Source of the DNA: an uncultured Muribaculaceae bacterium
GTDB taxonomy: Bacteria > Bacillota_I > Bacilli_A > RF39 > UBA660
NCBI GenBank assembly: GCA_964428195.1
Contig: CAYRXC010000002.1
Location: 1-59,708 of the forward strand
Length of the DNA: 59,708 bases
Direction: 5' to 3'
The position numbers and the translations under genes are program-made. The stretch's first letter is position 1, and the number at the start of each line of letters is the position of its first letter. Below the pieces are notes generated by a model. The model saw only the letters and a program-made list of their open reading frames with translations, made no database searches and had not been told where the DNA came from. Of this stretch, positions 1-59,708 are shown in pieces.

Positions 1-77
1 AGGAAAAATGTGGCGCATATATTGTGGGTGATAGTGCTGATGGTAAAGAGTATTTGACAAGAATAAAAATAAGATAA
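1..77 (+). CDS. 3' end of an unidentified CDS cut by the window edge (frame 3: ...CGAYIVGDSADGKEYLTRIKIR*)
   Basis: Frame 3 is open from the edge to TAA at 75-77 and has protein-like composition. Frame 1 is also open to TGA at 55-57, so the call is tentative. Too short to name. Confidence 0.25.
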   Translation, partial: EKCGAYIVGDSADGKEYLTRIKIR

Positions 78-116
78 TCTATCATATTTTTTGGAAATTA
101 ATTGATTAAAAAAATT

Positions 117-140
117 GACTCGAAAGAGTCTTTTATTATT
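117..140 (+). terminator. Weak rho-independent terminator candidate
   Basis: GACTC-GAAA-GAGTC hairpin (117-130) followed by TTTTATTATTT. Confidence 0.3.
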
Positions 141-167
141 TGTGTTTTAATACAACATAAATAATAA

Positions 168-195
168 TTGAAAATATATTATAGTGTGATAAAAT
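168..195 (+). promoter_or_regulatory. Sigma-A-type promoter candidate for the 215 gene
   Basis: TTGAAA (168-173), a 16-nt spacer, then the extended -10 TGaTAAAAT (187-195). Confidence 0.4.
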
Positions 196-214
196 CATTT
201 TAATTGGAGATAAT

Positions 215-1162
215 ATGAAAAAGAGACAAGAAGTATACGACTTGTATTGGTATTTTGCATATGAAAGGCAAAATATTTTTATTAAAAAGAAAAATGGATA
301 CGATAGCCCTTGGACTCAAGACCAAATACTTCAAACATATAAGTTTTGTAACAGTTACAGGGTTAATGATAGAATAAGCCAATATTTATTAAAAAACGTA
401 ATATATAATGGAAAAGATTATACTGATGAGGATGTTTTATTAAGAGTAATACTATTTAAAATATTTAACAAAGAATCAACTTGGGAATTGTTTATTAATA
501 AATTTAAAGATGTTACATATAATTCTTTTGATTTTGAAAAATATTCTAAAGTACTCGATGCTGAATTTAACAAAGGAACAATAATATATAATGATGCATA
601 TATTAGTTGTGCTAATAAAGCTTTTGGTTACAATAGGAAACATAAGAATCACTTAGCATTAATTAATAAAATATTTATAATTGATAGGGCTCATATGAAA
701 ATATTGAAATCTAAAACAATGAAAGAGGCTTTTGCAATATTAAAATCTTATCCATTGATTGGGAATTTTATGGCCTATCAACTTGTTACTGATATAAATT
801 ATAGTGACGTTGTTAACTGGAGAGAAGATGAATTTACAATTGCTGGCCCGGGTTCAATAAGGGGAATAGATAAGTGTTTTATTGATAAAGGAAACAATTC
901 ATATGAAGATATTATTCGTTATATGTACAATAATCAAGACAAAGAATTTAAAAGACTTAATTTAGAGTTTGAAAGGATAAATAGTAGGCCACTACAACTT
1001 ATTGATTGTCAAAATATTTTTTGTGAATTGGACAAATATTTAAGAGTTAAACTTCCTAATATAAAGTCAAATAGAACTAAAATCAAAAAAAAATATAGTG
1101 ATAAAAAAGAAAGAATTGAATATATATATCCTTGTAAATGGAATAACTATAGCAAAACATAG
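215..1162 (+). CDS. Putative DNA base hypermodification protein, alpha-glutamyl/putrescinyl thymine pyrophosphorylase (aGPT-Pplase)-like
   Basis: The N-terminal block is YWYFAYERQNIFIKKKNGYDSPWTQDQILQTYKFCNSYRVNDRISQY. It fits my recollection of the family signature (PWT.D.IL..Y+FcN.yR..Dr.t). A later block reads GNFMAYQLVTDINY...AGPGSIRGIDKCF. The RBS GGAG is 7 nt upstream of the ATG. The ORF is secure. The family assignment is from memory only. Confidence 0.45.
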   Translation: MKKRQEVYDLYWYFAYERQNIFIKKKNGYDSPWTQDQILQTYKFCNSYRVNDRISQYLLKNVIYNGKDYTDEDVLLRVILFKIFNKESTWELFINKFKDVTYNSFDFEKYSKVLDAEFNKGTIIYNDAYISCANKAFGYNRKHKNHLALINKIFIIDRAHMKILKSKTMKEAFAILKSYPLIGNFMAYQLVTDINYSDVVNWREDEFTIAGPGSIRGIDKCFIDKGNNSYEDIIRYMYNNQDKEFKRLNLEFERINSRPLQLIDCQNIFCELDKYLRVKLPNIKSNRTKIKKKYSDKKERIEYIYPCKWNNYSKT

Positions 1163-1250
1163 TATGTATGTATAATTAATATTTTTCTTTGTTGCATATT
1201 ATCTTAGTTTGGTATATAATTTATCTATATATAATATAGAGAGGTTGTTT

Positions 1251-1877
1251 ATGAAGTATAATAAAAAAATTATGTTGGCACTAGCGTTAGTTGTTGTAAT
1301 AGTAATGGTTGTTTTATTAATTGTTGCAAGAAATAAAGCGGATCAAAAAAGAGAAGAAGAATACGATGAATTAATAAGTAATTTGTGCAAAATAGGAGTA
1401 GATGTAGCAAAGAAAAATGAAAGTGTTGTTAAATTAGAAATGGTTCCTGAAGAGTATACATTTCTAAAATTAAAAGATCTTTCAACTTTGACAATAGGTA
1501 CCGAAGATAGAGTTCCTTTAAAATTGGAAAATCCAAAATTATCTACTGATTCAAAAAAAGTGTATTTTTCGGATACTATGGCTCTAAAGTTGGTTGTAGA
1601 TAACGATAAACAAATCTTATGTTCTGGAATAGTAGATCAAGGAGAAGCTCCTGTTATTACCTTGATAGGCGAAAAAGAAATTGTGCTTAGTCTTGGTCAA
1701 AAATATGAAGAACCAGGCTATACAGCAAAAGATAAAGAAGATGGAGATTTGACAAGTAGAGTATTAAAGAATGGTCTTCCTAATACGAACGAAAGAGGAG
1801 AATATAAAATAATCTATTTATTAGAAGATAGCATGAAAAATATAACTTCTGAAATACGAACAATTTCTGTTAAATAA
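1251..1877 (+). CDS. Type-II membrane-anchored surface protein with one Ig-like (DUF5011-type) domain; mini-paralogue of the 6035 gene
   Basis: I chose the ATG at 1251, preceded by the RBS AGAGAGG, over the track's upstream start. The N-terminal TM is IMLALALVVVIVMVVLLIV. The C-terminal block PVITLIGEKEIVLSLGQKYEEPGYTAKDKEDGDLTSRV...GEYKIIY matches the repeated Ig-like unit of the 6035 protein. Confidence 0.6.
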   Translation: MKYNKKIMLALALVVVIVMVVLLIVARNKADQKREEEYDELISNLCKIGVDVAKKNESVVKLEMVPEEYTFLKLKDLSTLTIGTEDRVPLKLENPKLSTDSKKVYFSDTMALKLVVDNDKQILCSGIVDQGEAPVITLIGEKEIVLSLGQKYEEPGYTAKDKEDGDLTSRVLKNGLPNTNERGEYKIIYLLEDSMKNITSEIRTISVK

Positions 1878-1910
1878 CTATAATAATTATTTATTATAGT
1901 TTTTTTTTTG
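1876..1910 (+). terminator. Rho-independent terminator
   Basis: AACTATAATAA / TTATTATAGTT stem followed by a run of 9 T. Confidence 0.6.
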
Positions 1911-1916
1911 TTAAAA

Positions 1917-1925
1917 TGTTATAAT
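1917..1925 (+). promoter_or_regulatory. Extended -10 promoter element (TGtTATAAT) upstream of prfB
   Basis: TGTTATAAT lies 18 nt upstream of the prfB ATG at 1943. Confidence 0.4.
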
Positions 1926-1942
1926 TTTTATGGTGATATTAT

Positions 1943-3056
1943 ATGGAAATAAAAGATTTGGAAAATACTTTCGAAATGTTGTATAAAGAATACTTGAAGA
2001 TTAAGGAGTTACTTTGACATAGATCATAAAAAAAATGAACTAATTGGTTATGAAGAGGAAATGACAAAAGAAGGATTTTGGAAAGATAATAAATCTTCAG
2101 AACTAGTTGTTAATAAAGTAAAAGAGCTCAATAAAGTAGTGTCTTTGATTGATAAGTTGGATATTGATTTAACTGAAAAGAAGAATTTTATTGAGATATT
2201 AAAAGATAATAAAGATGAAGAACTAATGATTGCATTTAATAGTGAACTTCAAGATTTAAAAAATGAAATAGATAATTTAAGATTGAATACTTTGCTTAAC
2301 GGTGAATATGATTCAAATAATTGTTTTTTAGAAGTACATAGCGGAGCAGGGGGAGTTGAGGCTTGCGATTGGGCAGGTATGATTCTTAGAATGTATATAA
2401 GATGGTGTGAGAAAAACAATTATAAGTACGAAGAAATCGATTTGCAAAAGGGTGAAGAAGCGGGAGTAAAAAGCGCAGCACTTTATATAAAAGGATTGAA
2501 CGTTTATGGCCTATTAAAAGGTGAAAATGGTGTACATAGATTGGTAAGATTATCTCCTTTTGATTCAAACAAAAGAAGACATACGTCTTTTGCATCGGTA
2601 GATATAATGCCAGAAATAAATAATGAAGTAAAGATCGACATTAAAGAAGAAGATTTAAAAATAGATGTCTATAGATCTGGAGGAGCCGGAGGGCAATCGG
2701 TAAATACTACGGATAGTGCCGTTAGAATAACTCATTTACCATCAAAAATTGTTGTAACTTGTCAAAATGAAAGAAGTCAAATTCAAAATAAAGAAAGAGC
2801 TATGCAAATACTTAAAAACAAATTGTATTTATTGGAAAAATCCAATGTTGATGATAAAATGAATATGATAAAAGGTAATAAAAATAAGATAGACTTTGGT
2901 TCTCAAATAAGGAGTTATGTTATCCATCCATACTCAATGGTTAAAGATCATAGAACTGATGAAGAAACAAGTGATTTTTATGGAGTTCTAGATGGTGACA
3001 TTGAACAATTTATCATTTCTTATTTAGAAGGAGAAAACAATGAAAAAGGTAATTAA
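1943..3056 (+). CDS. prfB: Peptide chain release factor 2, made by programmed +1 frameshift (frame 0 at 1943-2014, +1 frame at 2016-3056)
   Basis: Frame 0 reads MEIKDLENTFEMLYKEYLKIKELL and then hits TGA at 2015-2017. The +1 frame continues DIDHKKNELIGYEEEMTKEGFW into the track ORF. SPF and GGQ motifs are present (RLSPFDS; RSGGAGGQSVNTTDSAVRITHLP). Confidence 0.95.
2004..2018 (+). promoter_or_regulatory. RF2 autoregulatory +1 frameshift site
   Basis: An internal SD-like AGGAG (2004-2008) sits 3 nt upstream of the slippery CTT-TGA-C (2012-2018). Confidence 0.85.
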
Positions 3057-3888
3057 TATTCCTAATCCACTTTTTATTAGAAGATGGGCAACAATTGTTT
3101 TTGGATTATTTATTTATTCTGTGGGTTATAATCTGTTTTTGTTAAAAAACAATTTAGTAGCGGGGGATATTGAGGGTATAGCTACAATTTTTCAAAACTC
3201 TATAACGCCGGCATTATTAATATTGATATTAGCTATCTTATTACAAGTATCTGCTTTTATATTTCTTGATAAAGAGAAGGCTTATGGATCGTTGGTAGGA
3301 ACAATATTATTTCCACTTTTCGTATTTCTTACTTCAAATATATCAAACGTTATAATTATTGAAGGTAATGATTTAATGTTGGCAGCAATATTTGGAGGCC
3401 TTTTTTCTGGATTTGGCGCAGGCTTAGCATTTAAAATGAATGCAAATACAGGTGGAACAGATATTTTACAACAAATCATGTCGAAATATTTTAAAATATC
3501 TATTGGAAAAGCAAAAATTATTATTGATGGATTTATTGTACTTTGCGGTGGTTTTGTTTTTGGATGGCAAATGGTGCTATATTCTGTAGTTTGTATTGTA
3601 ATATTTGGAATAGTAACAGATAGAGTAATGCTTGGAATTTCTTCAACAAAAGCTTTGTACATTATTACTGATAAGCAAGAAGAGGTAAAAGAGTATTTAT
3701 TGCACAAAGCATCTCATGGGCTTACTATAATAAATGCTAAAGGTGGTTTTTCTAATAAGGAACAAAATATAATTATGTGCTTGATAAAAAATAAACAATA
3801 TTTTATAGTTAAAGAAGAACTCGAATTAATAGATAAAAATGCATTTTTAATTGTAACTAATGCATACCAGTCTTCGGGAGGAAAATAG
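3040..3888 (+). CDS. YitT-family membrane protein (with a DUF2179-type C-terminal domain)
   Basis: Multi-pass TM protein with GGTDILQQI and a soluble C-terminal GLTIINAKGGFSNKEQNIIMCLI...LIVTNAYQSSG. It overlaps the prfB stop by 17 nt. Confidence 0.7.
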   Translation: MKKVINIPNPLFIRRWATIVFGLFIYSVGYNLFLLKNNLVAGDIEGIATIFQNSITPALLILILAILLQVSAFIFLDKEKAYGSLVGTILFPLFVFLTSNISNVIIIEGNDLMLAAIFGGLFSGFGAGLAFKMNANTGGTDILQQIMSKYFKISIGKAKIIIDGFIVLCGGFVFGWQMVLYSVVCIVIFGIVTDRVMLGISSTKALYIITDKQEEVKEYLLHKASHGLTIINAKGGFSNKEQNIIMCLIKNKQYFIVKEELELIDKNAFLIVTNAYQSSGGK

Positions 3889-3898
3889 AGGAGGAATA

Positions 3899-4594
3899 AT
3901 GGATTTTATTGAAATAAAAAATGTTTTGAAACAGTACAAAAATGGAGTAACTGCAGTATATGATGTAAATCTAACAATTGACAAGGGAGAGTTTGTTTTT
4001 TTGATGGGTGCTTCGGGAAGTGGGAAATCGACATTGATTAAACTGCTTTACAGAGAGGAAAAACCAACAAAGGGTGAAATCACTCTTGCTGGAACTAATG
4101 TAGCAAAATTAAAAAATAGAAAAGTATATAAACTTAGAAGAAAGCTGGGAATAGTATTTCAAGATTTTAGATTGCTTCCAAAACAAACTATTTTTGAAAA
4201 TGTTGCTTTTGCAATAGAAATATTAGGATCAAAGAAAGAAGAAGTGAGAGAGAAGACCTTGAATGCTTTAGAATTGGTTGGATTGAAAAACAAAGCTAAA
4301 GATTATCCGGATCAATTATCTGGTGGAGAACAACAAAGGGTTGCAATTGCAAGAGCAATAGTAAATGAACCAAAATTATTGATTTGTGATGAACCAACAG
4401 GAAACCTAGATCCTAAAACAAGTATGGAAGTAATGAAAGTTATCGATGAGATTAATAAACTTGGAACTACAGTAATTATGGCTACTCATAATAATGATAT
4501 AGTTAAAAAGTTTAATAAAAGAGTAATTTATATGGAAAATGGAAAAATAAAAAAAGATTATAAGAAAGGAACTTTTAAGAATGAAGTGGATTAG
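3899..4594 (+). CDS. ftsE: Cell division ATP-binding protein FtsE
   Basis: Walker A GASGSGKST, signature LSGGEQQRVAIARA and Walker B LLICDEP. The ATG at 3899 is preceded by the RBS GAGGAGG. It is followed by ftsX. Confidence 0.9.
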   Translation: MDFIEIKNVLKQYKNGVTAVYDVNLTIDKGEFVFLMGASGSGKSTLIKLLYREEKPTKGEITLAGTNVAKLKNRKVYKLRRKLGIVFQDFRLLPKQTIFENVAFAIEILGSKKEEVREKTLNALELVGLKNKAKDYPDQLSGGEQQRVAIARAIVNEPKLLICDEPTGNLDPKTSMEVMKVIDEINKLGTTVIMATHNNDIVKKFNKRVIYMENGKIKKDYKKGTFKNEVD

Positions 4595-5489
4595 AATATT
4601 ACTGAGAAGCATAAAAGATGCGTCTAATAGCGTTTTTAGAAATATGAGTTTAAGTTTGGCTTCAATCTCATGTATTTCTATTACTTTGATAGTTGTGGCC
4701 ATATCCATGATTCTTTCATACAATGTTGATAACGCTACAAAAATGATAGAAAAAGATTTTACTATTGTTTGTTTTGTTGAGAGTTCTTTATCGCAAGAAA
4801 AAGTTAAAGTTATAGAAGATAAAATAAAAAATATCGATAATGTAGAATCTTATAAATATAAAAGTAAAGATGAAGTATTGGAAGAAGCAAAAGCTTCCGA
4901 TGATGTATTTAAAACAATTATTGATGGTTGGGAAGATGAAGAAAATCCTTTACAACCAGTGTTCGTAATAAAAGCAAAAGATATTACTATTTTAGAAGAA
5001 ACAAGTCAAGAAATAAAAAATATTGAAGGAGTTTCTTTAGTCAGATATGGAGAAAATATTGTTCAAAATATGATAAAAACTTTTGATACTGTTGAAACGG
5101 TGCTAATTGTAATAGTTGTTTCACTTGTAGTTGTGACGGCTTTTTTGATATCTAATACTATCAAATTAACTATTTTCTCAAGAAAAAAAGAAATAGAAAT
5201 TATGAGGGTTGTTGGAGCATCAAATATGAATATAAGAGTTCCGTTTGTTGTTGAAGGAATTATATTATCTATTTTAGGGTCTGTTTTACCTATTATTTTG
5301 ACGATATACGGCTATAACTATTTGTTTTCCAATACAAATGGTGCTGTTTTCTCTTCTTATTTGAAGTTCCTTAGGTTGGTTCCGCCTTTTCCTTTTGCAT
5401 ATATTGTATCGGTTTCTTTGTTTGCAATTGGAATAGTAGTAGGTACAATAGGAAGTTCAAGAGCGGTTAGAAAATATTTGAAAATATAG
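4581..5489 (+). CDS. ftsX: Cell division permease-like protein FtsX
   Basis: N-terminal TM, an extracellular domain, then three C-terminal TMs (FtsX fold) with MRVVGAS. It overlaps the ftsE stop. Confidence 0.85.
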   Translation: MKWIRILLRSIKDASNSVFRNMSLSLASISCISITLIVVAISMILSYNVDNATKMIEKDFTIVCFVESSLSQEKVKVIEDKIKNIDNVESYKYKSKDEVLEEAKASDDVFKTIIDGWEDEENPLQPVFVIKAKDITILEETSQEIKNIEGVSLVRYGENIVQNMIKTFDTVETVLIVIVVSLVVVTAFLISNTIKLTIFSRKKEIEIMRVVGASNMNIRVPFVVEGIILSILGSVLPIILTIYGYNYLFSNTNGAVFSSYLKFLRLVPPFPFAYIVSVSLFAIGIVVGTIGSSRAVRKYLKI

Positions 5490-5498
5490 TTTAAAGAA

Positions 5499-5507
5499 TG
5501 ATATAAT
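5499..5507 (+). promoter_or_regulatory. Extended -10 promoter element (TGaTATAAT)
   Basis: Lies between the ftsX stop and the 5526 ATG. Confidence 0.4.
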
Positions 5508-5525
5508 TATATTAAGGTGGTAATA

Positions 5526-5948
5526 ATGAAGAAAATAATAACGCTAACACTAACATTTTTATTTCTTTTTTCTAATATTAATGTTAATGCTTTAGAAAAT
5601 AGACCTATAAAAGAAAGCACGAATCAAATAGTAAGAGGTTCGATGTTGATGATGGATGAAGCAAGTTTAGATGGGACAATTGAAACAGGAATGACAAAAA
5701 TAATTAAAATAATTAGAACTTTTTATGATATTATTTTAGTTCTAGTTCCAATAGCACTTATAGTTTTGGGTACTCTTGATTTACTTAAGGCGGTTGGATC
5801 TCAAGATGAAAAAGCAATAAAAAGTGCACAGTCTAGTTTGGGCAGAAGACTGATATGGGCAGCGGTTGCATTGTCAAGCATGCTTATTTTTAGACTTGTT
5901 TTATCTTTTGTTGCCGGCGGAAGTGAATGGAGAACATACTGGAATTAA
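5526..5948 (+). CDS. Small secreted/membrane protein with signal peptide plus two TM helices (VirB2/TrbC-pilin-like topology)
   Basis: Signal-like MKKIITLTLTFLFLFSNINVNA. Two hydrophobic helices (IILVLVPIALIVLGTL and LIWAAVALSSMLIFRLVL) are separated by a charged loop. No family is recognised with certainty. Confidence 0.5.
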   Translation: MKKIITLTLTFLFLFSNINVNALENRPIKESTNQIVRGSMLMMDEASLDGTIETGMTKIIKIIRTFYDIILVLVPIALIVLGTLDLLKAVGSQDEKAIKSAQSSLGRRLIWAAVALSSMLIFRLVLSFVAGGSEWRTYWN

Positions 5949-6034
5949 TAAAACTCTATCAATAATAATAATTATTGATATTTTTATATCGGTATGTTAT
6001 ATTTATATATATAATTGTAAGAATAGGAGTTAAT

Positions 6035-9000
6035 ATGAGTGATAATAACGATAACAAGTATCAAGACCAATTTCAAGTTCCATCAGGAGTTAACATGAGT
6101 AATGGAGGATCTGAAGGTTATAATGACACCTATTACGATCAAAGTTATAAAGACAACAAATACAACGAGTATGAAGAACCAAAGAAGAGTTTTCCTTGGA
6201 AGTTGGTTATAATAATCGTTTTAGCGTTATTGTTTGTTTTTTTGTTTTGGTATTTTTTGTTTGGAAGAGGATCAACTGCTAACACAAATATTCAATACGA
6301 AAAATTATCGGATGAATTATGTGAAAAAGCAAAAGAATACGTAGGTAAAAAGGACGGGTATATTGATACTGCCACTCCTGGAGCAACAGCATATGTTAGT
6401 CTTCAAGATCTAGTTGATGATTATGCTATACCTAGTGAACCAATTAGAGATCCTAGATATAAAAAATCTTTGTTCAAAAAAACTGAAGGAAGCGAATATT
6501 TATCGTTTAATTCATATTTGAGACTTTTTGTTATGGCAAATGGTCAAGTATCTTGCGAAGGATTGGTTGATACTGGCGAAGATCATACAAAACCAATACT
6601 TACTTTAAAAGGTACTACACCTGTTAAAATTGCAAAAGGAACTAATTTTCAAGATCCTGGAGCAAAAGCTGTAGATGACGTTGATGGAGATATAAGTGAC
6701 AAAATAGCAAGAAGTGGAAATGTAGACACTTTGGTTGTGGGAGAATACAAAATCACTTATTCAGTATCTGATACTTCCGGAAATACAACAACTATCGAGA
6801 GATTAATAGTCGTAGAAGAATATGAAGAGATAGAAGTTACTCTTGGAAGCAATTTAGATTTAATTACTCCTCAAATAGAACTAAAAGGAACAAATCCATA
6901 TTGTGTTATTGTTGGTCAAAAATATAAAGAACCTGGTGCAATAGCAACAGACAATATAGACGGAAATATTACAAATAGAATAAAAGTAGATTCAAGTGCA
7001 GTAACTGGCGAAAGAACAGGAAACTTCAGAGTAACTTATGAAGTATCAGACACATATGGACATAAAGCTATAGCATATAGATCTGTTATGGTAAGAACAA
7101 CTTGTCCGGATTTAACTGCAGTAGAAACAACAGTTAATTCAAGACCACAAATTCAATTAATTGGTGGAACAGCAATTACAATAAATATTTATGAGGATTA
7201 TAAAGATAGAGGCGCAACTGCTTGGGATAAAGAAGATGGTTCTTTACCTGTAGTGTTGATTAGTAACACAGTAAATACAAGTAGAGCTGGAATTTACGAA
7301 GTAGTTTATAAAGCAACAGACAGTGGGGGATTATCAACAACAGCAAAGAGAATTGTAACTGTTAAAGATCCAAGCGCAATATCAAATACAGCTAGCTTTT
7401 CAGAAGTACCAGCACATATGAGAATTCCTTTAGGATCGGTTCAAACTATACCGGTTCCAACGGCCAAAGATTCATATGGAAATGCACTTCAAGTAACAGT
7501 AACTATCAAAGATTCATCAGAAGCTGTAGTTAGTGCAATTAATTTCTATAGAGTAGAAACATATAGAGTAGAATATTTTGCAAAACCTGCAAATGGAGTT
7601 GGTCAAACAGTACACAGAAATGTTACTATTTATGACGATGTTGCACCAACAATAACAATTGCAGACAAGGTATACATTCCTGTAAGAACAGCTAACTGTG
7701 ATTTAACTATTGTAGATTTGAAAGCTTCTGGAATGGTTGTATCAGATGCTCCAAATGAAGTAGCACCTAATGTTATATTAACTGGCGGAGAAAACAAGAT
7801 GTGTACACTTAATAGTACGGGAGCAGATATTGAAGTATATGCACAAGATGCTTCTGGAAATAAATCCCCAGTAAGAAAAATTAAATTATATGTACTAGAT
7901 AATCAAGGAGGACAAGATCCTACATCTGTTGAAATAGGAAATTGTGGAACAAATGGAGAATTAAGCATATTTATTGGAGATCAAGCAATATTGAATGCAC
8001 AAGTATATCCTACAAATGCAAACGACATGAGAGTAACTTGGGCATCAGCTTTACCACAATATGCAACAATCGATGAGAACGGAAAATTACTAGGAATTGC
8101 AAAAGGATCAACAAAAATAACTGTTACGACTGTTAAGGGTGGAAAGACAGATACTTGTAATATTGTCGTAAAAGAAAGACAAGAATATATACCTGTAACA
8201 GGTGTAGATATTGCGGGATGTGAGTCTGGCACAATGACTATGACTGTTGGAACAAGCAAGACATTATCAGCAGTAGTTAAACCAACTAATGCTACAAATA
8301 AAAGTGTAAGCTGGGATTTTGGAACATTTGAGCCCGCTGCAATATTAATTCCAAAGTGTACAAATAGTGTAAAAGAATTACGAACAGAAGATATTGTTTC
8401 AAACTGTTTAGCGAATTCAACACCAACAGGTGACTGGGTTTCAATGTGTGTTGAAATCACTCCTAAATGTATTGGAGGAAGTCCAGTAATAGCTGCAAAT
8501 AAAGTTGGACAACACACAATAAGTGTTACTACAGCAGACGGAAACAAAACTAAAAGTTGTGTAGTAAAAGTTGTAGAAAAAGGACAAGACACAACTGCTC
8601 CTTCAAAAGTAATTGTGAAATCAAATACAGCAAATGCTAATGATCCATATAACAAAAATGGTTCATGGTATGGTGGTACATTAGGAAGAACTATAACAAT
8701 TACAGTAGAATCAACTGATCCGGAATCAAAAATAGCTAGATTTGAAGCTGGATATCCAACGACTTTACGTGAATATAACTTGGATGGTCAAGTTATCGGG
8801 ACAATAAATAAGATATTTACAATTACACCAGAGGTTAGCCAACCGAATATTGGTAAACTTGTTATATCTGAAGATATGGCTAAAGAGATTTCATTTATTG
8901 CAATTAATGAATCTGGATTAGTAAGTGAGTTATCAGATCCTGTTATTGTTAAATTAGACAATAGCGGTCCAACAACTAACTTTACTGCATGGATAGAAGA

Positions 9001-10459
9001 TGCAAATAAATGGGTTAGTCAAAATCAAGTAACTATTAAATATGAATCGTTAGATATGGTTGCAATTGGTCCAACTATAAAAGGGCTTATAGCAGGTTCA
9101 GGAGTCAAGGAATATCAATACACACATGATGATGTTAAAGCAAAAGAAGCAAAAGACATCAAAATAGAAGGTATAACTAATAATATTCAAATGATTTTCC
9201 CTGAAAGCAATTTGAATAAGTACGTATATGTTAGAGCGGTTGATAATTTAGGAAATATTGGTCCGTGGACGGCAAAACCTTCTTGGTTAAACATGGATAC
9301 TGTTCCACCTGCACCAACTACATTAAGTTTCTTAGAAAACTCTAATAATACATCTAATGTAAAAATACTATTTAAGTTTACCGATAATTCAAGTCCAAAA
9401 ATGAGTGGATTTGGAAAATATGAATATACGTTAAATGCTGGGGCAGCAATTGTTAAGACAACAGAATCAGAGCCATTGATATTAACAACTCCTGGTACAT
9501 ATTCTCTATCTGCTTGGAGTTTCGATAAAGCTGGAAATAAGAGTGCGAGTCCTGGTACGCTTGGTGGAATTAAGGTAACTAATCCTCCAAAACCAACACC
9601 AACACCACCGTCACAACCATCAACAGATTGTTCTGGAGCTGGAATGTCAATTGCATTGAGCGGTGTAACTTCAGCAAAAGTTGGAGATACAGTATCATTA
9701 GTAGTGACAACCGGAGGAAATGTATCAGCTTGCGGATTCACCATAAGTTGTGGCAAAGGAATTGGAACAACAGCAAGTTATACAAATGGAATGTGTCAAT
9801 ATAAGATAACGAGTTATCCAGATGTTGCATCAGAAGGTGCCGTAGGAACAACAAATGTTTCTGCTGCAATACTTGATAAGAGTGGAAATGTGGTTAAAAA
9901 TAATGGTTCAAATGTTATAGATTATCATAGAATCACTGTTGCTAATCCTACACCAACACCTCAATGTGTTAACAAATACAGATATATTATGACGAATAAC
10001 TATACAGGCTCAAATGCATATAGTGATTGGATTTATGTTTCAACATCAGCAGCAAAATCAGCTTGCGAAGGTACCCCAAAATATAAAGAAACGATTCCAA
10101 AAGCTGTTTGTACGACTACTACAAAGACAGTAAATTATACACAATATAGGTATAGAGGATATGATGATGATATGTTACCGCATGTAAGTAATTACATATA
10201 TGCATCTTCTACTAACGCTATTAATGCTTGTAAATCGACATATAGAGATTGCAGCGCAGAATCAAAAGTAAATACTAAAACCGAATATTTGTATATTTTA
10301 ACTGAAGCATTTACTAATAAGAAAACTACAAGTACTACTTCATACACTTCTTTGACAAACGCAATGAGTGCTTGTACATCACAATACTCAACATTAGTAA
10401 ATAATAGAGTATCTGTTGTAACTTGTTCGGCAGATACTACACCAAAATGTGTTTACTAG
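6035..10459 (+). CDS. Giant type-II-anchored surface protein with tandem Ig-like (DUF5011/HYR-type and Big_2-type) domains, PT linkers and a Cys-rich C-terminus
   Basis: I chose the ATG at 6035, preceded by the RBS AGGAG at 6025-6029, over the track start at 5975. An N/Y/D-rich cytoplasmic head is followed by the TM WKLVIIIVLALLFVFLFWYFLF. At least three units follow the pattern P.I.LKG...I..G..Y.(D/E)PGA.A.D..DG(D/N)I...I...G.Y.(I/V)TY.V.D..G. Big_2-like blocks are present (VTWASALPQYATIDENGKLLGIAKGSTKITVTT; VSWDF...). Linkers are PPKPTPTPPSQPS and NPTPTPQ. Confidence 0.7.
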   Translation: MSDNNDNKYQDQFQVPSGVNMSNGGSEGYNDTYYDQSYKDNKYNEYEEPKKSFPWKLVIIIVLALLFVFLFWYFLFGRGSTANTNIQYEKLSDELCEKAKEYVGKKDGYIDTATPGATAYVSLQDLVDDYAIPSEPIRDPRYKKSLFKKTEGSEYLSFNSYLRLFVMANGQVSCEGLVDTGEDHTKPILTLKGTTPVKIAKGTNFQDPGAKAVDDVDGDISDKIARSGNVDTLVVGEYKITYSVSDTSGNTTTIERLIVVEEYEEIEVTLGSNLDLITPQIELKGTNPYCVIVGQKYKEPGAIATDNIDGNITNRIKVDSSAVTGERTGNFRVTYEVSDTYGHKAIAYRSVMVRTTCPDLTAVETTVNSRPQIQLIGGTAITINIYEDYKDRGATAWDKEDGSLPVVLISNTVNTSRAGIYEVVYKATDSGGLSTTAKRIVTVKDPSAISNTASFSEVPAHMRIPLGSVQTIPVPTAKDSYGNALQVTVTIKDSSEAVVSAINFYRVETYRVEYFAKPANGVGQTVHRNVTIYDDVAPTITIADKVYIPVRTANCDLTIVDLKASGMVVSDAPNEVAPNVILTGGENKMCTLNSTGADIEVYAQDASGNKSPVRKIKLYVLDNQGGQDPTSVEIGNCGTNGELSIFIGDQAILNAQVYPTNANDMRVTWASALPQYATIDENGKLLGIAKGSTKITVTTVKGGKTDTCNIVVKERQEYIPVTGVDIAGCESGTMTMTVGTSKTLSAVVKPTNATNKSVSWDFGTFEPAAILIPKCTNSVKELRTEDIVSNCLANSTPTGDWVSMCVEITPKCIGGSPVIAANKVGQHTISVTTADGNKTKSCVVKVVEKGQDTTAPSKVIVKSNTANANDPYNKNGSWYGGTLGRTITITVESTDPESKIARFEAGYPTTLREYNLDGQVIGTINKIFTITPEVSQPNIGKLVISEDMAKEISFIAINESGLVSELSDPVIVKLDNSGPTTNFTAWIEDANKWVSQNQVTIKYESLDMVAIGPTIKGLIAGSGVKEYQYTHDDVKAKEAKDIKIEGITNNIQMIFPESNLNKYVYVRAVDNLGNIGPWTAKPSWLNMDTVPPAPTTLSFLENSNNTSNVKILFKFTDNSSPKMSGFGKYEYTLNAGAAIVKTTESEPLILTTPGTYSLSAWSFDKAGNKSASPGTLGGIKVTNPPKPTPTPPSQPSTDCSGAGMSIALSGVTSAKVGDTVSLVVTTGGNVSACGFTISCGKGIGTTASYTNGMCQYKITSYPDVASEGAVGTTNVSAAILDKSGNVVKNNGSNVIDYHRITVANPTPTPQCVNKYRYIMTNNYTGSNAYSDWIYVSTSAAKSACEGTPKYKETIPKAVCTTTTKTVNYTQYRYRGYDDDMLPHVSNYIYASSTNAINACKSTYRDCSAESKVNTKTEYLYILTEAFTNKKTTSTTSYTSLTNAMSACTSQYSTLVNNRVSVVTCSADTTPKCVY
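9962..10456 (+). repeat. Three protein-level Cys-containing repeats at the C-terminus of the giant surface protein
   Basis: The three units are KYRYIMTNNYTGSNAYSDWIYVSTSAAKSACEG, QYRYRGYDDDMLPHVSNYIYASSTNAINACKS and EYLYILTEAFTNKKTTSTTSYTSLTNAMSACTS. The consensus is xY(R/L)Y-x9-14-Y-x-S-x(S/T)xAxxAC. Confidence 0.6.
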
Positions 10460-10475
10460 GAGCATAATTAAAATA

Positions 10476-10515
10476 AAACTATTAACAATAAAAGTTGTTA
10501 ATAGTTTTTCTTTTA
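10476..10515 (+). terminator. Rho-independent terminator
   Basis: 12-bp stem AAACTATTAACA / TGTTAATAGTTT followed by TTCTTTT. Confidence 0.6.
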
Positions 10516-10524
10516 TGATATAAT
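10516..10524 (+). promoter_or_regulatory. Extended -10 promoter element (TGaTATAAT)
   Basis: Lies directly after the terminator, 25 nt upstream of the 10549 ATG. Confidence 0.4.
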
Positions 10525-10548
10525 ATTTTTAATATAAAGGAAGTATTT

Positions 10549-11244
10549 ATGAAGAATAAATTGATTATATTAATTATATTATTGCTTTTTTCAAGTGGAT
10601 GTACAATTGATTATAATTTGATAATAGATGAAGAATTGTTAGTAGACGAAATTGTAACTCTTAAAGAAAGCACATATGTAATTAAAACCCAAACATTAGA
10701 TGTTGATAATTTCTTGGATAGTACAATTAATGATTATAAAGAAGATTCTTTATATGACAAATATATTTATGAAAAACAAACAGATGACTTATATACATCT
10801 GTTGATGCAAAAGCAATCTATTTGGATTTTCAAGATTATTTAGAGAAGAATATAGTTAGAGAAATTGCATTTGATGATATAAAAATCACTAAGGAAGATA
10901 AGATATATGAATTCATATTTGCCGTTAAAGAATCAAGTGAAATAGATTTGTTTAATGAGTCAGAATTATATAGTAGTACTGTAGATGAAATAAGGGTTAA
11001 TATAACCTTGCCATTCAAGGTGCTCGCAAATAATTCTAATAATTTTGACATAGATAAGAACACATATACGTGGATTTATAAAAAAAATCAACAATTTAAT
11101 GATATAATGATTAAGTTTGATATAAGCAAGCAACCAATAAAAAGAGAAAATACAGCAATCTATTTTATTGCGGTTGTGATTATATCTATTATGTTATTCA
11201 GCATTATTGGTATATATAGATATAAAAAGTTTAACAAGTTATAG
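10549..11244 (+). CDS. Lipoprotein with an additional C-terminal TM helix
   Basis: The lipobox is LLFSSG-C. The C-terminal TM is AIYFIAVVIISIMLFSIIGIY, followed by RYKKFNK. Confidence 0.6.
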   Translation: MKNKLIILIILLLFSSGCTIDYNLIIDEELLVDEIVTLKESTYVIKTQTLDVDNFLDSTINDYKEDSLYDKYIYEKQTDDLYTSVDAKAIYLDFQDYLEKNIVREIAFDDIKITKEDKIYEFIFAVKESSEIDLFNESELYSSTVDEIRVNITLPFKVLANNSNNFDIDKNTYTWIYKKNQQFNDIMIKFDISKQPIKRENTAIYFIAVVIISIMLFSIIGIYRYKKFNKL

Positions 11245-11252
11245 GAGGACAT

Positions 11253-12068
11253 ATGACAATAGATACTGTTTGGACAATTGCAAAAAAAATATTGGATATT
11301 ATATTAGTATGGTTTGTATTTTATTATATTTTAAAAAACATTAGGAACAACGTAAAAATGACGATGCTTTTTAAGGGTATTATAATATTATTGATAATTA
11401 AATTAGTGAGTGATTTGCTTGGATTAGTAACCATAGGAATCATATTTGAATACTTAATTATGTGGGGGCCTTTAGCATTAGTAATTATTTTCCAACCTGA
11501 AATTAGAAGTGCGTTAGAGCAAATTGGAAGGACACAATTACTTGGTAGACACAAAACTCTTTCTATAGGCGAAAGAGAGGAACTAGTATTTGAATTAATT
11601 CAAGCTGTTGAATATTTTAAGAAAACTAAAATTGGAGCATTAATAGTAATCGAAAGAGATGTTAGTTTAAGAGATTATATCGAGAGATCAAAAAAGATAT
11701 ATGCAAAAATTTCTAGTGAACTATTAATTTCCATATTTTTCCCAAACAACCCTCTTCATGATGGAGGAGTAATAATACAGGGAGATAAAATATCTTCTGC
11801 CAGTGCAGTCTTTCCGACTAGTATTGATATGAGAATTGGAAAACGATTAGGAACAAGACATAGAGCGGCAATAGGTATTAGTGAAGAATCTGACTGTATT
11901 GCATTAATAGTATCAGAAGAAACAGGAAGAGTTTCTATTGCTATTAATGGAGAATTAAGCTATAACTTGACTTTAGAAGACACAAAGGAAATACTAATGG
12001 AAGAACTTGAACCTAAGACAGAAGAGTTTGAAGAAGTAGAGACAACAAAGGATGGTGAGCAAGAATGA
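11253..12068 (+). CDS. cdaA: Diadenylate cyclase CdaA (c-di-AMP synthase)
   Basis: Three N-terminal TMs plus a DAC domain with the DGA/RHR blocks (PLHDGGVIIQGDKI; LGTRHRAAIGISEESDCIALIVSEETGRVS). It is followed by cdaR. Confidence 0.9.
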   Translation: MTIDTVWTIAKKILDIILVWFVFYYILKNIRNNVKMTMLFKGIIILLIIKLVSDLLGLVTIGIIFEYLIMWGPLALVIIFQPEIRSALEQIGRTQLLGRHKTLSIGEREELVFELIQAVEYFKKTKIGALIVIERDVSLRDYIERSKKIYAKISSELLISIFFPNNPLHDGGVIIQGDKISSASAVFPTSIDMRIGKRLGTRHRAAIGISEESDCIALIVSEETGRVSIAINGELSYNLTLEDTKEILMEELEPKTEEFEEVETTKDGEQE

Positions 12069-13408
12069 TGAATATTAAACATTTTTTTAAGATAGTTGCA
12101 AAGACATTTGATAAATTTTTAATAACACCTATTTCAAAAGTTACTGTAAAAATTGTTGATTTTTTGAAAAATAAATTAAAAAACTTTGAAAAAGCTTTTA
12201 CTAAGAAGAGTAGTTTAATAATTATTTCACTAATATTTTCTCTACTTGTATTCTTTTTTATTGATACTAAATCAATATCGATTGCTGAAACAACAGCAGA
12301 AGTAATATATGGTCAAAAAGTAAATGCCATTTATAACGAAGAAGCCTATGTTATAGAGGGAATTCCAAATACTGTCGATATTACATTAATAGGAAGAAAA
12401 TCAGACTTATACTTAGCAAAACAATTACCTACTCATGATGTATCGCTTGACTTGAAGGAATTAAAACCGGGTACGCATAAGGTTTCATTAAAGTACAAGG
12501 GAGCTATCGAAAGCATTAATTATAAACTAGATCCATCAGTAGTTTCTGTCGTTATATATACAAAAATATCAGAAGTAAGAACTATTGATATTGACGTTGT
12601 TAATCAGGATAAACTTAATTCAAGATTAGTGGTTAGTGATATTAAAATAAATAGAGAAGAAGTAATAATTAAGGACGCTGAACATAAATTGAAGAATGTT
12701 GCAAGCATTAAAGCTTTGGTTGATATAGAAAATCTTTCTAAACCAGATGTTGGGGTTTTCGAATTAACTGACATTCCTCTAGTAGCTTATGATAACAAGG
12801 GGAATATTGTAGAAACTGAAACTGTCCCATCAAAGGTAACGGCATCAATTACTATTGCGTCTCCTAGCAAGGTAGTTCCAATCGTATTAGTTCCAAAGGG
12901 CTCTTTAGCTTTCGGAAAAGCAATTAGTTCGATTTCTAGCGATGTGGGAGAAGTAACTATTTATGGAGAACAAGGTGTTCTTGATAATATTTCATCAATA
13001 CCAATTGAAGTCAATATTGATAAAGTTGATTCTGATAGAAAAATAACCGCAACAATAGATAAACCTGTTGGAGTAAGATTTATTAACAAAAATAGTACCA
13101 TAGTCAACGTTATTGTTGGTGAAGAAACAAGCAAGGAAGTACAAGGAATTAAGATAAGCATAATTAATTTATCCGACAAATATAAAGCATTTGCCGTATC
13201 CAAAGATGACTCAGAAGTTGATGTCATAGTGAAAGGCGTTAGTGCTGTAATAGAAAGTGTTGATGCAACTTCGATAAAAGCAACAGTTGATCTTACTGGT
13301 TATGGAGTAGGAGAACACGAAATACCAATTAAAATAGAAGGAACAGACTTAAAGTTAGTATATGTTCCAAAAGTTAAAACAGTTACTATTCAAATTTCAA
13401 ACAAATAA
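12065..13408 (+). CDS. cdaR: CdaA regulator CdaR (YbbR-domain protein)
   Basis: One N-terminal TM followed by repeated YbbR-like beta modules (KV.L.Y....I.Y.LDPS.V.V). It is translationally coupled to cdaA (ATGATG overlap). Confidence 0.8.
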   Translation: MMNIKHFFKIVAKTFDKFLITPISKVTVKIVDFLKNKLKNFEKAFTKKSSLIIISLIFSLLVFFFIDTKSISIAETTAEVIYGQKVNAIYNEEAYVIEGIPNTVDITLIGRKSDLYLAKQLPTHDVSLDLKELKPGTHKVSLKYKGAIESINYKLDPSVVSVVIYTKISEVRTIDIDVVNQDKLNSRLVVSDIKINREEVIIKDAEHKLKNVASIKALVDIENLSKPDVGVFELTDIPLVAYDNKGNIVETETVPSKVTASITIASPSKVVPIVLVPKGSLAFGKAISSISSDVGEVTIYGEQGVLDNISSIPIEVNIDKVDSDRKITATIDKPVGVRFINKNSTIVNVIVGEETSKEVQGIKISIINLSDKYKAFAVSKDDSEVDVIVKGVSAVIESVDATSIKATVDLTGYGVGEHEIPIKIEGTDLKLVYVPKVKTVTIQISNK

Positions 13409-13414
13409 ATAATT

Positions 13415-13448
13415 AGGATTTACTGAAAAGTAAATCCTTTGATTTTTT
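13415..13448 (+). terminator. Rho-independent terminator
   Basis: AGGATTTAC-TGAAAA-GTAAATCCT followed by TTGATTTTTT. Confidence 0.65.
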
Positions 13449-13481
13449 GATTGTTAAATAATTGTTTTATATTAATAAAAA

Positions 13482-13490
13482 TGTTAAAAT
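13482..13490 (+). promoter_or_regulatory. Extended -10 promoter element (TGtTAAAAT) upstream of uvrB
   Basis: Sequence match lying 44 nt upstream of the uvrB ATG. Confidence 0.35.
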
Positions 13491-13533
13491 ACGTAATTGA
13501 CTATTACTCTATTTATTGAGAAAGGAGTTATTA

Positions 13534-15477
13534 ATGTTCGAATTAGTTTCAAGTTATGTTCCGTCTGGAGATCAACCAAAAGCAATAAATCAATTAGTTG
13601 AAGCTTTGAAAAATAAAGAAAAGCATCAAGTATTGTTAGGAGCAACAGGAACAGGTAAAACATTTACAATAGCTAATGTAATAAAAAAAGTTAATAAGCC
13701 AACATTGATTTTGGCACACAACAAGACACTTGCAGGGCAACTATATAGTGAATTTAAGGAATTGTTTCCGAATAATAGAGTTGAATATTTTGTCAGTTAT
13801 TACGATTATTATCAGCCTGAGGCATATGTTCCTAGCTCTGATACATATATAGAAAAGGATGCATCAATAAACGATGAAATTGATCAATTGCGACATAGTG
13901 CCACTTCTGCATTGTTGGATAGAAGAGATGTTATTGTTGTTGCAAGTGTATCATGTATATATGGAATTGGAGAAGTGGAAGAATATAAAAATCATATGTT
14001 GATATTGAGTGTAAACGAAACTGTTCAGAGAAATAGTATTTTAAATAGACTGATTGAAATGCTGTATGAAAGAAATAACGTTGACTTTAAAAGGGGAACA
14101 TTTAGGGTTAATGGCGATGTAATTGAAATTATTCCAAGCAATGAAATGGCAAATGGAGTTAGAATTGAATTGTTTGGTAATCAAATTGAAAGAATTTCTG
14201 AGTTTGAAGTTGTATCAGGAAAAGTAATAAAGGATATGAAAACTGTAAGCATATATCCGGCGAGTCATTTTGTTACTGATATAGAAAAATTAAAGATTAG
14301 TATTGAAAGAATTAAAGAAGAACTCAAAGATAGATTAAAAGAGTTAAAAGAAAACAATAAGCTATTAGAACATCAAAGATTAGAACAAAGAACCAATTAT
14401 GACATTGAAATGATGAGTGAGACTGGTTTTTGTAGTGGTATAGAAAATTACTCTAGGCATTTAGCCTTGAGAAACGAAGGTGAAACACCTACAACGTTAA
14501 TTGATTTTTTTCCTGATGATTTTTTATTAGTGATTGACGAATCACATGCTACTCTTCCTCAAGTAAGAGGTATGTATAATGGGGATAGATCAAGAAAACA
14601 GGTTTTGGTAGATTATGGGTTTAGACTCCCAAGCGCTTTGGATAATAGGCCATTAAAATTTGAAGAATTTGAAAAGAAAATAAACCAAGTTATATATGTA
14701 TCAGCAACACCAGGAGATTATGAATTAAATCTTGTTAATAATAGAATTGTAGAACAAATAATAAGACCAACCGGATTGTTAGATCCAACAATTGAAGTTA
14801 AATCAAGTAAAAATCAAATAGATGACCTAGTTAAAGAAATTAAATTAAGAACAGAGAAAAATGAAAGAGTACTTGTGACAACTCTCACAATTAAAATGTC
14901 TGAGGAGTTAACAAATTATTTAAAAAATTTAGATATAAAAGTTGCATATCTTCATAGTGAAATAAAAACACTAGAAAGAATTAAAATAATAAGAGAATTA
15001 AGATTGGGAACTTATGACGTGCTAGTTGGAATAAATTTATTGAGAGAAGGATTAGATATTCCCGAAGTAAGTTTGGTTGCAATATTAGATGCTGATAAAC
15101 AAGGCTTTTTAAGAAGTGATAGAAGCTTAATACAAACAATCGGAAGATGTTCAAGAAACTCTAATGGACATGTTATAATGTATGGAGATGTAATAAGTAA
15201 TAGTATGCAACTAGCTATAAAAGAAACAAATAGAAGAAGAGAAATACAAAATAATTATAATATAGAAAATAACATTATTCCTATTACAATTAAGAAGGAT
15301 ATAAGGGATTTAATATCTAATGAAAAGGATATAGAAGTCATAGCTAAGGATTCGAAGAAAAAGACTAGGTTTATACAAGAAGTAGAAAAAGAAATGTTAG
15401 AAGCGGCAAAGAAATTAGATTTTGAAAAGGCAGCAGAATTGAGAGACATTTTGTTTGAACTGAAACTTAACAAATAG
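13534..15477 (+). CDS. uvrB: Excinuclease ABC subunit B
   Basis: The sequence [17 protein letters not shown]...[10 protein letters not shown] is present, along with the DESH box ([11 protein letters not shown]). The C-terminal UVR motif is [13 protein letters not shown]. The ATG at 13534 is preceded by the RBS AAGGAG. Confidence 0.95.
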
Positions 15478-15484
15478 AGGATAT

Positions 15485-16108
15485 ATGAAAATATTAAATA
15501 AAAAAGATATCAATATAGTTGTAGATCAATTATTGAAAGGAAAAGTTTTAATTTTGCCAACAGATACAATATATGGAATAGCGTGTGACGCAACAAACGA
15601 TGAAGCAATTGCAAAAGTATTTAATATCAAAAAAAGAGACTTAAATAAACCTTTGAATTTACATTTGAGAGATAAAAGTGAAGTTAATAAATATGCAGTT
15701 GTATCTAGTGAGTTAGAAAAGAAAATAATTGAAATTTTTATGCCAGGACCATTAACATTAATATTAGAGAAAAAGGATAGTGTGTCAGATTTATTGACTG
15801 CAAATATGCCTACGATAGGAATAAGGATTCCCAATGATGAATTCATAATGGAAGTAATAAGCAGAATAAAAAGACCTTTAGTGTTGACAAGTGCAAATAT
15901 TTCTAATAAAAAGCCTGCATCAAACCTAAGTGATATTGATATTAGCATAAAAACACAAATAGATTTTGCTGTAGATATTGGAGAAATCAATGAAGGAATA
16001 GAGTCGACAATTATAAAGGTAGAAAAAGAAAAGATTAAAATAATAAGAGAAGGAAAAATAAAAAGGGAAGAAATCGAAAAAGAGTTAAATAGTGAGAGAT
16101 GGAAGTAA
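15485..16108 (+). CDS. tsaC: L-threonylcarbamoyladenylate synthase, short YrdC/TsaC type
   Basis: YrdC-domain blocks: LPTDTIYGIACDATNDEAIAKVFNIKKRDLNKPL, PGPLTLIL, IGIRIP, LTSANIS. At 207 aa it has no Sua5 C-terminal domain. Confidence 0.8.
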   Translation: MKILNKKDINIVVDQLLKGKVLILPTDTIYGIACDATNDEAIAKVFNIKKRDLNKPLNLHLRDKSEVNKYAVVSSELEKKIIEIFMPGPLTLILEKKDSVSDLLTANMPTIGIRIPNDEFIMEVISRIKRPLVLTSANISNKKPASNLSDIDISIKTQIDFAVDIGEINEGIESTIIKVEKEKIKIIREGKIKREEIEKELNSERWK

Positions 16109-16109
16109 A

Positions 16110-18926
16110 ATGAATAATATTGTAATAAAAGGCGCAAGAGAAAATAATTTAAAAAATATTGATATTGAAATACCAAGAGATAAACTTGTTGTAATAACAG
16201 GTGTTTCAGGAAGTGGAAAAAGTTCTTTAGCTTTTGACACCATTTATGCAGAAGGACAACGAAGATATGTTGAAAGTTTAAGTTCATATGCTAGACAATT
16301 TTTAGGTGTATCAGATAAACCCGACGTGGATTCTATTGACGGATTAAGCCCGGCAATAAGTATAGATCAAAAAACTACAAACAATAACCCCAGAAGTACT
16401 GTCGGAACAGTTACGGAAATATATGATTATTTAAGACTTTTATATTCGAGAATAGGGGTTCCAATTTGTCCTACCCATAAAATTCCTATAAGAAGGCAAA
16501 GTATAGAAGAAATGGTTAATAAGATAATGAAAATTGATGAAGGTACAAAAATTATAATACTTTCACCAATTGTAAGAGGGGAAAAAGGAACGCACAAAGA
16601 ACAACTTGATGAATTGAGAAAAAGCGGATTTACTAGAATTAGAATAAATGGGGTTCAAAAAGACTTAAGCGAAGAAATAGTATTAGAAAAGAATAAAAGA
16701 GTAGAAATAGATGTAGTTGTAGATAGATTAGTTATTGGTTCTGATATAAGAAGTAGACTATTTGAAGCAATAGAAATCTCTTCTAATCTATCAAAAGGAA
16801 AAGTATTAGTAGATATAATTGGAGACAAAGAACTAATTATGAGTGAACATTTTGCATGTCCAAAGTGTGATTTTTCAATTGAGGAACTAGAACCGAGAAT
16901 ATTCTCGTTCAATTCTCCTTATGGGGCATGTGAAGATTGCAAAGGCTTAGGATTTAAACTAAAGATTAGCGAAGATTTGATAATTCCAAATAAAGAAAAA
17001 TCATTGAATCAAGGGGCTATTGCACCATTATCTAATATGGATGATTTTAATATTTATTTAAAAATGTTAGAAATTTTATGTAAACATTATAAAATTGATA
17101 TGGATAAGAAAATAAAAGACTTAACTAGAAAAGAATTGGATATTGTATTATACGGAACAGAAGAAAAAATTAAGTTTAATTTTTCAACACGAAGTGGCAA
17201 TGTAATAAATAAATTAGATTATTATGAAGGCGTTGCTAATAACTTGGAGAGAAGATACTTGGAAACAAACAGTGAATTTATTAGAACATGGTTAGAATCA
17301 TATATGACCGAATTACCTTGTGAAACTTGTCATGGAACTAGATTAAAAAAAGAATCTTTATCAGTAGTTGTAGGGGATAAGAACATTAACAGATTATCTG
17401 ATTTAAGCATTGATAAAATATATGATTATTTGAGTAATCTAAAGTTGAGTAAAGAAGAAGAAGAAATTTCTAGAGTATTAATAAAAGAGATAAAAGATAG
17501 ATTAATTTTCTTGTTGAATGTAGGTCTTAATTATTTAAATTTAAATAGAATTGCGGGATCTTTAAGCGGAGGAGAAGCCCAAAGGATAAGACTTGCAACT
17601 CAAATAGGATCAAGATTGTCTGGAATGATATATGTATTAGATGAACCTAGTATTGGACTTCATCAAAAAGACAATCAAAAACTTATCAATTCACTATTTG
17701 AGATGAGAGACTTGGGGAATACTCTTATCGTAGTTGAACATGATGAAGAAACGATGTTGCAAGCTGATTACTTAATCGATATTGGACCTAAGGCTGGATT
17801 AGGGGGTGGCTATGTAGTTGCTAAGGGGACCCCTCAAGAGGTAATGAAAAACGAAAACAGTATTACAGGCAGATACTTGTCTGGTAAAGAAAAAATAGAA
17901 ATTCCGAAGAAAAGAAGAAAAGGGAATGGTAATTATCTAGAACTAAAAGGTTGCACACATAATAATCTAAAAAACATAGATGTTAGAATTCCGTTGGGTT
18001 GTTTTATATGTGTTACTGGGGTATCTGGAAGTGGGAAGAGTTCTTTGATAAATGAAACTTTGTTTAGAATACTGACTAACAATATATACTCAAGTAAATT
18101 AAAACCAGGAAACTATAAAAGCATTAAAGGTTTAGAATATATTGATAAAGTAATAGATATATCACAAGACCCTATAGGAAGAACTCCAAGGAGCAATCCG
18201 GCAACATATACGGGAGTGTTTGATGATATTAGAGATGTATTTGAAAATACTAAAGAAGCAAAAATAAGAGGATATAAAAAAGGAAGATTCTCATTTAATG
18301 TTAAAGGCGGAAGATGTGAAGCATGCTATGGAGATGGAGTAAAAAGAATAGAAATGCATTTTTTGGCAGATGTATATGTTCCTTGTGAAATATGCCAAGG
18401 GACAAGATATAACAAGGAAACTTTAGAAGTGAAATTTAAAAACAAGAACATTGCCCAAGTCTTAGAAATGACTATTGACGAAGCTTTAATATTTTTTGAG
18501 AACATTGCAAAAATTAAAAATAAATTAAAAATGATATCTGATGTTGGATTAGGATATGTTAAGCTGGGACAAAGTGCCACTACTCTAAGTGGAGGAGAAG
18601 CAAGTAGAGTAAAATTATCAAAAGAACTACAAAAAAAACCTACTGGGAAAAGCATGTTCATTCTTGATGAACCTACAACAGGATTACATGTTGATGATAT
18701 AAAAAAATTATTGTCAATTCTCAATGGTATTGTGGAAAACGGAGATACAGTTATAGTGATAGAACATAACTTAGATGTAATAAAAGTTGCTGATTATATC
18801 ATTGATTTAGGTCCAGAGGGGGGAGATTTAGGAGGCAAAATAATTGCAACTGGAACGCCCGAAGAAATTATTAAACAAAAAAAATCTTATACAGGAGAAT
18901 ACTTAAAAAAAATTATTAGTAAGTAA
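16110..18926 (+). CDS. uvrA: Excinuclease ABC subunit A
   Basis: Two ABC modules are present (GVSGSGKSSL twice; LSGGEAQRIRLA; LSGGEASRVKLS). Zinc-finger Cys pairs are present (CPKCDF...CEDCKG; CEACYGDG...CEICQG). The ATG at 16110 is preferred to the track start at 16092. Confidence 0.95.
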   Translation: MNNIVIKGARENNLKNIDIEIPRDKLVVITGVSGSGKSSLAFDTIYAEGQRRYVESLSSYARQFLGVSDKPDVDSIDGLSPAISIDQKTTNNNPRSTVGTVTEIYDYLRLLYSRIGVPICPTHKIPIRRQSIEEMVNKIMKIDEGTKIIILSPIVRGEKGTHKEQLDELRKSGFTRIRINGVQKDLSEEIVLEKNKRVEIDVVVDRLVIGSDIRSRLFEAIEISSNLSKGKVLVDIIGDKELIMSEHFACPKCDFSIEELEPRIFSFNSPYGACEDCKGLGFKLKISEDLIIPNKEKSLNQGAIAPLSNMDDFNIYLKMLEILCKHYKIDMDKKIKDLTRKELDIVLYGTEEKIKFNFSTRSGNVINKLDYYEGVANNLERRYLETNSEFIRTWLESYMTELPCETCHGTRLKKESLSVVVGDKNINRLSDLSIDKIYDYLSNLKLSKEEEEISRVLIKEIKDRLIFLLNVGLNYLNLNRIAGSLSGGEAQRIRLATQIGSRLSGMIYVLDEPSIGLHQKDNQKLINSLFEMRDLGNTLIVVEHDEETMLQADYLIDIGPKAGLGGGYVVAKGTPQEVMKNENSITGRYLSGKEKIEIPKKRRKGNGNYLELKGCTHNNLKNIDVRIPLGCFICVTGVSGSGKSSLINETLFRILTNNIYSSKLKPGNYKSIKGLEYIDKVIDISQDPIGRTPRSNPATYTGVFDDIRDVFENTKEAKIRGYKKGRFSFNVKGGRCEACYGDGVKRIEMHFLADVYVPCEICQGTRYNKETLEVKFKNKNIAQVLEMTIDEALIFFENIAKIKNKLKMISDVGLGYVKLGQSATTLSGGEASRVKLSKELQKKPTGKSMFILDEPTTGLHVDDIKKLLSILNGIVENGDTVIVIEHNLDVIKVADYIIDLGPEGGDLGGKIIATGTPEEIIKQKKSYTGEYLKKIISK

Positions 18927-18989
18927 TTATTTGTTTTGTTGATATTATGGTATATAATATTAAGTATATATTGATAATGGAGGAAGTAA

Positions 18990-19808
18990 ATGAACAATGT
19001 ATTTATTGATCTAGGAATTATAAAAATAACTTTTTATTCTTTATTTATTGTTATAGGAATGTTTGTGGCATTTTTCGTAATAATAAAAGAAGCTTTAAAA
19101 TATGGATATAATAAAGAATTTGTAAGTAATATGTTTTTTTGGACAATTGTATTTGGAATAATTGGAGCAAGGCTCTATTATGTTGCTTTTAATTGGGATT
19201 ATTATAGCTCAAATATGTCTGAGATATATAAAATATGGAACGGTGGTCTTGCAATTCACGGGGGTATAATATTTGGATTAATATTCGTTATACTATATTG
19301 TTTAAAATACAAAATTGCTGTTCAAAAGACTTTCGATATTTTAGGCCTTGGATTAATTTTAGGTCAAGCTTTTGGAAGATGGGGCAATTTTTTTAATCAA
19401 GAAGCACATGGGGGAGAAACAACAAGAGCTATTCTTGAATCCTTTTATGTTATCCCGGATTTTGTTATAAAAGGAATGAACATAGATGGAGTTTATTATC
19501 ATCCAACTTTTTATTATGAATCATTATGGTGTTTAGTTGGGTTTATTTTGTTATTAATAATTAGAAAATTTTATAAGAAGCTTAAGGTTGGTCAACTAAC
19601 GTCTTTGTATTTTATTTGGTATGGAATAGGAAGGTTCTTTATTGAAGGAATGAGAACTGATAGCTTAATGTTTGGATCAATTAGAGTAGCACAAGTAGTA
19701 TCGGCAGTTCTTGTAATATTTGGGACTATTTTACTCTTTAAAAAGATGTTTGGTTCAAGATTCGATAATTTGTATGTTGAGGAGTACGTTGATGAAATCA
19801 AGTTTTGA
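18990..19808 (+). CDS. lgt: Prolipoprotein diacylglyceryl transferase
   Basis: The blocks WNGGLAIHGGIIFG and GRWGNFFNQEAHG are present in a multi-TM protein. Confidence 0.9.
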   Translation: MNNVFIDLGIIKITFYSLFIVIGMFVAFFVIIKEALKYGYNKEFVSNMFFWTIVFGIIGARLYYVAFNWDYYSSNMSEIYKIWNGGLAIHGGIIFGLIFVILYCLKYKIAVQKTFDILGLGLILGQAFGRWGNFFNQEAHGGETTRAILESFYVIPDFVIKGMNIDGVYYHPTFYYESLWCLVGFILLLIIRKFYKKLKVGQLTSLYFIWYGIGRFFIEGMRTDSLMFGSIRVAQVVSAVLVIFGTILLFKKMFGSRFDNLYVEEYVDEIKF

Positions 19809-20652
19809 TGTATTAATTATTGGTTCCGGTGTATCTGGAATGACTGCCGCTATTTACTTAAAAAGAGCAAATATATCTGTTGCTATAATTGAAAAAAATG
19901 CTCCCGGAGGGCAACTAAATAGAGTAAATAAATTAGATAATTATCCTGGAGTATCAAACATAGATGGTCCTTCTTTTGCGTTTTCTGTTTTTTCTCAAAT
20001 GCAGGAGTTGGAAGTCCCATACATTTATGGTGAAGTAATAAGAATAGAAAACGATGGAATTAATAAAAAAGTATATACTAATAAGGATAACTACGAATGT
20101 AAATCGGTTATAATTGCATCGGGAAGAAGTCCAATTGAAACTGGATTGGATAATGAAAAAAACTTATTAGGAAGAGGAATAAGTTATTGTGCCATTTGTG
20201 ATGGAAATCTATATAAAAACAAAGATGTTTGTGTTTATACCAATAATCAAGAAGGCTTAGAAGAAGCAAAATACTTATCTAAAATATGCAATAAAGTATA
20301 TGTAGTAGGACTAAAAAATGAAGATATAGATAATATTAAGTTTATTGATGGAACTATTTCAGAAATAAAAGAAACAGATGGAAAAATTAGTTCTATTTTG
20401 GTCGATGATGATTATTATGATATAGAAGGATTGTTTGTATTGCTAGGAAGTTATCCTTCTACAGATTTTATTGATGTTGAAAAAAAAGATGGTTATATAA
20501 TTGTTGATAATAAAATGAGTTCAAGTATTGAAGGCATATTTGCGTGTGGAGATTCTATTAGTAAAGATTTGTATCAAGTATCTACTGCAGTTGGCGATGG
20601 AGCGACCGTTGCAAATAGTGTTATTAAATACTTAAATAATAGGAAAGAATAA
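19792..20652 (+). CDS. trxB: Thioredoxin-reductase-family flavoprotein with a CxxC but no recognisable NADPH-binding motif
   Basis: FAD motif DVLIIGSGVSGMTAA and redox CAICDG (20188-20205). GGGDSA is replaced by TNNQEG, and HRRxxxR by GLKNEDI. C-terminal FACGD. The ATG at 19792 overlaps the lgt stop. Confidence 0.7.
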   Translation: MKSSFDVLIIGSGVSGMTAAIYLKRANISVAIIEKNAPGGQLNRVNKLDNYPGVSNIDGPSFAFSVFSQMQELEVPYIYGEVIRIENDGINKKVYTNKDNYECKSVIIASGRSPIETGLDNEKNLLGRGISYCAICDGNLYKNKDVCVYTNNQEGLEEAKYLSKICNKVYVVGLKNEDIDNIKFIDGTISEIKETDGKISSILVDDDYYDIEGLFVLLGSYPSTDFIDVEKKDGYIIVDNKMSSSIEGIFACGDSISKDLYQVSTAVGDGATVANSVIKYLNNRKE

Positions 20653-21593
20653 TGTCTTTCTCTATTAAAGTAAAAGAAGAAATTATAAAGCAAAACGAAA
20701 GTAAAATAGAGAAAATCTCTATTCTTTCTGCATTCTTAAGAAACAATGCAGTTGTTGAAGAATCAAAAATTATTATAGAAACCGACAACTATTTAATAAG
20801 CCAATATATATTTAATTTGATTTATGAGCTTTATGGAATAAGATCGAAAATAATAATTAGAAAAAAATACAACTTTAAAGATGTTTATTCATATTTATTA
20901 GAAATTACTATTAAGAAAAAAGATATACTTAATGATTTGAGTATTACAAATGAGGAAGGATATTTTATCAATATTCCTAAAGAATACATAATTAGTGAAG
21001 ATGAAGAAAAATTGGCATACTTAAAGGGTTTGTTTATTTCTAAGGGTTCTATAAATGATCCAAAATCATCTACATATCATCTCGAATTTTCGATAGATGA
21101 TTATGAATATGCAGTATTTGTGTGTGAATTATTAGATAATTTTTCTTTAAACAGTAAGATAATTGAAAGAAAAAATTTTTATGTAGTATATATTAAAGAA
21201 GGGGAAAAAATCGGAGATTTTTTAAGACTTATAAATGCAAACGCTGCAGTAATGTATTTTGAAGATATTAGAATATTTAAGGATTACAAGAATATGGTTA
21301 ATAGACTGAATAACTGTGAACAAGCAAATGTTGAAAAGACTTTTAATTCGGCAAAAAAACAACTGGAAGACATAGAAATAATAGAAAACAATATAGATAT
21401 TGAAACTTTGGATAGTAAGCTAATCGAAATAATAAAATACAGAAAAAAATATCCGGAGCACTCATTGATTGAATTGAGTAAGATAATTTCTAAGGAAACG
21501 AGTAATAAAGTATCAAAATCGGGAATAAATCATAGATTGAGAAAAATTAAGACTATTGCCGATAGATTAAGAAGAATGCAAATAAGTAAGTAA
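20652..21593 (+). CDS. whiA: DNA-binding protein WhiA
   Basis: LAGLIDADG-like core (LAYLKGLFISKGSINDP) and a C-terminal HTH (SGINHRLRKI). Confidence 0.9.
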   Translation: MSFSIKVKEEIIKQNESKIEKISILSAFLRNNAVVEESKIIIETDNYLISQYIFNLIYELYGIRSKIIIRKKYNFKDVYSYLLEITIKKKDILNDLSITNEEGYFINIPKEYIISEDEEKLAYLKGLFISKGSINDPKSSTYHLEFSIDDYEYAVFVCELLDNFSLNSKIIERKNFYVVYIKEGEKIGDFLRLINANAAVMYFEDIRIFKDYKNMVNRLNNCEQANVEKTFNSAKKQLEDIEIIENNIDIETLDSKLIEIIKYRKKYPEHSLIELSKIISKETSNKVSKSGINHRLRKIKTIADRLRRMQISK

Positions 21594-21618
21594 AATCATT
21601 TCAAAATCATTAAATATT

Positions 21619-21627
21619 TGATAAAAT
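21619..21627 (+). promoter_or_regulatory. Extended -10 promoter element (TGaTAAAAT) upstream of parA
   Basis: Sequence match lying 31 nt upstream of the GTG start. Confidence 0.35.
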
Positions 21628-21657
21628 ATAAATACACATATAGAGGGAAGTGATAGA

Positions 21658-22443
21658 GTGGGCAAAATTATTTCAATTGTTAATCAAAAAGGCGGAGTTG
21701 GAAAAACTACTACGAGTATAAATTTGTCTGCTTGTTTGGGATACCTAGGTAAGAAAACTTTATTAATTGATTTGGATCCTCAAGGAAACGCTTCAACTGG
21801 AGTTGGCGTAAATAAAGGAGATGCACTCAACAGTATCTATGATGTTATGACTGATAAAATTCAAGTATATGCATCTATTCAAAGAACAAAATATAAAAAT
21901 TTAGACATTATTCCCGCAACTATAAATTTGGCAGGAATGGACATTGAATTATTAAATAGAAGTGCTAAAGATCCTAGTTTTATAAAAACTTCACAATTAA
22001 AAAAACATATTATTTCTTTAAAGAATAATTACGATTATATACTTATAGATTGCCCACCATCATTGGGATTATTAACAACTAATTCTTTAGTGGCATCAGA
22101 TTCTGTTATAATTCCTGTTCAATGTGAATTCTTTGCATTAGAAGGAATAATGCAATTATTAAACACAATTATGTTAGTGCAAAAAAATTTAAACACTAAA
22201 TTAGACATCGAAGGTGTATTGTTGACTATGCTTGATTCAAGGACAAAGCTTGGTATCGAAGTAGTTACAGAAATAAGAGGATACTTTAAAGAGAGGGTTT
22301 ATGATACACTTATACCAAGATTAGTTAAATTATCTGAAGCACCATCATATGGCAAACCAATCCACGTTTATGATCCGAATAGTAGGGGGACAGATGCATA
22401 TCTAAATTTGGCAAAGGAAGTGATTGTTAGAAATGGAAACTAA
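21658..22443 (+). CDS. soj: Chromosome partitioning ATPase ParA/Soj
   Basis: Deviant Walker A NQKGGVGKTT and IDCPPSLG. GTG start with the RBS GAGGGAAG. Confidence 0.9.
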   Translation: MGKIISIVNQKGGVGKTTTSINLSACLGYLGKKTLLIDLDPQGNASTGVGVNKGDALNSIYDVMTDKIQVYASIQRTKYKNLDIIPATINLAGMDIELLNRSAKDPSFIKTSQLKKHIISLKNNYDYILIDCPPSLGLLTTNSLVASDSVIIPVQCEFFALEGIMQLLNTIMLVQKNLNTKLDIEGVLLTMLDSRTKLGIEVVTEIRGYFKERVYDTLIPRLVKLSEAPSYGKPIHVYDPNSRGTDAYLNLAKEVIVRNGN

Positions 22444-23305
22444 AAGAAGAGCTCTAGGAAAAGGATTAGAAGAGTTATTTAATTCTGAAAGCTTAGAGAT
22501 TGAAAAAATTGAAGAAAAAATAATGCAAAGTGCGACAAAAGAAGAAATTGTTGAGATAAATTTAGATGAATTAAGAAGGAATCCTTATCAACCTAGAAAA
22601 AATTTTGATGAGAATTCTCTAAATGAATTAGCAGATTCAATAAAGACATATGGAGTATTTCAACCTATAATTGTTAAACAAAGCATAAAAGGTTATGAAA
22701 TAATTGCGGGTGAAAGAAGAGTAAGAGCATCAAAAATAGCGGGTTTAACGACTATCCCTGCTATTATTAGGAATTTTTCTGACGAACAAATGATGCAAAT
22801 TGCATTATTAGAAAATGTTCAAAGAGAAGATTTATCTGCAATAGAGGAAGCCAATGCTTATAGAAGTATAATTATGGCATTACAAATTACTCAAGAGGAA
22901 TTATCACTAAAGATTGGAAAAAGCAGGAGTCATGTTACAAATATGATTGGTTTATTAGGACTTCCTGCATCAGTACAAGAAATGCTTTTAAAAAGAGAAA
23001 TATCTATGGGTCATGCTCGAGTTTTGAGCAAATTAACTGATACAATTCAAATTGAAAATCTTGCAAAAAGAATAGTTCTAGAAAACTTAAGTGTAAGGAA
23101 CTTAGAGAATTTAGTTGATAGCTCTTTTGAAAGAAAAGTAAATATAAAAAGAACAAAAAATGTAGAATACAAAAATATCGAAGATATATTAGAAGAAAAA
23201 TTAGATACAAAGGTATCGATAACAAACAACAAAATACAAATTAAATTTGAATCAAAAGAAGATTTAAACAGATTATTGGAAATTCTAGAAGTTAATATTG
23301 ATTGA
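22433..23305 (+). CDS. spo0J: Chromosome partitioning protein ParB/Spo0J
   Basis: The blocks RALGKGLEELF, NPYQPRKNFDE, GERRVRASK and an HTH (SRSHVTNMIGLL) are present. The start overlaps the parA stop. Confidence 0.9.
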   Translation: METKRRALGKGLEELFNSESLEIEKIEEKIMQSATKEEIVEINLDELRRNPYQPRKNFDENSLNELADSIKTYGVFQPIIVKQSIKGYEIIAGERRVRASKIAGLTTIPAIIRNFSDEQMMQIALLENVQREDLSAIEEANAYRSIIMALQITQEELSLKIGKSRSHVTNMIGLLGLPASVQEMLLKREISMGHARVLSKLTDTIQIENLAKRIVLENLSVRNLENLVDSSFERKVNIKRTKNVEYKNIEDILEEKLDTKVSITNNKIQIKFESKEDLNRLLEILEVNID

Positions 23306-23312
23306 GGATATT

Positions 23313-23492
23313 ATGAAAGAATATAAAGAAGGTTCTATAGTAATAATGAAAAAAAAACATCCATGTGGTGAAAATAAATGGGAAGTAATTAGGACGGGCA
23401 TAGATGTTAAACTTAAATGTATAAAATGTAGCAGAATAGTAATGCTAAATAGAATTGATTTTGATAAAAATTTAAAGAAAGTGGTTGAATAA
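23313..23492 (+). CDS. DUF951-family small protein
   Basis: Contains KKKHPCGENKWEVIRTGIDVKLKCIKCSRIVML, with Cys pairs typical of the small protein that follows parB in Bacillota. Confidence 0.65.
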   Translation: MKEYKEGSIVIMKKKHPCGENKWEVIRTGIDVKLKCIKCSRIVMLNRIDFDKNLKKVVE

Positions 23493-23493
23493 G

Positions 23494-25041
23494 ATGAAAG
23501 AAGAACAAAAAGTTAATAAAAGTTGGCTTAATAGCACTGCACTGTTTTTTATTATTTTAATAGTATTAATATTTGTTATAAGTATTATAGGTTCTGCTCT
23601 TAATTGGGAAGCATCTTACATAGTTAGGAATGAAGTTACTGGGGTTCTTGATTCTAAAATGGTTTCAGTGGAATCTCTATTTTCGAGAGAAGGAATAAGA
23701 TATATCATAGGTAATGTAGTTTCAAACTTCATTAATTTTAAGCCATTAGCAATGTTTTTATTCATAATGATCGGAATAGGTTTTGCAGAAAAAACCGGAT
23801 TATTTTCAGCAATTTTCGAATCTTGGACAAAAAAAATCAATAAGTTTTGGTTGACTTTTATAGTAGTATTACTATCCATATTATCAAATATAATTGGAGA
23901 GATTGCTTTCACTTTGATTATTCCAATTTCCGCAATATTATTTTTAGTAAATAATAGAAATCCAATTGTAGCTGTTTTTGCATCCTATGTTGGAATTACC
24001 GTGGGAAGTGGTATAAATTTTATTACATCTCAGCTAAAATTCGATTCAACAAACAATTTATTGATTGGTGCCAAAATAATTGAACCGACTTATAGCATGA
24101 GTTATACATCGGGAATAATCTTTGAAATAGTTGGAACAATACTATTGGCTTTTCTGATTACATTTATCACCGAGAGGTTTATAGTTAAGAGACTAACTAA
24201 ATATAAGATTGAAGAGGTTTTAACGGAAGAGGAAGAAGATGTTCCAAAAAAGAAAAAGGCATTGATAATATGTTTTATTGTATCTCTTTTGTTATCAATA
24301 TTTTTTGTATATATGTTGATACCCACTGGAGCACCATTATCAGGACTATTGTTAGATTATGAACAAAAAGATACAATATCGAGAATATTCAGTTCTAATT
24401 CATATGTGTCGGAGGGATTGTCTTTTATTATTTTGGCAATACTATTACTTTGTGGTTGGATTTATGGAAGTGTAACTGGAACAATAAAAAATAAAAACGA
24501 AAAATCAAATTATTTATATAACTCCTTAAATAATTTGGGAGGAGTATTAATATTATTATTTTTCGCATCCCAACTTATTGCATTATTTCAAAAAACAAAT
24601 ATAGGGTCAGTAGTAACAATATGGATTTCTACCTTTGTTGAAAACTTAAATTTATCAGGAATGCCTCTAATTATTATATTTTTTATTTTGTTAGTTCTTG
24701 TAAATATTATAGATCCTTCCTCGATTTCAAAGCTAGCTATACTGGGACCTATAGTAACTCCAGAATTTATGAAATCAAATGTAACACCAGAATTCTTACA
24801 ACTGATATATAAATTGGGAGAAACGACTTCTGATATTATATCTCCTCTATTTCCGTATTTTATTGTACTTCTTGGTGTAATAATGATATATAGTAAGAAA
24901 AATGACTCAATTAAAATCAAAGATATATATAAACTATTGATGCCATATTTTGTATTGATTACAGTGTTTTGGGTAATATTCATACTTTGTTGGTATGTAA
25001 TAAATTTATCGATAGGTCAAGGAATATTGCCAACGTTTTAG
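23494..25041 (+). CDS. AbgT-family (p-aminobenzoyl-glutamate/antimetabolite) transporter
   Basis: About 12 TM segments. The N-terminal block GIRYIIGNVVSNFINFKPLAMFLFIMIGIGFAEKTGLFSA is typical of AbgT/YdaH/MtrF. Confidence 0.7.
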   Translation: MKEEQKVNKSWLNSTALFFIILIVLIFVISIIGSALNWEASYIVRNEVTGVLDSKMVSVESLFSREGIRYIIGNVVSNFINFKPLAMFLFIMIGIGFAEKTGLFSAIFESWTKKINKFWLTFIVVLLSILSNIIGEIAFTLIIPISAILFLVNNRNPIVAVFASYVGITVGSGINFITSQLKFDSTNNLLIGAKIIEPTYSMSYTSGIIFEIVGTILLAFLITFITERFIVKRLTKYKIEEVLTEEEEDVPKKKKALIICFIVSLLLSIFFVYMLIPTGAPLSGLLLDYEQKDTISRIFSSNSYVSEGLSFIILAILLLCGWIYGSVTGTIKNKNEKSNYLYNSLNNLGGVLILLFFASQLIALFQKTNIGSVVTIWISTFVENLNLSGMPLIIIFFILLVLVNIIDPSSISKLAILGPIVTPEFMKSNVTPEFLQLIYKLGETTSDIISPLFPYFIVLLGVIMIYSKKNDSIKIKDIYKLLMPYFVLITVFWVIFILCWYVINLSIGQGILPTF

Positions 25042-25050
25042 GAGGTTAAA

Positions 25051-26148
25051 ATGAGTTTAAAAGCAGGTATAGTTGGTTTACCAAATGTTGGTAAATCAAC
25101 TTTGTTTAATGCAATCACCAAAAAAAATATATTAGCAGCAAATTATCCCTTTGCAACAATTGATCCAAATGTAGGAGTAGTAATCGTTCCTGATAAGAGG
25201 ATGCTTAAACTTGAAGAAATGTATGTTCCAGAAAGAACAATTCCTGCAACTTATGAATTCATAGATATTGCTGGTTTAATTAAAGGTGCATCTAAGGGAG
25301 AAGGTTTAGGAAACAAGTTTTTAACTCACATTAGGGAAGTAGATGCTATATGTGAAGTTGTGAGATGCTTTGATGATGATAATATAATACATGTAGAAAA
25401 TTCTGTTGATCCAATAAGAGACATAGAAACTTTAGAAATAGAACTAATGTTATCTGATTTAGAAATAGTTGAAGCAAGATTATCAAAGATAGAAAAAAAA
25501 GCCCTTACTACTAAAGATAAAGATTCTATGATGGAGTTAGAACTTTTCAATAGAATAAAAACTGCTCTCGACAATAATATCCCTGCAAGGAAATTAGATT
25601 ATGATAAAGAGGAAGAAAAAATATTAAAATCCTTTGGTTTATTATCTCTTAAACCTGTAATTTATGTTGCAAATGTAAATGAAGATGATTTAAATGAAGA
25701 AAATAATTATGTTAAATTAGTTAAGGAGCATGCAGAAAGAAATATGTCTGAATGTGTTGTCATGTGTGCAAAAATTGAAAGTGAGTTAAGTGAACTTAAC
25801 GAAGATGACAAGATGTCATTCTTGAAAGAGTTAGGCATTAAAGAAAGCGGGTTAGACCAATTAATTAAAGCAACATATAAATTATTAGGATTGTCAACTT
25901 TTTTTACAGTTGGTCAAGATGAAGTAAAAGCTTGGACTTTTAATAATGGAATGAAAGCACCAGAATGTGCTGGAATAATTCATACTGATTTTGAGAGAGG
26001 TTTTATAAGAGCGGAAATAATGACTTACGAAGATTTGATAAATTATGGAAGCGAATTAAAAGTTAAAGAAGCAGGAAAAACTAGACTAGAAGGAAAAGAG
26101 TATTTGATGAAAGATGGAGATATTTGCTATTTTAGATTTAATGTTTGA
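25051..26148 (+). CDS. ychF: Redox-regulated ATPase YchF
   Basis: Contains GIVGLPNVGKSTLFNA and a C-terminal TGS/YchF block (KAWTFNNGMKAPECAGIIHTDFERGFIRAE). Confidence 0.95.
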   Translation: MSLKAGIVGLPNVGKSTLFNAITKKNILAANYPFATIDPNVGVVIVPDKRMLKLEEMYVPERTIPATYEFIDIAGLIKGASKGEGLGNKFLTHIREVDAICEVVRCFDDDNIIHVENSVDPIRDIETLEIELMLSDLEIVEARLSKIEKKALTTKDKDSMMELELFNRIKTALDNNIPARKLDYDKEEEKILKSFGLLSLKPVIYVANVNEDDLNEENNYVKLVKEHAERNMSECVVMCAKIESELSELNEDDKMSFLKELGIKESGLDQLIKATYKLLGLSTFFTVGQDEVKAWTFNNGMKAPECAGIIHTDFERGFIRAEIMTYEDLINYGSELKVKEAGKTRLEGKEYLMKDGDICYFRFNV

Positions 26149-26163
26149 TTAGAGAGGTTTTAT

Positions 26164-26808
26164 ATGAGGAAAATTATTGTTATATTCTTTATATTATTAT
26201 TCTTGTCTGGGTGTAAAGAGAAAAAAATAGAAGAGAAAATAATTGAGGAAGATAAAAATATAGAAGAAAAAGAAATATATATAGATGAGAATAACATTGC
26301 TTTAGGTTTTTATGATGATGATTGGAATAAAATTGAACAAATTACAAATTTATGGGTATTTCATAAAGATATAGGGTGGCCTTGGATATTTCCAATAAAT
26401 AAAGAAAAATTAGAAGAAGGTAAATCGAAAGATTTATGGCAAAAATATTGGGAGAGTAATTCAAAATACAAATTTGGATTAGAGATAGCATATTCTTTAA
26501 TATCTGGAGAAAAAATTGAGTTAACAATTTTAAAACCAAGCGATAATTCAAAGCATTCTGATTATGTTGAAATATATTTTTATGATGGATATAATGCAAC
26601 TACTTCTTGGTTTGATCATTTAGAAGATAATGAAATAAATGATGTAACTGTTTATACTTCAATAAAGGTAACAAGCGGCAAATATATCGACCAGGTAATT
26701 TCTCCCTTATCATTAAAAGTGTTTACATATGATGGACTTGATGATTTTGATGAAGAAGGAAAATATAGAGGTAAAAGTTACTCAACTTTGATAATAAACA
26801 AAAAATAA
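26164..26808 (+). CDS. Lipoprotein, unknown function
   Basis: The lipobox is LLFLSG-C. No family is recognised. Confidence 0.55.
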   Translation: MRKIIVIFFILLFLSGCKEKKIEEKIIEEDKNIEEKEIYIDENNIALGFYDDDWNKIEQITNLWVFHKDIGWPWIFPINKEKLEEGKSKDLWQKYWESNSKYKFGLEIAYSLISGEKIELTILKPSDNSKHSDYVEIYFYDGYNATTSWFDHLEDNEINDVTVYTSIKVTSGKYIDQVISPLSLKVFTYDGLDDFDEEGKYRGKSYSTLIINKK

Positions 26809-26826
26809 ATTATAATTGTTTTTTTG

Positions 26827-26855
26827 TTTACTTATATAATTATTTTTGCTATAAT
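26827..26855 (+). promoter_or_regulatory. Promoter of the rpsF-ssb-rpsR operon
   Basis: TTTACT (26827-26832), a 17-nt spacer, then the extended -10 TGcTATAAT (26847-26855). Confidence 0.45.
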
Positions 26856-26874
26856 TATCGCGAGTATTAATTTA

Positions 26875-26915
26875 CTCCTTGCTTTTCTTAGGGAAAAGCC
26901 AAAGACCGAAAGGAG
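26875..26915 (+). promoter_or_regulatory. SD-sequestering 5' leader structure of rpsF (candidate S6:S18 autoregulatory leader)
   Basis: CTCCTT (26875-26880) can pair with the RBS AAGGAG (26910-26915). This encloses a 7-bp hairpin, GCTTTTC-TTAGG-GAAAAGC (26881-26899). Confidence 0.4.
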
Positions 26916-26921
26916 GAAAAT

Positions 26922-27209
26922 ATGAAATATGAAATAATGTTCATAGTAAGACCTGACATAGAAGAGGGAGCACAAAAAGATCTAATAATTTCTTTTGACA
27001 AGATTTTAAAAGACAATAAGGCAACCATAGACATGTTTAAAGATATGGGTCAAAGAGAATTAGCTTATGATATTGGAAAATATAAGAGTGGATTCTATTA
27101 CTTATACGAGATTAGTTCAAAAGATTCAGCAGCACAAAAAGAATTTGATCGTATTGCTAATTTGAGCGAAGATGTAATTCGTCATATGGTAATCAATTTG
27201 AATAAATAG
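26922..27209 (+). CDS. rpsF: 30S ribosomal protein S6
   Basis: MKYEIMFIVRPD... typical S6 N-terminus, in an rpsF-ssb-rpsR context. Confidence 0.95.
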   Translation: MKYEIMFIVRPDIEEGAQKDLIISFDKILKDNKATIDMFKDMGQRELAYDIGKYKSGFYYLYEISSKDSAAQKEFDRIANLSEDVIRHMVINLNK

Positions 27210-27218
27210 GAGGTAAAT

Positions 27219-27668
27219 ATGATGAATAAAGTAATGTTGATTGGAAGATTAACAAAAGACCCTGATTTAAGGTATACAACAAGCAATATTGCAACAGTGT
27301 CTTTTTCAATTGCGGTAAATAGACCATTTACAAATCAAAGTGGAGTTAGAGAAGCTGACTTTTTAAATGTTGTGGCTTGGAGAAAACAAGCAGAAAATGT
27401 AAAAAAATATATTACAAAAGGTAGCTTAGTTGCGGTTGAAGGTAGAATTCAAACTAGAAATTATGATGATAAAGATGGAAAAAAAGTATATGTCACTGAA
27501 GTTGTGGCTGATTCTGTTCAATTTTTAGAACCAAAAGGTCAAAGATCTATGGAGAGCAATAATAGTTTTGTTCCTATGGATTCTGTTCCAACTACTGATG
27601 TTGGGGATGAACCATATATAGACTTTGGTCAAACAGTTGAACTTAGTGATGATGACATAGCATTCTAA
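27219..27668 (+). CDS. ssb: Single-stranded DNA-binding protein
   Basis: OB-fold block MNKVMLIGRLTKDPDLRYT...ADFLNVVAWRKQAENV and the acidic tail DDDIAF. Confidence 0.95.
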   Translation: MMNKVMLIGRLTKDPDLRYTTSNIATVSFSIAVNRPFTNQSGVREADFLNVVAWRKQAENVKKYITKGSLVAVEGRIQTRNYDDKDGKKVYVTEVVADSVQFLEPKGQRSMESNNSFVPMDSVPTTDVGDEPYIDFGQTVELSDDDIAF

Positions 27669-27680
27669 GAAGGAGGAAAT

Positions 27681-27896
27681 ATGGCGGAGTTTTATAAAAA
27701 AAGAAAAAAAGTTTGTCAATTGTGTCAAGGTAAAACAATAAACTATAAAGATGTTGAAATAATTAAAAAATATATTAACGAAAAAGGGAAAATTTTACCA
27801 AGAAGAGCAACTGGAGCTTGTTCAAAACATCAAAGAGAAATAGCAACAGAAATTAAAAAAGCAAGACACATGGCTTTAGTGCCATTTACTGAATAG
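27681..27896 (+). CDS. rpsR: 30S ribosomal protein S18
   Basis: Contains INYKDVEIIKKYINEKGKILPRRATGACSKHQREIATEIKKARHMALVPF. Confidence 0.95.
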   Translation: MAEFYKKRKKVCQLCQGKTINYKDVEIIKKYINEKGKILPRRATGACSKHQREIATEIKKARHMALVPFTE

Positions 27897-27919
27897 TTTA
27901 GTTGATTAGGAAGTGAAAA

Positions 27920-28135
27920 ATGGAAATAGTATTATTGATCATATCATTGTTATTGATTACAATTATAATATTGCAAAGTGCAAAAGCAGAAGGTGCTTCT
28001 CAAATAATTCAAGGTGGTAATCTAGACTTGTTTAGTAATAGGAAAGAAAGAGGAAGTGAACTGTTTATTTCTAGGCTTACGATGGTACTAGGAATATCGT
28101 TTTTTGTAATTTGTTTATTTATGTCTTTACAATAA
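27920..28135 (+). CDS. secG: Preprotein translocase subunit SecG
   Basis: 71 aa with two TMs and a central G-rich loop (QSAKAEGASQIIQGG). It lies upstream of rnr, as in many Bacillota. Confidence 0.75.
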   Translation: MEIVLLIISLLLITIIILQSAKAEGASQIIQGGNLDLFSNRKERGSELFISRLTMVLGISFFVICLFMSLQ

Positions 28136-28153
28136 TAAGATATATATATAAAT

Positions 28154-28180
28154 AAGAACTAGATATTAGTTCTTTTTTAT
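28154..28180 (+). terminator. Rho-independent terminator
   Basis: AAGAACTA-GATAT-TAGTTCTT followed by TTTTAT. Confidence 0.65.
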
Positions 28181-28203
28181 TTTATAATGTATTTGGAGGA
28201 TAT

Positions 28204-30264
28204 ATGAAGAACTTGGTAATTGATTTACTGGATAAAACAAAAAAGCCTTTATCTGAAATTGAAATACTTGAAAAAATAGAAAATGATAAAACGTCTACTC
28301 TTGAAGAAATGTGTACTTTAGTTAGAGAAATGGAATTGGATGGTCAAATATATAAAACTAATAGTAATAAATATACATTATTTAAATATACACATTTGTT
28401 TGTGGGAAGATTATCTGTCAATAGAAAGGGATTTGGATTTTTAATTTTAGATGATGCACCAGATATATATATTAGCGCCTCAAATATGAAAGATGCTATT
28501 CATAATGATTTAGTTGCAGTCGAAAAAATAAACAAAGAAGAAGGAAAGATTGTAAAAGTTATCAATAGAAATTTAAAGAATGTTGTTGGAGAACTTTCAC
28601 TAGAAGATAACCAAAACATAGTAAAGATAGATACAGATAAGTATAAATTAATAATAACTATAGATGATGAGAATAAGAACAATGCAATGGTTGGAAATAT
28701 AGTGCTTGTCGAGCCGTTTATGCAAATAAAAGGAAATAACTATAAAGGGAAAATAGTAAAAGTATTGGGTCATAAAAACGATCCAGGAATTGATATTTTA
28801 GAGATTGTTTATAATCATGAAATAAGCGATATATTTCCCGAAAAAGTAATAGAAGAATCAAATAATATTAGTGAAAAAGTAATTGAAAAAGATTATGAAG
28901 GTAGGAAAGATTTAAGAAACCAAGAAATATTTACAATTGATGGAGATGATGCAAAAGATTTTGACGATGCGGTTTCTATCAAAATAAATGAAGATGGTAA
29001 TTATTTATTAGGAGTTCATATTGCGGATGTAAGCAATTACGTAAAGCCTGGGACAACATTAAATGAAGAAGCTTTTAATAGGGGAAATAGTGTTTACTTG
29101 GCGGATAGAGTAATTCCAATGTTACCACAAAAATTATCTAATGGAATTTGTTCATTGAATGAAGGAGTGGACAGATTGACCGTTACATGTGATATGGTAA
29201 TTGATAACAAAGGGAATGTCGTAAAATATGACATATATAATAGTGTAATTAATTCAAAAAAGAGAATGACATATAAAAAAGTAAATGAAATACTAGAAAA
29301 TAATATAGACGTTCAAGGGTATGAAGCTTTTGTTGAATCACTAAATAAAATGAAAGATTTGTCTCAAATAATTAGAAAATCTAAGATTGATAAAGGATAT
29401 ATCGATTTTGAGATTAATGAACCAGAAATCATTGTCGATGAGTCAGGAAAAGCTATAGATATAAAATTAAGAGAAAGAGGCATAGCAGAGAAGCTGATTG
29501 AAGACTTTATGATAATAACGAACGAAACAGTTGCAAGTTATGTTTTTTGGATGGGTTATCCATTTATTTATAGAGTTCATGGAATACCAAAAGAAGAAAG
29601 AATTACTAATTTCTTGACGATGATTAGCAATTTAGGTCATACGGTAAAAGGCAGTAAGAAAAATATTACTCCGAAATTTATTCAAAATATATTAGAATCT
29701 TTAAAAGAATATGAAGATTATGATATTGTATCCGAATTTGCTCTTAGATCTATGCAAAAGGCTTATTATAGCGTAGAAAATATAGGTCACTTTGGATTGG
29801 CAAGCAAAATTTATACCCACTTTACTAGCCCAATAAGAAGATACTCTGACTTGGTAATACATACCTTGTTAAAAGCATATCTTGACAACGATTTTAGTAA
29901 TAAATTTGAAAATTTGAGTATTATTGCGGAACATATCTCAAATAAAGAAAGAGCCGCTATAGAATGTGAAAGAGAAGTTAACGATATGAAGATGGCTGAA
30001 TACATGTCCAATCACATTGGAGAGCAATATGAGGGCATTATTTCGGGTATTATTCCCTCTGGAATTTTCGTAAGATTATCGAATATGATAGAAGGTTTTG
30101 TTCATGTAAGCGAACTTGGAGAAGATTATTATGTATATAATCAAAATCTTCAGATGTTTATTGGAAGAGATAAAGGTAAAAAATATAAACTTGGAGAAAG
30201 GGTGAAAGTAAAAGTTGCTGGGGCTTCAAAAGAAGAAAGAACTATTGACTTCGACTTGATTTAG
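28204..30264 (+). CDS. rnr: Ribonuclease R
   Basis: RNB-domain blocks (FTIDGDDAKDFDDAV; ADRVIPMLP; HFGLASKIYTHFTSPIRRYSDL) and a C-terminal S1 domain (GIISGIIPSGIFVRL). Confidence 0.9.
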   Translation: MKNLVIDLLDKTKKPLSEIEILEKIENDKTSTLEEMCTLVREMELDGQIYKTNSNKYTLFKYTHLFVGRLSVNRKGFGFLILDDAPDIYISASNMKDAIHNDLVAVEKINKEEGKIVKVINRNLKNVVGELSLEDNQNIVKIDTDKYKLIITIDDENKNNAMVGNIVLVEPFMQIKGNNYKGKIVKVLGHKNDPGIDILEIVYNHEISDIFPEKVIEESNNISEKVIEKDYEGRKDLRNQEIFTIDGDDAKDFDDAVSIKINEDGNYLLGVHIADVSNYVKPGTTLNEEAFNRGNSVYLADRVIPMLPQKLSNGICSLNEGVDRLTVTCDMVIDNKGNVVKYDIYNSVINSKKRMTYKKVNEILENNIDVQGYEAFVESLNKMKDLSQIIRKSKIDKGYIDFEINEPEIIVDESGKAIDIKLRERGIAEKLIEDFMIITNETVASYVFWMGYPFIYRVHGIPKEERITNFLTMISNLGHTVKGSKKNITPKFIQNILESLKEYEDYDIVSEFALRSMQKAYYSVENIGHFGLASKIYTHFTSPIRRYSDLVIHTLLKAYLDNDFSNKFENLSIIAEHISNKERAAIECEREVNDMKMAEYMSNHIGEQYEGIISGIIPSGIFVRLSNMIEGFVHVSELGEDYYVYNQNLQMFIGRDKGKKYKLGERVKVKVAGASKEERTIDFDLI

Positions 30265-30271
30265 AAAGAGC

Positions 30272-31405
30272 ATGAAAAAAAGAAAATTAAAAAAATCATT
30301 TATTATTATTTTAATATTGCCCATTATAGCGATAGCATTGTTAGTATTGCTATTGAGTAAAAATGACAAAGAGGAAACTCCAACAACATTGAACAAAGAC
30401 TATGAAACTGTTACATCCATGATGGTTGCCGGAAACATGTTGATGGATTCTTCTATTATAACTGATGGAATTTTAGAACAAGATAAGTATAGTTTTGAAT
30501 ACATATTTGAAGATTTACCATTAATCAAAGAAAAAGTTGATTTAAAATATTTTAATCAAGCAGCTTTAATTGGGGGTTCTAAACTTGGATATAGTAAAGG
30601 AACCAAATACAATGTTCCAAGTGAGTCGGGAGATCTGATGATAAAATATGGTTTTAATTTAATTTCTCTTGCAAGCAAATATTCATTGGATAAAGCGGAA
30701 CAGGGAATCAATAATACATTTGATTATTGGAATAAAAAAGAAAACATATTATTTAATGGGATTTCAAAAAATAATGCCGAAAAAGAGAGAGTAAGTGTTT
30801 TAGAAAAAAATAATATTAAATATGCATTGATTTCTTATACAATGAAAACAAATGTTCCATTAATTAAAAACAAAGAAAATTTAGTTAATATATATGATAA
30901 AGAAAGAGTTAAAGCAGATATTGTTAATGCAAAAAAAACAGCAGATATTCTAATTGTATCTATCGATTGGCGTGACAATGAAAACGATGTTATAACAGAA
31001 GAACAAAAAAATGTTGTTAAATACCTTGCTGACTTGGGAGTTAATATAATAATTGGAAACAATGTATATATTCAACCAATAACAATAGAAAAGGAATCCT
31101 TAGTTATATACTCATCCGGAAATTTAATTTCCGGCCATACTGATTATGATAAATCTTCATCGACCATTACAACATTCGATATTGTAATCAAAAAAGAAAA
31201 AGACAAAACTACAAAAATAGAATATAATAATATAAAAAGTTACCTTGTTTTTTTAAATAAAAAATCGGGTGCAAATTATAAATTAATTTCATACTCTAAC
31301 CTAAATGATCAAATTCTTCCAAATTATAGAGAATACTACGATAAATATAAGAATATAATTACTAAAGAATTGGGTGAGGTTGTTATTAATGAAGTAGGTG
31401 ATTAA
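30272..31405 (+). CDS. Membrane-anchored CapA/PGA_cap-like protein with degenerate metal-binding residues
   Basis: N-terminal TM. The protein is colinear with the CapA metallophosphatase pattern, but the expected ligand positions are substituted: AGNML for [10 protein letters not shown] for [11 protein letters not shown] for [14 protein letters not shown] for GHHPH. YSSGNLI is retained. Confidence 0.55.
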
Positions 31406-31835
31406 ATTGGAAATATTCAATAGAAAAGCTAAGTTTGATTATTTTATCGAAGATACCTTTGAAGCTGGAATAGTATTAAAGGGTACAGAGATTAAGTCAA
31501 TCAGAGAAGGAAAGTGTAATTTAAAAGATAGTTATGCAATTATTAAAAATAATGAAGTTTTCTTGTTGAATACTCACATTTCTCAATATGAAAAAGGAAA
31601 TATATTTAATCACGAAGAAACAAGAACCAGAAAATTATTGCTGCACAAGAAAGAAATAATCAAATTAGCTTCCAAAGTTAATATTGAGGGTTTTACGCTT
31701 GTTCCAATTAAATTATATTTTAAGGGAGGAAAAGCAAAAATATTGATTGGAGTAGCAAAAGGGAAAAAAGAATACGATAAAAGAGATACAATAAAAAAAA
31801 GAGACATGGAAAGAGAAGTTAGGAAAAACAGCTAA
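31398..31835 (+). CDS. smpB: SsrA-binding protein SmpB
   Basis: Contains [29 protein letters not shown]...[15 protein letters not shown] start at 31398 (TTG at 31407 is possible). It lies directly upstream of ssrA. Confidence 0.9.
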
Positions 31836-31858
31836 AATATTTAATTTTTTATATTTTA

Positions 31859-31867
31859 TGGTATAAT
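31859..31867 (+). promoter_or_regulatory. Extended -10 promoter element (TGgTATAAT) for ssrA
   Basis: It ends 9 nt before the mature tmRNA 5' GGGG. Confidence 0.5.
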
Positions 31868-31876
31868 CTCTTCGAT

Positions 31877-32218
31877 GGGGCCGTCTTGGTTTCGACGGGA
31901 ATAGGAAAGGTGTAATTGCAAGTCGTAAGGCATGCGTAAAATCCAAACCAAAAATAGCTGGAAACAGAAACGAATCTCTAGCTTTCGCTTAATTAGCTGC
32001 TAGGCCTTTATATTCGATTTTCTTACGATGGTTTATAAGGGTTCAATAAAGTAAGATATATCATTTTTTTTCTAAGTTAAATGATGAATAATTATTAGAA
32101 TCGTCGATATAATTTTTTTAAATTTGAAATATCGATTAAAAAATAAATTTAAATAAACTTGTAGACGTTACATTGTTAATATTTTCGGACATGGGTTCAA
32201 TTCCCATCGGCTCCACCA
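31877..32218 (+). ncRNA. ssrA: tmRNA (SsrA), 342 nt
   Basis: The 5' GGGGCCG pairs with the 3' CGGCUCC-A-CCA, including the G3:U alanine identity pair. GGUUUCGACGGG is present. The T-arm is AUGGG-UUCAAUU-CCCAU. The tag reading frame is GCT GGA AAC AGA AAC GAA TCT CTA GCT TTC GCT TAA (31957-31992), giving AGNRNESLAFA. Confidence 0.9.
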
Positions 32219-32230
32219 GATGAAAAGCAT

Positions 32231-32262
32231 AGGTTTGATACAAAAGTATTGAACCTTTTTTA
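32231..32262 (+). terminator. Rho-independent terminator after ssrA
   Basis: 10-bp stem AGGTTTGATA / TATTGAACCT (two G-U pairs) followed by TTTTTTA. Confidence 0.5.
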
Positions 32263-32311
32263 TGTGAAAAATAAGTTTTCTCTGTTTATTCACAATTTGC
32301 AAAAAAATCAT

Positions 32312-32340
32312 TTGACAAAGCATTTATAGTTGTGTATACT
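32312..32340 (+). promoter_or_regulatory. Near-consensus sigma-A promoter of the ABC/GntR operon
   Basis: TTGACA (32312-32317), a 17-nt spacer, then TATACT (32335-32340). Confidence 0.55.
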
Positions 32341-32372
32341 GGGTATAAACAGCATGCACAGGAGGTGTATAC
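32332..32372 (+). promoter_or_regulatory. Candidate GntR (YtrA-type) operator: two copies of GTGTATAC
   Basis: GTGTATAC occurs at 32332-32339, overlapping the -10. It occurs again at 32365-32372, between the RBS AGGAGG and the ATG. Each copy contains the palindrome GTATAC. Confidence 0.35.
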
Positions 32373-32374
32373 AT

Positions 32375-33217
32375 ATGGATGCATTATATATAAGCAACCT
32401 TAATAAAACATACCCAGGGTTTCAATTAAAAAATGTTTCTTTATCTTTACCTAAAGGTTATATTTTAGGTTTTGTTGGAGAAAATGGAGCCGGAAAAACG
32501 ACAACCATTAATTCTATTTTGAACATTACCAAAAGAGATAGCGGAATTGTAAAAATCTTTGGAAAAGATATTGATGAACACGAAAATGATATAAAAAAAG
32601 ACATTGGATATATATCAGGAGATGTTTTTTACCCCAAAAAACAAATCAAAGAAGTTACCAAAATCTACAAAAGATTCTATGATACTTGGGACGATGAAGT
32701 GTATAAGGAATATCTAGAAATATTCAAATTAGATGAATCTAAGATGCTTGATCAATTATCTAAGGGAATGTATATCAAATATGTTTTGACGCTAGCTTTA
32801 TCTCATCATGCTTCTTTACTAATCCTCGATGAACCTACAACAGGACTTGATCCAGTTGCTAGAGACAATATACTTGAGATTTTCCAAACTCTAGTAGAAA
32901 CAGAAGAAGTCAGCATTTTCTATTCGACGCACATTACTTCGGATTTGGAAAAATGTGCTGATTATATAGCATTTATTAAAGAAGGATGCATCATTGAACA
33001 TTCCAGTAAAGATGAATTGCTTGATCGCTATAGATTAGTTAATGGTTCTATTGAATCTTTGCAAATCATTAAGGACAAATTGATAGCTTATAAAATTAAT
33101 TCTTTTGGATTTAATGGTTTAATTAGTACAGAACTCTTGATTGAACATGAAGACATCCGATATGCAGAGCCTTCTATTGATGATATCATGATTTATTTTT
33201 CGGGAAGGAGAGATTAA
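32375..33217 (+). CDS. ABC transporter ATP-binding protein (YtrB-like)
   Basis: Walker A GENGAGKTT, signature LSKGMYIKYVL (degenerate) and Walker B LLILDEPTTGLD. The ATG at 32375 is preceded by AGGAGG. Confidence 0.85.
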   Translation: MDALYISNLNKTYPGFQLKNVSLSLPKGYILGFVGENGAGKTTTINSILNITKRDSGIVKIFGKDIDEHENDIKKDIGYISGDVFYPKKQIKEVTKIYKRFYDTWDDEVYKEYLEIFKLDESKMLDQLSKGMYIKYVLTLALSHHASLLILDEPTTGLDPVARDNILEIFQTLVETEEVSIFYSTHITSDLEKCADYIAFIKEGCIIEHSSKDELLDRYRLVNGSIESLQIIKDKLIAYKINSFGFNGLISTELLIEHEDIRYAEPSIDDIMIYFSGRRD

Positions 33218-33219
33218 TA

Positions 33220-33858
33220 ATGAAGAATCTACTATATAAAGAAATTACTTTTTCAATCAATAAATTTTTCTTTGTTGTTCCAGTAATTATGTCATTGTTA
33301 TTCTTTATCCCAAATTGGTTGTTTTCAATTGTAGTAATGTACTTCTTTTGGGTGAGTGTCCCCCAAATTATTAATGGATATTCAGCTCAACTAGATTACA
33401 AGTTTTTGAGTATTTTACCAGTAACAAAGAAGGATATTGTCAGTTCAAAAATAATAGTCTTTATTCTTATAGAATTAACTCATATATTACTTGCAGTTGT
33501 TTTTGGTGTTATTCATAACTTAGTCTATGGATCCGATAATCTTTTTATGGAAATTAATCCCGCCTATTTTGGTGCAATACTTATTATGCTTGCATTGTTT
33601 AATATCTTTTTATTTCCTCCATATTTTAAAACGGCATACAAGTTTGGCAAACCATTAATATTTGCCAGTATTGTGTCTTTCTTATTCGCCGGTTTGTTTG
33701 AAGTGGGTGCTGCTGCAATACCATTTATGCAATACTTTTTGAAATCCGATAATGTCTTAATACAACTTGTAGTTCTTTTTATAGGGATTGTGTTGTTTTT
33801 CGGGCTTAATCTAATCACCATCAATCAATCGCAAACTAATTTTGAGAAGGCTAACTAA
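33220..33858 (+). CDS. ABC-2-type membrane permease
   Basis: About six TM helices, immediately downstream of the ATPase. Confidence 0.6.
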   Translation: MKNLLYKEITFSINKFFFVVPVIMSLLFFIPNWLFSIVVMYFFWVSVPQIINGYSAQLDYKFLSILPVTKKDIVSSKIIVFILIELTHILLAVVFGVIHNLVYGSDNLFMEINPAYFGAILIMLALFNIFLFPPYFKTAYKFGKPLIFASIVSFLFAGLFEVGAAAIPFMQYFLKSDNVLIQLVVLFIGIVLFFGLNLITINQSQTNFEKAN

Positions 33859-34229
33859 TGAAAAACATTCAAATATTAACCAAATCAAACAAACCAATTT
33901 ACCAACAGATCTATGATCAGATCTCCAATCAGATTATCTTAAAGAACCTGGAAGCTAACAGTCAGTTGCCTTCTATTCGAACTGCTGCAAAAGAATTGAG
34001 AGTCAGTATTATCACCATCAAACGAACTTGGGAAATGCTAGAGCAAAATAATTTTATTTACTTAGTTCCAGGCGTGGGGGCTTTTGTCAACGAAAATTCG
34101 GATTCATTTCTTCTAGATAAGAAAAATCAAAAAGTGGAAGGAATGTTGATGGATTTGATCAATGAGTGCATGATGGTTGGAATCACGTCAAAGGAATTGA
34201 AGAGTCTAATAGATATCATGTATAAATGA
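33858..34229 (+). CDS. GntR-family transcriptional regulator, short YtrA-like type
   Basis: The wHTH block is PIYQQIYDQISNQIILKNLEANSQLPSIRTAAKELRVSIITIKRTWEMLEQNNFIY. At 123 aa it has no large effector domain. Confidence 0.85.
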   Translation: MKNIQILTKSNKPIYQQIYDQISNQIILKNLEANSQLPSIRTAAKELRVSIITIKRTWEMLEQNNFIYLVPGVGAFVNENSDSFLLDKKNQKVEGMLMDLINECMMVGITSKELKSLIDIMYK

Positions 34230-34528
34230 TAGGACGGCACTGGTTTAACTAGCGGTTGAAACCCTGAAGCTTGATCAATCGCTCATCTAGTATAGTGTTT
34301 CAAAAAAATTAGGACAAAGAGTTTATGATAAGAGTTCATAAATGTCACAACAAAAATATAGATATATTTGTTGAGGATGATGAAGTAATAGAAGATGTAA
34401 ATCGTTATAAATTCTATTATTCAAGACTCCGGCGATGTAAACTTCCAAATAGGAATTTGGTATAAATTTTGTTTGAGTGTACAACACCTCTACCAATATA
34501 TAAAAAAATAAACAAATAATAATTTATA

Positions 34529-34537
34529 TGATATAAT
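34529..34537 (+). promoter_or_regulatory. Extended -10 promoter element (TGaTATAAT)
   Basis: Lies 28 nt upstream of the 34565 ATG. Confidence 0.4.
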
Positions 34538-34564
34538 AATTTTATATATAAAGGGAGGAAAATT

Positions 34565-36028
34565 ATGAATGAAGATGCTTTGAATATTCATCAAGATTAT
34601 TTAAAAAGAAGAATTGATGAAATAAGAAACAGATTAGGTGTGCTTGAAGAAAAGACAAGTAGTCTTATGTTGGATGAAAGAGGAGATGCAGTTGGAGAAC
34701 CAACTGAAAGCGAATACTATTCTTCTGCAAAAAAATCTTCTGATTTGTTTAATAAATATTTGTTGGAAAATCAAATTAAAGAGTTCACAACTGAAAACAA
34801 AAAGTTGGATGAAAGAAAGAGAATTGTAAGAAAGAACATATCCGAAGCAACCTCTTGTTTAAATGAAGATAAAAAGTATCTTGATTTAATCGATAGAGAA
34901 TTAAAGAGATTGGATATTGAATTTTTGAGTGCAAATGAGGAAAATTCTCCTGCTATAGTAGCAGAACTTGAAAAGTATAGAGCTGAAAAATCAAGTACAT
35001 TGAATAGAATTAACAAGTTTTATGCGGAAATTCAAACTTTTAATGAAGAAATTAGTGATATTGTTCATAACGAAAAAATGAACAAAGAATTATTGGCAAC
35101 TTTAAGAAGTGAGTTGTCACTTGTAAAAAATAGAAAAGAAAGCGAATATATCAACATTGATCAATATAAAAAAGATATAAAAGAACTAGAAGAATTAAGA
35201 AAAGTTCTTCCGGGATTAGAAATATTTTTAGCTCAATATATGGAATCTAATGTGGAAAAAATTGCAAAACAGTTGAATGAAAAAATGGAAAAAGTATCAG
35301 AACCAGCTAAAGAGGCGGCACCTTTATCAGTGCCAATCGCTCCTGTTGTGGAAACACCAGTAGTTGATTCAAGCCCAGTTTTAGATGGTGAGCCTGCAGG
35401 TGTTCCACCTATGCCTAATTCGGAAGCTATGCCTGCACCGGAAGTTCCAACTCCAACAGCAGAAGAACCAAAACCTACTGAGGACATGGATGGGTTTAAA
35501 CTTGACTTTTTAGAAAAATTTGGATATTTACCAGGAGAAGCTGAGTACAAGATGAATCCAAATTATAAAGACGGAGCACCATTAGTTGCAGCAGTTCCAG
35601 CAGCAGAAATGCCGCCTGTAACTCCACCTTCTACTCCAGCCCCAGCTCCAACAGCAGAGGAACCAAAACCTATTTGGCAAATGAACGGATTTCAACTTGA
35701 CTTTTTAGAAAAATTCGGATATTTACCGGGAGAAGCTGAGTACAAGATGAATCCAAATTACAAAGAAGGAGCACCATTAGTTTGTGGAGAAGAAGCTCAA
35801 GCATATAGAGATAACACTGCAGAAGTTGAAGCAAAGGAAAAAAGACAATTCATTCCCGATCGAGTTCGTAGAGTCGTTAAAACAATTAGACATCCAATTA
35901 AGTCTGTGAAAGCATGGGGAAAACAAAAGATTCAAGAAATAAAAGACAATCATCAAGAAAAGAAGAGTTTTAAAGCAAGAGAAAAAGAAAATCAAGCGAG
36001 ACTAGAAGCAAAAATGTCTATTAGATAA
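34565..36028 (+). CDS. Coiled-coil / proline-rich protein with duplicated GF(K/Q)LDFLEKFGYLPGEAEYKMNPNYK motif; unknown function
   Basis: RBS GGGAGG. About 240 aa of heptad-like charged helix are followed by a P/A/E/V-rich spacer, two near-identical 45-aa units and a basic tail. There is no TM and no signal peptide. Confidence 0.6.
   Translation: MNEDALNIHQDYLKRRIDEIRNRLGVLEEKTSSLMLDERGDAVGEPTESEYYSSAKKSSDLFNKYLLENQIKEFTTENKKLDERKRIVRKNISEATSCLNEDKKYLDLIDRELKRLDIEFLSANEENSPAIVAELEKYRAEKSSTLNRINKFYAEIQTFNEEISDIVHNEKMNKELLATLRSELSLVKNRKESEYINIDQYKKDIKELEELRKVLPGLEIFLAQYMESNVEKIAKQLNEKMEKVSEPAKEAAPLSVPIAPVVETPVVDSSPVLDGEPAGVPPMPNSEAMPAPEVPTPTAEEPKPTEDMDGFKLDFLEKFGYLPGEAEYKMNPNYKDGAPLVAAVPAAEMPPVTPPSTPAPAPTAEEPKPIWQMNGFQLDFLEKFGYLPGEAEYKMNPNYKEGAPLVCGEEAQAYRDNTAEVEAKEKRQFIPDRVRRVVKTIRHPIKSVKAWGKQKIQEIKDNHQEKKSFKAREKENQARLEAKMSIR
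35451..35782 (+). repeat. Tandem duplication, two 137-nt near-identical copies with a 195-nt period
   Basis: Copy 1 (35451-35587) and copy 2 (35646-35782) both run from CTCCAACAGCAGA(A/G)GAACCAAAACCT to GGAGCACCATTAGTT, with few substitutions. Confidence 0.85.
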
Positions 36029-36044
36029 AAGGGAGGAATAAATA

Positions 36045-36287
36045 ATGGTTAGTGAAGATCAAATAATTGAAATGGTTGATGGTACTACATATGGAGTAAT
36101 TGACAAAATTGAATACAATGGAGAAAACTTCCTATATATCGTACAATTGAACGAAGATGAGTCACCGACAGGAGAGTACGATATAGTAAAAGAGACAATC
36201 GAAGAAGGCGTTCCCATTATGGACTATATAGAAGATGAAGATTTATATGAAAACCTTAAATTAGCGTTCTTAAGTAGAAACGAATAA
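36045..36287 (+). CDS. Small acidic protein, DUF1292-like
   Basis: 80 aa. The pattern (D...Y.V.D.IE..GE.FLYIV.L.ED....EYDIVKE..EE...) resembles the DUF1292/UPF0473 family. Confidence 0.45.
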   Translation: MVSEDQIIEMVDGTTYGVIDKIEYNGENFLYIVQLNEDESPTGEYDIVKETIEEGVPIMDYIEDEDLYENLKLAFLSRNE

Positions 36288-36317
36288 ACTCTAGTAATTA
36301 GAGTTTTTCTTTTTTTC
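36286..36317 (+). terminator. Rho-independent terminator
   Basis: AAACTCTA-GTAAT-TAGAGTTT followed by TTCTTTTTTT. Confidence 0.65.
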
Positions 36318-36362
36318 AAGGAAATATTTGATTAGCGTTTAATATATCTTATGGGAGATAAT

Positions 36363-38174
36363 ATGACAATACTTGATATAAAAAATGTTAATAAAAAATA
36401 CGACATAGAAGTATTAAAAAATATTTCTTGTTCTTTTTCAAGAGGAGAAATCGTATCAATAATGGGAGAGAGCGGAAGCGGAAAGAGTACATTGTTAAAT
36501 ATTATGGGAGGAATTGATAGATCTTATGGTGGAGATGTATATTATGATAATGCCATTTTAAAGAACAAAGAAGAAAACTATATAAAAAATAAGGTTGGTA
36601 TTATATTCCAAAATTTTAATTTAATTCCATATTTAAATTTGATTGACAATGTTTTAATTTCAAAACTATTTAGTGTAAGTAAAAAAAGAGAAAGTAAAGA
36701 AAAAGCAAAAAAAATATTGATTGATTTGGGATTGGAAAAGCAAATGTATAAATATCCAAGTCAAGTCTCTGGTGGTGAAAAACAGAGGGTTGCTATAGCG
36801 CGAGCTCTTTTTAAAGATCCAGATATTATTTTTTGTGATGAGCCAACTGGTGCTCTAGATTCAAAAAACACAAGAGAAATCTTAGATATATTTACAAGAA
36901 TTGCAAAGAGTGGAAAAACAGTAATAATTGCTACTCATTCCGAGGAAGTTTCGAAATCAAGTCATAGAGTCTTAAAAATTAGAGATGGGGAACTATTGAG
37001 AGAAGAAACTATTAATGATTTCATCGAATATTGCACAGAACAAAAAGATAGTAGCACTTCTTGCAGATTTAATTATATTAAAGGAATAATTTTGTCTATT
37101 AAAGGCTTGAAGAAAAAGAAAATTAAAACTATTATGGTTTCAATTGGTACTTCAATAGGAATTACTGGTTTAATCTTGGTATTATCTATATCGGGAGGAA
37201 TGAAAAAATATATAAATGAAATTATAAATGATAGCAAAAATCAAAACATTATCGATGTTTATAAAGAAAAACAAGAAAACAAACAATCAAATTTGGTTTT
37301 TGAAAACAGTGATATTGAAAAAATAAATAAGCTTAATTATGTAGAAAGCATTCAGAAAGGCTATGCTAACAAGGAATACTACAAAATGGTTATAGGCAAC
37401 AAAGAAGTTATCATTGAAAATATATTGACTTATTCTGAGCAATTAGTTAAAAAGTTGATATTATCTGGAGCATTTCCAAAAGAAAATGAAATTTTGATAA
37501 ACAATTCTTTATATAATAAAATCGATTCAAAAACAAATGGAATAGAATATGAAGGAAAAGTCTACTCCATTTCTGGTGTATATGAAGACGGATTTGTTGA
37601 AAACTCAATATATTTTAATTATGATGATTTAAAGAATCACATAGGAGAAAAAACAAATGTATTATTTATAAAAACAAAACAAAGAGATAAATTAAAAATA
37701 TCATTAGAAAAAGAAGGATATTATTTTTCTTACATAGAAGAATCTCTTAAAACTTTTAATGATACTTTTAATATAGTAATATTTGTATTAACAATAGGAT
37801 CCGTCATTTCATTAATAGTGTCTTCTGTAATGATTATGGTTGTCTTGTATATAGGAGTTATTGAAAGGACAAGGGAAATAGGAATCTTTAGATCTTTAGG
37901 TTATAAGGGAAAAGATATAAAAATATTATTTAGGTCTGAGGCCTTAATATATGGACTAGTATCATCTATTATTTCACTAATATTTTCAATTCCAATACTC
38001 AAAGTTGTAGATTCTATAATGAAAGATAATTATCAAATATATATGTCGAGTATAAATCTTTCGTATTTGATTATGTCTGTAATATTGTGTTTTTCTCTTT
38101 GTTTGTTTGCAAGTTCTTATCCGGCAAAAAAAGCCTCTAAAATAAATATCATTGATGCTTTAAGATATGAATAA
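36363..38174 (+). CDS. Fused ABC ATPase / FtsX-family permease (MacB-like)
   Basis: The N-terminal half has GESGSGKSTL, VSGGEKQRVAIARAL and IIFCDEPTGALD. The C-terminal half has one TM, a large extracytoplasmic domain and three TMs with FRSLGYKGKDI (FtsX fold). Confidence 0.8.
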   Translation: MTILDIKNVNKKYDIEVLKNISCSFSRGEIVSIMGESGSGKSTLLNIMGGIDRSYGGDVYYDNAILKNKEENYIKNKVGIIFQNFNLIPYLNLIDNVLISKLFSVSKKRESKEKAKKILIDLGLEKQMYKYPSQVSGGEKQRVAIARALFKDPDIIFCDEPTGALDSKNTREILDIFTRIAKSGKTVIIATHSEEVSKSSHRVLKIRDGELLREETINDFIEYCTEQKDSSTSCRFNYIKGIILSIKGLKKKKIKTIMVSIGTSIGITGLILVLSISGGMKKYINEIINDSKNQNIIDVYKEKQENKQSNLVFENSDIEKINKLNYVESIQKGYANKEYYKMVIGNKEVIIENILTYSEQLVKKLILSGAFPKENEILINNSLYNKIDSKTNGIEYEGKVYSISGVYEDGFVENSIYFNYDDLKNHIGEKTNVLFIKTKQRDKLKISLEKEGYYFSYIEESLKTFNDTFNIVIFVLTIGSVISLIVSSVMIMVVLYIGVIERTREIGIFRSLGYKGKDIKILFRSEALIYGLVSSIISLIFSIPILKVVDSIMKDNYQIYMSSINLSYLIMSVILCFSLCLFASSYPAKKASKINIIDALRYE

Positions 38175-38178
38175 TATT

Positions 38179-38187
38179 TGATATAAT
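38179..38187 (+). promoter_or_regulatory. Extended -10 promoter element (TGaTATAAT) upstream of tex
   Basis: Lies 20 nt upstream of the ATG at 38207. Confidence 0.4.
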
Positions 38188-38206
38188 AGATAATACTGGA
38201 GTGAAT

Positions 38207-40327
38207 ATGAATGAAGAAGTAATTAATCAAATGAGAGACGTATTAGGAATAACATCGAAACAAATAGAAACGGTTCTTAAATTGTTGGGAGATGGGAATA
38301 CTATACCTTTTATAGCAAGATATAGAAAAGAAATGACTAATAATTTAGATGAAGAACAAATTAAAAGTATAGGTGAAGTTTATGAATATCAAGTAAATTT
38401 AACCAATAAGAAAGAAAATGTTATTAAACTAATTGATGAAAAAGGCATGTTGACTGATGAGATAAAAAACAATATAATGAAATGCAAAAAATTAGTGGAG
38501 ATAGAAGACATTTATAGACCTTACAAAGAAAAGAAAAAGACAAAAGCAACTGAGGCTATAAAAAAAGGTTTAGAACCCCTTGCAAAAAGTATGATGGAAT
38601 TTCCTTTCGAGCTTCCAAGTATTTTGTCATATATAAATGATGAAGTTAAAACTGAGGAAGATGCAATTAAAGGAGCAAAAGATATAATTGCTGAATGGAT
38701 AAGCGACAACCCTAATTATAGAAATTGGATTAGAAAATATATATTTAGAGAAGGAATCATAACTTCAAAAAGTAAGAAAAAAAATAATGATGAAGAGAAA
38801 ATTTATGAAATGTATTATGATTATAAAGAAAGTTTAAGAACCATTAAGGCACATAGAATTCTTGCACTAAATAGAGGAGAAAACGAGAAAATATTAATTG
38901 TAAACATAGAAATAAATAAAAGCGCTATTATTGATTATTTATCAAATGCGACAATAACGAATACAAATTCAAAGTGTGTGAAGTATGTTGTTGAGGCGAT
39001 AGAAGATAGCTATAAAAGATTAATCTTTCCAAGTATAGAAAGAGAGATAAGAAGTGAACTAACTGATGAGGCAAACGAACAAGCAATAAAAATATTTTCT
39101 AACAACTTGGAAAAATTATTATTGCAACCTCCTTTAAAGGGAAAGGTTATATTGGGACTTGACCCAGCATTTAGAACTGGATGTAAACTTGCAGTAGTAG
39201 ATGAAACAGGAAAGTTTTTGGAAAAAAGTGTTATTTATCCTCATGAGCCAATTAATGACATTAAATCTTCGAATGAAGAAATTGGAAGATTGATTGAAAA
39301 GCATAATGTTGAAATTATTGCTATTGGCAACGGAACGGCTTCAAGGGAGTCTGAAAAGTTTGTTTCTAACCATATAAATGAATACAAAAGAGACACAAAA
39401 TATGTAATAGTAAGTGAGGCGGGAGCATCGGTTTATTCTGCAAGCAAAATAGCGATAGATGAATTCCCCAATTTACATGTTGAAGAAAGAAGTGCTATTA
39501 GTATAGCAAGAAGATTACAAGATCCTCTATCTGAATTGGTTAAGGTAGAACCAAAAAGTATTGGGGTTGGACAATATCAACATGATGTTCCACAAAAAAG
39601 ATTGGATGAATCATTAAACTTCGTAGTAAGCAAAGCGGTTAATTTGGTTGGAATAAACGTGAATACTGCAAGCCAATCATTATTAAAATATGTTTCTGGT
39701 TTAAATAAAACAAACATAGATTCAATAATTAAATATAGAAATAATAAAGGCAAAATTGGTTCTAGAGATGAACTTAAAAAAATATTAAATGAGAAGGCTT
39801 TCGAGCAATCGATTGGCTTTATTAGAATAATGGATGGTAATAACCCATTGGATAAGACAAGTATTCATCCTGAAAGTTATGAGATAGTAGAAGAAATATT
39901 AAATAAAATAAAATTGACTAAAAATGAAATAGGAAGTGAAATATTAAAAGAAAAATTAGATAATGTTGGCAAAGATGGTATATGTACTGATGAATATACT
40001 TTTAATGACATAATTTCTTCTTTGAAACAACCCTTGAGGGATCTAAGAGATGATTTTAGTATGCCATTATTGAAAAGCAATATTTTAACAATTCAAGATT
40101 TAACATTGGGAATGAAACTTCAAGGAACTGTAAGAAACGTTGTGGATTTTGGTGTATTTATCGATATTGGATTAAAGAATGATGGACTAGCACACATATC
40201 AAAGCTTAGCAATAAATATATTAAACATCCTAGTGATTTATTCTCTGTTGGAGATATAGTAGATTGCTATGTTGATGAAATATTAATTGAAAAAAACAAA
40301 GTTAGCTTATCTTTGATAGAAAACTAG
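38207..40327 (+). CDS. tex: Transcription accessory protein Tex (S1 RNA-binding domain protein)
   Basis: N-terminal block TIPFIARYRKEMT, YqgF-like core (ILGLDPAFRTGCKLAVVDETGK; IAIGNGTASRES), HhH region and C-terminal S1 (GTVRNVVDFGVFIDIG...GLAHISKL). Confidence 0.9.
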   Translation: MNEEVINQMRDVLGITSKQIETVLKLLGDGNTIPFIARYRKEMTNNLDEEQIKSIGEVYEYQVNLTNKKENVIKLIDEKGMLTDEIKNNIMKCKKLVEIEDIYRPYKEKKKTKATEAIKKGLEPLAKSMMEFPFELPSILSYINDEVKTEEDAIKGAKDIIAEWISDNPNYRNWIRKYIFREGIITSKSKKKNNDEEKIYEMYYDYKESLRTIKAHRILALNRGENEKILIVNIEINKSAIIDYLSNATITNTNSKCVKYVVEAIEDSYKRLIFPSIEREIRSELTDEANEQAIKIFSNNLEKLLLQPPLKGKVILGLDPAFRTGCKLAVVDETGKFLEKSVIYPHEPINDIKSSNEEIGRLIEKHNVEIIAIGNGTASRESEKFVSNHINEYKRDTKYVIVSEAGASVYSASKIAIDEFPNLHVEERSAISIARRLQDPLSELVKVEPKSIGVGQYQHDVPQKRLDESLNFVVSKAVNLVGINVNTASQSLLKYVSGLNKTNIDSIIKYRNNKGKIGSRDELKKILNEKAFEQSIGFIRIMDGNNPLDKTSIHPESYEIVEEILNKIKLTKNEIGSEILKEKLDNVGKDGICTDEYTFNDIISSLKQPLRDLRDDFSMPLLKSNILTIQDLTLGMKLQGTVRNVVDFGVFIDIGLKNDGLAHISKLSNKYIKHPSDLFSVGDIVDCYVDEILIEKNKVSLSLIEN

Positions 40328-40339
40328 TTTTTCTTTTCT

Positions 40340-40413
40340 GCCGAATTAGTTTAATGGTAAAACAAGTGAATCGTAATCATTTGATGCGAGTTCGATTCTT
40401 GCATTCGGCACCA
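40340..40413 (+). tRNA. tRNA-Thr (anticodon CGU), 74 nt with encoded CCA
   Basis: A manual cloverleaf fits: acceptor GCCGAAT/ATTCGGC; D stem GTTT/AAAC; anticodon stem AGTGA/TCATT with loop A-T-CGT-A-A (anticodon 40372-40374); T arm GCGAG-TTCGATT-CTTGC; discriminator A followed by CCA. Confidence 0.8.
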
Positions 40414-40446
40414 ATTTTTAAAAATAATACAAATAATAGTTTTTTT

Positions 40447-40455
40447 TGATATAAT
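40447..40455 (+). promoter_or_regulatory. Extended -10 promoter element (TGaTATAAT)
   Basis: Lies 31 nt upstream of the 40486 ATG. The RBS is AGGAGG. Confidence 0.4.
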
Positions 40456-40485
40456 ATATAACATAGAGTAATAGGAGGTGAATTT

Positions 40486-41691
40486 ATGAATCCAATAGTT
40501 GCGAATGATGAAATGCTTACTATTAAAGAGAGCATTGATAAAGTTCACCAAGAATTAACTAATAAGATGAATGAGATTAATACCAACTTTGACACAGTGG
40601 CATCAAGTTGGAGTAGCTCAAAATCTAAAGTAGTGTTATTGCCTATTGAAGATATAAAAAAGGAAAACACTAGAATACTAGAAAAAATAAAAGAAAAGTC
40701 AGATCAAATAAAAAGTGCGTATGATACCTATCTTAAGGCTCAAGATACTACTATAGTTCAAGTTATAGCATCCCCAAAAGAAGCTGAAAGCGTAGTTCCT
40801 GAGCAAACAGTAGTTCAAAATCCTAATTTAACAAACGAAGAAAAACTACAAGATTTGAAAGCAAGCGGAGAGACAATAGTACCTAGTTTTGAGATGTTGG
40901 AATTTGTTAGAAATAAAGATGGATCTTTTAAAAGACATGGCAACACGGACCTATATCCTGCAAAGATTACTGTCGATGGAAAAACGATTACTTATTTATT
41001 GTATTTAGGAGGAAGAGCTCCGGATGAGCAAATTCCAAAAGATCTTCCAGTATTGATGGCCCTTCATGGAAGTGGAGAAACAAGATCAAATTACAGTTCG
41101 AATTATAGTTCTTCTGAAGCAAGCAGGTCAATAAAAAATACCTTTGGCGGAAACTTTGGAGATCCAAATAATAAAAAAGAAGTAATTGCAATTCTTCCAC
41201 AATTTAGTAAAGGAACATATTATAGAGAAGATACAATGAATGTACTTCATACCCTTTATACAAGAGTAAAAGAATCATATGGGACAAGAGCTGGTTTAGA
41301 TATAAGCGGGTTAAGTATGGGAGGACAGTCGACAATCAAGTATGCGTCAATGTATCCTCAAGATATTTCTACTGCTACAGTTATTGCTGCTGGACCACCA
41401 GAAGGGAATTTTTTACGTTTAGATGAACAGTCCTACGAAAATTTAAAAAAAGTAAAAATGGTTTTTGTTTGTGGCGACCAAGATTCCAAACAATATTCGA
41501 GATCTCTTAATTTGTTGGGGACATTAACTGGAAACTCCACTACAACATATACTATAAACAAAGGAGATCCAATAGATCCGATTTTGAATTCACATTATAA
41601 TAACGGTGGTATTGTTCATATTACTGTTTCTGGAGCGGGACATAACACATGGGATTTGGCATCTCCAGCTGTGGTTTCTAAATACAACTAA
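40486..41691 (+). CDS. Candidate T7SS substrate: N-terminal WXG100/LXG-like helical hairpin fused to an alpha/beta-hydrolase (esterase/lipase-type) domain
   Basis: The N-terminal ~90 aa form a helix-turn-helix with a central SSWSSS turn. The C-terminal domain has LPVLMALHGSGE, the nucleophile elbow GLSMGG, VCGDQDS and GAGHNTW (Ser-Asp-His). There is no signal peptide. It lies directly upstream of essC. Confidence 0.55.
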   Translation: MNPIVANDEMLTIKESIDKVHQELTNKMNEINTNFDTVASSWSSSKSKVVLLPIEDIKKENTRILEKIKEKSDQIKSAYDTYLKAQDTTIVQVIASPKEAESVVPEQTVVQNPNLTNEEKLQDLKASGETIVPSFEMLEFVRNKDGSFKRHGNTDLYPAKITVDGKTITYLLYLGGRAPDEQIPKDLPVLMALHGSGETRSNYSSNYSSSEASRSIKNTFGGNFGDPNNKKEVIAILPQFSKGTYYREDTMNVLHTLYTRVKESYGTRAGLDISGLSMGGQSTIKYASMYPQDISTATVIAAGPPEGNFLRLDEQSYENLKKVKMVFVCGDQDSKQYSRSLNLLGTLTGNSTTTYTINKGDPIDPILNSHYNNGGIVHITVSGAGHNTWDLASPAVVSKYN

Positions 41692-41718
41692 AATTAATTG
41701 CATATGTTTATAAAAGAA

Positions 41719-41727
41719 TGATATAAT
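41719..41727 (+). promoter_or_regulatory. Extended -10 promoter element (TGaTATAAT) upstream of essC
   Basis: Lies 39 nt upstream of the GTG start at 41766. Confidence 0.4.
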
Positions 41728-41765
41728 TAAATAGAATAAAAGGGTTGTTTAAGGATGTGATATAA

Positions 41766-44700
41766 GTGCAATTATTATTGATAAAAAAGGATAAAATAGA
41801 TACTATTAAATTGCCCTCGAATATTTTCGGAAGTTATTGGATTGTTGACAGAATAAGTTCTAAAAAAGGGAACAATCTTATTAACGTATTTGAAGAAAAC
41901 GGAAGATGGAAAATAGTAAGCAATACAGATACAAAAATAATAGAAAGTAGCGGAAACGTAGTAGATTTTGCTTTTTTAACTGAGTATAGTTTTTATTACA
42001 TTCAAACAAAAGAAAAAACAATTTATATATTATATTCTTGTCCTGTTTATGACAAAAGTACTATTAGATTGACTTTTAATAATTTGACTGAGATTAACAT
42101 TGGAAATGAGATGACCAATGAAATTGTTTATAATTTGCAAGTTGTGGGTAAAAAAAACACAAGACTTGTATTTAAGGACAACGTTTGGAAGGTTTATGAT
42201 TTAGAAAGTAAATTTGGAACATACTTGAACAATTTATCAATTAGAGAAGCAACACTTAACAATGGAGACACAATATTTATTATGGGTTTAAAAATTATAT
42301 TATTGGGGAACAGCTTGTTAATAAATAATCCGTTTAATTCTGTATCATATAATCAAAATATTTTTTCTTTGTCAAATCAAGAAGAAGATGACTACATTGA
42401 AACCGAAGATGATGATAACCTAATTGAGTTGTATAAGGAAGAAGACTATTTTTTAAGATCTCCAAGATTTAAAACAATGATTGAAAAAGAAGTTTTGATA
42501 ATAGATCCTCCTCCAACAAAAGAAAACGCCGAGGAAATGCCAATAATGTATGTAATTGGTCCTATGCTATCGATGAGTATGATGTCATTAATGACTGTTT
42601 TTACTTCATTGAATAGATACTTATCTGGAGAAGCTGAGTTTAAAACGGTATTGCCTTCGTTAATCGTTGCTTTTGCAATGATGTTGAGTATGATATTATG
42701 GCCATTGTTAAATAAAAGATATCAAAAAAAGAAAAAACAAGAATATGAAAAAGATAGGCAAAAAAAGTACGGCGGATATATAGATTCAAGAAGAGAACAA
42801 TTAGAAATTATATCTAAAAAGCAAAAGATGATATTAATAGATAATTATTTGCCTTCTGCTGCTTGTGAAAACATTATTCTAAGCAAAAATAGACAATTAT
42901 GGGAAAGAAAAATAGATCAACCCGATTTCTTAGCTACAAGACTTGGAATAGGAAATACTCCTTTAGAAATTGATATTAGATATCCTGAAACACATTTTTC
43001 AATGGATGAGGATAATTTAAAGGATGAATTGAATAGAATGGTTAATGTTTCAAAAGAACTTAAAGATGTTCCGATAAGTATATCTTTTGTTGAAAAAAAC
43101 TATTCTGCAATAATTGGAAAAAGACACATAACAAACCATTTTATGAAGGAAATTCTATTACAATTTGTGAGTTTTCATAGTTATGAAGATTTAAAGTTAG
43201 TATTTTTATTAGATGAAGATTACGAAGAAGAATGGGAGTATGTAAAAACTATACCTCATATTTGGTCTGACGACAAAACAATTAGATATTTTGCAGTTGA
43301 TTATGAAGAAATGAAAGAACTATCTTCTTTAATGGAAAGTGACTTGCAAAATAGACTAACTTCTGAAGGTTCTTCATCAAGAGACTATAAATCTTTTTAC
43401 CCATATTATGTAATAATAACAAATAATTACAAGGTAACAAAAAACATTAAAATATTATCAGATGTATTGAAACAAAAAACAAATTATGGTTATAGTGTCA
43501 TTGTTATAAATGAAACACTATCTAATCTACCAAATGAGTGTACTACTTTTATTAGTATTGATAGCAATAAGGGAGGAGTTTTCGAAAGCGAATTAATTTC
43601 TACAAATCAGAAAGAATTCTTTCTAGACAAATCACCACTTGCAAATTTAAAGAGTAGCTTTTTTGTGGCAGCAAATACGCCAATAAAGCTTTCTAAAGAA
43701 ATGTACTCACTACCTAAAGTTTTTACTTTTTTAGAAATGTTTGAAGTTGGAAAGGTTGAGCAATTAAACTCTTTATATAGATGGAAGACAAACAACTCAA
43801 TTTTATCACTTCAAACTCCTATAGGAATCGATAGCCATGGAATGATTTCAAGGCTTGATGTTCATGAAAAAGCACATGGTCCGCATGGTCTTATTGCTGG
43901 TATGACTGGTTCTGGGAAAAGTGAATTGATAATTTCATACATAGTATCTCTTGCGGTTAACTATCACCCAGATGATGTATCGTTTGTTTTAATAGATTAT
44001 AAAGGTGGATTTTTGGTTGGAGCTTTACAAAATAATGAAACTGGAATTAAACTTCCACACCTAGCAGGTTCTATAACAAACTTGGACACTATTGAAATGA
44101 AAAGATCTTTGCTATCTATTCAAAGTGAACTAAAAAGAAGACAAAGACTATTTAATGAAGTTAGAGAAGAATTGAACGAAAGTACAATGGACATATATAA
44201 ATATCAAAAACTATATCACGAAGGGTTAATTAAGGAACCTATTCCTCACTTGTTAATTATATCTGATGAGTTTGCTGAGTTAAAAACTCAACAATCTGAG
44301 TTCATGGAGCAATTGATTAGCACGGCCCGTATTGGTAGAAGTTTAGGAGTTCACTTAATATTAGCTACACAAAAACCTTCGGGTGTCGTAAACGATCAAA
44401 TTTGGAGTAATAGTAGATTTAAGATATGTTTAAAGGTTCAAGAAAAGTCTGATAGTATGGATGTAATTAAATCTCCAGATGCTGCAAGTTTAACTCATGT
44501 TGGAAGGTATTATTTACAAGTTGGATATAATGAATATTTCTCGATGGGACAGTCAGCGTGGACAGGGGCACAATACATTCCGTCTGATAAAATAATAAAA
44601 GAAGTCGACACTTCTGTTGATTTTGTAAATAACATTGGAATTATAGTAAAAGAAGTAGAAGAACAAAAGAAAAATCAAAAATCTTCTGAGGGAGAACAAT

Positions 44701-46376
44701 TGACTTCAATTGTTAAATATTTGTCTGATTTAGCCAAAAAAGAGAATATTAAAATTAATCAATTGTGGTTAGATAGAATTCCCGAAAAAATATATGTTGA
44801 TAAATTAGCTCAAAAATACAATTATAAAGCTGAAAAAGGAATAATTAATCCAATAATTGGAGAATACGATGATCCTTACAATCAAAGCCAAGGACTATTG
44901 ACATTACCTATTACTGTTGATGGAAATACAATAATATATGGGTCAGCCGATAGCGGAAAAGAATTATTACTTAATAGTTTAATATTTTCAACGATAACGG
45001 AACACACCGTTGAAGAAGTAAATTTTTATATATTAGATTTTGGAACAGAATCACTTAGAATTTTTTCGGAAGCCCCACACGTAGGGGATGTATTATTTGA
45101 AGACAATAATGAAAAAATAATAAATTTATTTAAGACAATTAGAAAAGAAATTACAAATAGGAAGAAATTATTTGCTGATTATTATGGAGATTATCAATAC
45201 TATATACAAAATAGTGGAAAACAAATACCTACCATAATAATAATAATTAATAATTTTGAAACTTTTTCGGAAATTTACACTGCATTTGAAGAAGAGATTC
45301 TTCAATTAACTAGAGAAGGATTAAAATATGGTATAACATTCATATTTACCGTAACAACTTCAAATGCAATAAGATATAAATTAGCAAAAAATTTCAGACA
45401 AAAATTATGCTTACAGCTTAATGACGATAATGATTATTCAAATATTTTTGACAGAGTTAAAGATAAACTCCCTTCAAAAATATATGGAAGAGGTTTGGTG
45501 GAATTATCTACATTGCATGAATTCCAAACGTCATTTGTAAAAGATGTTGAAAACATTAATGATTACATAATAAGCAAGTGCAAGGAGTTAAAAGCAAGTA
45601 GTAAAACATTTGCAAAGAAAGTAATGATATTGCCAGAAAGAGTTACAATGGCAATGATTGCATCAGAAATAAAGGGAATAGATTCACTTCCTTTTGGTAT
45701 AGAAAAAGAAAGTTTGGATATTGCGAAATTTAATTTTGGTTCAAACACAGCAAATCTAATTGTTTCTCAAGATTATGCATCTTCTTCAAAATTTTTAAAT
45801 TCGTTTATAGCTTCATTGCATTTGCAAAATAGTTTCGATGTAATAATACTAGATAATGACGAACTTATTAACAATAAGAATATCCAAGGATTTAATTATT
45901 ATGGTTCTGATTCAAACAAATATTTTGATGAGATGAAGCCTATTATTGAACAACAATATGAAGAATATAAGACAAACAACTTTAGCAAAAAAGTGCTTGA
46001 AAAATATAAGACAAAACTAACAGTAGTTATAGGCTTGGAAAAATTTAAAACAAGATTGGAAGAAGCTAAACAAAAGGAACTTGATGCTTTCTTTAGTAAA
46101 ACACAAGAAATGCAAAAACACGTGTATATATTTGTTGATAATGTTGACAAATTGAAGAAATTAGAATACGATAATTGGTATAGGAGTATGATAGTTAGTA
46201 ACCAAGGAATTTGGTTAGGAAATGGAATTGCTGATCAATTTGCATTAAAACTTGTTAAGGTAGGAAAAGAACTATATCAAGAAATTGGAAATGATTTTGG
46301 ATATTTAGTTATTAGAGGTGTGCCAACACTTGTAAAACTCATTGATGATGAAGAAGGATATGGTGATATTTTATGA
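41766..46376 (+). CDS. essC: Type VII secretion FtsK/SpoIIIE-family ATPase EssC
   Basis: N-terminal FHA-like modules (FGTYLNNLSIREATLNNGDTIFIMGLKI) and two TMs (MYVIGPMLSMSMMSLMTVF; LPSLIVAFAMMLSMILWPL). The D1 ATPase has GLIAGMTGSGKSELI, LLIISDEFAEL, GVHLILATQKPSGVV and RFKICLKV. D2 has a degenerate P-loop, GSADSGKELL. D3 has no P-loop. Confidence 0.9.
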   Translation: MQLLLIKKDKIDTIKLPSNIFGSYWIVDRISSKKGNNLINVFEENGRWKIVSNTDTKIIESSGNVVDFAFLTEYSFYYIQTKEKTIYILYSCPVYDKSTIRLTFNNLTEINIGNEMTNEIVYNLQVVGKKNTRLVFKDNVWKVYDLESKFGTYLNNLSIREATLNNGDTIFIMGLKIILLGNSLLINNPFNSVSYNQNIFSLSNQEEDDYIETEDDDNLIELYKEEDYFLRSPRFKTMIEKEVLIIDPPPTKENAEEMPIMYVIGPMLSMSMMSLMTVFTSLNRYLSGEAEFKTVLPSLIVAFAMMLSMILWPLLNKRYQKKKKQEYEKDRQKKYGGYIDSRREQLEIISKKQKMILIDNYLPSAACENIILSKNRQLWERKIDQPDFLATRLGIGNTPLEIDIRYPETHFSMDEDNLKDELNRMVNVSKELKDVPISISFVEKNYSAIIGKRHITNHFMKEILLQFVSFHSYEDLKLVFLLDEDYEEEWEYVKTIPHIWSDDKTIRYFAVDYEEMKELSSLMESDLQNRLTSEGSSSRDYKSFYPYYVIITNNYKVTKNIKILSDVLKQKTNYGYSVIVINETLSNLPNECTTFISIDSNKGGVFESELISTNQKEFFLDKSPLANLKSSFFVAANTPIKLSKEMYSLPKVFTFLEMFEVGKVEQLNSLYRWKTNNSILSLQTPIGIDSHGMISRLDVHEKAHGPHGLIAGMTGSGKSELIISYIVSLAVNYHPDDVSFVLIDYKGGFLVGALQNNETGIKLPHLAGSITNLDTIEMKRSLLSIQSELKRRQRLFNEVREELNESTMDIYKYQKLYHEGLIKEPIPHLLIISDEFAELKTQQSEFMEQLISTARIGRSLGVHLILATQKPSGVVNDQIWSNSRFKICLKVQEKSDSMDVIKSPDAASLTHVGRYYLQVGYNEYFSMGQSAWTGAQYIPSDKIIKEVDTSVDFVNNIGIIVKEVEEQKKNQKSSEGEQLTSIVKYLSDLAKKENIKINQLWLDRIPEKIYVDKLAQKYNYKAEKGIINPIIGEYDDPYNQSQGLLTLPITVDGNTIIYGSADSGKELLLNSLIFSTITEHTVEEVNFYILDFGTESLRIFSEAPHVGDVLFEDNNEKIINLFKTIRKEITNRKKLFADYYGDYQYYIQNSGKQIPTIIIIINNFETFSEIYTAFEEEILQLTREGLKYGITFIFTVTTSNAIRYKLAKNFRQKLCLQLNDDNDYSNIFDRVKDKLPSKIYGRGLVELSTLHEFQTSFVKDVENINDYIISKCKELKASSKTFAKKVMILPERVTMAMIASEIKGIDSLPFGIEKESLDIAKFNFGSNTANLIVSQDYASSSKFLNSFIASLHLQNSFDVIILDNDELINNKNIQGFNYYGSDSNKYFDEMKPIIEQQYEEYKTNNFSKKVLEKYKTKLTVVIGLEKFKTRLEEAKQKELDAFFSKTQEMQKHVYIFVDNVDKLKKLEYDNWYRSMIVSNQGIWLGNGIADQFALKLVKVGKELYQEIGNDFGYLVIRGVPTLVKLIDDEEGYGDIL

Positions 46377-46621
46377 ACAAAGTTTATGTAATATTATATG
46401 TTCCAGTTATTGGAGAAAAATATGAGATATTTTTACCAATAAGCAAAAAAATTGGAATAATACGAAAACTATTGACCAAAGCAATTAATGAACTATCTGA
46501 TGGGGCATTTCCTATTAAAGACTCTCTCCTATACGACAAAAAAGATGGCAGTAGATACGATTTAAACATCACGTTAAAGGAATCAAATATAAGAAATGGT
46601 TCTGAAATAATATTAATTTAG
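46373..46621 (+). CDS. esaB: YukD/EsaB-like ubiquitin-fold T7SS protein
   Basis: 82 aa and beta-grasp-like (YEIFLPISKKIGIIRKLL...LKESNIRNGSEIILI). It is translationally coupled to the essC stop. Confidence 0.65.
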   Translation: MNKVYVILYVPVIGEKYEIFLPISKKIGIIRKLLTKAINELSDGAFPIKDSLLYDKKDGSRYDLNITLKESNIRNGSEIILI

Positions 46622-46637
46622 TAAGGAGGTGAAAAAT

Positions 46638-46937
46638 ATGAATATTATGTTAAACCCAGAAGTACTTAATGGAGAAGTAAACGAAATCAACACTTTAAAA
46701 AATGAAGCAACAGCATTGATTAATGATACTCTTAAAGCAATTAACGAATTGACTCAACAAGGTGGTGGACTAGCAAGCCCAGAAGGAGCAAAATTGGCAG
46801 GTACTTATGGCCAAAAAGCTACAAAAATGATGACAGATTTAGAAGAGTTTGTTAATGAATATGTAACAGCGTTAAATAATGCTGCAAATAATTTAATTAA
46901 TGCAAGTTCTACAAATGCTGGAAATATTCAAGCTTAA
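46638..46937 (+). CDS. WXG100-family-like small secreted protein lacking the Trp (turn = QQGGGLASPEG)
   Basis: 99 aa and all-helical. The N-terminal IMLNPEVLNGEVNEI parallels the EsxA I(K)MSPEEI start. The RBS AAGGAGG (46623-46629) makes the ATG at 46638 the likely start. Confidence 0.55.
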   Translation: MNIMLNPEVLNGEVNEINTLKNEATALINDTLKAINELTQQGGGLASPEGAKLAGTYGQKATKMMTDLEEFVNEYVTALNNAANNLINASSTNAGNIQA

Positions 46938-46973
46938 TTAACTAATTTATTTTTTAAAAAAGGAGGAAAATTC

Positions 46974-47249
46974 ATGGGTGAATTATTAAATGTTAACATT
47001 GAAAGTATCAATGCTAAAAAAACATATATTGATACAAAAAATGGAGAATTATCTACAAAATTACAAGCTATTAATTCAAAGTTTGAAGGAATTCAAGGTA
47101 TGAGTAGTAGAGATGTAATAAAAATAAGAGAAAAATATGCTGATGCAAAACAATCTCAAAAAGAATTGACTGAAGCTGTAACAGCAATTTCTGCTTATTT
47201 ATCAAGCGTAGCTAGAAACTACGAAGAAGCTCAAACTCAAGTTAACTAG
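46974..47249 (+). CDS. WXG100-family-like small protein (turn = FEGIQG)
   Basis: 91 aa helical hairpin with the RBS AAAGGAGG. It is paired with the preceding gene, like esxA/esxB. Confidence 0.5.
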   Translation: MGELLNVNIESINAKKTYIDTKNGELSTKLQAINSKFEGIQGMSSRDVIKIREKYADAKQSQKELTEAVTAISAYLSSVARNYEEAQTQVN

Positions 47250-47275
47250 GTCTCTATTTATAGAGACTCTTTCTA
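47249..47275 (+). terminator. Rho-independent terminator (weak T tract)
   Basis: 8-bp stem GGTCTCTA-TTTA-TAGAGACT followed by CTTTCT. Confidence 0.5.
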
Positions 47276-47361
47276 ATTGTTTGTCTTATTTTACAAATAA
47301 TTAGAAATAGTTTTTATATAGAAGTGTATAATAATTAGCGATTATTGAAAGAGTGGTGTGA

Positions 47362-50300
47362 ATGAAAAAGGGATTGTTGAAGGTAAATTTCGAGAGCGTT
47401 AAAAGTTATTCAGCCAATTTGAACTCTGTTTCAAACGAAGTAACTAACAGCTATAAGGCTCCATCGGGAATGCAAATTGTAACACAGGGGCTAGTGCCTA
47501 CTTATTTTGATAAATTAAATCAATTTGTAGAAAAGCATGGTAATTATATTATGGAATTATCAAAAGCTATTGATGTATATCATGGTGAGTTAACTGCAAT
47601 AGAAGGATATTCAACACAAGAGACAGCTCAAGAACCTGCCTCAGAAGAACCGGTAGTTGGAGGAGGATCTCCTCATGGCGGAAATCATAATCCGTCTTTT
47701 GAGCCAGAGCTTACGGAAATTGAAGTATCTCCTGGAATAGAAGTAAATTTAGATTTTGGTAGTCTTCCTATAAATGCATCTATGGATCAAATTATGGGAA
47801 TAATTGCCGCTTATATAGCACAATTTGGACTAACTTTACCAGATTTGTTTTCAGGTAATTACGAGCACCTATTGTCTCAAATAATAGGATATTCACCTAA
47901 TACACCAACATTGTTAGCAATACTTACTCAATTGAATGAATTATTAATGCAAGCATATTTAAAAGGAATGATGAATAATCCTGGTGCACCTCAAATGTTC
48001 CAACCAATCAAATCATTCTTGAGATATTTTGCTCAATTTTTAGATGTTGATTTAAACAAATTAATGATAGATCCTCAATATGCTTTGGCTATTAAAATGG
48101 CACTACAAGACCATAGAACATCTTTAATTAATCTAAATAATATAAATCAAGAGACTGCTCTTGAGGTTCAAAGCAAATTGAATGATATGATTTATGGTGA
48201 TGGCAAAGGAAATTATAATAAGCATGGTGTAGATGATGTAACAATAAATATGTTAAAAGACTATCTGGCTTCTGTTGCTAAGAAAAATAATATTTCTTTA
48301 GAAAGCCTATTAGGAGAGGAAAAATATGCTAACATTGCCAAAACTGCTTTAGATGAATTTCTTAAATTTGCGTTACTAGGAAAAACAGAAGGACTAGCTT
48401 TTGCAGGAATACCGGAAGACGCAGAAAACTTAGGACCTGAAGAAGAAGAAAAAGTAGTTATCCCTGATAGTGAATTTAAAGAATCGGGATACAGTGTTCT
48501 TTCCGCTGATGCAAACACAGATCAAGTCAATAGTACCCTTGATGCATTGCTAGAAAAATACGGGTTAACTTTAGAAGAATTGTATTCTGGAGAACACAAT
48601 GATGTTTTAAATCAAGTACTTAACAATGCTTCTCACACAACAACATTTATAGTAACTGCAAATCAACTTGATGATTTAAATCTTCAAGCTTATTTAAATG
48701 GATTAAATAATGGTGATTCTGTACCGAAACATTTTGTATCTGTTGAATCATACTTATCTTATTTGGCAAAAACAGAAGGAGTATCTGTTGAAGAGTTATT
48801 AACTGATCCAAAGTACTCTGCTTTAGTAAAAGACTCTTTATATCAATATAGAGAATCATTAATATCGTTGAACAATTTATCTGAAAAAGACTCTGTTTCG
48901 ATTCAACAATCAATCAATCAATTCTTATTAAGTGATGATAAGAGCAATTATAATATAGATGGTGCTACTGATAAAATGCTTGAAGAATATTTAAGATCAG
49001 TTGCTGAAAAAAACAATATATCACTTGAAGATATGCTTACTCAAGAAAAATATGCTGATTTGACAAAAGAATCTCTTAAAGAGTTTATGAATTTTTCTTT
49101 GAATGGAGAAGAAAGTGATTTACCAGTTGCTAACATTGTTGAGCAAATAACTGAAATAGCTACCGAAAATAACACAACTCCGGAACAAATTTTAAATGGA
49201 GAAAATAATGAAGCATTAACTGAAGTAATTACATCAACTGAAAATCCTGCTGAAGTTGCTGAAGTTATAAACAATGTAGATGAAAATGCATTACAAAATT
49301 ATGTAAATGAAATAGTTAATGAAGGTAAGCATCCAGAAGTAAATAACAATCCTGTTATTAAGGAAGTAATTAGGACAATAGTTGTAAATAAGGAATACAT
49401 TAAAGGAAATACAAATGAAATAATAATTCCAGAAGTTGAAGAACCAAAACTAACTGAAGAACCAATTGTTATTGAAGAACTACCAAAAGAAGAATTAAAA
49501 GAAATCTTAACTAATGAAAATTATGCTCCTCAAATAAAAGAGGTTGTAAATAAAACTAATTCCTTTAACTGGGCTAGTTTATTCCCATTAGCAGGATTAG
49601 GTTTAATTCCTTTAATTGCAGTGGTTAGAAAAAAAAATAAAGAAAATCCTCAAAGAGAATCTTATGTATTCTCAGATGAAGAAACAAAACCTATTGTTGA
49701 CTCAAATTTTAAGTATTTTGCTGAATCAAATATAGTTACAGAGGAATCATTATTGGATGGTTCAAATTCCGAACTATTATCCATATATTTAAGTCAATTA
49801 GAAAGTTTGAGCGCAGTCTTGAATGTTTTATCCATAATGAAAGATCAACATCTTCAAAAATATTTATTTGAATTGTATAATTTTAAATACGAGCATGTAT
49901 GGAGCAGTAAATCATTAATTATAAAGATATTATTTAATGATTTAACTAATATTGCTTTTAAACAAGGCATAGAAATCAATACATTGTTATCTAATTCAAA
50001 TTATGTTGTTTGGGTTAAAACATCGATTGTAGATATTATGAAGGCATATTCAAAATACGAAGGGGACATAAACTCTAGCGGAGGGTTTAAGCTATTTTTA
50101 AATAGTGTTTTGGGTAAATCAATATTAGTAAACGAAGCAAATTTAAATGTATTAAAAATGTTTTTCGAATTAAATGCTAAAAAAGCAAATCTTGATTTTG
50201 ATTCATTTGTAAATCAATTATCAGAATATGATAATAAATTAATTATCTTTGCAATCATTAGATATGGAGAAGGAAGTAAACCTTACTCTTTTGGGTTTTT

Positions 50301-52311
50301 AGATTCTTTAAATGATGATTCTTCAAATTCTTCAGATGGAGGATTTATACCAAAAGAAACTGGAAAAGAAAGAATATTTGATGAATCTGGATATAATGCT
50401 TTATTATTTAATTCAAGTGAAGAACTAATCGAAAAAGCATTAGCTGCTATTGCAAAAAATTATAATACTAGTGTGAAAGATTTATACACAATAAGCAATG
50501 AAAACATTTTTACTTTATTATTAAATAAGTCAACCAACTTAATTTTAACTTTATATCTATTATTAAAATTAGATTCTGATAGACTTCAAAAATACTTACA
50601 TGCATTATATACAAAATCTACTGAAAATAAGTTTTTATTGATTGTACTAAAATATTTAGAGTATTTAGCTAAATCCGAGAATACAACGCTTAATGCTTTG
50701 TTGACAAAAGGAGAATATGCTAAATTGATAATTGAATCATTAGCAGATTTCAAAAAATCAGTGACTAGCATTATTTCTTTAGCTAAAAAGGATGGAACAA
50801 CTCTAAACGAAGAAATTAATGATTTGTTTTTTATGGAAGATACTAGTAAATATGAAATAGATAAAATATCTATTGAATTGATAAAAGGTATGTTGTCTAG
50901 TTTGGGTAAAGCAAAAAATATTGGATTAAATGCATTATTAGATATAAAAAATATTTCTTTATTAAAAGAGCTAATGGAAAAGATTGTAAATACTCTACTT
51001 TTTATAAAGGAAACAAATAATGAAAATTCTAATGAAGAAAAAAAATTAACACCATTAAACCTTAGAGCTATGGATGAAAAAAAATCTTCTGAAACAAAAA
51101 ACAACGTAGATATAAGCAAATTAGTAGATGGAAGCAATTATGATTTATTAAATAAATACTTTGATGAAACAGATGATATATTTAAAATAATAGATGTCTT
51201 ATTATCAATGGATGAAATCATTATGCAAAAGTATCTTAATGAGTTAAACAAAAAATCGACAAAAAATAAATTCTTGTTGTATATTTTAAAGTTGCTTCAA
51301 AATTATGCGTTAACTGAAGCTACAACAATAGAATATGTTTTATCAAATGCAGTATATGCATCAAAATTGAAAGTGTTAATTTCTGAGTTTTCAAAATCAA
51401 TAAAGAATTTTGAAGCATTATCTAAGATAGATGCATCAGAATTGAGTAAAGAGATGAATACTTTGATGAACATAGATGATACTTCTTCTTATGGGATAGA
51501 TAAAGTCACATTGAATTTAATAAAAGAGTTATTAACTAATTCTACAAAGACTGATAATCTTGATTTGAATTCATTGAGTGATCCAAAGAATGCCAACGTA
51601 TTGAAAAAGTTAATGCAAAAGATTATTAATGATATTACAACATCTTTAACATTTAATACAAAAAAAGTTGATTTTTCAAAAAATAATTTTAATAAAGATG
51701 AAGTGGTGAATGCGCTTAGAGAGGCATTTGGAAATTCTAATTATTCAAATTCTCCATTGTTAAGTAAGATAAAAAGCTACTTTGAAATAATGATAAGTGA
51801 ATCAGGAATTAGTTTTGAAGAATATATTTTTGGACAAGAGTTTTCGAATTTTATTAAGATTAACTTTGAAAATACAAATATTATGTCATTTATTTATGAA
51901 TACATGGAATCAAATATAGATTATGATTTTGATGTTAACAAAAAAATTATTGACTTGGCAGTAAAAAACAATTTGAAGTATGATGAATTGAGGTCAAAAG
52001 GTGGATTAAGCTTTGTTGTACAAAGTATTTTAAAAGAAAATAATATTATTTATTCTTTAGAAACTTTGGTTACTTTTGAGAAAGATAATATTTCTGAAGC
52101 ATTGTTAGAGTTAAATTCAATAAAAGAAAATACAAATATAAATAATTTGTTTGATTACATTGATAAAAACTTGAAAAAACCAAGTAGTTTACCTATAGAA
52201 GAATATATTAATGAAAACAAGAAAACAATACTATTGTTCTTGGTTAAGGTATTGTTAATGCTTCTAATTCTGTTACTATTGATGAATAAAGAAGAAAAAG
52301 AGGTGAAGTAA
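47362..52311 (+). CDS. 1649-aa T7SS-locus protein: WXG/LXG-like N-terminus, five to six ~180-aa helical repeat modules, one internal and one C-terminal TM helix
   Basis: The N-terminal ~85 aa form a helical hairpin (LLKVNFESVKSY...). The internal TM is WASLFPLAGLGLIPLIAVV followed by RKKNK (49570-49641). The C-terminal TM is ILLFLVKVLLMLLILLLLM followed by NKEEKEVK (about 52225-52308). No family is recognised. Confidence 0.7.
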   Translation: MKKGLLKVNFESVKSYSANLNSVSNEVTNSYKAPSGMQIVTQGLVPTYFDKLNQFVEKHGNYIMELSKAIDVYHGELTAIEGYSTQETAQEPASEEPVVGGGSPHGGNHNPSFEPELTEIEVSPGIEVNLDFGSLPINASMDQIMGIIAAYIAQFGLTLPDLFSGNYEHLLSQIIGYSPNTPTLLAILTQLNELLMQAYLKGMMNNPGAPQMFQPIKSFLRYFAQFLDVDLNKLMIDPQYALAIKMALQDHRTSLINLNNINQETALEVQSKLNDMIYGDGKGNYNKHGVDDVTINMLKDYLASVAKKNNISLESLLGEEKYANIAKTALDEFLKFALLGKTEGLAFAGIPEDAENLGPEEEEKVVIPDSEFKESGYSVLSADANTDQVNSTLDALLEKYGLTLEELYSGEHNDVLNQVLNNASHTTTFIVTANQLDDLNLQAYLNGLNNGDSVPKHFVSVESYLSYLAKTEGVSVEELLTDPKYSALVKDSLYQYRESLISLNNLSEKDSVSIQQSINQFLLSDDKSNYNIDGATDKMLEEYLRSVAEKNNISLEDMLTQEKYADLTKESLKEFMNFSLNGEESDLPVANIVEQITEIATENNTTPEQILNGENNEALTEVITSTENPAEVAEVINNVDENALQNYVNEIVNEGKHPEVNNNPVIKEVIRTIVVNKEYIKGNTNEIIIPEVEEPKLTEEPIVIEELPKEELKEILTNENYAPQIKEVVNKTNSFNWASLFPLAGLGLIPLIAVVRKKNKENPQRESYVFSDEETKPIVDSNFKYFAESNIVTEESLLDGSNSELLSIYLSQLESLSAVLNVLSIMKDQHLQKYLFELYNFKYEHVWSSKSLIIKILFNDLTNIAFKQGIEINTLLSNSNYVVWVKTSIVDIMKAYSKYEGDINSSGGFKLFLNSVLGKSILVNEANLNVLKMFFELNAKKANLDFDSFVNQLSEYDNKLIIFAIIRYGEGSKPYSFGFLDSLNDDSSNSSDGGFIPKETGKERIFDESGYNALLFNSSEELIEKALAAIAKNYNTSVKDLYTISNENIFTLLLNKSTNLILTLYLLLKLDSDRLQKYLHALYTKSTENKFLLIVLKYLEYLAKSENTTLNALLTKGEYAKLIIESLADFKKSVTSIISLAKKDGTTLNEEINDLFFMEDTSKYEIDKISIELIKGMLSSLGKAKNIGLNALLDIKNISLLKELMEKIVNTLLFIKETNNENSNEEKKLTPLNLRAMDEKKSSETKNNVDISKLVDGSNYDLLNKYFDETDDIFKIIDVLLSMDEIIMQKYLNELNKKSTKNKFLLYILKLLQNYALTEATTIEYVLSNAVYASKLKVLISEFSKSIKNFEALSKIDASELSKEMNTLMNIDDTSSYGIDKVTLNLIKELLTNSTKTDNLDLNSLSDPKNANVLKKLMQKIINDITTSLTFNTKKVDFSKNNFNKDEVVNALREAFGNSNYSNSPLLSKIKSYFEIMISESGISFEEYIFGQEFSNFIKINFENTNIMSFIYEYMESNIDYDFDVNKKIIDLAVKNNLKYDELRSKGGLSFVVQSILKENNIIYSLETLVTFEKDNISEALLELNSIKENTNINNLFDYIDKNLKKPSSLPIEEYINENKKTILLFLVKVLLMLLILLLLMNKEEKEVK
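47830..49095 (+). repeat. Protein-level repeat modules R1 (47830-48369) and R2 (48565-49095) of the giant protein
   Basis: The modules are colinear. Matching blocks: LTLPDLFSGNYEHLL / LTLEELYSGEHNDVL; QAYLKGMMN / QAYLNGLNN; DLNKLMIDPQYALAIK / SVEELLTDPKYSALVK; SLINLNN / SLISLNN; MLKDYLASVAKKNNISLESLLGEEKYANIAKTALDEFLKF / MLEEYLRSVAEKNNISLEDMLTQEKYADLTKESLKEFMNF. Confidence 0.8.
49728..51636 (+). repeat. Protein-level repeat modules R3-R5 (post-TM half) of the giant protein
   Basis: R4 (about 50464-50995) and R5 (about 51106-51636) are colinear. Matching blocks: LQKYLHALYTKSTENKFLLIVLKYL / MQKYLNELNKKSTKNKFLLYILKLL; TTLNALLTKGEYAKL / TTIEYVLSNAVYASKL; DTSKYEIDKISIELIKGML / DTSSYGIDKVTLNLIKELL. 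R3 (about 49728-50280) is more divergent (LQKYLFELYNFKYEH...). Confidence 0.7.
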
Positions 52312-52620
52312 ATGGAAAATTTAAGTTGTGATTTTGAAATAATTAATGATGCTTTAGTTTCATTAATCAATTCAGCAAATGCTGTAGTAGAGCAAGCAAC
52401 AGTTTTAAAAGGTATTGTAGAATCAGTTGATTTGGGTTGGATTGACAAGATTGAAGGGTCTGCTGATTTATATAAAAATGAAACACTATTGATTATCAAT
52501 GATTTGGCTGTAAATTTAGAATCTTCAAATACTCTGATTAAAAGTATTCAACAATCTATGGATTTGTATAAAGAAAATGAAGCTGCGGGTGTTACTAGTA
52601 TTAACAACGTAAGTTTGTAA
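52312..52620 (+). CDS. WXG100-like small helical protein (turn = DLGWIDKIEG)
   Basis: 102 aa helical hairpin. The ATG directly abuts the stop of the giant gene (TAAATG). Confidence 0.5.
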   Translation: MENLSCDFEIINDALVSLINSANAVVEQATVLKGIVESVDLGWIDKIEGSADLYKNETLLIINDLAVNLESSNTLIKSIQQSMDLYKENEAAGVTSINNVSL

Positions 52621-52631
52621 GGAGGATTTTT

Positions 52632-54065
52632 ATGAACGGTGCCGAATATGATAAATATTTAAACGCAATTAAAGGAACTAACTTTTCTGCTTTAAAAACT
52701 TTGATTAGTAACATTGAACAAGTAGAAACAAATGTAGTAAATAATTTGAATAAAGAAATTGAATGGGAAGGTGATGTTCGAGAAGCATTAAGAGCTAAAA
52801 TAGACTCTGTACTTCCTTCTTTTAGAAGTTTTAAGACTAATGAAACTGCTAATATAAACAACATTATTGATTTATCTACAGAATTGATGAACAAGATATT
52901 AGAATACAAAAAATTATTTTCTGAAATTACGAGTTTAAATAATGATTTGAATAGAGCAAAAGCAAATGCAGAAACTATCGAAGTTGAATTTTCCGGAAGA
53001 GGCGGAAAAATTGATGATTCTAGTGCAACTTCGAGCGAAAGATTTACAACAAAAAGGCAAAAAAGCAATGCGGAAATTAATAGGATTCAATCTCAAATTA
53101 ATAGCAAAACAAAAATGATTGGTGACACAAAAATTGAAATAGAGTCATTAATTACTAAATTAAAAAGCGTAGAATTTGGAACATTATTTGTTAATAGTAC
53201 TGTTGCATCTACGGCAAGTTCTTCTTCAGAAACAGTTATTGCAGATGTATCTTTAGATGGATATAAACTTGATGCAACTTTACTTACAAGTATACCAGCC
53301 AGCGAATATGATAATTATTTTAGAAATTCTTTAGAAAAACCTATTCAGAATAATATAAATTATTTATCTATGACTTTACATAATTTAAATGATCAAAGAC
53401 ATTTGGCTTCTATTGTTTTAACAAATATGCCTGGAACGACTGACCCAAATCAATTGGTTGCAATAGATATGGCAAGACTAGCGCATTCAAGATTAACTCA
53501 ACAAATTGAGGATACAGAGAAGTCACTTGAGCAACATCAAAAATTACTTGATGATTATAAAGCGGCAAATAAATCAAAGTTTTGGGCATGGGAAAGCCAT
53601 GGTGAAATTAAAAATCTTGCACTTGAAAGAGATGCAGCTACGAGCCCAGAGGAGAAAGCTGAATATAATAGGAAAATATCCGAAGCTGTCGAAAGATTTA
53701 ATAGTGGAATTGATAGTTCAAATTTAATTCCAATAGGAGATGTAGCTTTACCTTTTATGGCAAGTTCCTTAGAAGGTCAAAACATTCTTGGACCAGAGGT
53801 TGGTTATTCTGAAGCAAGTAAAGAAACAGAAGTATTAAGTTTATTTACAGAAAGCTTATATAATTCTCCTAGATCAGATACTGAAATGATTCCTACATAT
53901 AATGATAAACAAGAAATAACAGGATATACTATAATCGATCAAAGACTTGAGAGTATTGGTCAAGAATATAAATTAAACAAGACAGATACGGGATATGATT
54001 TAGTTATAGGTGGAAAAGAACCTTTACATTATGATTTACCTCAACTTGAAAATAGTAATAATTAA
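52632..54065 (+). CDS. LXG/WXG-like N-terminal domain protein with unassigned C-terminal region (candidate T7SS substrate/effector)
   Basis: A WXG motif is present (EIEWEGDVREALRAKI) within an N-terminal helical domain, followed by coiled coil. The C-terminal ~230 aa are unrecognised. No TM and no signal peptide. The RBS is AAGGAGG. Confidence 0.5.
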   Translation: MNGAEYDKYLNAIKGTNFSALKTLISNIEQVETNVVNNLNKEIEWEGDVREALRAKIDSVLPSFRSFKTNETANINNIIDLSTELMNKILEYKKLFSEITSLNNDLNRAKANAETIEVEFSGRGGKIDDSSATSSERFTTKRQKSNAEINRIQSQINSKTKMIGDTKIEIESLITKLKSVEFGTLFVNSTVASTASSSSETVIADVSLDGYKLDATLLTSIPASEYDNYFRNSLEKPIQNNINYLSMTLHNLNDQRHLASIVLTNMPGTTDPNQLVAIDMARLAHSRLTQQIEDTEKSLEQHQKLLDDYKAANKSKFWAWESHGEIKNLALERDAATSPEEKAEYNRKISEAVERFNSGIDSSNLIPIGDVALPFMASSLEGQNILGPEVGYSEASKETEVLSLFTESLYNSPRSDTEMIPTYNDKQEITGYTIIDQRLESIGQEYKLNKTDTGYDLVIGGKEPLHYDLPQLENSNN

Positions 54066-54072
54066 TAATATA

Positions 54073-54106
54073 AAAGTTCTTATTATATATGAGAACTTTT
54101 TTTCTT
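54073..54106 (+). terminator. Rho-independent terminator
   Basis: AAAGTTCT / AGAACTTT stem (11-nt loop) followed by TTTTCTT. Confidence 0.55.
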
Positions 54107-54112
54107 GAAAAA

Positions 54113-54121
54113 TGATATAAA
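54113..54121 (+). promoter_or_regulatory. Extended -10-like element (TGaTATAAA)
   Basis: Lies 35 nt upstream of the 54156 ATG. The RBS is AGGAGG. Confidence 0.35.
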
Positions 54122-54155
54122 TTATGATAGTATTAACATAGGAGGATAGTGTGAT

Positions 54156-54824
54156 ATGACAAAAATAATGGATTATTTGGTTGATAATTATATTTATGTT
54201 GCAGCTATATCGGGTTTTTTAATTATCGTTCTTATTGGATTTTTAGTGAAAACTAATAAATCAAAGAAAACCAATAAATCTGCAAAAGAAAAATCAAAAG
54301 AATTAGAAATTGAAAACAAAAATGATGAAAATCAAAATGTACAAGAAAAAAATACAAGTAAAGATTTTGAAATTACACCTAATGGAGTTGATTCTGGATT
54401 TATAAAAAATGAAGAAGAAAATATAATTCCAGAAATAAATAGTGTTGTTGAAGAAGCAACAAATTCAATGGAGTCTGAAACAAAAACAAATGTAGATGTT
54501 TCTGTTGAAGAAATTAATATTATTCCTGAAATAGAAAATCTTTCTCAGGAAAAGTCAAATTCTGAGAATAATAATCAAGAAAATGATGTTAGCTTATACA
54601 ACGAGTCCATAGTTGAACCATCAAATCAAAAATTTCAAGTAGTACTAGATGATGAGGTTAGTGAGCCAACAGTCAAGGAAGCTGAAAAATTCGATCTAGA
54701 TGACACAATTTCTCTAAATAAAAGCTTGCTTGATGATACTGTTGATATTGTTGATTTTTCTGAACTTAATAAATTTGAACCAAATGATGAAGTACCAAAT
54801 TCAATTAGTAATAACAACCAATAA
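54156..54824 (+). CDS. Single-pass membrane protein with long acidic, N/E/S-rich tail
   Basis: N-terminal TM YIYVAAISGFLIIVLIGFLV, followed by KTNKSKKTNKSAKEK and a low-complexity acidic region. A short motif occurs twice: NIIPEINS and NIIPEIEN. Confidence 0.5.
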   Translation: MTKIMDYLVDNYIYVAAISGFLIIVLIGFLVKTNKSKKTNKSAKEKSKELEIENKNDENQNVQEKNTSKDFEITPNGVDSGFIKNEEENIIPEINSVVEEATNSMESETKTNVDVSVEEINIIPEIENLSQEKSNSENNNQENDVSLYNESIVEPSNQKFQVVLDDEVSEPTVKEAEKFDLDDTISLNKSLLDDTVDIVDFSELNKFEPNDEVPNSISNNNQ

Positions 54825-54830
54825 TAAAGT

Positions 54831-54869
54831 AAAAGAAACAAAAATTCGTTGACATTTTGTTTCTTTTTT
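54831..54869 (+). terminator. AT-rich terminator hairpin whose loop and 3' arm overlap the rplM promoter
   Basis: 13-bp stem, 54831-54843 (AAAAGAAACAAAA) with 54855-54867 (TTTTGTTTCTTTT). The loop contains TTGACA. Confidence 0.4.
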
Positions 54870-54877
54870 AGTAAAAT
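54849..54877 (+). promoter_or_regulatory. Consensus-like sigma-A promoter of rplM-rpsI
   Basis: TTGACA (54849-54854), a 17-nt spacer, then TAAAAT (54872-54877). A ~70-nt leader containing the hairpin AAGTTT-TCCGAAG-AAACTT precedes rplM. Confidence 0.6.
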
Positions 54878-54950
54878 CATAGTCGGTACATTTAAATCCC
54901 ATTTTAAGTTTTCCGAAGAAACTTGAATTAAAAATGAAAGGGAAAAAAAT

Positions 54951-55391
54951 ATGAATACATTCATGCAAAGAAAAGAAGATGTTAAAAGAGAGTGGTGGCT
55001 TGTTGATGCAAGTAATATTCCATTAGGAAGATTAGCATCTAAAGTTGCTGTTGTTTTGTCTGGAAAGAATAAAACAACATATACACCACATGTTGATTGT
55101 GGAGATTATGTAGTTATAATTAATGCTTCAAAAGTTGAATTGACTGGGAATAAACTGGATGATAAAAAATATTATAATCACAGTCAATATCCTGGAGGTT
55201 TGAGAGTAAGAACTGCTAGAACAATGAGAGATAATTATCCAATAGAGATGATTGAATTGGCAGTAAAAGGGATGCTTCCTCATGGAAGATTAGGAAGACA
55301 AATGGTCAAGAAATTATTTGTATATTCTGATGAAAACCATAAGAATCAAGCTCAAAAACCAAAAGAAATGAAAGTGAAATTAGGTGAGTAA
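54951..55391 (+). CDS. rplM: 50S ribosomal protein L13
   Basis: Contains [47 protein letters not shown]. Confidence 0.95.
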
Positions 55392-55392
55392 T

Positions 55393-55812
55393 ATGGCTGA
55401 TAAAAAAGTTTATCTAGGAACTGGTCATCGTAAGTCTTCAATAGCAAGAGTAAGAATGACTTCTGGAAAGGGAACCATTACTATTAATGGAGTTGAAATG
55501 AGCAAGTATTTGCCATTTCCAACTTTGATTTTAGACCTATGTCAACCTTTAGATGCTACTAATACTAGAGATAAGTTTGATATTGAAGTGAGTACCTATG
55601 GTGGTGGATTTTCAGGTCAAACTGGAGCAATTAGATTAGGAATAACAAGAGCATTATTAGAATATGATGCCAATACTGATCCAAATAGTGAGACTTCTTT
55701 CAGAAAAATTCTAAAGAGAGAGGGTTTCATTACAAGAGATTCTAGAAAGAAAGAACGTAAAAAATACGGACTAAAAAAAGCTAGAAGAGCACCACAATTT
55801 AGTAAACGTTAA
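55393..55812 (+). CDS. rpsI: 30S ribosomal protein S9
   Basis: Contains [14 protein letters not shown]...[19 protein letters not shown]...[25 protein letters not shown]. Confidence 0.95.
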
Positions 55813-55814
55813 TA

Positions 55815-55842
55815 AAAAATCCATATATTGGATTTTTTTTAT
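55815..55842 (+). terminator. Rho-independent terminator
   Basis: AAAAATCCA-TATAT-TGGATTTTT stem followed by a T run. Confidence 0.65.
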
Positions 55843-55863
55843 TTTAATTAGGCTAATTATTTG

Positions 55864-55872
55864 TGGTATAAT
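55864..55872 (+). promoter_or_regulatory. Extended -10 promoter element (TGgTATAAT); implies a ~150-nt 5' UTR before the 56031 gene
   Basis: Sequence match. No better start codon with an RBS lies between it and 56031. Confidence 0.4.
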
Positions 55873-56030
55873 ATTTATCAATAGAAATAATTTTGTTATA
55901 AATAAATTTTTAGATTATTAATTTGTGTTTTTTGAGAAGAAAAAAGATTACAATTAACATAAGAAGGATTCGCATATTTTATTTAATGAGTAGTTTTAAT
56001 GTAACTGATAACATAAAAGAAGGTAATACA

Positions 56031-57218
56031 ATGAAAAAAATAGTTAATCAAGAAAAATATATTGTTAGAAAACTTAAGGAAGTAAAAAGAAAATTATATC
56101 AAGCATATTTGATTCCTTTTTTTGTAGATTTTGCATTTAGAATGGGCGCTGCTGTTTTAGGAGATAATGTAGGTGTTAGAAACGCTACTATAATAAGTAT
56201 ATCATTGCTTACTTTAACGAGAATAAAAGCTATTAAAGATTTAGTTGATGTTGTAAAAGGTCTTATAGAAACAGAAAAAATAGAAGATCCATCTATTACG
56301 TTTAAAAAAGTAATCATTAGAGATATAAAAAAATATAAGAAAATTATTTTGAATAAAAAAAACAAATCCAGAGATAGTTCCAGAAATAATATATTTTCAA
56401 TAATTGTAGGTGCTGTGGCACCAATGACGTTTGATTATTTTTCTATGGGAATTGTTGCAAAATATGGAGCTGGAGCTGCAGGAATAACTCAAATAATCGA
56501 TACATTATTACATTTAAGTTCTTTGTTAATTTTGTTTTCTAGTGTTAAAAAGATTAAGATTGAACTAAATACTTTCGATGAGAATTATTATGAAGATTAT
56601 AAAACATTTATTCATAATAGTTTATCTAATAATAAGCCAAACATTATTTCTAAGATCATCGATAATATTAAAATTAGAAGCTTATTAAAAAAGGAGAATA
56701 CATCATATTATAAAGAGAAAATCAGAAGATTTTTAGTCGATTCTAATAATTTAAAAAAAGTCATTAACGATTCAATAGAATCTCACGAGTGGGAACAATT
56801 TTACTTACAATTTCCAAATGAAAAAGATTATGCGGAAAGAAGCATAAGAAAATGTGATGATAAGTATATGATAATAACGAAAATAATAGAAAAAGATAGT
56901 TATAATAATAAATATGGTTATGCGGATTCCTCGAGAGATACCTATTCTTTTGAAATAGAAGAAGAGAAATATAATGAATTTAAGAAAATAAATGGAAAGA
57001 ACCCGATTTATAAATTAACCACATATTCAATAAAAAATGGTAATAACACTATACTATTAGATGTATACAAAGACGATTATGAAGGTCTAAATATAGCAAG
57101 AGTAAAGTTTAAAGACACAAAAGAATCTTCTATATTTATCGAGCCTGAGTGGTTTGACAAAGAAATCACTTATGACCCTGATTATACTGGAAAGCATTTT
57201 AAATATCCAACTAAATAA
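56031..57218 (+). CDS. Membrane protein with duplicated 2-TM hairpin and a C-terminal degenerate CYTH (triphosphate tunnel)-like domain
   Basis: I chose the ATG at 56031 (RBS GAAGGT) over the track start. The two TM hairpins are FFVDFAFRMGAAVLGDNVGVRNATIISISLLTL and MTFDYFSMGIVAKYGAGAAGITQIIDTLLHLSSLLILF. The C-terminal EGLNIARVKFKDTKESSIFIEPEWFDKEITYDPDYTGKHF parallels the CYTH end motif GL.lAEvEF....a..f.pP.WF..EVT.D..Y.N, with the acidic residues replaced. Confidence 0.5.
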   Translation: MKKIVNQEKYIVRKLKEVKRKLYQAYLIPFFVDFAFRMGAAVLGDNVGVRNATIISISLLTLTRIKAIKDLVDVVKGLIETEKIEDPSITFKKVIIRDIKKYKKIILNKKNKSRDSSRNNIFSIIVGAVAPMTFDYFSMGIVAKYGAGAAGITQIIDTLLHLSSLLILFSSVKKIKIELNTFDENYYEDYKTFIHNSLSNNKPNIISKIIDNIKIRSLLKKENTSYYKEKIRRFLVDSNNLKKVINDSIESHEWEQFYLQFPNEKDYAERSIRKCDDKYMIITKIIEKDSYNNKYGYADSSRDTYSFEIEEEKYNEFKKINGKNPIYKLTTYSIKNGNNTILLDVYKDDYEGLNIARVKFKDTKESSIFIEPEWFDKEITYDPDYTGKHFKYPTK

Positions 57219-57409
57219 TGTGAAAATTATAAATAGTCGATTTAATTTTAACTCGCACTTCTCTAGTCACATAAGAAGAGTAATCAATTATTTGTTTTTT
57301 CTTTGTTTTCTCATTAATATAAGATTCAAAGTATCTATTAATAACTGGACTTGTAATAATTCATATCTTAAATATTACGGATTTTTTTAGAGAAAAAATC
57401 AATGTTTTA

Positions 57410-57418
57410 TGGTATAAT
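57410..57418 (+). promoter_or_regulatory. Extended -10 promoter element (TGgTATAAT) upstream of the abi gene
   Basis: Lies 16 nt upstream of the 57434 ATG (short leader, weak RBS). Confidence 0.45.
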
Positions 57419-57433
57419 TTTATTGGTGATAAT

Positions 57434-58360
57434 ATGGCATTGAAAAAAGAATTTAAGACATTAGAACAACAAATAGAAATACTAAAAAGCAAAGGTTTAG
57501 TAATAGAAGACGAAGAAAAAGTAAAAAAAATATTGTTCAGAGAAAATTATTTTTTCATAAATGGGTATAGATATATTTTTTATAGGTCACAAAGCGATAG
57601 AGTATTTATAGAAGGAACAAATTTCTATGAATTATATGCTTTCTTCTTATTCGATAGAAATATTAGAAATATAATGTTTAAAAATATATTGATAGTAGAA
57701 AATAACATTAAATCTGTTATGAGTTATATTTTGTCAAAAAAATATGGAATTAAAGAAAAGGATTACCTAAAAGTATCGAATTTTACAAAAGATTATTCTA
57801 AATCAAGAAGAGTAAATGATGTTTTAGGAAAGATAAAAAGGCAAATAAAAATAAATAGTAAACAACATAGTGCAACACTCCATTATATAACCAATTATGG
57901 ATATGTTCCTATGTGGATTATGGTAAAAGTATTATCTTTTGGAATAATTAGTGAATTATTTTCAATATTAAAAGATGAAGACAAAGAAGAAATTGCAAGT
58001 TATTATGGAGTTAATTCCGAAGAATTGGATATTTTCTTGTCTGTAACTGCCAATTATAGAAATTTATGTGCTCATGAGGATATTTTGTTTGATCATGTTA
58101 CTCAAAGAGAAATCCCCGATTCTATTTATCATTCAAAATTAAATATTCCTAAGGTAAATAATAAATATGTTTACGGGAAAAATGATTTCTTTTCGGTAAT
58201 AATAATAATGAAGCATATGCTTACTGATGAAGAATTCAGATTATTGCTATATGAGATAGGATATGAAGTTGATTTATTAGATGGAAGAGTATCGACAATA
58301 CCTTTATCTAAAATATTACATAGATTAGGCTTTGTTGATAATTGGAGAGAAATAATATAG
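57434..58360 (+). CDS. Abi_2-family (AbiD/AbiF-like) abortive-infection protein, HEPN-type
   Basis: The N-terminal LEQQIEILKSKGLVIEDEEKVKKILFRENYFFINGYRYIF is typical of Abi_2. An Rx4H HEPN motif is present in ANYRNLCAHED. Confidence 0.75.
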   Translation: MALKKEFKTLEQQIEILKSKGLVIEDEEKVKKILFRENYFFINGYRYIFYRSQSDRVFIEGTNFYELYAFFLFDRNIRNIMFKNILIVENNIKSVMSYILSKKYGIKEKDYLKVSNFTKDYSKSRRVNDVLGKIKRQIKINSKQHSATLHYITNYGYVPMWIMVKVLSFGIISELFSILKDEDKEEIASYYGVNSEELDIFLSVTANYRNLCAHEDILFDHVTQREIPDSIYHSKLNIPKVNNKYVYGKNDFFSVIIIMKHMLTDEEFRLLLYEIGYEVDLLDGRVSTIPLSKILHRLGFVDNWREII

Positions 58361-58369
58361 GAGGAAATT

Positions 58370-59458
58370 ATGAAAAAGAATAATAGTATTTTAATAGGAT
58401 TATTAATGTTTTTTGTAGGAAGTATTGGAATGTATTTGGTTATTACTTTTTTTCCTTTGAAAACAAAAACAATTAATGAAACAACAAATAAATATAAAAT
58501 TGAAGATACAGCTGTTGAGGAAGCAATAGAGAAGGCATATGAAGCAGTAGTAGTAGTAGAATCGTTTAGCGATAACAGCAAGATAGGAACTGGAACTGGT
58601 TTTATTTATAAAAAAGAGGGAAAACTAGGATATATAATGACTAATAGTCACGTGTTAGGTAATGGAAATAAGGCAAAAGTAATATTGTCCAATGGACAAG
58701 AGGTAGATGCGAATATATTAGGTAAAGACGTATTATCAGATATTGCTGTTCTTTCTTTAGATATCAAACACGTTACTAAAACAGTAGAATTGGGGGACAG
58801 CGAAGCATCTAAATTAGGAAATACTGTAATTACGATTGGCGCACCAATGGGTAGCGATTATAGCGGAACAGTAACAAAAGGAATAATTTCTGGAAAAGAT
58901 AGAATGCTATCTGTAAGCTTGAGTGGGTATGGATCAAGTGATTTTATTGTGAGAGTATTACAAACTGATGCAGCTATTAATCCCGGTAATAGTGGAGGCC
59001 CTTTGTTAAATGTTGCTGGTCAAGTAATTGGAATAACTTCATTGAAATTGGTTCAAAGTGAAGTTGAGGGAATGGGTTTTGCAATCCCAATAGAAGATGC
59101 AATGAGATATGTTGAGGATTTGGAAAATGGAAAAGCAATATCAAGACCATTTATTGGAATAGAAATGCTTGATGTAAATGAAGTATATGCATTATTCCTA
59201 GAAGGTATAATAGTAAATGAAGAAGTTGAAAAAGGTGTCGTAATTATTCGTGTTTCGGATAAATCCCCAGCTCAAATTGCAGGGCTTAAAAGAGGAGATA
59301 TAATATTAAAAATTGGAAATAAAGAGATTAACAATAAAGCTGAATTGAGATATGAACTTTATAAATATAAAATTGGAGAAAAAATTAGTGTTTTTGTATT
59401 AAGGGATGATAAGATTAAAGAATATACACTAACATTATCTAGCAACAACAATCAATAA
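58370..59458 (+). CDS. htrA: HtrA/DegP-family serine protease with N-terminal TM and C-terminal PDZ
   Basis: Catalytic triad blocks are TNSHV, DIAVL and GNSGGPLLN. The PDZ block is PAQIAGLKRGDIILKIGNKEI. Confidence 0.9.
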   Translation: MKKNNSILIGLLMFFVGSIGMYLVITFFPLKTKTINETTNKYKIEDTAVEEAIEKAYEAVVVVESFSDNSKIGTGTGFIYKKEGKLGYIMTNSHVLGNGNKAKVILSNGQEVDANILGKDVLSDIAVLSLDIKHVTKTVELGDSEASKLGNTVITIGAPMGSDYSGTVTKGIISGKDRMLSVSLSGYGSSDFIVRVLQTDAAINPGNSGGPLLNVAGQVIGITSLKLVQSEVEGMGFAIPIEDAMRYVEDLENGKAISRPFIGIEMLDVNEVYALFLEGIIVNEEVEKGVVIIRVSDKSPAQIAGLKRGDIILKIGNKEINNKAELRYELYKYKIGEKISVFVLRDDKIKEYTLTLSSNNNQ

Positions 59459-59477
59459 TGATTGATGGAGGTATATT

Positions 59478-59708
59478 GTGTATGAAGATTTAAAAGTATT
59501 AAAGAGAGACAACAAAAAGGTCGATTTTAATGGCGAAAAAATAGCTGTTGCAATTAAAAAGGCCTTTGATAGCAGAGAAGAATTCATAGAGAAGTATACT
59601 GAAGACGATATTAATAAAGTTTTTCAATCGGTACTTGCAGACATATTTGATAGTTATTTTGAAAAACCGTATATTAAAGTTGAAGAAATACAAGATGTAA
59701 TAGAAAAG
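59478..59708 (+). CDS. 5' end of a ribonucleotide reductase large subunit (N-terminal ATP-cone); class not resolvable
   Basis: This frame is not in the ORF track because it runs off the window. GTG at 59478 follows the RBS GGAGG. The translation is VYEDLKVLKRDNKKVDFNGEKIAVAIKKAFDS...YIKVEEIQDVIEK. It shows the ATP-cone pattern V.KRDG..v.F...KI..AI..A....sveeIqD.vE. Confidence 0.55.
   Translation, partial: MYEDLKVLKRDNKKVDFNGEKIAVAIKKAFDSREEFIEKYTEDDINKVFQSVLADIFDSYFEKPYIKVEEIQDVIEK

What the first reader, a model, noticed from the sequence alone, without database searches (positions are those of the whole stretch)
40340..54824. Stripped-down type VIIb-like secretion locus: EssC + YukD-like + six WXG/LXG-like modules, with no recognisable EsaA, EssA or EssB
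**Seen in the sequence**
- A ~14.5-kb block lies between tRNA-Thr and the rplM promoter.
- It encodes a clear EssC: FHA-like N-terminus, 2 TM, one intact and two degenerate FtsK/SpoIIIE ATPase domains.
- A ubiquitin-fold YukD/EsaB-like gene is coupled to EssC.
- Three ~90-100-aa helical-hairpin proteins follow (46638, 46974, 52312).
- Three larger proteins have N-termini with the same hairpin character (40486, 47362, 52632).

**Established knowledge**
- Characterised Bacillota T7SSb machines (S. aureus Ess, B. subtilis Yuk) also require the membrane proteins EssB/YukC (pseudokinase fold plus 1 TM), EsaA/YueB (~1000 aa, 6 TM) and EssA/YueC.

**Inference**
- None of the remaining ORFs has those architectures.
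- The only membrane proteins in the locus are the 1649-aa repeat protein (2 TM) and a 222-aa acidic single-pass protein.
- Either this lineage runs a minimal or rewired T7SS in which these novel proteins replace the canonical membrane components, or the missing parts are encoded elsewhere.
Basis: partly seen in the sequence, partly recalled or inferred. Interest (0 to 1): 0.85.

Follow-up and report, generated by a model that had tools for sequence, protein, structure and literature searches.

The report
Pared-down type VII secretion locus
An uncultured low-GC gut bacterium carries a compact type VII protein-secretion gene cluster that keeps only the motor ATPase, its small ubiquitin-like partner and the usual small helical proteins, and pairs them with an undescribed family of helical-repeat cargo proteins. 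Secretion systems lacking the classic membrane parts were already described in 2024, so this is a new variant, not a new kind.

Summary
Window 40486-54824 encodes EssC (TIGR03928, 1010 bits), a translationally coupled YukD-family protein, two WXG100-like proteins and three larger proteins with WXG/LXG-like N-termini. No EssB, EsaA or EssA was detected by profile or fold search.

T7SS variants without EssA/EssB/EsaA are already published (T7SSc-j; Garrett, Higginson and Palmer 2024). This EssC sits in a clade of uncultured "Bacilli/Tenericutes" MAG loci, sister to T7SSe-like loci. That clade has also lost the T7SSe kinase, phosphatase, FHA protein and Ig-like protein. It has lost the phosphothreonine-binding residues of the EssC FHA domain as well.

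The 1649-aa and 477-aa proteins look like substrates, not replacement machine parts. They have WXG-like N-termini, no match to EssB or EsaA structures, and diverge much faster than EssC. The 1649-aa protein belongs to an undescribed repeat family (89 cluster representatives). In all eight other loci with upstream sequence, that family lies directly after essC-yukD.

The 222-aa single-pass protein follows an intrinsic terminator, so its membership is uncertain. Whether missing parts lie elsewhere in the genome could not be tested.

The parts
40340..40413 (+). tRNA-Thr (CGU); upstream boundary of the locus
   Evidence: ARAGORN and Rfam RF00005 at 66 bits.
40486..41691 (+). 401-aa candidate effector: WXG100-like N-terminal ~90 aa followed by an alpha/beta-hydrolase (esterase-like) domain carrying HGSGE, GLSMGG and GAGH motifs
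   Evidence: Pfam WXG100 E 0.0017 and weak Esterase/Hydrolase_4 hits. NCBIfam PHB-depolymerase-family esterase E 0.005. PDB ferulic acid esterase 7xrt E 0.04, aligned over the GLSMGG nucleophile elbow. hhalign to the WXG100 cluster gives 38-85%. Only 37% identical to its L004 orthologue.
41766..46376 (+). EssC/TsxC: two N-terminal FHA-like domains, two TM helices (~257-315), a pseudo-ATPase region and three FtsK/SpoIIIE domains (D1 intact, D2 and D3 degenerate)
   Evidence: TIGR03928 at 1010 bits; Pfam FtsK_SpoIIIE and FHA. Motifs. YukB 9qks E 9e-125. The second FHA domain lacks the GR...SxxH...NG phosphothreonine-binding residues that T7SSe-like relatives keep.
46373..46621 (+). 82-aa YukD/EsaB-family (TsxB) ubiquitin-fold protein; its start overlaps the essC stop
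   Evidence: Homologues lie beside essC in 63 of 80 loci. 31 of 66 homologues match Pfam YukD. Weak PDB hits are to ubiquitin-like domains only. 84% identical to the L004 orthologue.
46629..46937 (+). 102-aa (99 aa from ATG at 46638) WXG100-like helical hairpin, first of a non-identical pair
   Evidence: hhalign 93-95% to the WXG100 cluster. Pfam PE E 0.0013 and WXG100 E 0.035.
46974..47249 (+). 91-aa WXG100-like protein (FEG in place of WXG), second of the pair
   Evidence: Pfam WXG100 at 24.3 bits, just below the 27.3 cut-off. NCBIfam ESAT6_2 at 26 bits. hhalign 96%.
47249..47268 (+). Weak terminator-like hairpin directly after the WXG pair; a possible attenuator
   Evidence: Pattern scan. 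Fold -10.2 kcal/mol, z -2.3. The count of such sites in the region is not above chance.
47362..52311 (+). 1649-aa member of a new T7SS-linked helical-repeat ('REP') family. Layout: N-terminal two-helix hairpin (10-80), Pro/Gly/Glu-rich linker (80-128), about 225-aa all-alpha repeats (130-355, 372-600, 765-990, 1009-1221, 1222-1434), a conserved TM at 737-755 and a C-terminal TM at 1623-1641
   Evidence: Internal repeats. TM segments, with TM1 invariant in three homologues. AF2 gives two confident globular helical domains with no PDB match. Only 3 close homologues among 5.8e9 proteins, but the repeat profile finds 89 cluster representatives. In all other loci with upstream DNA the family lies directly after essC-yukD.
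52312..52620 (+). 102-aa small protein abutting the 1649-aa gene and preceding the 477-aa gene; possible Lap-like partner
   Evidence: Conserved in three lineages with invariant Trp43 and Asp45. No significant profile match (11-13%). Its role is inferred from position only.
52632..54065 (+). 477-aa LXG-like protein: long N-terminal helical hairpin with a WEG motif, disordered linker, helical domain 215-411 and small beta domain 417-468
   Evidence: Four homologues only. Alignment with invariant VLTNMPGTTDP and VLSLFTESLYNSP motifs. AF2 mean pLDDT 76.6. hhalign of the N-terminus to WXG100 gives 72-90%. No PDB fold match (best E 0.08).
54072..54103 (+). Intrinsic-terminator-like hairpin (12-bp stem plus U7) ending the essC-477 gene run
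   Evidence: Fold -11 kcal/mol, z -3.5. An IS30-type element is inserted exactly here in another sample.
54156..54824 (+). 222-aa single-pass protein: near-invariant N-terminal TM helix, Lys-rich juxtamembrane stretch, variable acidic linker and conserved C-terminal motif LDDxVDIVDFSELNKFE. Membership of the system is uncertain
   Evidence: TM segment. Four-lineage alignment. Kept between the 477-aa gene and rplM in all four lineages. No profile match to anything in related loci. It lies after the terminator.

Best explanation
The block is a functional, compact type VII secretion locus of a subtype not among the published T7SSa-j.

**Conserved machine (shown by homology)**
- EssC, a membrane FtsK-type ATPase.
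- A translationally coupled YukD-family ubiquitin-fold protein.
- A non-identical pair of WXG100-like proteins.

**Mechanism (inferred from established T7SS knowledge)**
- EssC hexamerises and its two TM helices per protomer form or frame the channel.
- YukD docks on the first ATPase domain.
- Helical-hairpin dimers, namely the WXG pair and hairpin N-termini with their small partners, are recognised by the C-terminal ATPase domains and exported.

**Likely cargo**
- The 1649-aa helical-repeat protein. It belongs to a new family that always travels with essC-yukD in this clade and is here enlarged and membrane-anchored.
- The 401-aa WXG-esterase fusion.
- The 477-aa LXG-like protein, probably with the 102-aa protein as partner.

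**Evolution**
- The lineage descends from a T7SSe-like ancestor or sister.
- It has lost the kinase, phosphatase and FHA-protein control module and the Ig-like wall-spanning protein.
- In step with that, the EssC FHA domain has lost its phosphothreonine-binding residues.

**Open point**
- The 222-aa single-pass protein may be a small membrane subunit like TseH/TseK, or merely a neighbouring gene.
For: **Core identification**
- EssC.
- YukD family.
- WXG pair.

**Conservation**
- The gene order essC-yukD-WXG-WXG-1650-102-470-220-rplM is kept in four diverged lineages (window, L004, L084, L085), each contig covering part of the run.
- All ORFs are intact in the window.
- Core proteins are 82-84% identical between window and L004. 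The accessory proteins are 37-63% identical.

**Phylogeny and gene content**
- The window EssC sits in a clade from uncultured 'Bacilli/Tenericutes' MAGs.
- The window and 28 other loci in that clade lack the kinase, PP2C, DUF6382-FHA and Big_2 clusters.
- Those clusters mark the sister T7SSe-like clade.
- HMMs of those clusters find nothing in any window ORF.

**FHA motif co-variation**
- The GR...SxxH...SxNGT motif is kept in the T7SSe-like clade and lost in the window (GN...GKKN...SKFGT).

**No canonical T7SSb parts near essC in the clade**
- All ten membrane-protein candidates turned out to be MMPL, PBP, pseudopilins, M23 peptidase, glycine-zipper, CotH or PGA_cap proteins, or to have no hit.

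**Substrate-like nature of the large proteins**
- WXG-like N-termini.
- No fold match to EssB or EsaA.

**REP family linkage**
- Found directly after essC-yukD in all 8 other loci with upstream DNA.
- The EssC proteins tested from two of those loci are 54-55% identical to the window EssC.

**Literature**
- T7SS variants whose component sets do not include EssA/EssB/EsaA are established (PMC11217815).
Against: - No experiment exists and the organism is uncultured.
- The rest of the genome was not searchable, so extra components encoded elsewhere are not excluded.
- The WXG pair scores below Pfam and NCBIfam trusted cut-offs.
- The 52312 protein and the hairpin of the 1649-aa protein are not supported by their own sequences.
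- Two TM helices in the 1649-aa protein, with the same repeat on both sides of TM1, are hard to reconcile with a simple secreted substrate. It might be a structural envelope component after all.
- The EssC tree is a neighbour-joining tree without support values and without reference TsxC sequences from the published subtypes. 'Sister to T7SSe' rests on gene content, not on named references.
- Related loci were retrieved by similarity to this EssC, which biases the sample.
Confidence: 0.68

Rival explanations
1. The novel membrane proteins are machine parts. The 1649-aa repeat protein, membrane-anchored with a large helical ectodomain, would take the place of EsaA/TseI as an envelope-spanning component. 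The 222-aa single-pass protein would take the place of EssA/TseH/TseK.
For: - The REP family is the only non-core family shared by the window lineage and its sister lineage, and it always sits inside the essC-yukD operon.
- The window-type members have conserved TM helices; TM1 is invariant.
- TsdI of T7SSd is a large protein of similar size (1654 aa) with a C-terminal TM, proposed to act like EsaA (PMC11217815).
- The TM helix of the 222-aa protein is nearly invariant and its tail is predicted cytoplasmic and disordered, like TsdH/TseH/TseK.
- The whole gene set is syntenic in four lineages, unlike typical variable effector islands.
Against: - Most REP family members listed are 350-600 aa, and the ~500-aa members read have no TM helix.
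- The REP N-terminus resembles a T7 substrate targeting domain, not a Sec signal.
- The same repeat occurs on both sides of TM1.
- The REP protein is 51% identical where EssC is 82%.
- There is no structural similarity to EsaA.
- The 222-aa gene follows a strong terminator and has no homologue in the sister loci.
Confidence: 0.17
2. The locus is an ordinary T7SSb, or T7SSe, whose missing accessory genes (essA/essB/esaA, or the kinase, phosphatase, TseJ and TseI set) are encoded elsewhere in the genome.
For: - Only 59.7 kb of the genome is visible, and no genome-wide search was possible.
- NCBIfam's EssC model for Firmicutes matches above its cut-off.
Against: - From established knowledge, the accessory genes of characterised T7SSb systems cluster with essC.
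- No accessory gene appears within about 8-10 kb of essC in 28 loci of this clade or in 8 sister loci.
- The FHA domains do not align significantly with YukB; the best match starts at residue 299.
- The FHA domain has lost the phosphothreonine motif expected if a kinase still controlled it.
- Garrett et al. found no further orthologues of T7SSa or T7SSb components elsewhere in the genomes that encode T7SSc, the one subtype for which they report that check.
Confidence: 0.1
3. The locus is a decaying or non-secretory remnant. EssC would be retained for another role, such as DNA translocation or conjugation, and the flanking ORFs would be unrelated surface proteins.
For: - D2 and D3 of EssC are degenerate.
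- Many accessory ORFs have no family assignment.
Against: - Degenerate D2 and D3 are also the consensus of both related clades.
- All genes are intact, tightly packed and syntenic across four lineages. EssC and YukD are as conserved as ribosomal proteins L13 and S9.
- Essentially full-length EssC architecture, matching TIGR03928 over residues 227-1525 plus an N-terminal FHA domain.
- No conjugation or relaxase genes are present; the flanks are housekeeping genes.
Confidence: 0.03

Closest known systems
T7SSe (TseA, A2, B, C, D, F, H, I, J, K) of Bacillota, defined by Garrett, Higginson and Palmer 2024 (PMC11217815)
   Same: - EssC with N-terminal FHA domains.
- A YukD-like TsxB immediately downstream.
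- A non-identical pair of WXG100 proteins.
- No EssA, EssB or EsaA.
- The window EssC is 35-48% identical to EssCs of loci with the T7SSe gene set, and its clade is sister to them.
   Different: - No Ser/Thr kinase (TseD), PPM phosphatase (TseF), DUF6382-FHA protein (TseJ) or Ig-like Sec-exported TseI.
- The phosphothreonine-binding residues of the EssC FHA domain are lost.
- It carries a REP-family protein that T7SSe loci lack.
T7SSb (S. aureus Ess, B. subtilis Yuk)
   Same: - EssC architecture: TIGR03928 above its cut-off, and YukB is the best PDB hit.
- YukD/EsaB family protein.
- WXG100-like and LXG-like substrates with small helical partners.
- FHA domains without phosphothreonine-binding residues.
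   Different: - No EssB/YukC, EsaA/YueB or EssA/YueC in the locus or in related loci.
- Two different WXG proteins instead of one EsxA.
- The FHA region is not alignable to YukB.
T7SSg (TsgA1, A2, B, C, L), the simplest published variant
   Same: A small core of two WXG100 proteins, a ubiquitin-like protein and the ATPase.
   Different: - TsgC lacks FHA domains, whereas this EssC has them.
- No DUF5050 beta-propeller (TsgL).
- No adjacent Tad pilus genes.
Sister loci found here (L086-L094): essC-yukD-REP-WXG-WXG-LXG-like-DUF4176-WXG-WXG in gut and other metagenomes
   Same: - EssC 54-55% identical.
- Same YukD family.
- REP-family protein inside the operon.
- No kinase, phosphatase or Big_2 clusters.
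   Different: - REP is only 455-530 aa, without TM helices, and precedes the WXG pair.
- The sister loci carry DUF4176 plus polymorphic LXG-like effectors, which the window lacks.
- The window's 401, 477, 102 and 222-aa proteins are absent from them.
PE/PPE-type substrates of mycobacterial T7SSa (functional analogy only)
   Same: - An N-terminal helical hairpin targeting domain, a low-complexity linker and a large repetitive C-terminal region, encoded next to small hairpin partners.
- The 46629 protein has a weak Pfam PE hit (E 0.0013).
- PE25-PPE41 is among the weak fold matches of the 477-aa model.
   Different: - No sequence homology.
- A different phylum and a different T7SS type.
- The REP repeats are globular helical domains, not Gly-rich repeats.

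Membership tests
Type VII secretion system (general) | Membrane-bound EccC/EssC FtsK-SpoIIIE ATPase with multiple NTPase domains | tested here: met
   TIGR03928 at 1010 bits (cut-off 778); FtsK_SpoIIIE at 138.8 bits; D1 Walker A and B intact.
Type VII secretion system (general) | WXG100-family helical-hairpin protein(s) encoded with the ATPase | tested here: inconclusive
   Both small proteins fall below the curated cut-offs (24.3 and 14.8 bits against 27.3). They match the WXG100 cluster of related loci at 93-96% hhalign probability.
Type VII secretion system (general) | YukD/EsaB ubiquitin-like protein (TsxB) | tested here: met
   Member of a family adjacent to essC in 63 of 80 loci. 31 of 66 members match PF08817. 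The window protein has no direct hit.
T7SSb | EssB/YukC (pseudokinase plus one TM) | tested here: not met
   No hit at E<=1 in any locus ORF. The 477-aa protein has no TM and no pseudokinase fold match. The rest of the genome was not testable.
T7SSb | EsaA/YueB (~1000 aa, polytopic, long extracellular domain) | tested here: not met
   No profile hit. The 1649-aa protein has 2 TMs, a different architecture and no PDB fold match.
T7SSb | EssA/YueC small membrane protein | tested here: not met
   No profile hit for the 222-aa protein or any other ORF. A functional analogy of the 222-aa protein cannot be excluded.
T7SSe | Membrane Ser/Thr kinase TseD and PPM phosphatase TseF | tested here: not met
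   HMMs built from 31 kinase and 39 phosphatase sequences of related loci find nothing in any window ORF. Both are absent from the whole Bacilli clade.
T7SSe | TseJ (DUF6382 plus FHA) and Ig-like TseI | tested here: not met
   Cluster HMMs c10 and c3 find nothing in the window.
T7SSe | Conserved phosphothreonine-binding motif in the EssC FHA domain | tested here: not met
   The window has GN...GKKN...SKFGT where the T7SSe-like clade has GR...SxxH...SxNGT.
T7SSe | Single-TM proteins TseH and TseK with an unstructured cytoplasmic stretch | tested here: inconclusive
   The 222-aa protein has that architecture. It shows no sequence relation to any cluster in T7SSe-like loci. No reference TseH or TseK sequences were at hand.
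T7SSg | ATPase without FHA domains; DUF5050 beta-propeller TsgL; adjacent Tad genes | tested here: not met
   An FHA domain is present. No propeller or Tad genes appear among the locus ORFs.
LXG polymorphic toxin | Pfam LXG (PF04740) N-terminal domain with a variable C-terminal toxin and a cognate immunity gene | tested here: not met
   No LXG hit for the 477, 401 or 1649-aa proteins. The C-terminus of the 477-aa protein is more conserved than its N-terminus. These proteins are 'LXG-like' by shape only.

The most novel reading that the evidence does not exclude
In this clade of uncultured, low-GC gut Bacilli, EssC plus YukD and a WXG pair would be a complete type VII translocon with no other dedicated membrane subunit. 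That would make it the simplest natural T7SS. Its main job would be to export and anchor a new class of giant helical-repeat surface proteins (the REP family) by their WXG-like N-termini. These proteins would do the envelope-spanning or contact work that EsaA or TseI do elsewhere.
Probability: 0.25. Interest if true: 0.8.

Novelty: new variant of a known kind. Interest (0 to 1): 0.5.

Why it matters
What forms the T7SS channel in Bacillota, and which accessory proteins are truly needed, is still unsettled. Natural systems pared down to EssC, YukD and WXG proteins are attractive minimal targets for structural and reconstitution work.

The loss of the kinase, phosphatase and FHA-protein module together with the phosphothreonine-binding residues of EssC is comparative support for the published proposal that those modules regulate T7SSe-type systems through the EssC FHA domain.

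The REP family is an unannotated protein family consistently wired into these operons. It extends the catalogue of T7SS-associated proteins in gut Bacillota, which RefSeq-based surveys may not have sampled.

The headline 'no EssA/EssB/EsaA' is no longer surprising after the 2024 survey.

Tried and rejected
- **Divergent EssB, EsaA or EssA.** Direct Pfam and NCBIfam scans of all nine ORFs gave nothing at E<=1. Foldseek against the PDB for the AF2 models of the 477-aa protein and of residues 1-760 of the 1649-aa protein gave no significant match.
- **Remote homology to accessory genes of related loci.** phmmer and hhalign of the window families against 57 gene clusters from 80 essC loci matched only WXG100.
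- **Kinase, phosphatase, TseJ, Big_2 or HerA anywhere in the 59.7-kb window.** None found.
- **Bulk scan of clade neighbours.** An NCBIfam scan of 138 neighbour-gene representatives was less useful than hoped. Only the 25 most frequent families are listed, so single hits cannot be excluded. I followed it with targeted scans of every membrane-protein candidate.
- **Orthology of the WXG pair.** Assigning the window's pair to the first or the second pair of the sister loci failed because scores were too weak.
- **477-aa protein versus the LXG-like proteins of sister loci.** No relation.
- **Organism and cell wall.** I could not name the organism or decide whether it has peptidoglycan. No LPXTG proteins and no informative markers were found in the window.
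- **Word-indexed homologue searches.** They returned only 3-4 relatives for the 1649-aa and 477-aa proteins. The exhaustive profile search was needed to find the REP family.
- **Mobile element or conjugation reading.** Rejected. The flanks are UvrAB, YchF, RNase R, SmpB-tmRNA, Tex and rplM-rpsI.

Full report
**1. What is in the sequence**

The interval between tRNA-Thr (40340-40413) and rplM-rpsI (54951-55812) holds nine tightly packed ORFs on the + strand. The window has about 28% G+C. Its flanks are chromosomal housekeeping genes: UvrB, UvrA, YchF, RNase R, tmRNA, Tex and a MacB-type ABC transporter.

The exact EssC protein occurs only in contigs assembled from three sequencing runs (DRR784984, DRR784989, DRR784990). 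The organism has no name.

**2. The core**

- **EssC (41766-46376).**
  - It matches NCBIfam EssC (TIGR03928) at 1010 bits over the full length. It also matches Pfam FtsK_SpoIIIE and FHA.
  - D1 has intact Walker A and B motifs, D2 is degenerate and D3 has none.
  - B. subtilis YukB is the best solved relative, but only from residue 299 onward. The FHA region is not alignable.
- **YukD-like protein (82 aa).**
  - Its start overlaps the essC stop.
  - It has no Pfam hit of its own. It belongs to a family found beside essC in 63 of 80 related loci, and 31 of 66 members match Pfam YukD.
- **WXG pair (102 and 91 aa).** Both fall just below curated WXG100 thresholds. They match the WXG100 cluster of related loci at 93-96% profile-profile probability.

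One reservation applies. The third small protein (52312) and the N-terminus of the 1649-aa protein are not supported by their own sequences.

**3. The canonical parts are absent, but that is known biology**

No ORF matches EssB/YukC, EsaA/YueB or EssA. AF2 models also find no EssB or EsaA fold in the PDB:

| Model | Mean pLDDT | Best Foldseek E |
|---|---|---|
| 477-aa protein | 76.6 | 0.08 |
| 1649-aa protein, residues 1-760 | 67.6 | 2.2 |

Garrett, Higginson and Palmer (microLife 2024, PMC11217815) already described eight further T7SS arrangements (T7SSc-j).
- They share only the ATPase, the WXG100 protein and usually the YukD-like protein.
- Many carry kinases, phosphatases and FHA proteins.
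- Their listed component sets do not include EssA, EssB or EsaA.
- The survey used RefSeq. Its main text does not mention metagenomes or Erysipelotrichales-like lineages.

**4. Where this EssC belongs**

A scan of one genome per species returned 80 loci with related EssC. I called ORFs, clustered them and annotated cluster representatives.

A neighbour-joining tree of 76 full-length EssCs splits into two groups.
- **T7SSe-like group.** These loci are mostly from Clostridia. They carry the T7SSe gene set: two or three WXG100 proteins, a Big_2/Ig-like large protein, a DUF6382-Zn-ribbon-FHA protein, a PP2C phosphatase and a Ser/Thr kinase.
- **Bacilli group.** These loci come from MAGs labelled uncultured Bacilli, Tenericutes, Mycoplasmatota or Erysipelotrichaceae. 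They have none of those genes.

The window EssC and its 82%-identical relative L004 lie in the Bacilli group.

HMMs of the T7SSe accessory clusters find nothing anywhere in the window.

The second FHA domain of EssC keeps the phosphothreonine-binding signature (GR...SxxH...SxNGT) throughout the T7SSe-like group. It has lost that signature in the window (GN...GKKN...SKFGT) and in most of the Bacilli group. Loss of the kinase and phosphatase module thus co-varies with decay of its presumed docking site.

All ten membrane-protein candidates near essC in the Bacilli group proved unrelated to T7SSb parts. They are MMPL, a D-Ala-D-Ala carboxypeptidase, pseudopilins, an M23 peptidase, glycine-zipper proteins, CotH and PGA_cap, or have no family hit.

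**5. The accessory proteins**

Homologues of the 401, 102, 91, 1649, 102, 477 and 222-aa proteins were found only in three other contigs (L004, L084, L085). Each covers part of the run, and where they overlap they keep the same order up to rplM-rpsI.

Identity between the window and L004:

| Protein | Identity (%) |
|---|---|
| EssC | 82 |
| YukD | 84 |
| L13 | 82 |
| S9 | 90 |
| WXG pair | 63 and 52 |
| 1649 aa | 51 |
| 102 aa (52312) | 44 |
| 222 aa | 44 |
| 477 aa | 39 |
| 401 aa | 37 |

Fast divergence with strict synteny fits exported or surface-exposed proteins with a fixed role better than it fits machine subunits or swappable toxins.

- **477-aa protein.**
  - It has a WEG motif at residues 45-47 and a long N-terminal hairpin (residues 3-178 in the model).
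  - A disordered linker, a helical domain and a small beta domain follow. The C-terminal motifs are invariant.
  - Its N-terminus matches WXG100 at 72-90% probability.
- **401-aa protein.** It joins a WXG-like N-terminus to an alpha/beta-hydrolase with HGSGE, GLSMGG and GAGH motifs. It has weak esterase hits.

**6. The 1649-aa protein defines a new T7SS-linked family**

It contains five clear copies of an all-alpha module of about 225 aa. Two of these fold confidently in the model. It also has two TM helices, and the first is invariant among its three close homologues.

Word-indexed search found only three close homologues. A profile of the five repeats, run against 1.84 billion cluster representatives, found 89 proteins at E<=1e-3 and 34 at E<=1e-10.

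Most members listed are 350-600 aa, and none of the ten scanned has a Pfam family. Nearly all members read share one architecture:
- an N-terminal hairpin of about 85 aa;
- a Gly/Pro-rich linker;
- several helical repeats.

An HMM of the family's N-termini, searched against all 1357 ORFs of the essC loci, retrieved almost only WXG100 and other small T7SS-associated helical proteins.

Gene context was recovered for two members and for five metagenome loci. In all eight loci with upstream sequence the order is essC-yukD-REP-WXG-WXG. Where downstream sequence is available, an LXG-like polymorphic protein follows. Members of that protein family share only their first 200 residues or so. DUF4176 and a second WXG pair come next.

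The EssC proteins of the two sister loci tested (L086, L089) are 54-55% identical to the window EssC. That makes them its nearest relatives outside its own lineage.

The REP family is thus the one non-core family shared by both lineages. In the window lineage it has grown threefold and acquired membrane anchors.

**7. The 222-aa protein**

- Its N-terminal TM helix is nearly invariant.
- The Lys-rich stretch after the helix predicts a cytoplasmic C-terminus.
- The acidic middle is variable, and a C-terminal motif is conserved.

This is the architecture reported for TsdH, TseH and TseK, but no sequence relation was found.

The gene lies downstream of a strong terminator-like hairpin (54072-54103; -11 kcal/mol, z -3.5). 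In another sample an IS30-type element sits exactly there. Its membership is open.

**8. Mechanism**

- **Shown by homology:** the EssC, YukD and WXG core.
- **Inferred from established T7SS biology:** hexameric EssC provides the energy and probably the membrane conduit. YukD binds the first ATPase domain. Hairpin dimers are recognised by the C-terminal ATPase domains.
- **Inferred from anatomy:** the REP, 477-aa and 401-aa proteins are cargo targeted by their hairpin N-termini, with the small proteins as partners.
- **Speculative:**
  - The positive-inside rule places residues 1-736 of the 1649-aa protein outside and 756-1622 inside the cell.
  - Export of that N-terminal region without a signal peptide would then require the T7SS.

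**9. Verdict**

The locus is real and the description accurate. The absence of the T7SSb membrane set is genuine at locus and clade level, but it is already an established phenomenon. What is new:
- a T7SS gene arrangement not among the published a-j, pared down further than T7SSe;
- decay of the FHA phosphothreonine motif in step with loss of the regulatory module;
- an undescribed REP family wired into these operons.

I rate it a new variant of a known kind, of moderate interest. The main untested point is whether other components lie elsewhere in the genome.

Noticed in passing
window 54094 (compare L001 18364-19568): In the DRR784984 assembly the sequence is 99.995% identical to the window up to 54094. 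It then runs into an IS30-type transposase gene (HTH_38 plus rve). The insertion point is inside the terminator hairpin between the 477-aa and 222-aa genes, so this is a strain-level insertion polymorphism.
   Followed up: partly
L004, L020, L024, L029, L052 (record titles): Several MAG contigs carrying Bacillota-type essC loci are labelled Muribaculaceae, Bacteroides or Bacteroidaceae. L004 has rplM-rpsI 82-90% identical to the window. These look like mis-binned or mislabelled contigs.
   Followed up: no
L017, L019, L023, L050, L008: Two full-length essC genes lie in tandem in one locus; in most of these loci each has its own yukD. They are separated by a conserved block of small WXG-like genes, a 566-582-aa protein with an N-terminal TM, and a DUF4176-MORN protein. 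The window EssC is closest to the second copy.
   Followed up: partly
L028 16602-18512, L041, L008, L050, L059: A 636-aa HerA/DUF87-type ATPase recurs within a few kb of essC in 'Tenericutes/Bacilli' MAG loci. It might be an accessory ATPase of those T7SS variants or an unrelated neighbour.
   Followed up: no
window 5975-10459: A 1494-aa ORF whose only family hit is an OmpL47-type beta-barrel domain (residues 1142-1191). It lies in a stretch of raised G+C (0.33-0.35 against about 0.28 elsewhere) and may be a large surface protein.
   Followed up: no
window 34565-36028 and 55923-57218: ORFs of 487 aa and 431 aa with no NCBIfam family and no PDB sequence relative. The first lies in a second patch of raised G+C (about 0.33).
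   Followed up: partly
L076 8911-14614: In this 'uncultured Bacilli' MAG rplM-rpsI lie immediately upstream of essC. In the window lineage they lie immediately downstream of the locus. The T7SS locus neighbours the same ribosomal operon in two different arrangements.
   Followed up: no
window 36351-38174; L086 16027-20185: A fused MacB-type ABC transporter (ABC_tran, MacB_PCD and FtsX) sits two genes upstream of the window locus. A Peptidase_C39-like protein plus ABC ATPase and MacB/FtsX permease follow the sister T7SS locus L086. This may be coincidence or a recurrent neighbour.
   Followed up: no
window 31877-32218: tmRNA with the tag peptide GNRNESLAFA. smpB and RNase R probably lie just upstream.
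   Followed up: no
L019 16068-19490, L023 16091-18268, L050 14995-17964: Large proteins downstream of the second essC carry glycine-zipper motifs or an M23 peptidase domain. They are plausible T7SS antibacterial effectors in those relatives, and nothing comparable is in the window.
   Followed up: no

Follow-up and report, generated by a model that had tools for sequence, protein, structure and literature searches.

The window analysed here, a stretch of DNA of 59,708 nucleotides, carries the gene for an EssC ATPase of a T7SS and, after three small genes, a single gene for a protein of 1649 residues. The question raised by this locus is whether such a large protein is a component of the secretion machine or something that the machine handles. 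A sequence-only reading had left two alternatives, a stand-in for the EsaA-like extracellular stalk and a giant membrane-inserted T7SS substrate.

The gene and its locus

The 1649-aa protein is encoded by one intact, ATG-started ORF (47362-52311, forward strand), and its overall anatomy, shown in Table 1, is as previously described. A frameshift, or two genes run together near 49.6 kb, had been considered. The ORF is genuine and no assembly artefact, because it is retained in five independent orthologue lineages, each from an independent assembly and each with one ORF and both hydrophobic helices. Cysteine exclusion is typical of exported Firmicute proteins, and not one Cys occurs among the 1649 residues (background 0.75%), so that the exclusion spans both halves; the orthologues have zero or one. 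The Kyte-Doolittle scan revealed no N-terminal hydrophobic signal, in agreement with the signal peptide already noted as missing. Searches against Pfam, NCBIfam, PDB sequence families and PDB folds were all negative, and the protein is outside every described family, as had been suspected.

Table 1. Features of the EssC locus and of the 1649-aa protein (window positions)
Feature	Position	Strand	Basis or remark
EssC ATPase with FHA domain, secretion motor of the locus	41766..46376	+	TIGR03928, Pfam FtsK_SpoIIIE and FHA
g82, 82 aa, EsaB/YukD position	46373..46621	+	Overlaps essC stop
g102a, 102-aa WXG100/PE-like small helical protein	46629..46937	+	Pfam PE E 0.0013, WXG100 E 0.035
g91, 91-aa WXG100-like protein	46974..47249	+	Pfam WXG100 24.3 bits, cut-off 27.3 not reached
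Head, aa 1-85, helix-loop-helix hairpin	47362..47616	+	AF2, Foldseek, hhalign
Gly/Pro-rich linker, aa 86-114	47617..47703	+	Least conserved segment; orthologue identity 11-21%
M1, aa 115-358	47704..48435	+	hhalign vs M2 E 1.2e-51; three submotif copies
M2, aa 359-602	48436..49167	+	tile-BLAST, hhalign; AF2 model
M2h half module, aa 603-720	49168..49521	+	First ~55 aa are a module start; remainder unique
Pre-TM segment, TM1 and RKKNK cluster	49522..49641	+	KD peak 2.05; most conserved stretch
M3, aa 786-975	49717..50286	+	Diverged copy; hhalign vs M5 E 1.1e-12
M4, aa 1003-1215	50368..51006	+	hhalign vs M5 3.1e-36, vs M2 5.9e-26
M5, aa 1248-1430	51103..51651	+	tile-BLAST/hhalign; missing in orthologue P0005
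M6, aa 1431-1620	51652..52221	+	C-terminal helical region, probably degenerate module
TM2, 8-aa tail NKEEKEVK and stop codon	52225..52311	+	KD peak 3.26; flanking charges ambiguous
g102b, 102-aa helical protein	52312..52620	+	Translationally coupled to the big gene

EssC scores 1010 bits with the TIGR03928 model T7_EssCb_Firm (cut-off 778). No match to the EssA, EssB or EsaA families was obtained within the locus from Pfam or NCBIfam. Conservation of the g82 protein amounts to 84-90% among close relatives and to 51-67% elsewhere in the subtype; neither Pfam nor the PDB sequence profiles identify it as YukD/EsaB. A T7SS subtype composed of EssC and this 82-aa partner is outside the variants T7SSa-j described in 2024. 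The two small proteins g102a and g91 are paralogues (hhalign 9.8e-10), and g91 is hit in NCBIfam by ESAT6_2 (7.5e-6) and faintly by TIGR04197 (0.025). We regard g102a as a candidate targeting partner of the big protein and g91 as a candidate for either a Lap-like targeting partner or the EsxA equivalent.

Downstream, the TAA stop of the big gene abuts the ATG of g102b, with a GAGGTG Shine-Dalgarno sequence upstream, and g102b is conserved at this place in L001, L003 and L004. It has no family match in Pfam. The labels LXG-like and WXG-like once given to the downstream genes are not supported: neither g477 nor g102b finds WXG100 or LXG support. Both proteins are soluble and match no immunity family, and no multi-TM immunity-like gene adjoins the big gene. 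Between g91 and the big gene there is a hairpin resembling a terminator, as well as a TATAAT box, and co-expression with g102a and g91 is therefore not guaranteed. Throughout the lineage the big gene is found at this place, behind EssC, g82 and the pair of small genes. The family remains linked to EssC and g82 even between lineages in which EssC identity is only 53-56%.

Repeat modules

The body of the protein is composed of five homologous helical modules of ~215-245 aa, a half module and probably a degenerate sixth. A BLAST comparison of the complete protein with itself gave just the trivial self-match, and tile-BLAST was used in its place. The cores R1 and R2 matched each other with E 1e-34 and 34-39% identity, followed by R4 with R5 (1e-25), R2 with R4 (1e-19) and R3 with R5 (9e-8). 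By hhalign, M1, M2, M4 and M5 score 1e-16 to 1e-51 mutually, and M3 scores 1e-12 with M5. The repeats are real and far above chance. Colinear units of ~180 aa seen previously, R1 (aa 157-336) and R2 (aa 402-578), proved to be the cores of ~244-aa modules at 115-358 and 359-602, and the three or more related modules expected in the second half were recovered by the same two methods as M3, M4 and M5. The half module likewise exists: aa 603-720 align only with the beginning of a module, its initial ~55 residues (hhalign vs M2, M3 and M5, E 3e-6 to 3e-5 across about 50-55 aa), and it is retained in the relatives P0004 and P0005. M6 shows a weak relation to module profile A2 (five-sequence alignment; hhalign E 3.3e-5, prob 72%), contains one submotif copy at aa 1483, and its region is conserved in P0004 and P0005; it is probably a degenerate module, judged by sequence. 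M3 is the most conserved globular part, with 73-79% identity between orthologues and 54-55% to P0004 and P0005.

A submotif of ~20 aa with the pattern x-I-[ST]-L-E-x-L-L-x4-Y-A, forming a helix-turn-helix, recurs in these all-helical modules. With a loose regular expression, 13 copies are counted vs 0.3 in 2000 shuffles (maximum 3), and each full module contains three, at the upper end of the two or three first counted. The AF2 model of M2 is all-alpha with 13 helices (pLDDT 89.4, pTM 0.88). Foldseek detected no fold match for it in the PDB (best E 1.6, TM about 0.2), and no toxin or pore-forming fold either, and the module sequence profile found nothing among PDB sequences. No enzymatic family or fold was matched by the modules in Pfam, NCBIfam or the PDB folds.

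N-terminal head and linker

The head was modelled by AF2 from a 48-sequence family alignment (pLDDT 83.5), which predicts helices at residues 10-30 and 48-81. Foldseek ranks S. aureus EsxA (prob 0.98, TM 0.54-0.60), EsxB and further WXG100 proteins highest, although none of the E-values is significant. A full-length hhalign match to the g91 orthologues was obtained with E 1.6e-5, against 0.1-0.2 for controls. The W-x-G motif is absent; the loop reads KAPSGMQIVTQGLVPTYF, and the consensus of the family heads in the loop is F..L...[G/D]L. Pfam yields no LXG match for any of the 48 family heads and no WXG100 match either, even at E<=1, and the 1649-aa protein has no WXG100 or LXG match at the curated thresholds of Pfam and NCBIfam. 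When the head profile was compared with PDB sequences, designed coiled coils dominated due to compositional bias, and EsxB aligned end to end with E 0.2-0.4. No convincing YxxxD/E or FxxxD export motif was seen by eye in the head, g91 or g102a. The head had been called WXG100/LXG-like. The model supports a WXG100-like predicted fold, and the weak profile match to g91 points the same way; membership of the WXG100 or LXG families was not borne out. In the linker that follows, the window richest in Gly and Pro begins at aa 92, and in most family members it likewise lies within residues 85-110.

Hydrophobic helices and topology

Exactly two hydrophobic segments are present on the Kyte-Doolittle scale, and both had been correctly picked out by eye. 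TM1 lies mid-ORF at aa 737-755 (nt 49570-49626), with the sequence WASLFPLAGLGLIPLIAVV, and is followed by RKKNK; TM2 lies at aa 1622-1641 (nt 52225-52284) and is followed by the terminal NKEEKEVK. The internal helix TM1 (LFPLAGLGLIPLI) is Gly/Pro-rich, moderately hydrophobic and conserved, with 75-89% identity between orthologues along its stretch, more than TM2. In the five orthologues, four to six K/R residues flank TM1 on the C-side vs two to three on the N-side. By the positive-inside rule this favours a location of the N-terminal half, ~736 residues, outside. An N-in orientation that would put the second array outside, as first considered, is weakened by this K/R cluster, which is on the C-side in all five orthologues. 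The signals for topology disagree, in that both helices look N-out/C-in, yet Cys exclusion includes the C-terminal half, which would then be cytoplasmic.

TM2 is within tail-anchor range and a signal peptide is lacking; the protein is nevertheless not a simple tail-anchored protein, because a second hydrophobic helix lies mid-protein. TM1 with RKKNK was also considered as a sortase-type (LPXTG) sorting signal and rejected, as it is located mid-ORF and preceded by NSFNWA, with no motif and no NCBIfam match at E<=0.1. The proposed fusion of two tail-anchored proteins is not supported. Split two-gene versions were found in no lineage among the 114 family matches described below, a head is missing from the second unit, and TM1 and TM2 are unrelated in sequence. 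What the comparison documents is internal module duplication and not a two-gene fusion. P0034 is a frameshifted fragment.

Orthologues and the wider family

When 1.84 billion representatives were searched with a profile built from 15 copies of the module, 114 proteins were found at E<=1e-3, corresponding to ~110 clusters at 50% identity; a word-indexed search with the module profile gave no matches. The family plan consists of a helical-hairpin head of ~85 aa, a Gly/Pro-rich linker and one or more all-helical modules. Most members are soluble proteins of 300-650 aa without a hydrophobic segment, with the linker at residues ~85-110. All named members are annotated as 'hypothetical'. The cluster of P0004 is labelled as Bacilli, Mycoplasmatota or Tenericutes bacterium.

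Identities to the orthologues are 66% and 51%, and 42% to P0005 along the longest BLAST alignment. P0004 and P0005 possess fewer modules, and P0007 has the C-terminal anchor only. For the L003 orthologue, 51% identity of the big protein compares with 82% for EssC, 84% for g82 and 79-90% for housekeeping genes; the big protein evolves much faster than EssC.

Six genomic contexts were examined (the window, L004/L005, L006/L007, L008, L009 and L010). All six have the family member beside two ~100-aa WXG100-like genes, and five also have EssC and g82. The sixth, L009, is an orphan cassette in which two WXG100 genes precede the family member, with no EssC within 10 kb, a layout typical of substrates. 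The WXG100-like gene pair adjoins the family member across L001-L010. Among the 41 informative loci of this EssC/g82 subtype, 16 contain the family and 25 do not, and in the family-negative L025, L027 and L029 g82 is closer to that of the window than in many family-positive loci. These results define an unnamed protein family linked to the T7SS loci that uncultured Bacillota of gut and rumen carry.

Comparison with known T7SS proteins

Candidate substrates in all T7SS variants adjoin one or two small WXG100-related Lap genes, according to PMC11217815, and LXG proteins form a pre-secretion complex with Lap1 and Lap2 (PMC9600955). The arrangement here resembles that of the T7SSb LXG effectors with Lap1 (DUF3130/TIGR04197) and Lap2 (DUF3958): an N-terminal helical domain of targeting type, two small WXG100-like genes (g102a and g91) immediately upstream, family members in or near EssC loci with orphan cassettes elsewhere, and a fast-evolving protein with accessory distribution. 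However, its head is about 85 aa instead of the about 200 of LXG (PF04740), without Pfam LXG or WXG100 match. [quoted passage not shown] The head shares with EsxA/EsxB (WXG100; PF06013/TIGR03930) the two-helix hairpin and aligns end to end, but it lacks W-x-G, stays below all curated thresholds, and is the start domain of a 1649-aa protein rather than a stand-alone protein of ~100 aa.

EsaA has about six TM segments. The big protein is comparable to EsaA/YueB in being large, mostly helical, membrane-anchored and encoded in a T7SS locus, and an envelope-spanning role is conceivable. Nevertheless, no sequence or fold similarity was found (Pfam, NCBIfam, PDB sequence, PDB fold), nor a match to the YhgE/Pip model. 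It has two TM helices only, without the layout of one N-terminal and several C-terminal TM segments. Its relatives are soluble and paralogous, the family is missing from most loci of its T7SS subtype, and its conservation is poor relative to EssC. With TsdI/TseI/TsjI (T7SSd/e/j) it shares a length of about 1650 aa, a C-terminal TM helix and a variant T7SS locus. In their 2024 paper, Garrett, Higginson and Palmer suggested that the ~1650-aa TsdI proteins span the envelope; TsdI carries a Sec signal peptide together with beta domains of the Ig-like type (PMC11217815). The big protein, by contrast, lacks a signal peptide, begins with a WXG100-like head and is built of modules that are all-alpha. 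Hydrophobic regions that insert into membranes are known from T7SS substrates (PMC7456083, PMC10434224). TspA of S. aureus and TelE of S. gallolyticus have helices, hydrophobic or rich in Gly, that can enter membranes; they are much smaller, with a single toxin domain, a cognate immunity protein and no repeat arrays.

Machine component or cargo

The big protein is most likely T7SS cargo or a surface protein rather than a machine part. Presence of the family in 16 of 41 loci and a divergence much faster than that of EssC argue for an accessory substrate and not an EsaA-like core stalk. We propose a lineage-specific, greatly expanded, membrane-anchored member of an unnamed T7SS-associated family, which would be exported by EssC, pair with WXG100-like proteins and form a surface array; the chance that this full proposal is correct we put at about even. 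The giant membrane-inserted substrate is the better fit of the two earlier alternatives, and the stalk stand-in suffers from the 25 of 41 loci without the family, the soluble relatives of 300-650 aa, the orphan cassette and the 51% identity against 82% for EssC.

As a structural or scaffold part of a reduced T7SS without EssA, EssB and EsaA, the protein would be anchored by TM1/M3 beside EssC and serve as a helical stalk or conduit. This is unlikely in our view, though the locus gives it some ground: EssA, EssB and EsaA matches are missing, the position of the gene after EssC, g82 and two small genes is kept lineage-wide, the conservation of TM1 (79-89%) and M3 (73-79%) comes close to that of EssC (82%), and the size and all-helical nature recall EsaA, as does the envelope-spanning proposal for TsdI of ~1650 aa (PMC11217815). 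A scaffold would hardly be absent from 25 of 41 same-subtype loci, including L025, L027 and L029 with their close g82, and sister-lineage relatives are soluble proteins of 360-650 aa that are unable to be a membrane stalk. Moreover, one relative resides in the orphan cassette with no EssC within 10 kb, overall divergence is fast, module number varies, and no similarity to EsaA/YueB in sequence or fold exists. The conservation of TM1 and M3 does count against the substrate reading, as it would also fit a machine-contacting role, and so does a head without WXG, LXG, YxxxD/E or FxxxD motifs or a match to a curated T7SS substrate model. To our knowledge a T7SS does not insert membrane proteins into the producer's own membrane, and the anchoring step is without precedent.

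The T7SS ATPase may export the N-terminal array of ~736 residues by means of the head, with TM1 as stop-transfer anchor, or the whole protein may be exported and TM1 enter the membrane of another cell; this pair of routes is advanced tentatively and is on the doubtful side. The latter would make the protein a contact-dependent effector bridging two membranes, wholly exported, with TM2 held in the producer and TM1 displayed about 870 residues out and inserting into a target-cell or host membrane, in the manner of a fusion peptide or of the hydrophobic helices of TspA and TelE. Cys exclusion in both halves conforms to this, as do the homologous modules on either side of TM1, which are expected in the same compartment, and P0007 is an existing architecture of head, modules and C-terminal anchor. 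TM1 is less hydrophobic than TM2 (KD 2.05 vs 3.26), Gly/Pro-rich and more conserved, and membrane-inserting regions are found in other T7SS substrates (PMC7456083, PMC10434224). Nevertheless we consider such a bridge improbable, given that no immunity-like gene, e.g. for a multi-TM protein, adjoins, that the K/R cluster after TM1 resembles a classical stop-transfer or cytoplasmic flank, that the high conservation of M3 is unexpected in an exposed stalk, and that no toxicity or pore-forming fold was detected. Least credible is an ordinary bitopic or two-pass protein inserted N-in by Sec/YidC independently of the T7SS, with head and first array cytoplasmic and the second array outside, whose placement in the locus would come from regulation or chance. 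Two hydrophobic helices of TM length, a possible own promoter after the terminator-like hairpin and a head without a curated T7SS substrate-model match are compatible with it; however, the charge bias around TM1 runs counter to what an N-in signal anchor would show, TM-less family members still occur in T7SS loci beside WXG100-like pairs, the EssC/g82 linkage persists where EssC identity is only 53-56%, and the head is WXG100-like in its modelled fold.

In the preferred reading of an accessory membrane-anchored substrate, the head would pair with g102a and g91 into a helical-bundle pre-secretion complex, like that of LXG with Lap1 and Lap2. EssC would recognise this complex and export the N-terminal array. 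The hydrophobic helices would then tether the exported protein to the membrane of the producer, the K/R cluster favouring an outside location of the N-terminal ~736 residues. There the modules may form an elongated array on the surface that is non-catalytic and serves in spacing, adhesion or contact. A surface array rather than a toxin is most likely because of the lack of an enzymatic signature, the variable module number and the fast evolution.

Significance

The analysis defines an unnamed family of about 110 clusters (50% identity) whose module fold is confidently predicted, all-helical and without PDB match. With it, the likely T7SS substrates gain a repeat-array class that is not a toxin, and the testable question arises whether a T7SS can deliver a very large protein and anchor it in a membrane. 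If the protein is indeed exported by the T7SS and anchored or bridging, it would be the first membrane-anchored surface or bridging protein built by a T7SS, and one that uses a domain family whose fold is still absent from solved structures.

Architecture of the giant protein

A single uninterrupted ORF on the forward strand encodes the 1649 residues of the giant protein, in which a hydropathy scan found exactly two hydrophobic segments of transmembrane length, TM1 and TM2, and no hydrophobic signal at the N-terminus. Protein tiles searched against the whole protein related the repeats originally labelled R1 to R5 to one another, with E-values of 1e-34 between R1 and R2 (34-39% identity), 1e-19 between R2 and R4, 1e-25 between R4 and R5, and 9e-8 between R3 and R5. 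Profile-profile comparison, with each region aligned across three orthologues, revealed that the modules M1, M2, M4 and M5 are mutually homologous (E 1e-16 to 1e-51) and that M3 belongs with them as a more divergent copy (1e-12 to M5). The half module aligns with the opening ~55 residues of a module and no further, and the C-terminal region M6 (aa 1431-1620) is weakly related to a 15-copy module profile (E 3.3e-5). The submotif is present in three copies in each full module, and a loose pattern detected 13 copies in the protein versus 0.3 in shuffles. The sequence-only reading had drawn two units, each a repeat array followed by a transmembrane helix and a charged tail. This anatomy is correct, because hydropathy, tile search, profile comparison and submotif count together recovered both helices, the homologous modules and the recurrent submotif; the modules themselves, put at ~180 aa, are in fact about 215-245 aa long.

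Features of the window discussed in this section
Feature	Position	Description
Kinase-domain protein	215-1162	full-length 5-hmdU DNA kinase helical domain (PF18723, E 1.8e-99)
g401	40486-41691	WXG100-like N-terminus (PF06013, E 1.6e-4, aa 1-110) and alpha/beta-hydrolase-like C-terminus
EssC		with FHA domain; TIGR03928, 1010 bits
g82	46373-46621	overlaps essC stop; position of EsaB/YukD
g102a, g91	between g82 and big gene	WXG100-like paralogues
Terminator-like hairpin	47249-47268	directly 3' of g91; dG -10.2 kcal/mol, z -1.95
TATAAT box	~47326-47331	perfect; about 30 nt upstream of big-gene start
Big gene	47362-52311 (+)	giant protein
TM1	aa 737-755	WASLFPLAGLGLIPLIAVV, then RKKNK; hydropathy scan
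TM2	aa 1622-1641	TILLFLVKVLLMLLILLLLM, then NKEEKEVK and stop; hydropathy scan
Big gene-g102b junction	52300-52320	stop TAA abuts g102b ATG; GAGGTG Shine-Dalgarno within last big-gene codons
g222	54156-54824	N-terminal TM helix and long acidic low-complexity tail

AlphaFold2, given an alignment of 48 heads, modelled the N-terminal head (aa 1-85) as a helix-loop-helix hairpin (helices 10-30 and 48-81, pLDDT 83.5). Nearly all of the top-ranking PDB folds for this model are T7SS WXG100 proteins: S. aureus EsxA comes first (prob 0.98, TM 0.54-0.60), then proteins of S. agalactiae, B. anthracis and Geobacillus. None of the E-values is significant, as expected for so small a hairpin. The head profile aligned end to end with B. 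anthracis EsxB among PDB sequences (E 0.2-0.4), and with the alignment of g91 orthologues at an hhalign E of 1.6e-5 (prob 79%; controls E 0.1-0.2). None of the heads matched Pfam WXG100 or LXG, and the W-x-G motif is absent from the head. The likeness proposed from the sequence thus holds for the fold and not for membership: the evidence supports a head that is WXG100-like without being a WXG100 member.

Two orthologues, P0002 (66% identity) and P0003 (51%), are full length and lie in the same gene order as in the window, which argues against an assembly artefact. The more distant P0004 (1376 aa) and P0005 (1239 aa; 42% identity over its longest BLAST alignment with the window protein) have fewer modules and retain the head, half module, conserved internal helix, M3, M6 and C-terminal helix. 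A fusion of two genes had also been suggested, to be confirmed by split homologues; no two-gene version was found, and the orthologues keep a single ORF. Between the window and the genome contig of P0003 (L003), identity is 82% for EssC, 84% for g82 and 79-90% for L13, S9, Abi_2 and HtrA, and 51% for the giant protein, 63% for g102a, 51% for g91, 44% for g102b, 39% for g477 and 37% for g401. Conservation along the giant protein is highest in the pre-TM/TM1 segment (75-89%) and in M3 (73-79%); the remaining modules are at 43-72%, and the linkers are least conserved (9-30%).

Across five orthologues the 15 residues after TM1 contain 4-6 K/R versus 2-3 before it; under the positive-inside rule this would place the N-terminal half outside and the region after TM1 in the cytoplasm. 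The flanks of TM2 are ambiguous in charge, with a slightly more positive tail in three of the five. Cysteine exclusion is characteristic of exported proteins in Firmicutes; the giant protein has no cysteine among its 1649 residues (about 12 expected from the window background of 0.75%), and its orthologues have 0-1. These signals conflict, since consecutive TM1 and TM2 cannot both be N-out/C-in and the exclusion of cysteine spans both halves.

The module family

The earlier impression that no described family is involved was borne out by Pfam and NCBIfam, which gave no match for the giant protein, and by PDB sequences, where the 15-copy module profile found nothing. The AlphaFold2 model of M2 is confident (pLDDT 89.4, pTM 0.88, 13 helices), and Foldseek found no match for it among PDB folds (best E 1.6, TM about 0.2). 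Searching 1.84 billion representative proteins with the module profile at full HMMER sensitivity retrieved 114 proteins at E<=1e-3, of which 52 reach E<=1e-10. Orthologues aside, nearly all are 300-650 aa long without a hydrophobic segment. They begin with a helical region of ~85 aa, continue with a Gly/Pro-rich linker whose start falls at residue ~85-110, and then carry one to four copies of the module or a sub-module; the first ~600 residues of the window protein are built in the same way. P0007 (992 aa) adds one C-terminal hydrophobic helix to this plan. P0006, an ENA metagenome protein of 1150 aa, consists of some ten ~82-aa units in tandem (YLEQIAKENGITLEELLTDPKYKDLL...), every one with a short hydrophobic stretch rich in Gly; here the repetition of the submotif has expanded to an extreme. 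All named members are annotated as 'hypothetical protein', and their MAGs bear the labels Bacilli, Mycoplasmatota or Tenericutes bacterium.

Organization of the T7SS locus

The gene order in the window is g401, EssC, g82, g102a, g91, big gene, g102b, g477 and g222, followed by rplM-rpsI. The C-terminus of g401 has a GLSMGG motif and faint PHB-depolymerase/esterase matches; g401 may be an esterase or lipase effector secreted by the T7SS. No match of g82 to Pfam YukD was found even at E<=1, nor of its 7-sequence profile to PDB sequences; its conservation in close relatives (84-90%) matches that of EssC. Given the hairpin and the TATAAT box, the big gene may be transcribed from a promoter of its own, or its expression may be attenuated compared with that of the small WXG-like genes. 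The junction sequence implies translational coupling of the big gene and g102b, an adjacency kept in L001 (the P0002 locus), L003 and L004 (the P0005 locus). Conservation of g222 with its L004 counterpart is limited to the first ~49 residues (65%); g222 may be a small membrane component akin to EssA, or it may be unrelated. EssA, EssB and EsaA have no recognisable gene in the window locus (40486-54824), nor in the loci L006, L008 and L010; in L006 EssC alone among the gene products has a hydrophobic segment. None of the variants T7SSa-j (PMC11217815) has the same composition as this EssC(FHA)/g82 layout.

In other lineages, with EssC and g82 at 53-56% and 51-67% identity to those of the window, a soluble family member (392-522 aa) is encoded directly after g82 and precedes two ~100-aa WXG100-like genes (L006, L008). 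In L010 a 992-aa member lies downstream of EssC, g82 and two small genes. The spore-former locus L009 has a 670-aa member after two WXG100 genes, with EssC absent within 10 kb. A total of 72 metagenomic loci were retrieved through the subtype-specific g82, and the 41 with at least 2 kb downstream of it were counted. A module protein is present in 16 of these: 3/3 at g82 identity of at least 75%, 13/25 at 46-75%, and 0/13 below 46%. The module gene of L035 is farther downstream, behind unrelated genes. Among the loci scanned, TM-anchored giants occur only in the window's own lineage (L013-L015). In L036-L042 (e.g. L038 10250-16000) two ~95-aa ORFs come after a soluble module protein of 487-508 aa, and after them a ~900-1100-aa protein whose hydrophobic segments lie near residues 232 and 301; it is a further uncharacterised membrane protein of large size in this subtype.

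Chromosomal context

The window is chromosomal, with about 28% GC and all genes on one strand, and encodes FtsEX (including the FtsX extracellular domain), CdaA/CdaR, Lgt, WhiA, ParAB, RNase R and tmRNA; by size alone, a 1494-aa ORF is taken to be PolC, and ORFs of 653 and 944 aa UvrB and UvrA. The chromosome is of the low-GC Bacillota type, and its host probably has a cell wall. The 5-hmdU DNA kinase helical domain, as a rule associated with hypermodification of phage DNA, is found here in a chromosomal housekeeping context. The 'uncultured Muribaculaceae' label of L003 (CAZKBC010000001.1) is doubtful because of its 26% GC and its synteny with the window, including EssC, rplM-rpsI, Abi_2 and HtrA; this contig is probably mis-binned or mislabelled.

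Putative role of the giant protein

At about even probability, we regard the family as substrate-type rather than part of the core machine, and the window protein as its expanded, membrane-anchored form. This reading is based on the accessory, cassette-like distribution of the family, the two small WXG100-like genes that constantly accompany it, the resemblance of the head to WXG100 proteins, the fast divergence and variable module number, and the exclusion of cysteine. Garrett et al. (PMC11217815) found one or two small WXG100-related genes flanking candidate substrates in all T7SS variants, and the LXG-Lap1-Lap2 pre-secretion complex (PMC9600955) is the closest mechanistic template. The TsdI-type proteins of similar size (~1650 aa; PMC11217815) have Sec signal peptides and Ig-like domains, unlike the giant protein.

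Of the two alternatives initially offered, the accessory distribution and the WXG100-like pairing favour a membrane-inserted T7SS substrate over the core stalk. A core stalk or scaffold is improbable, an effector bridging two membranes is equally unlikely, and a membrane protein acting independently of the T7SS is slightly less likely still. As a T7SS substrate with a helical targeting head, the giant protein would be of a kind already known, and we classify it there as a variant. The family itself is new, unnamed and T7SS-associated; the fold of its module is novel, and it includes an unusual giant with two anchors.
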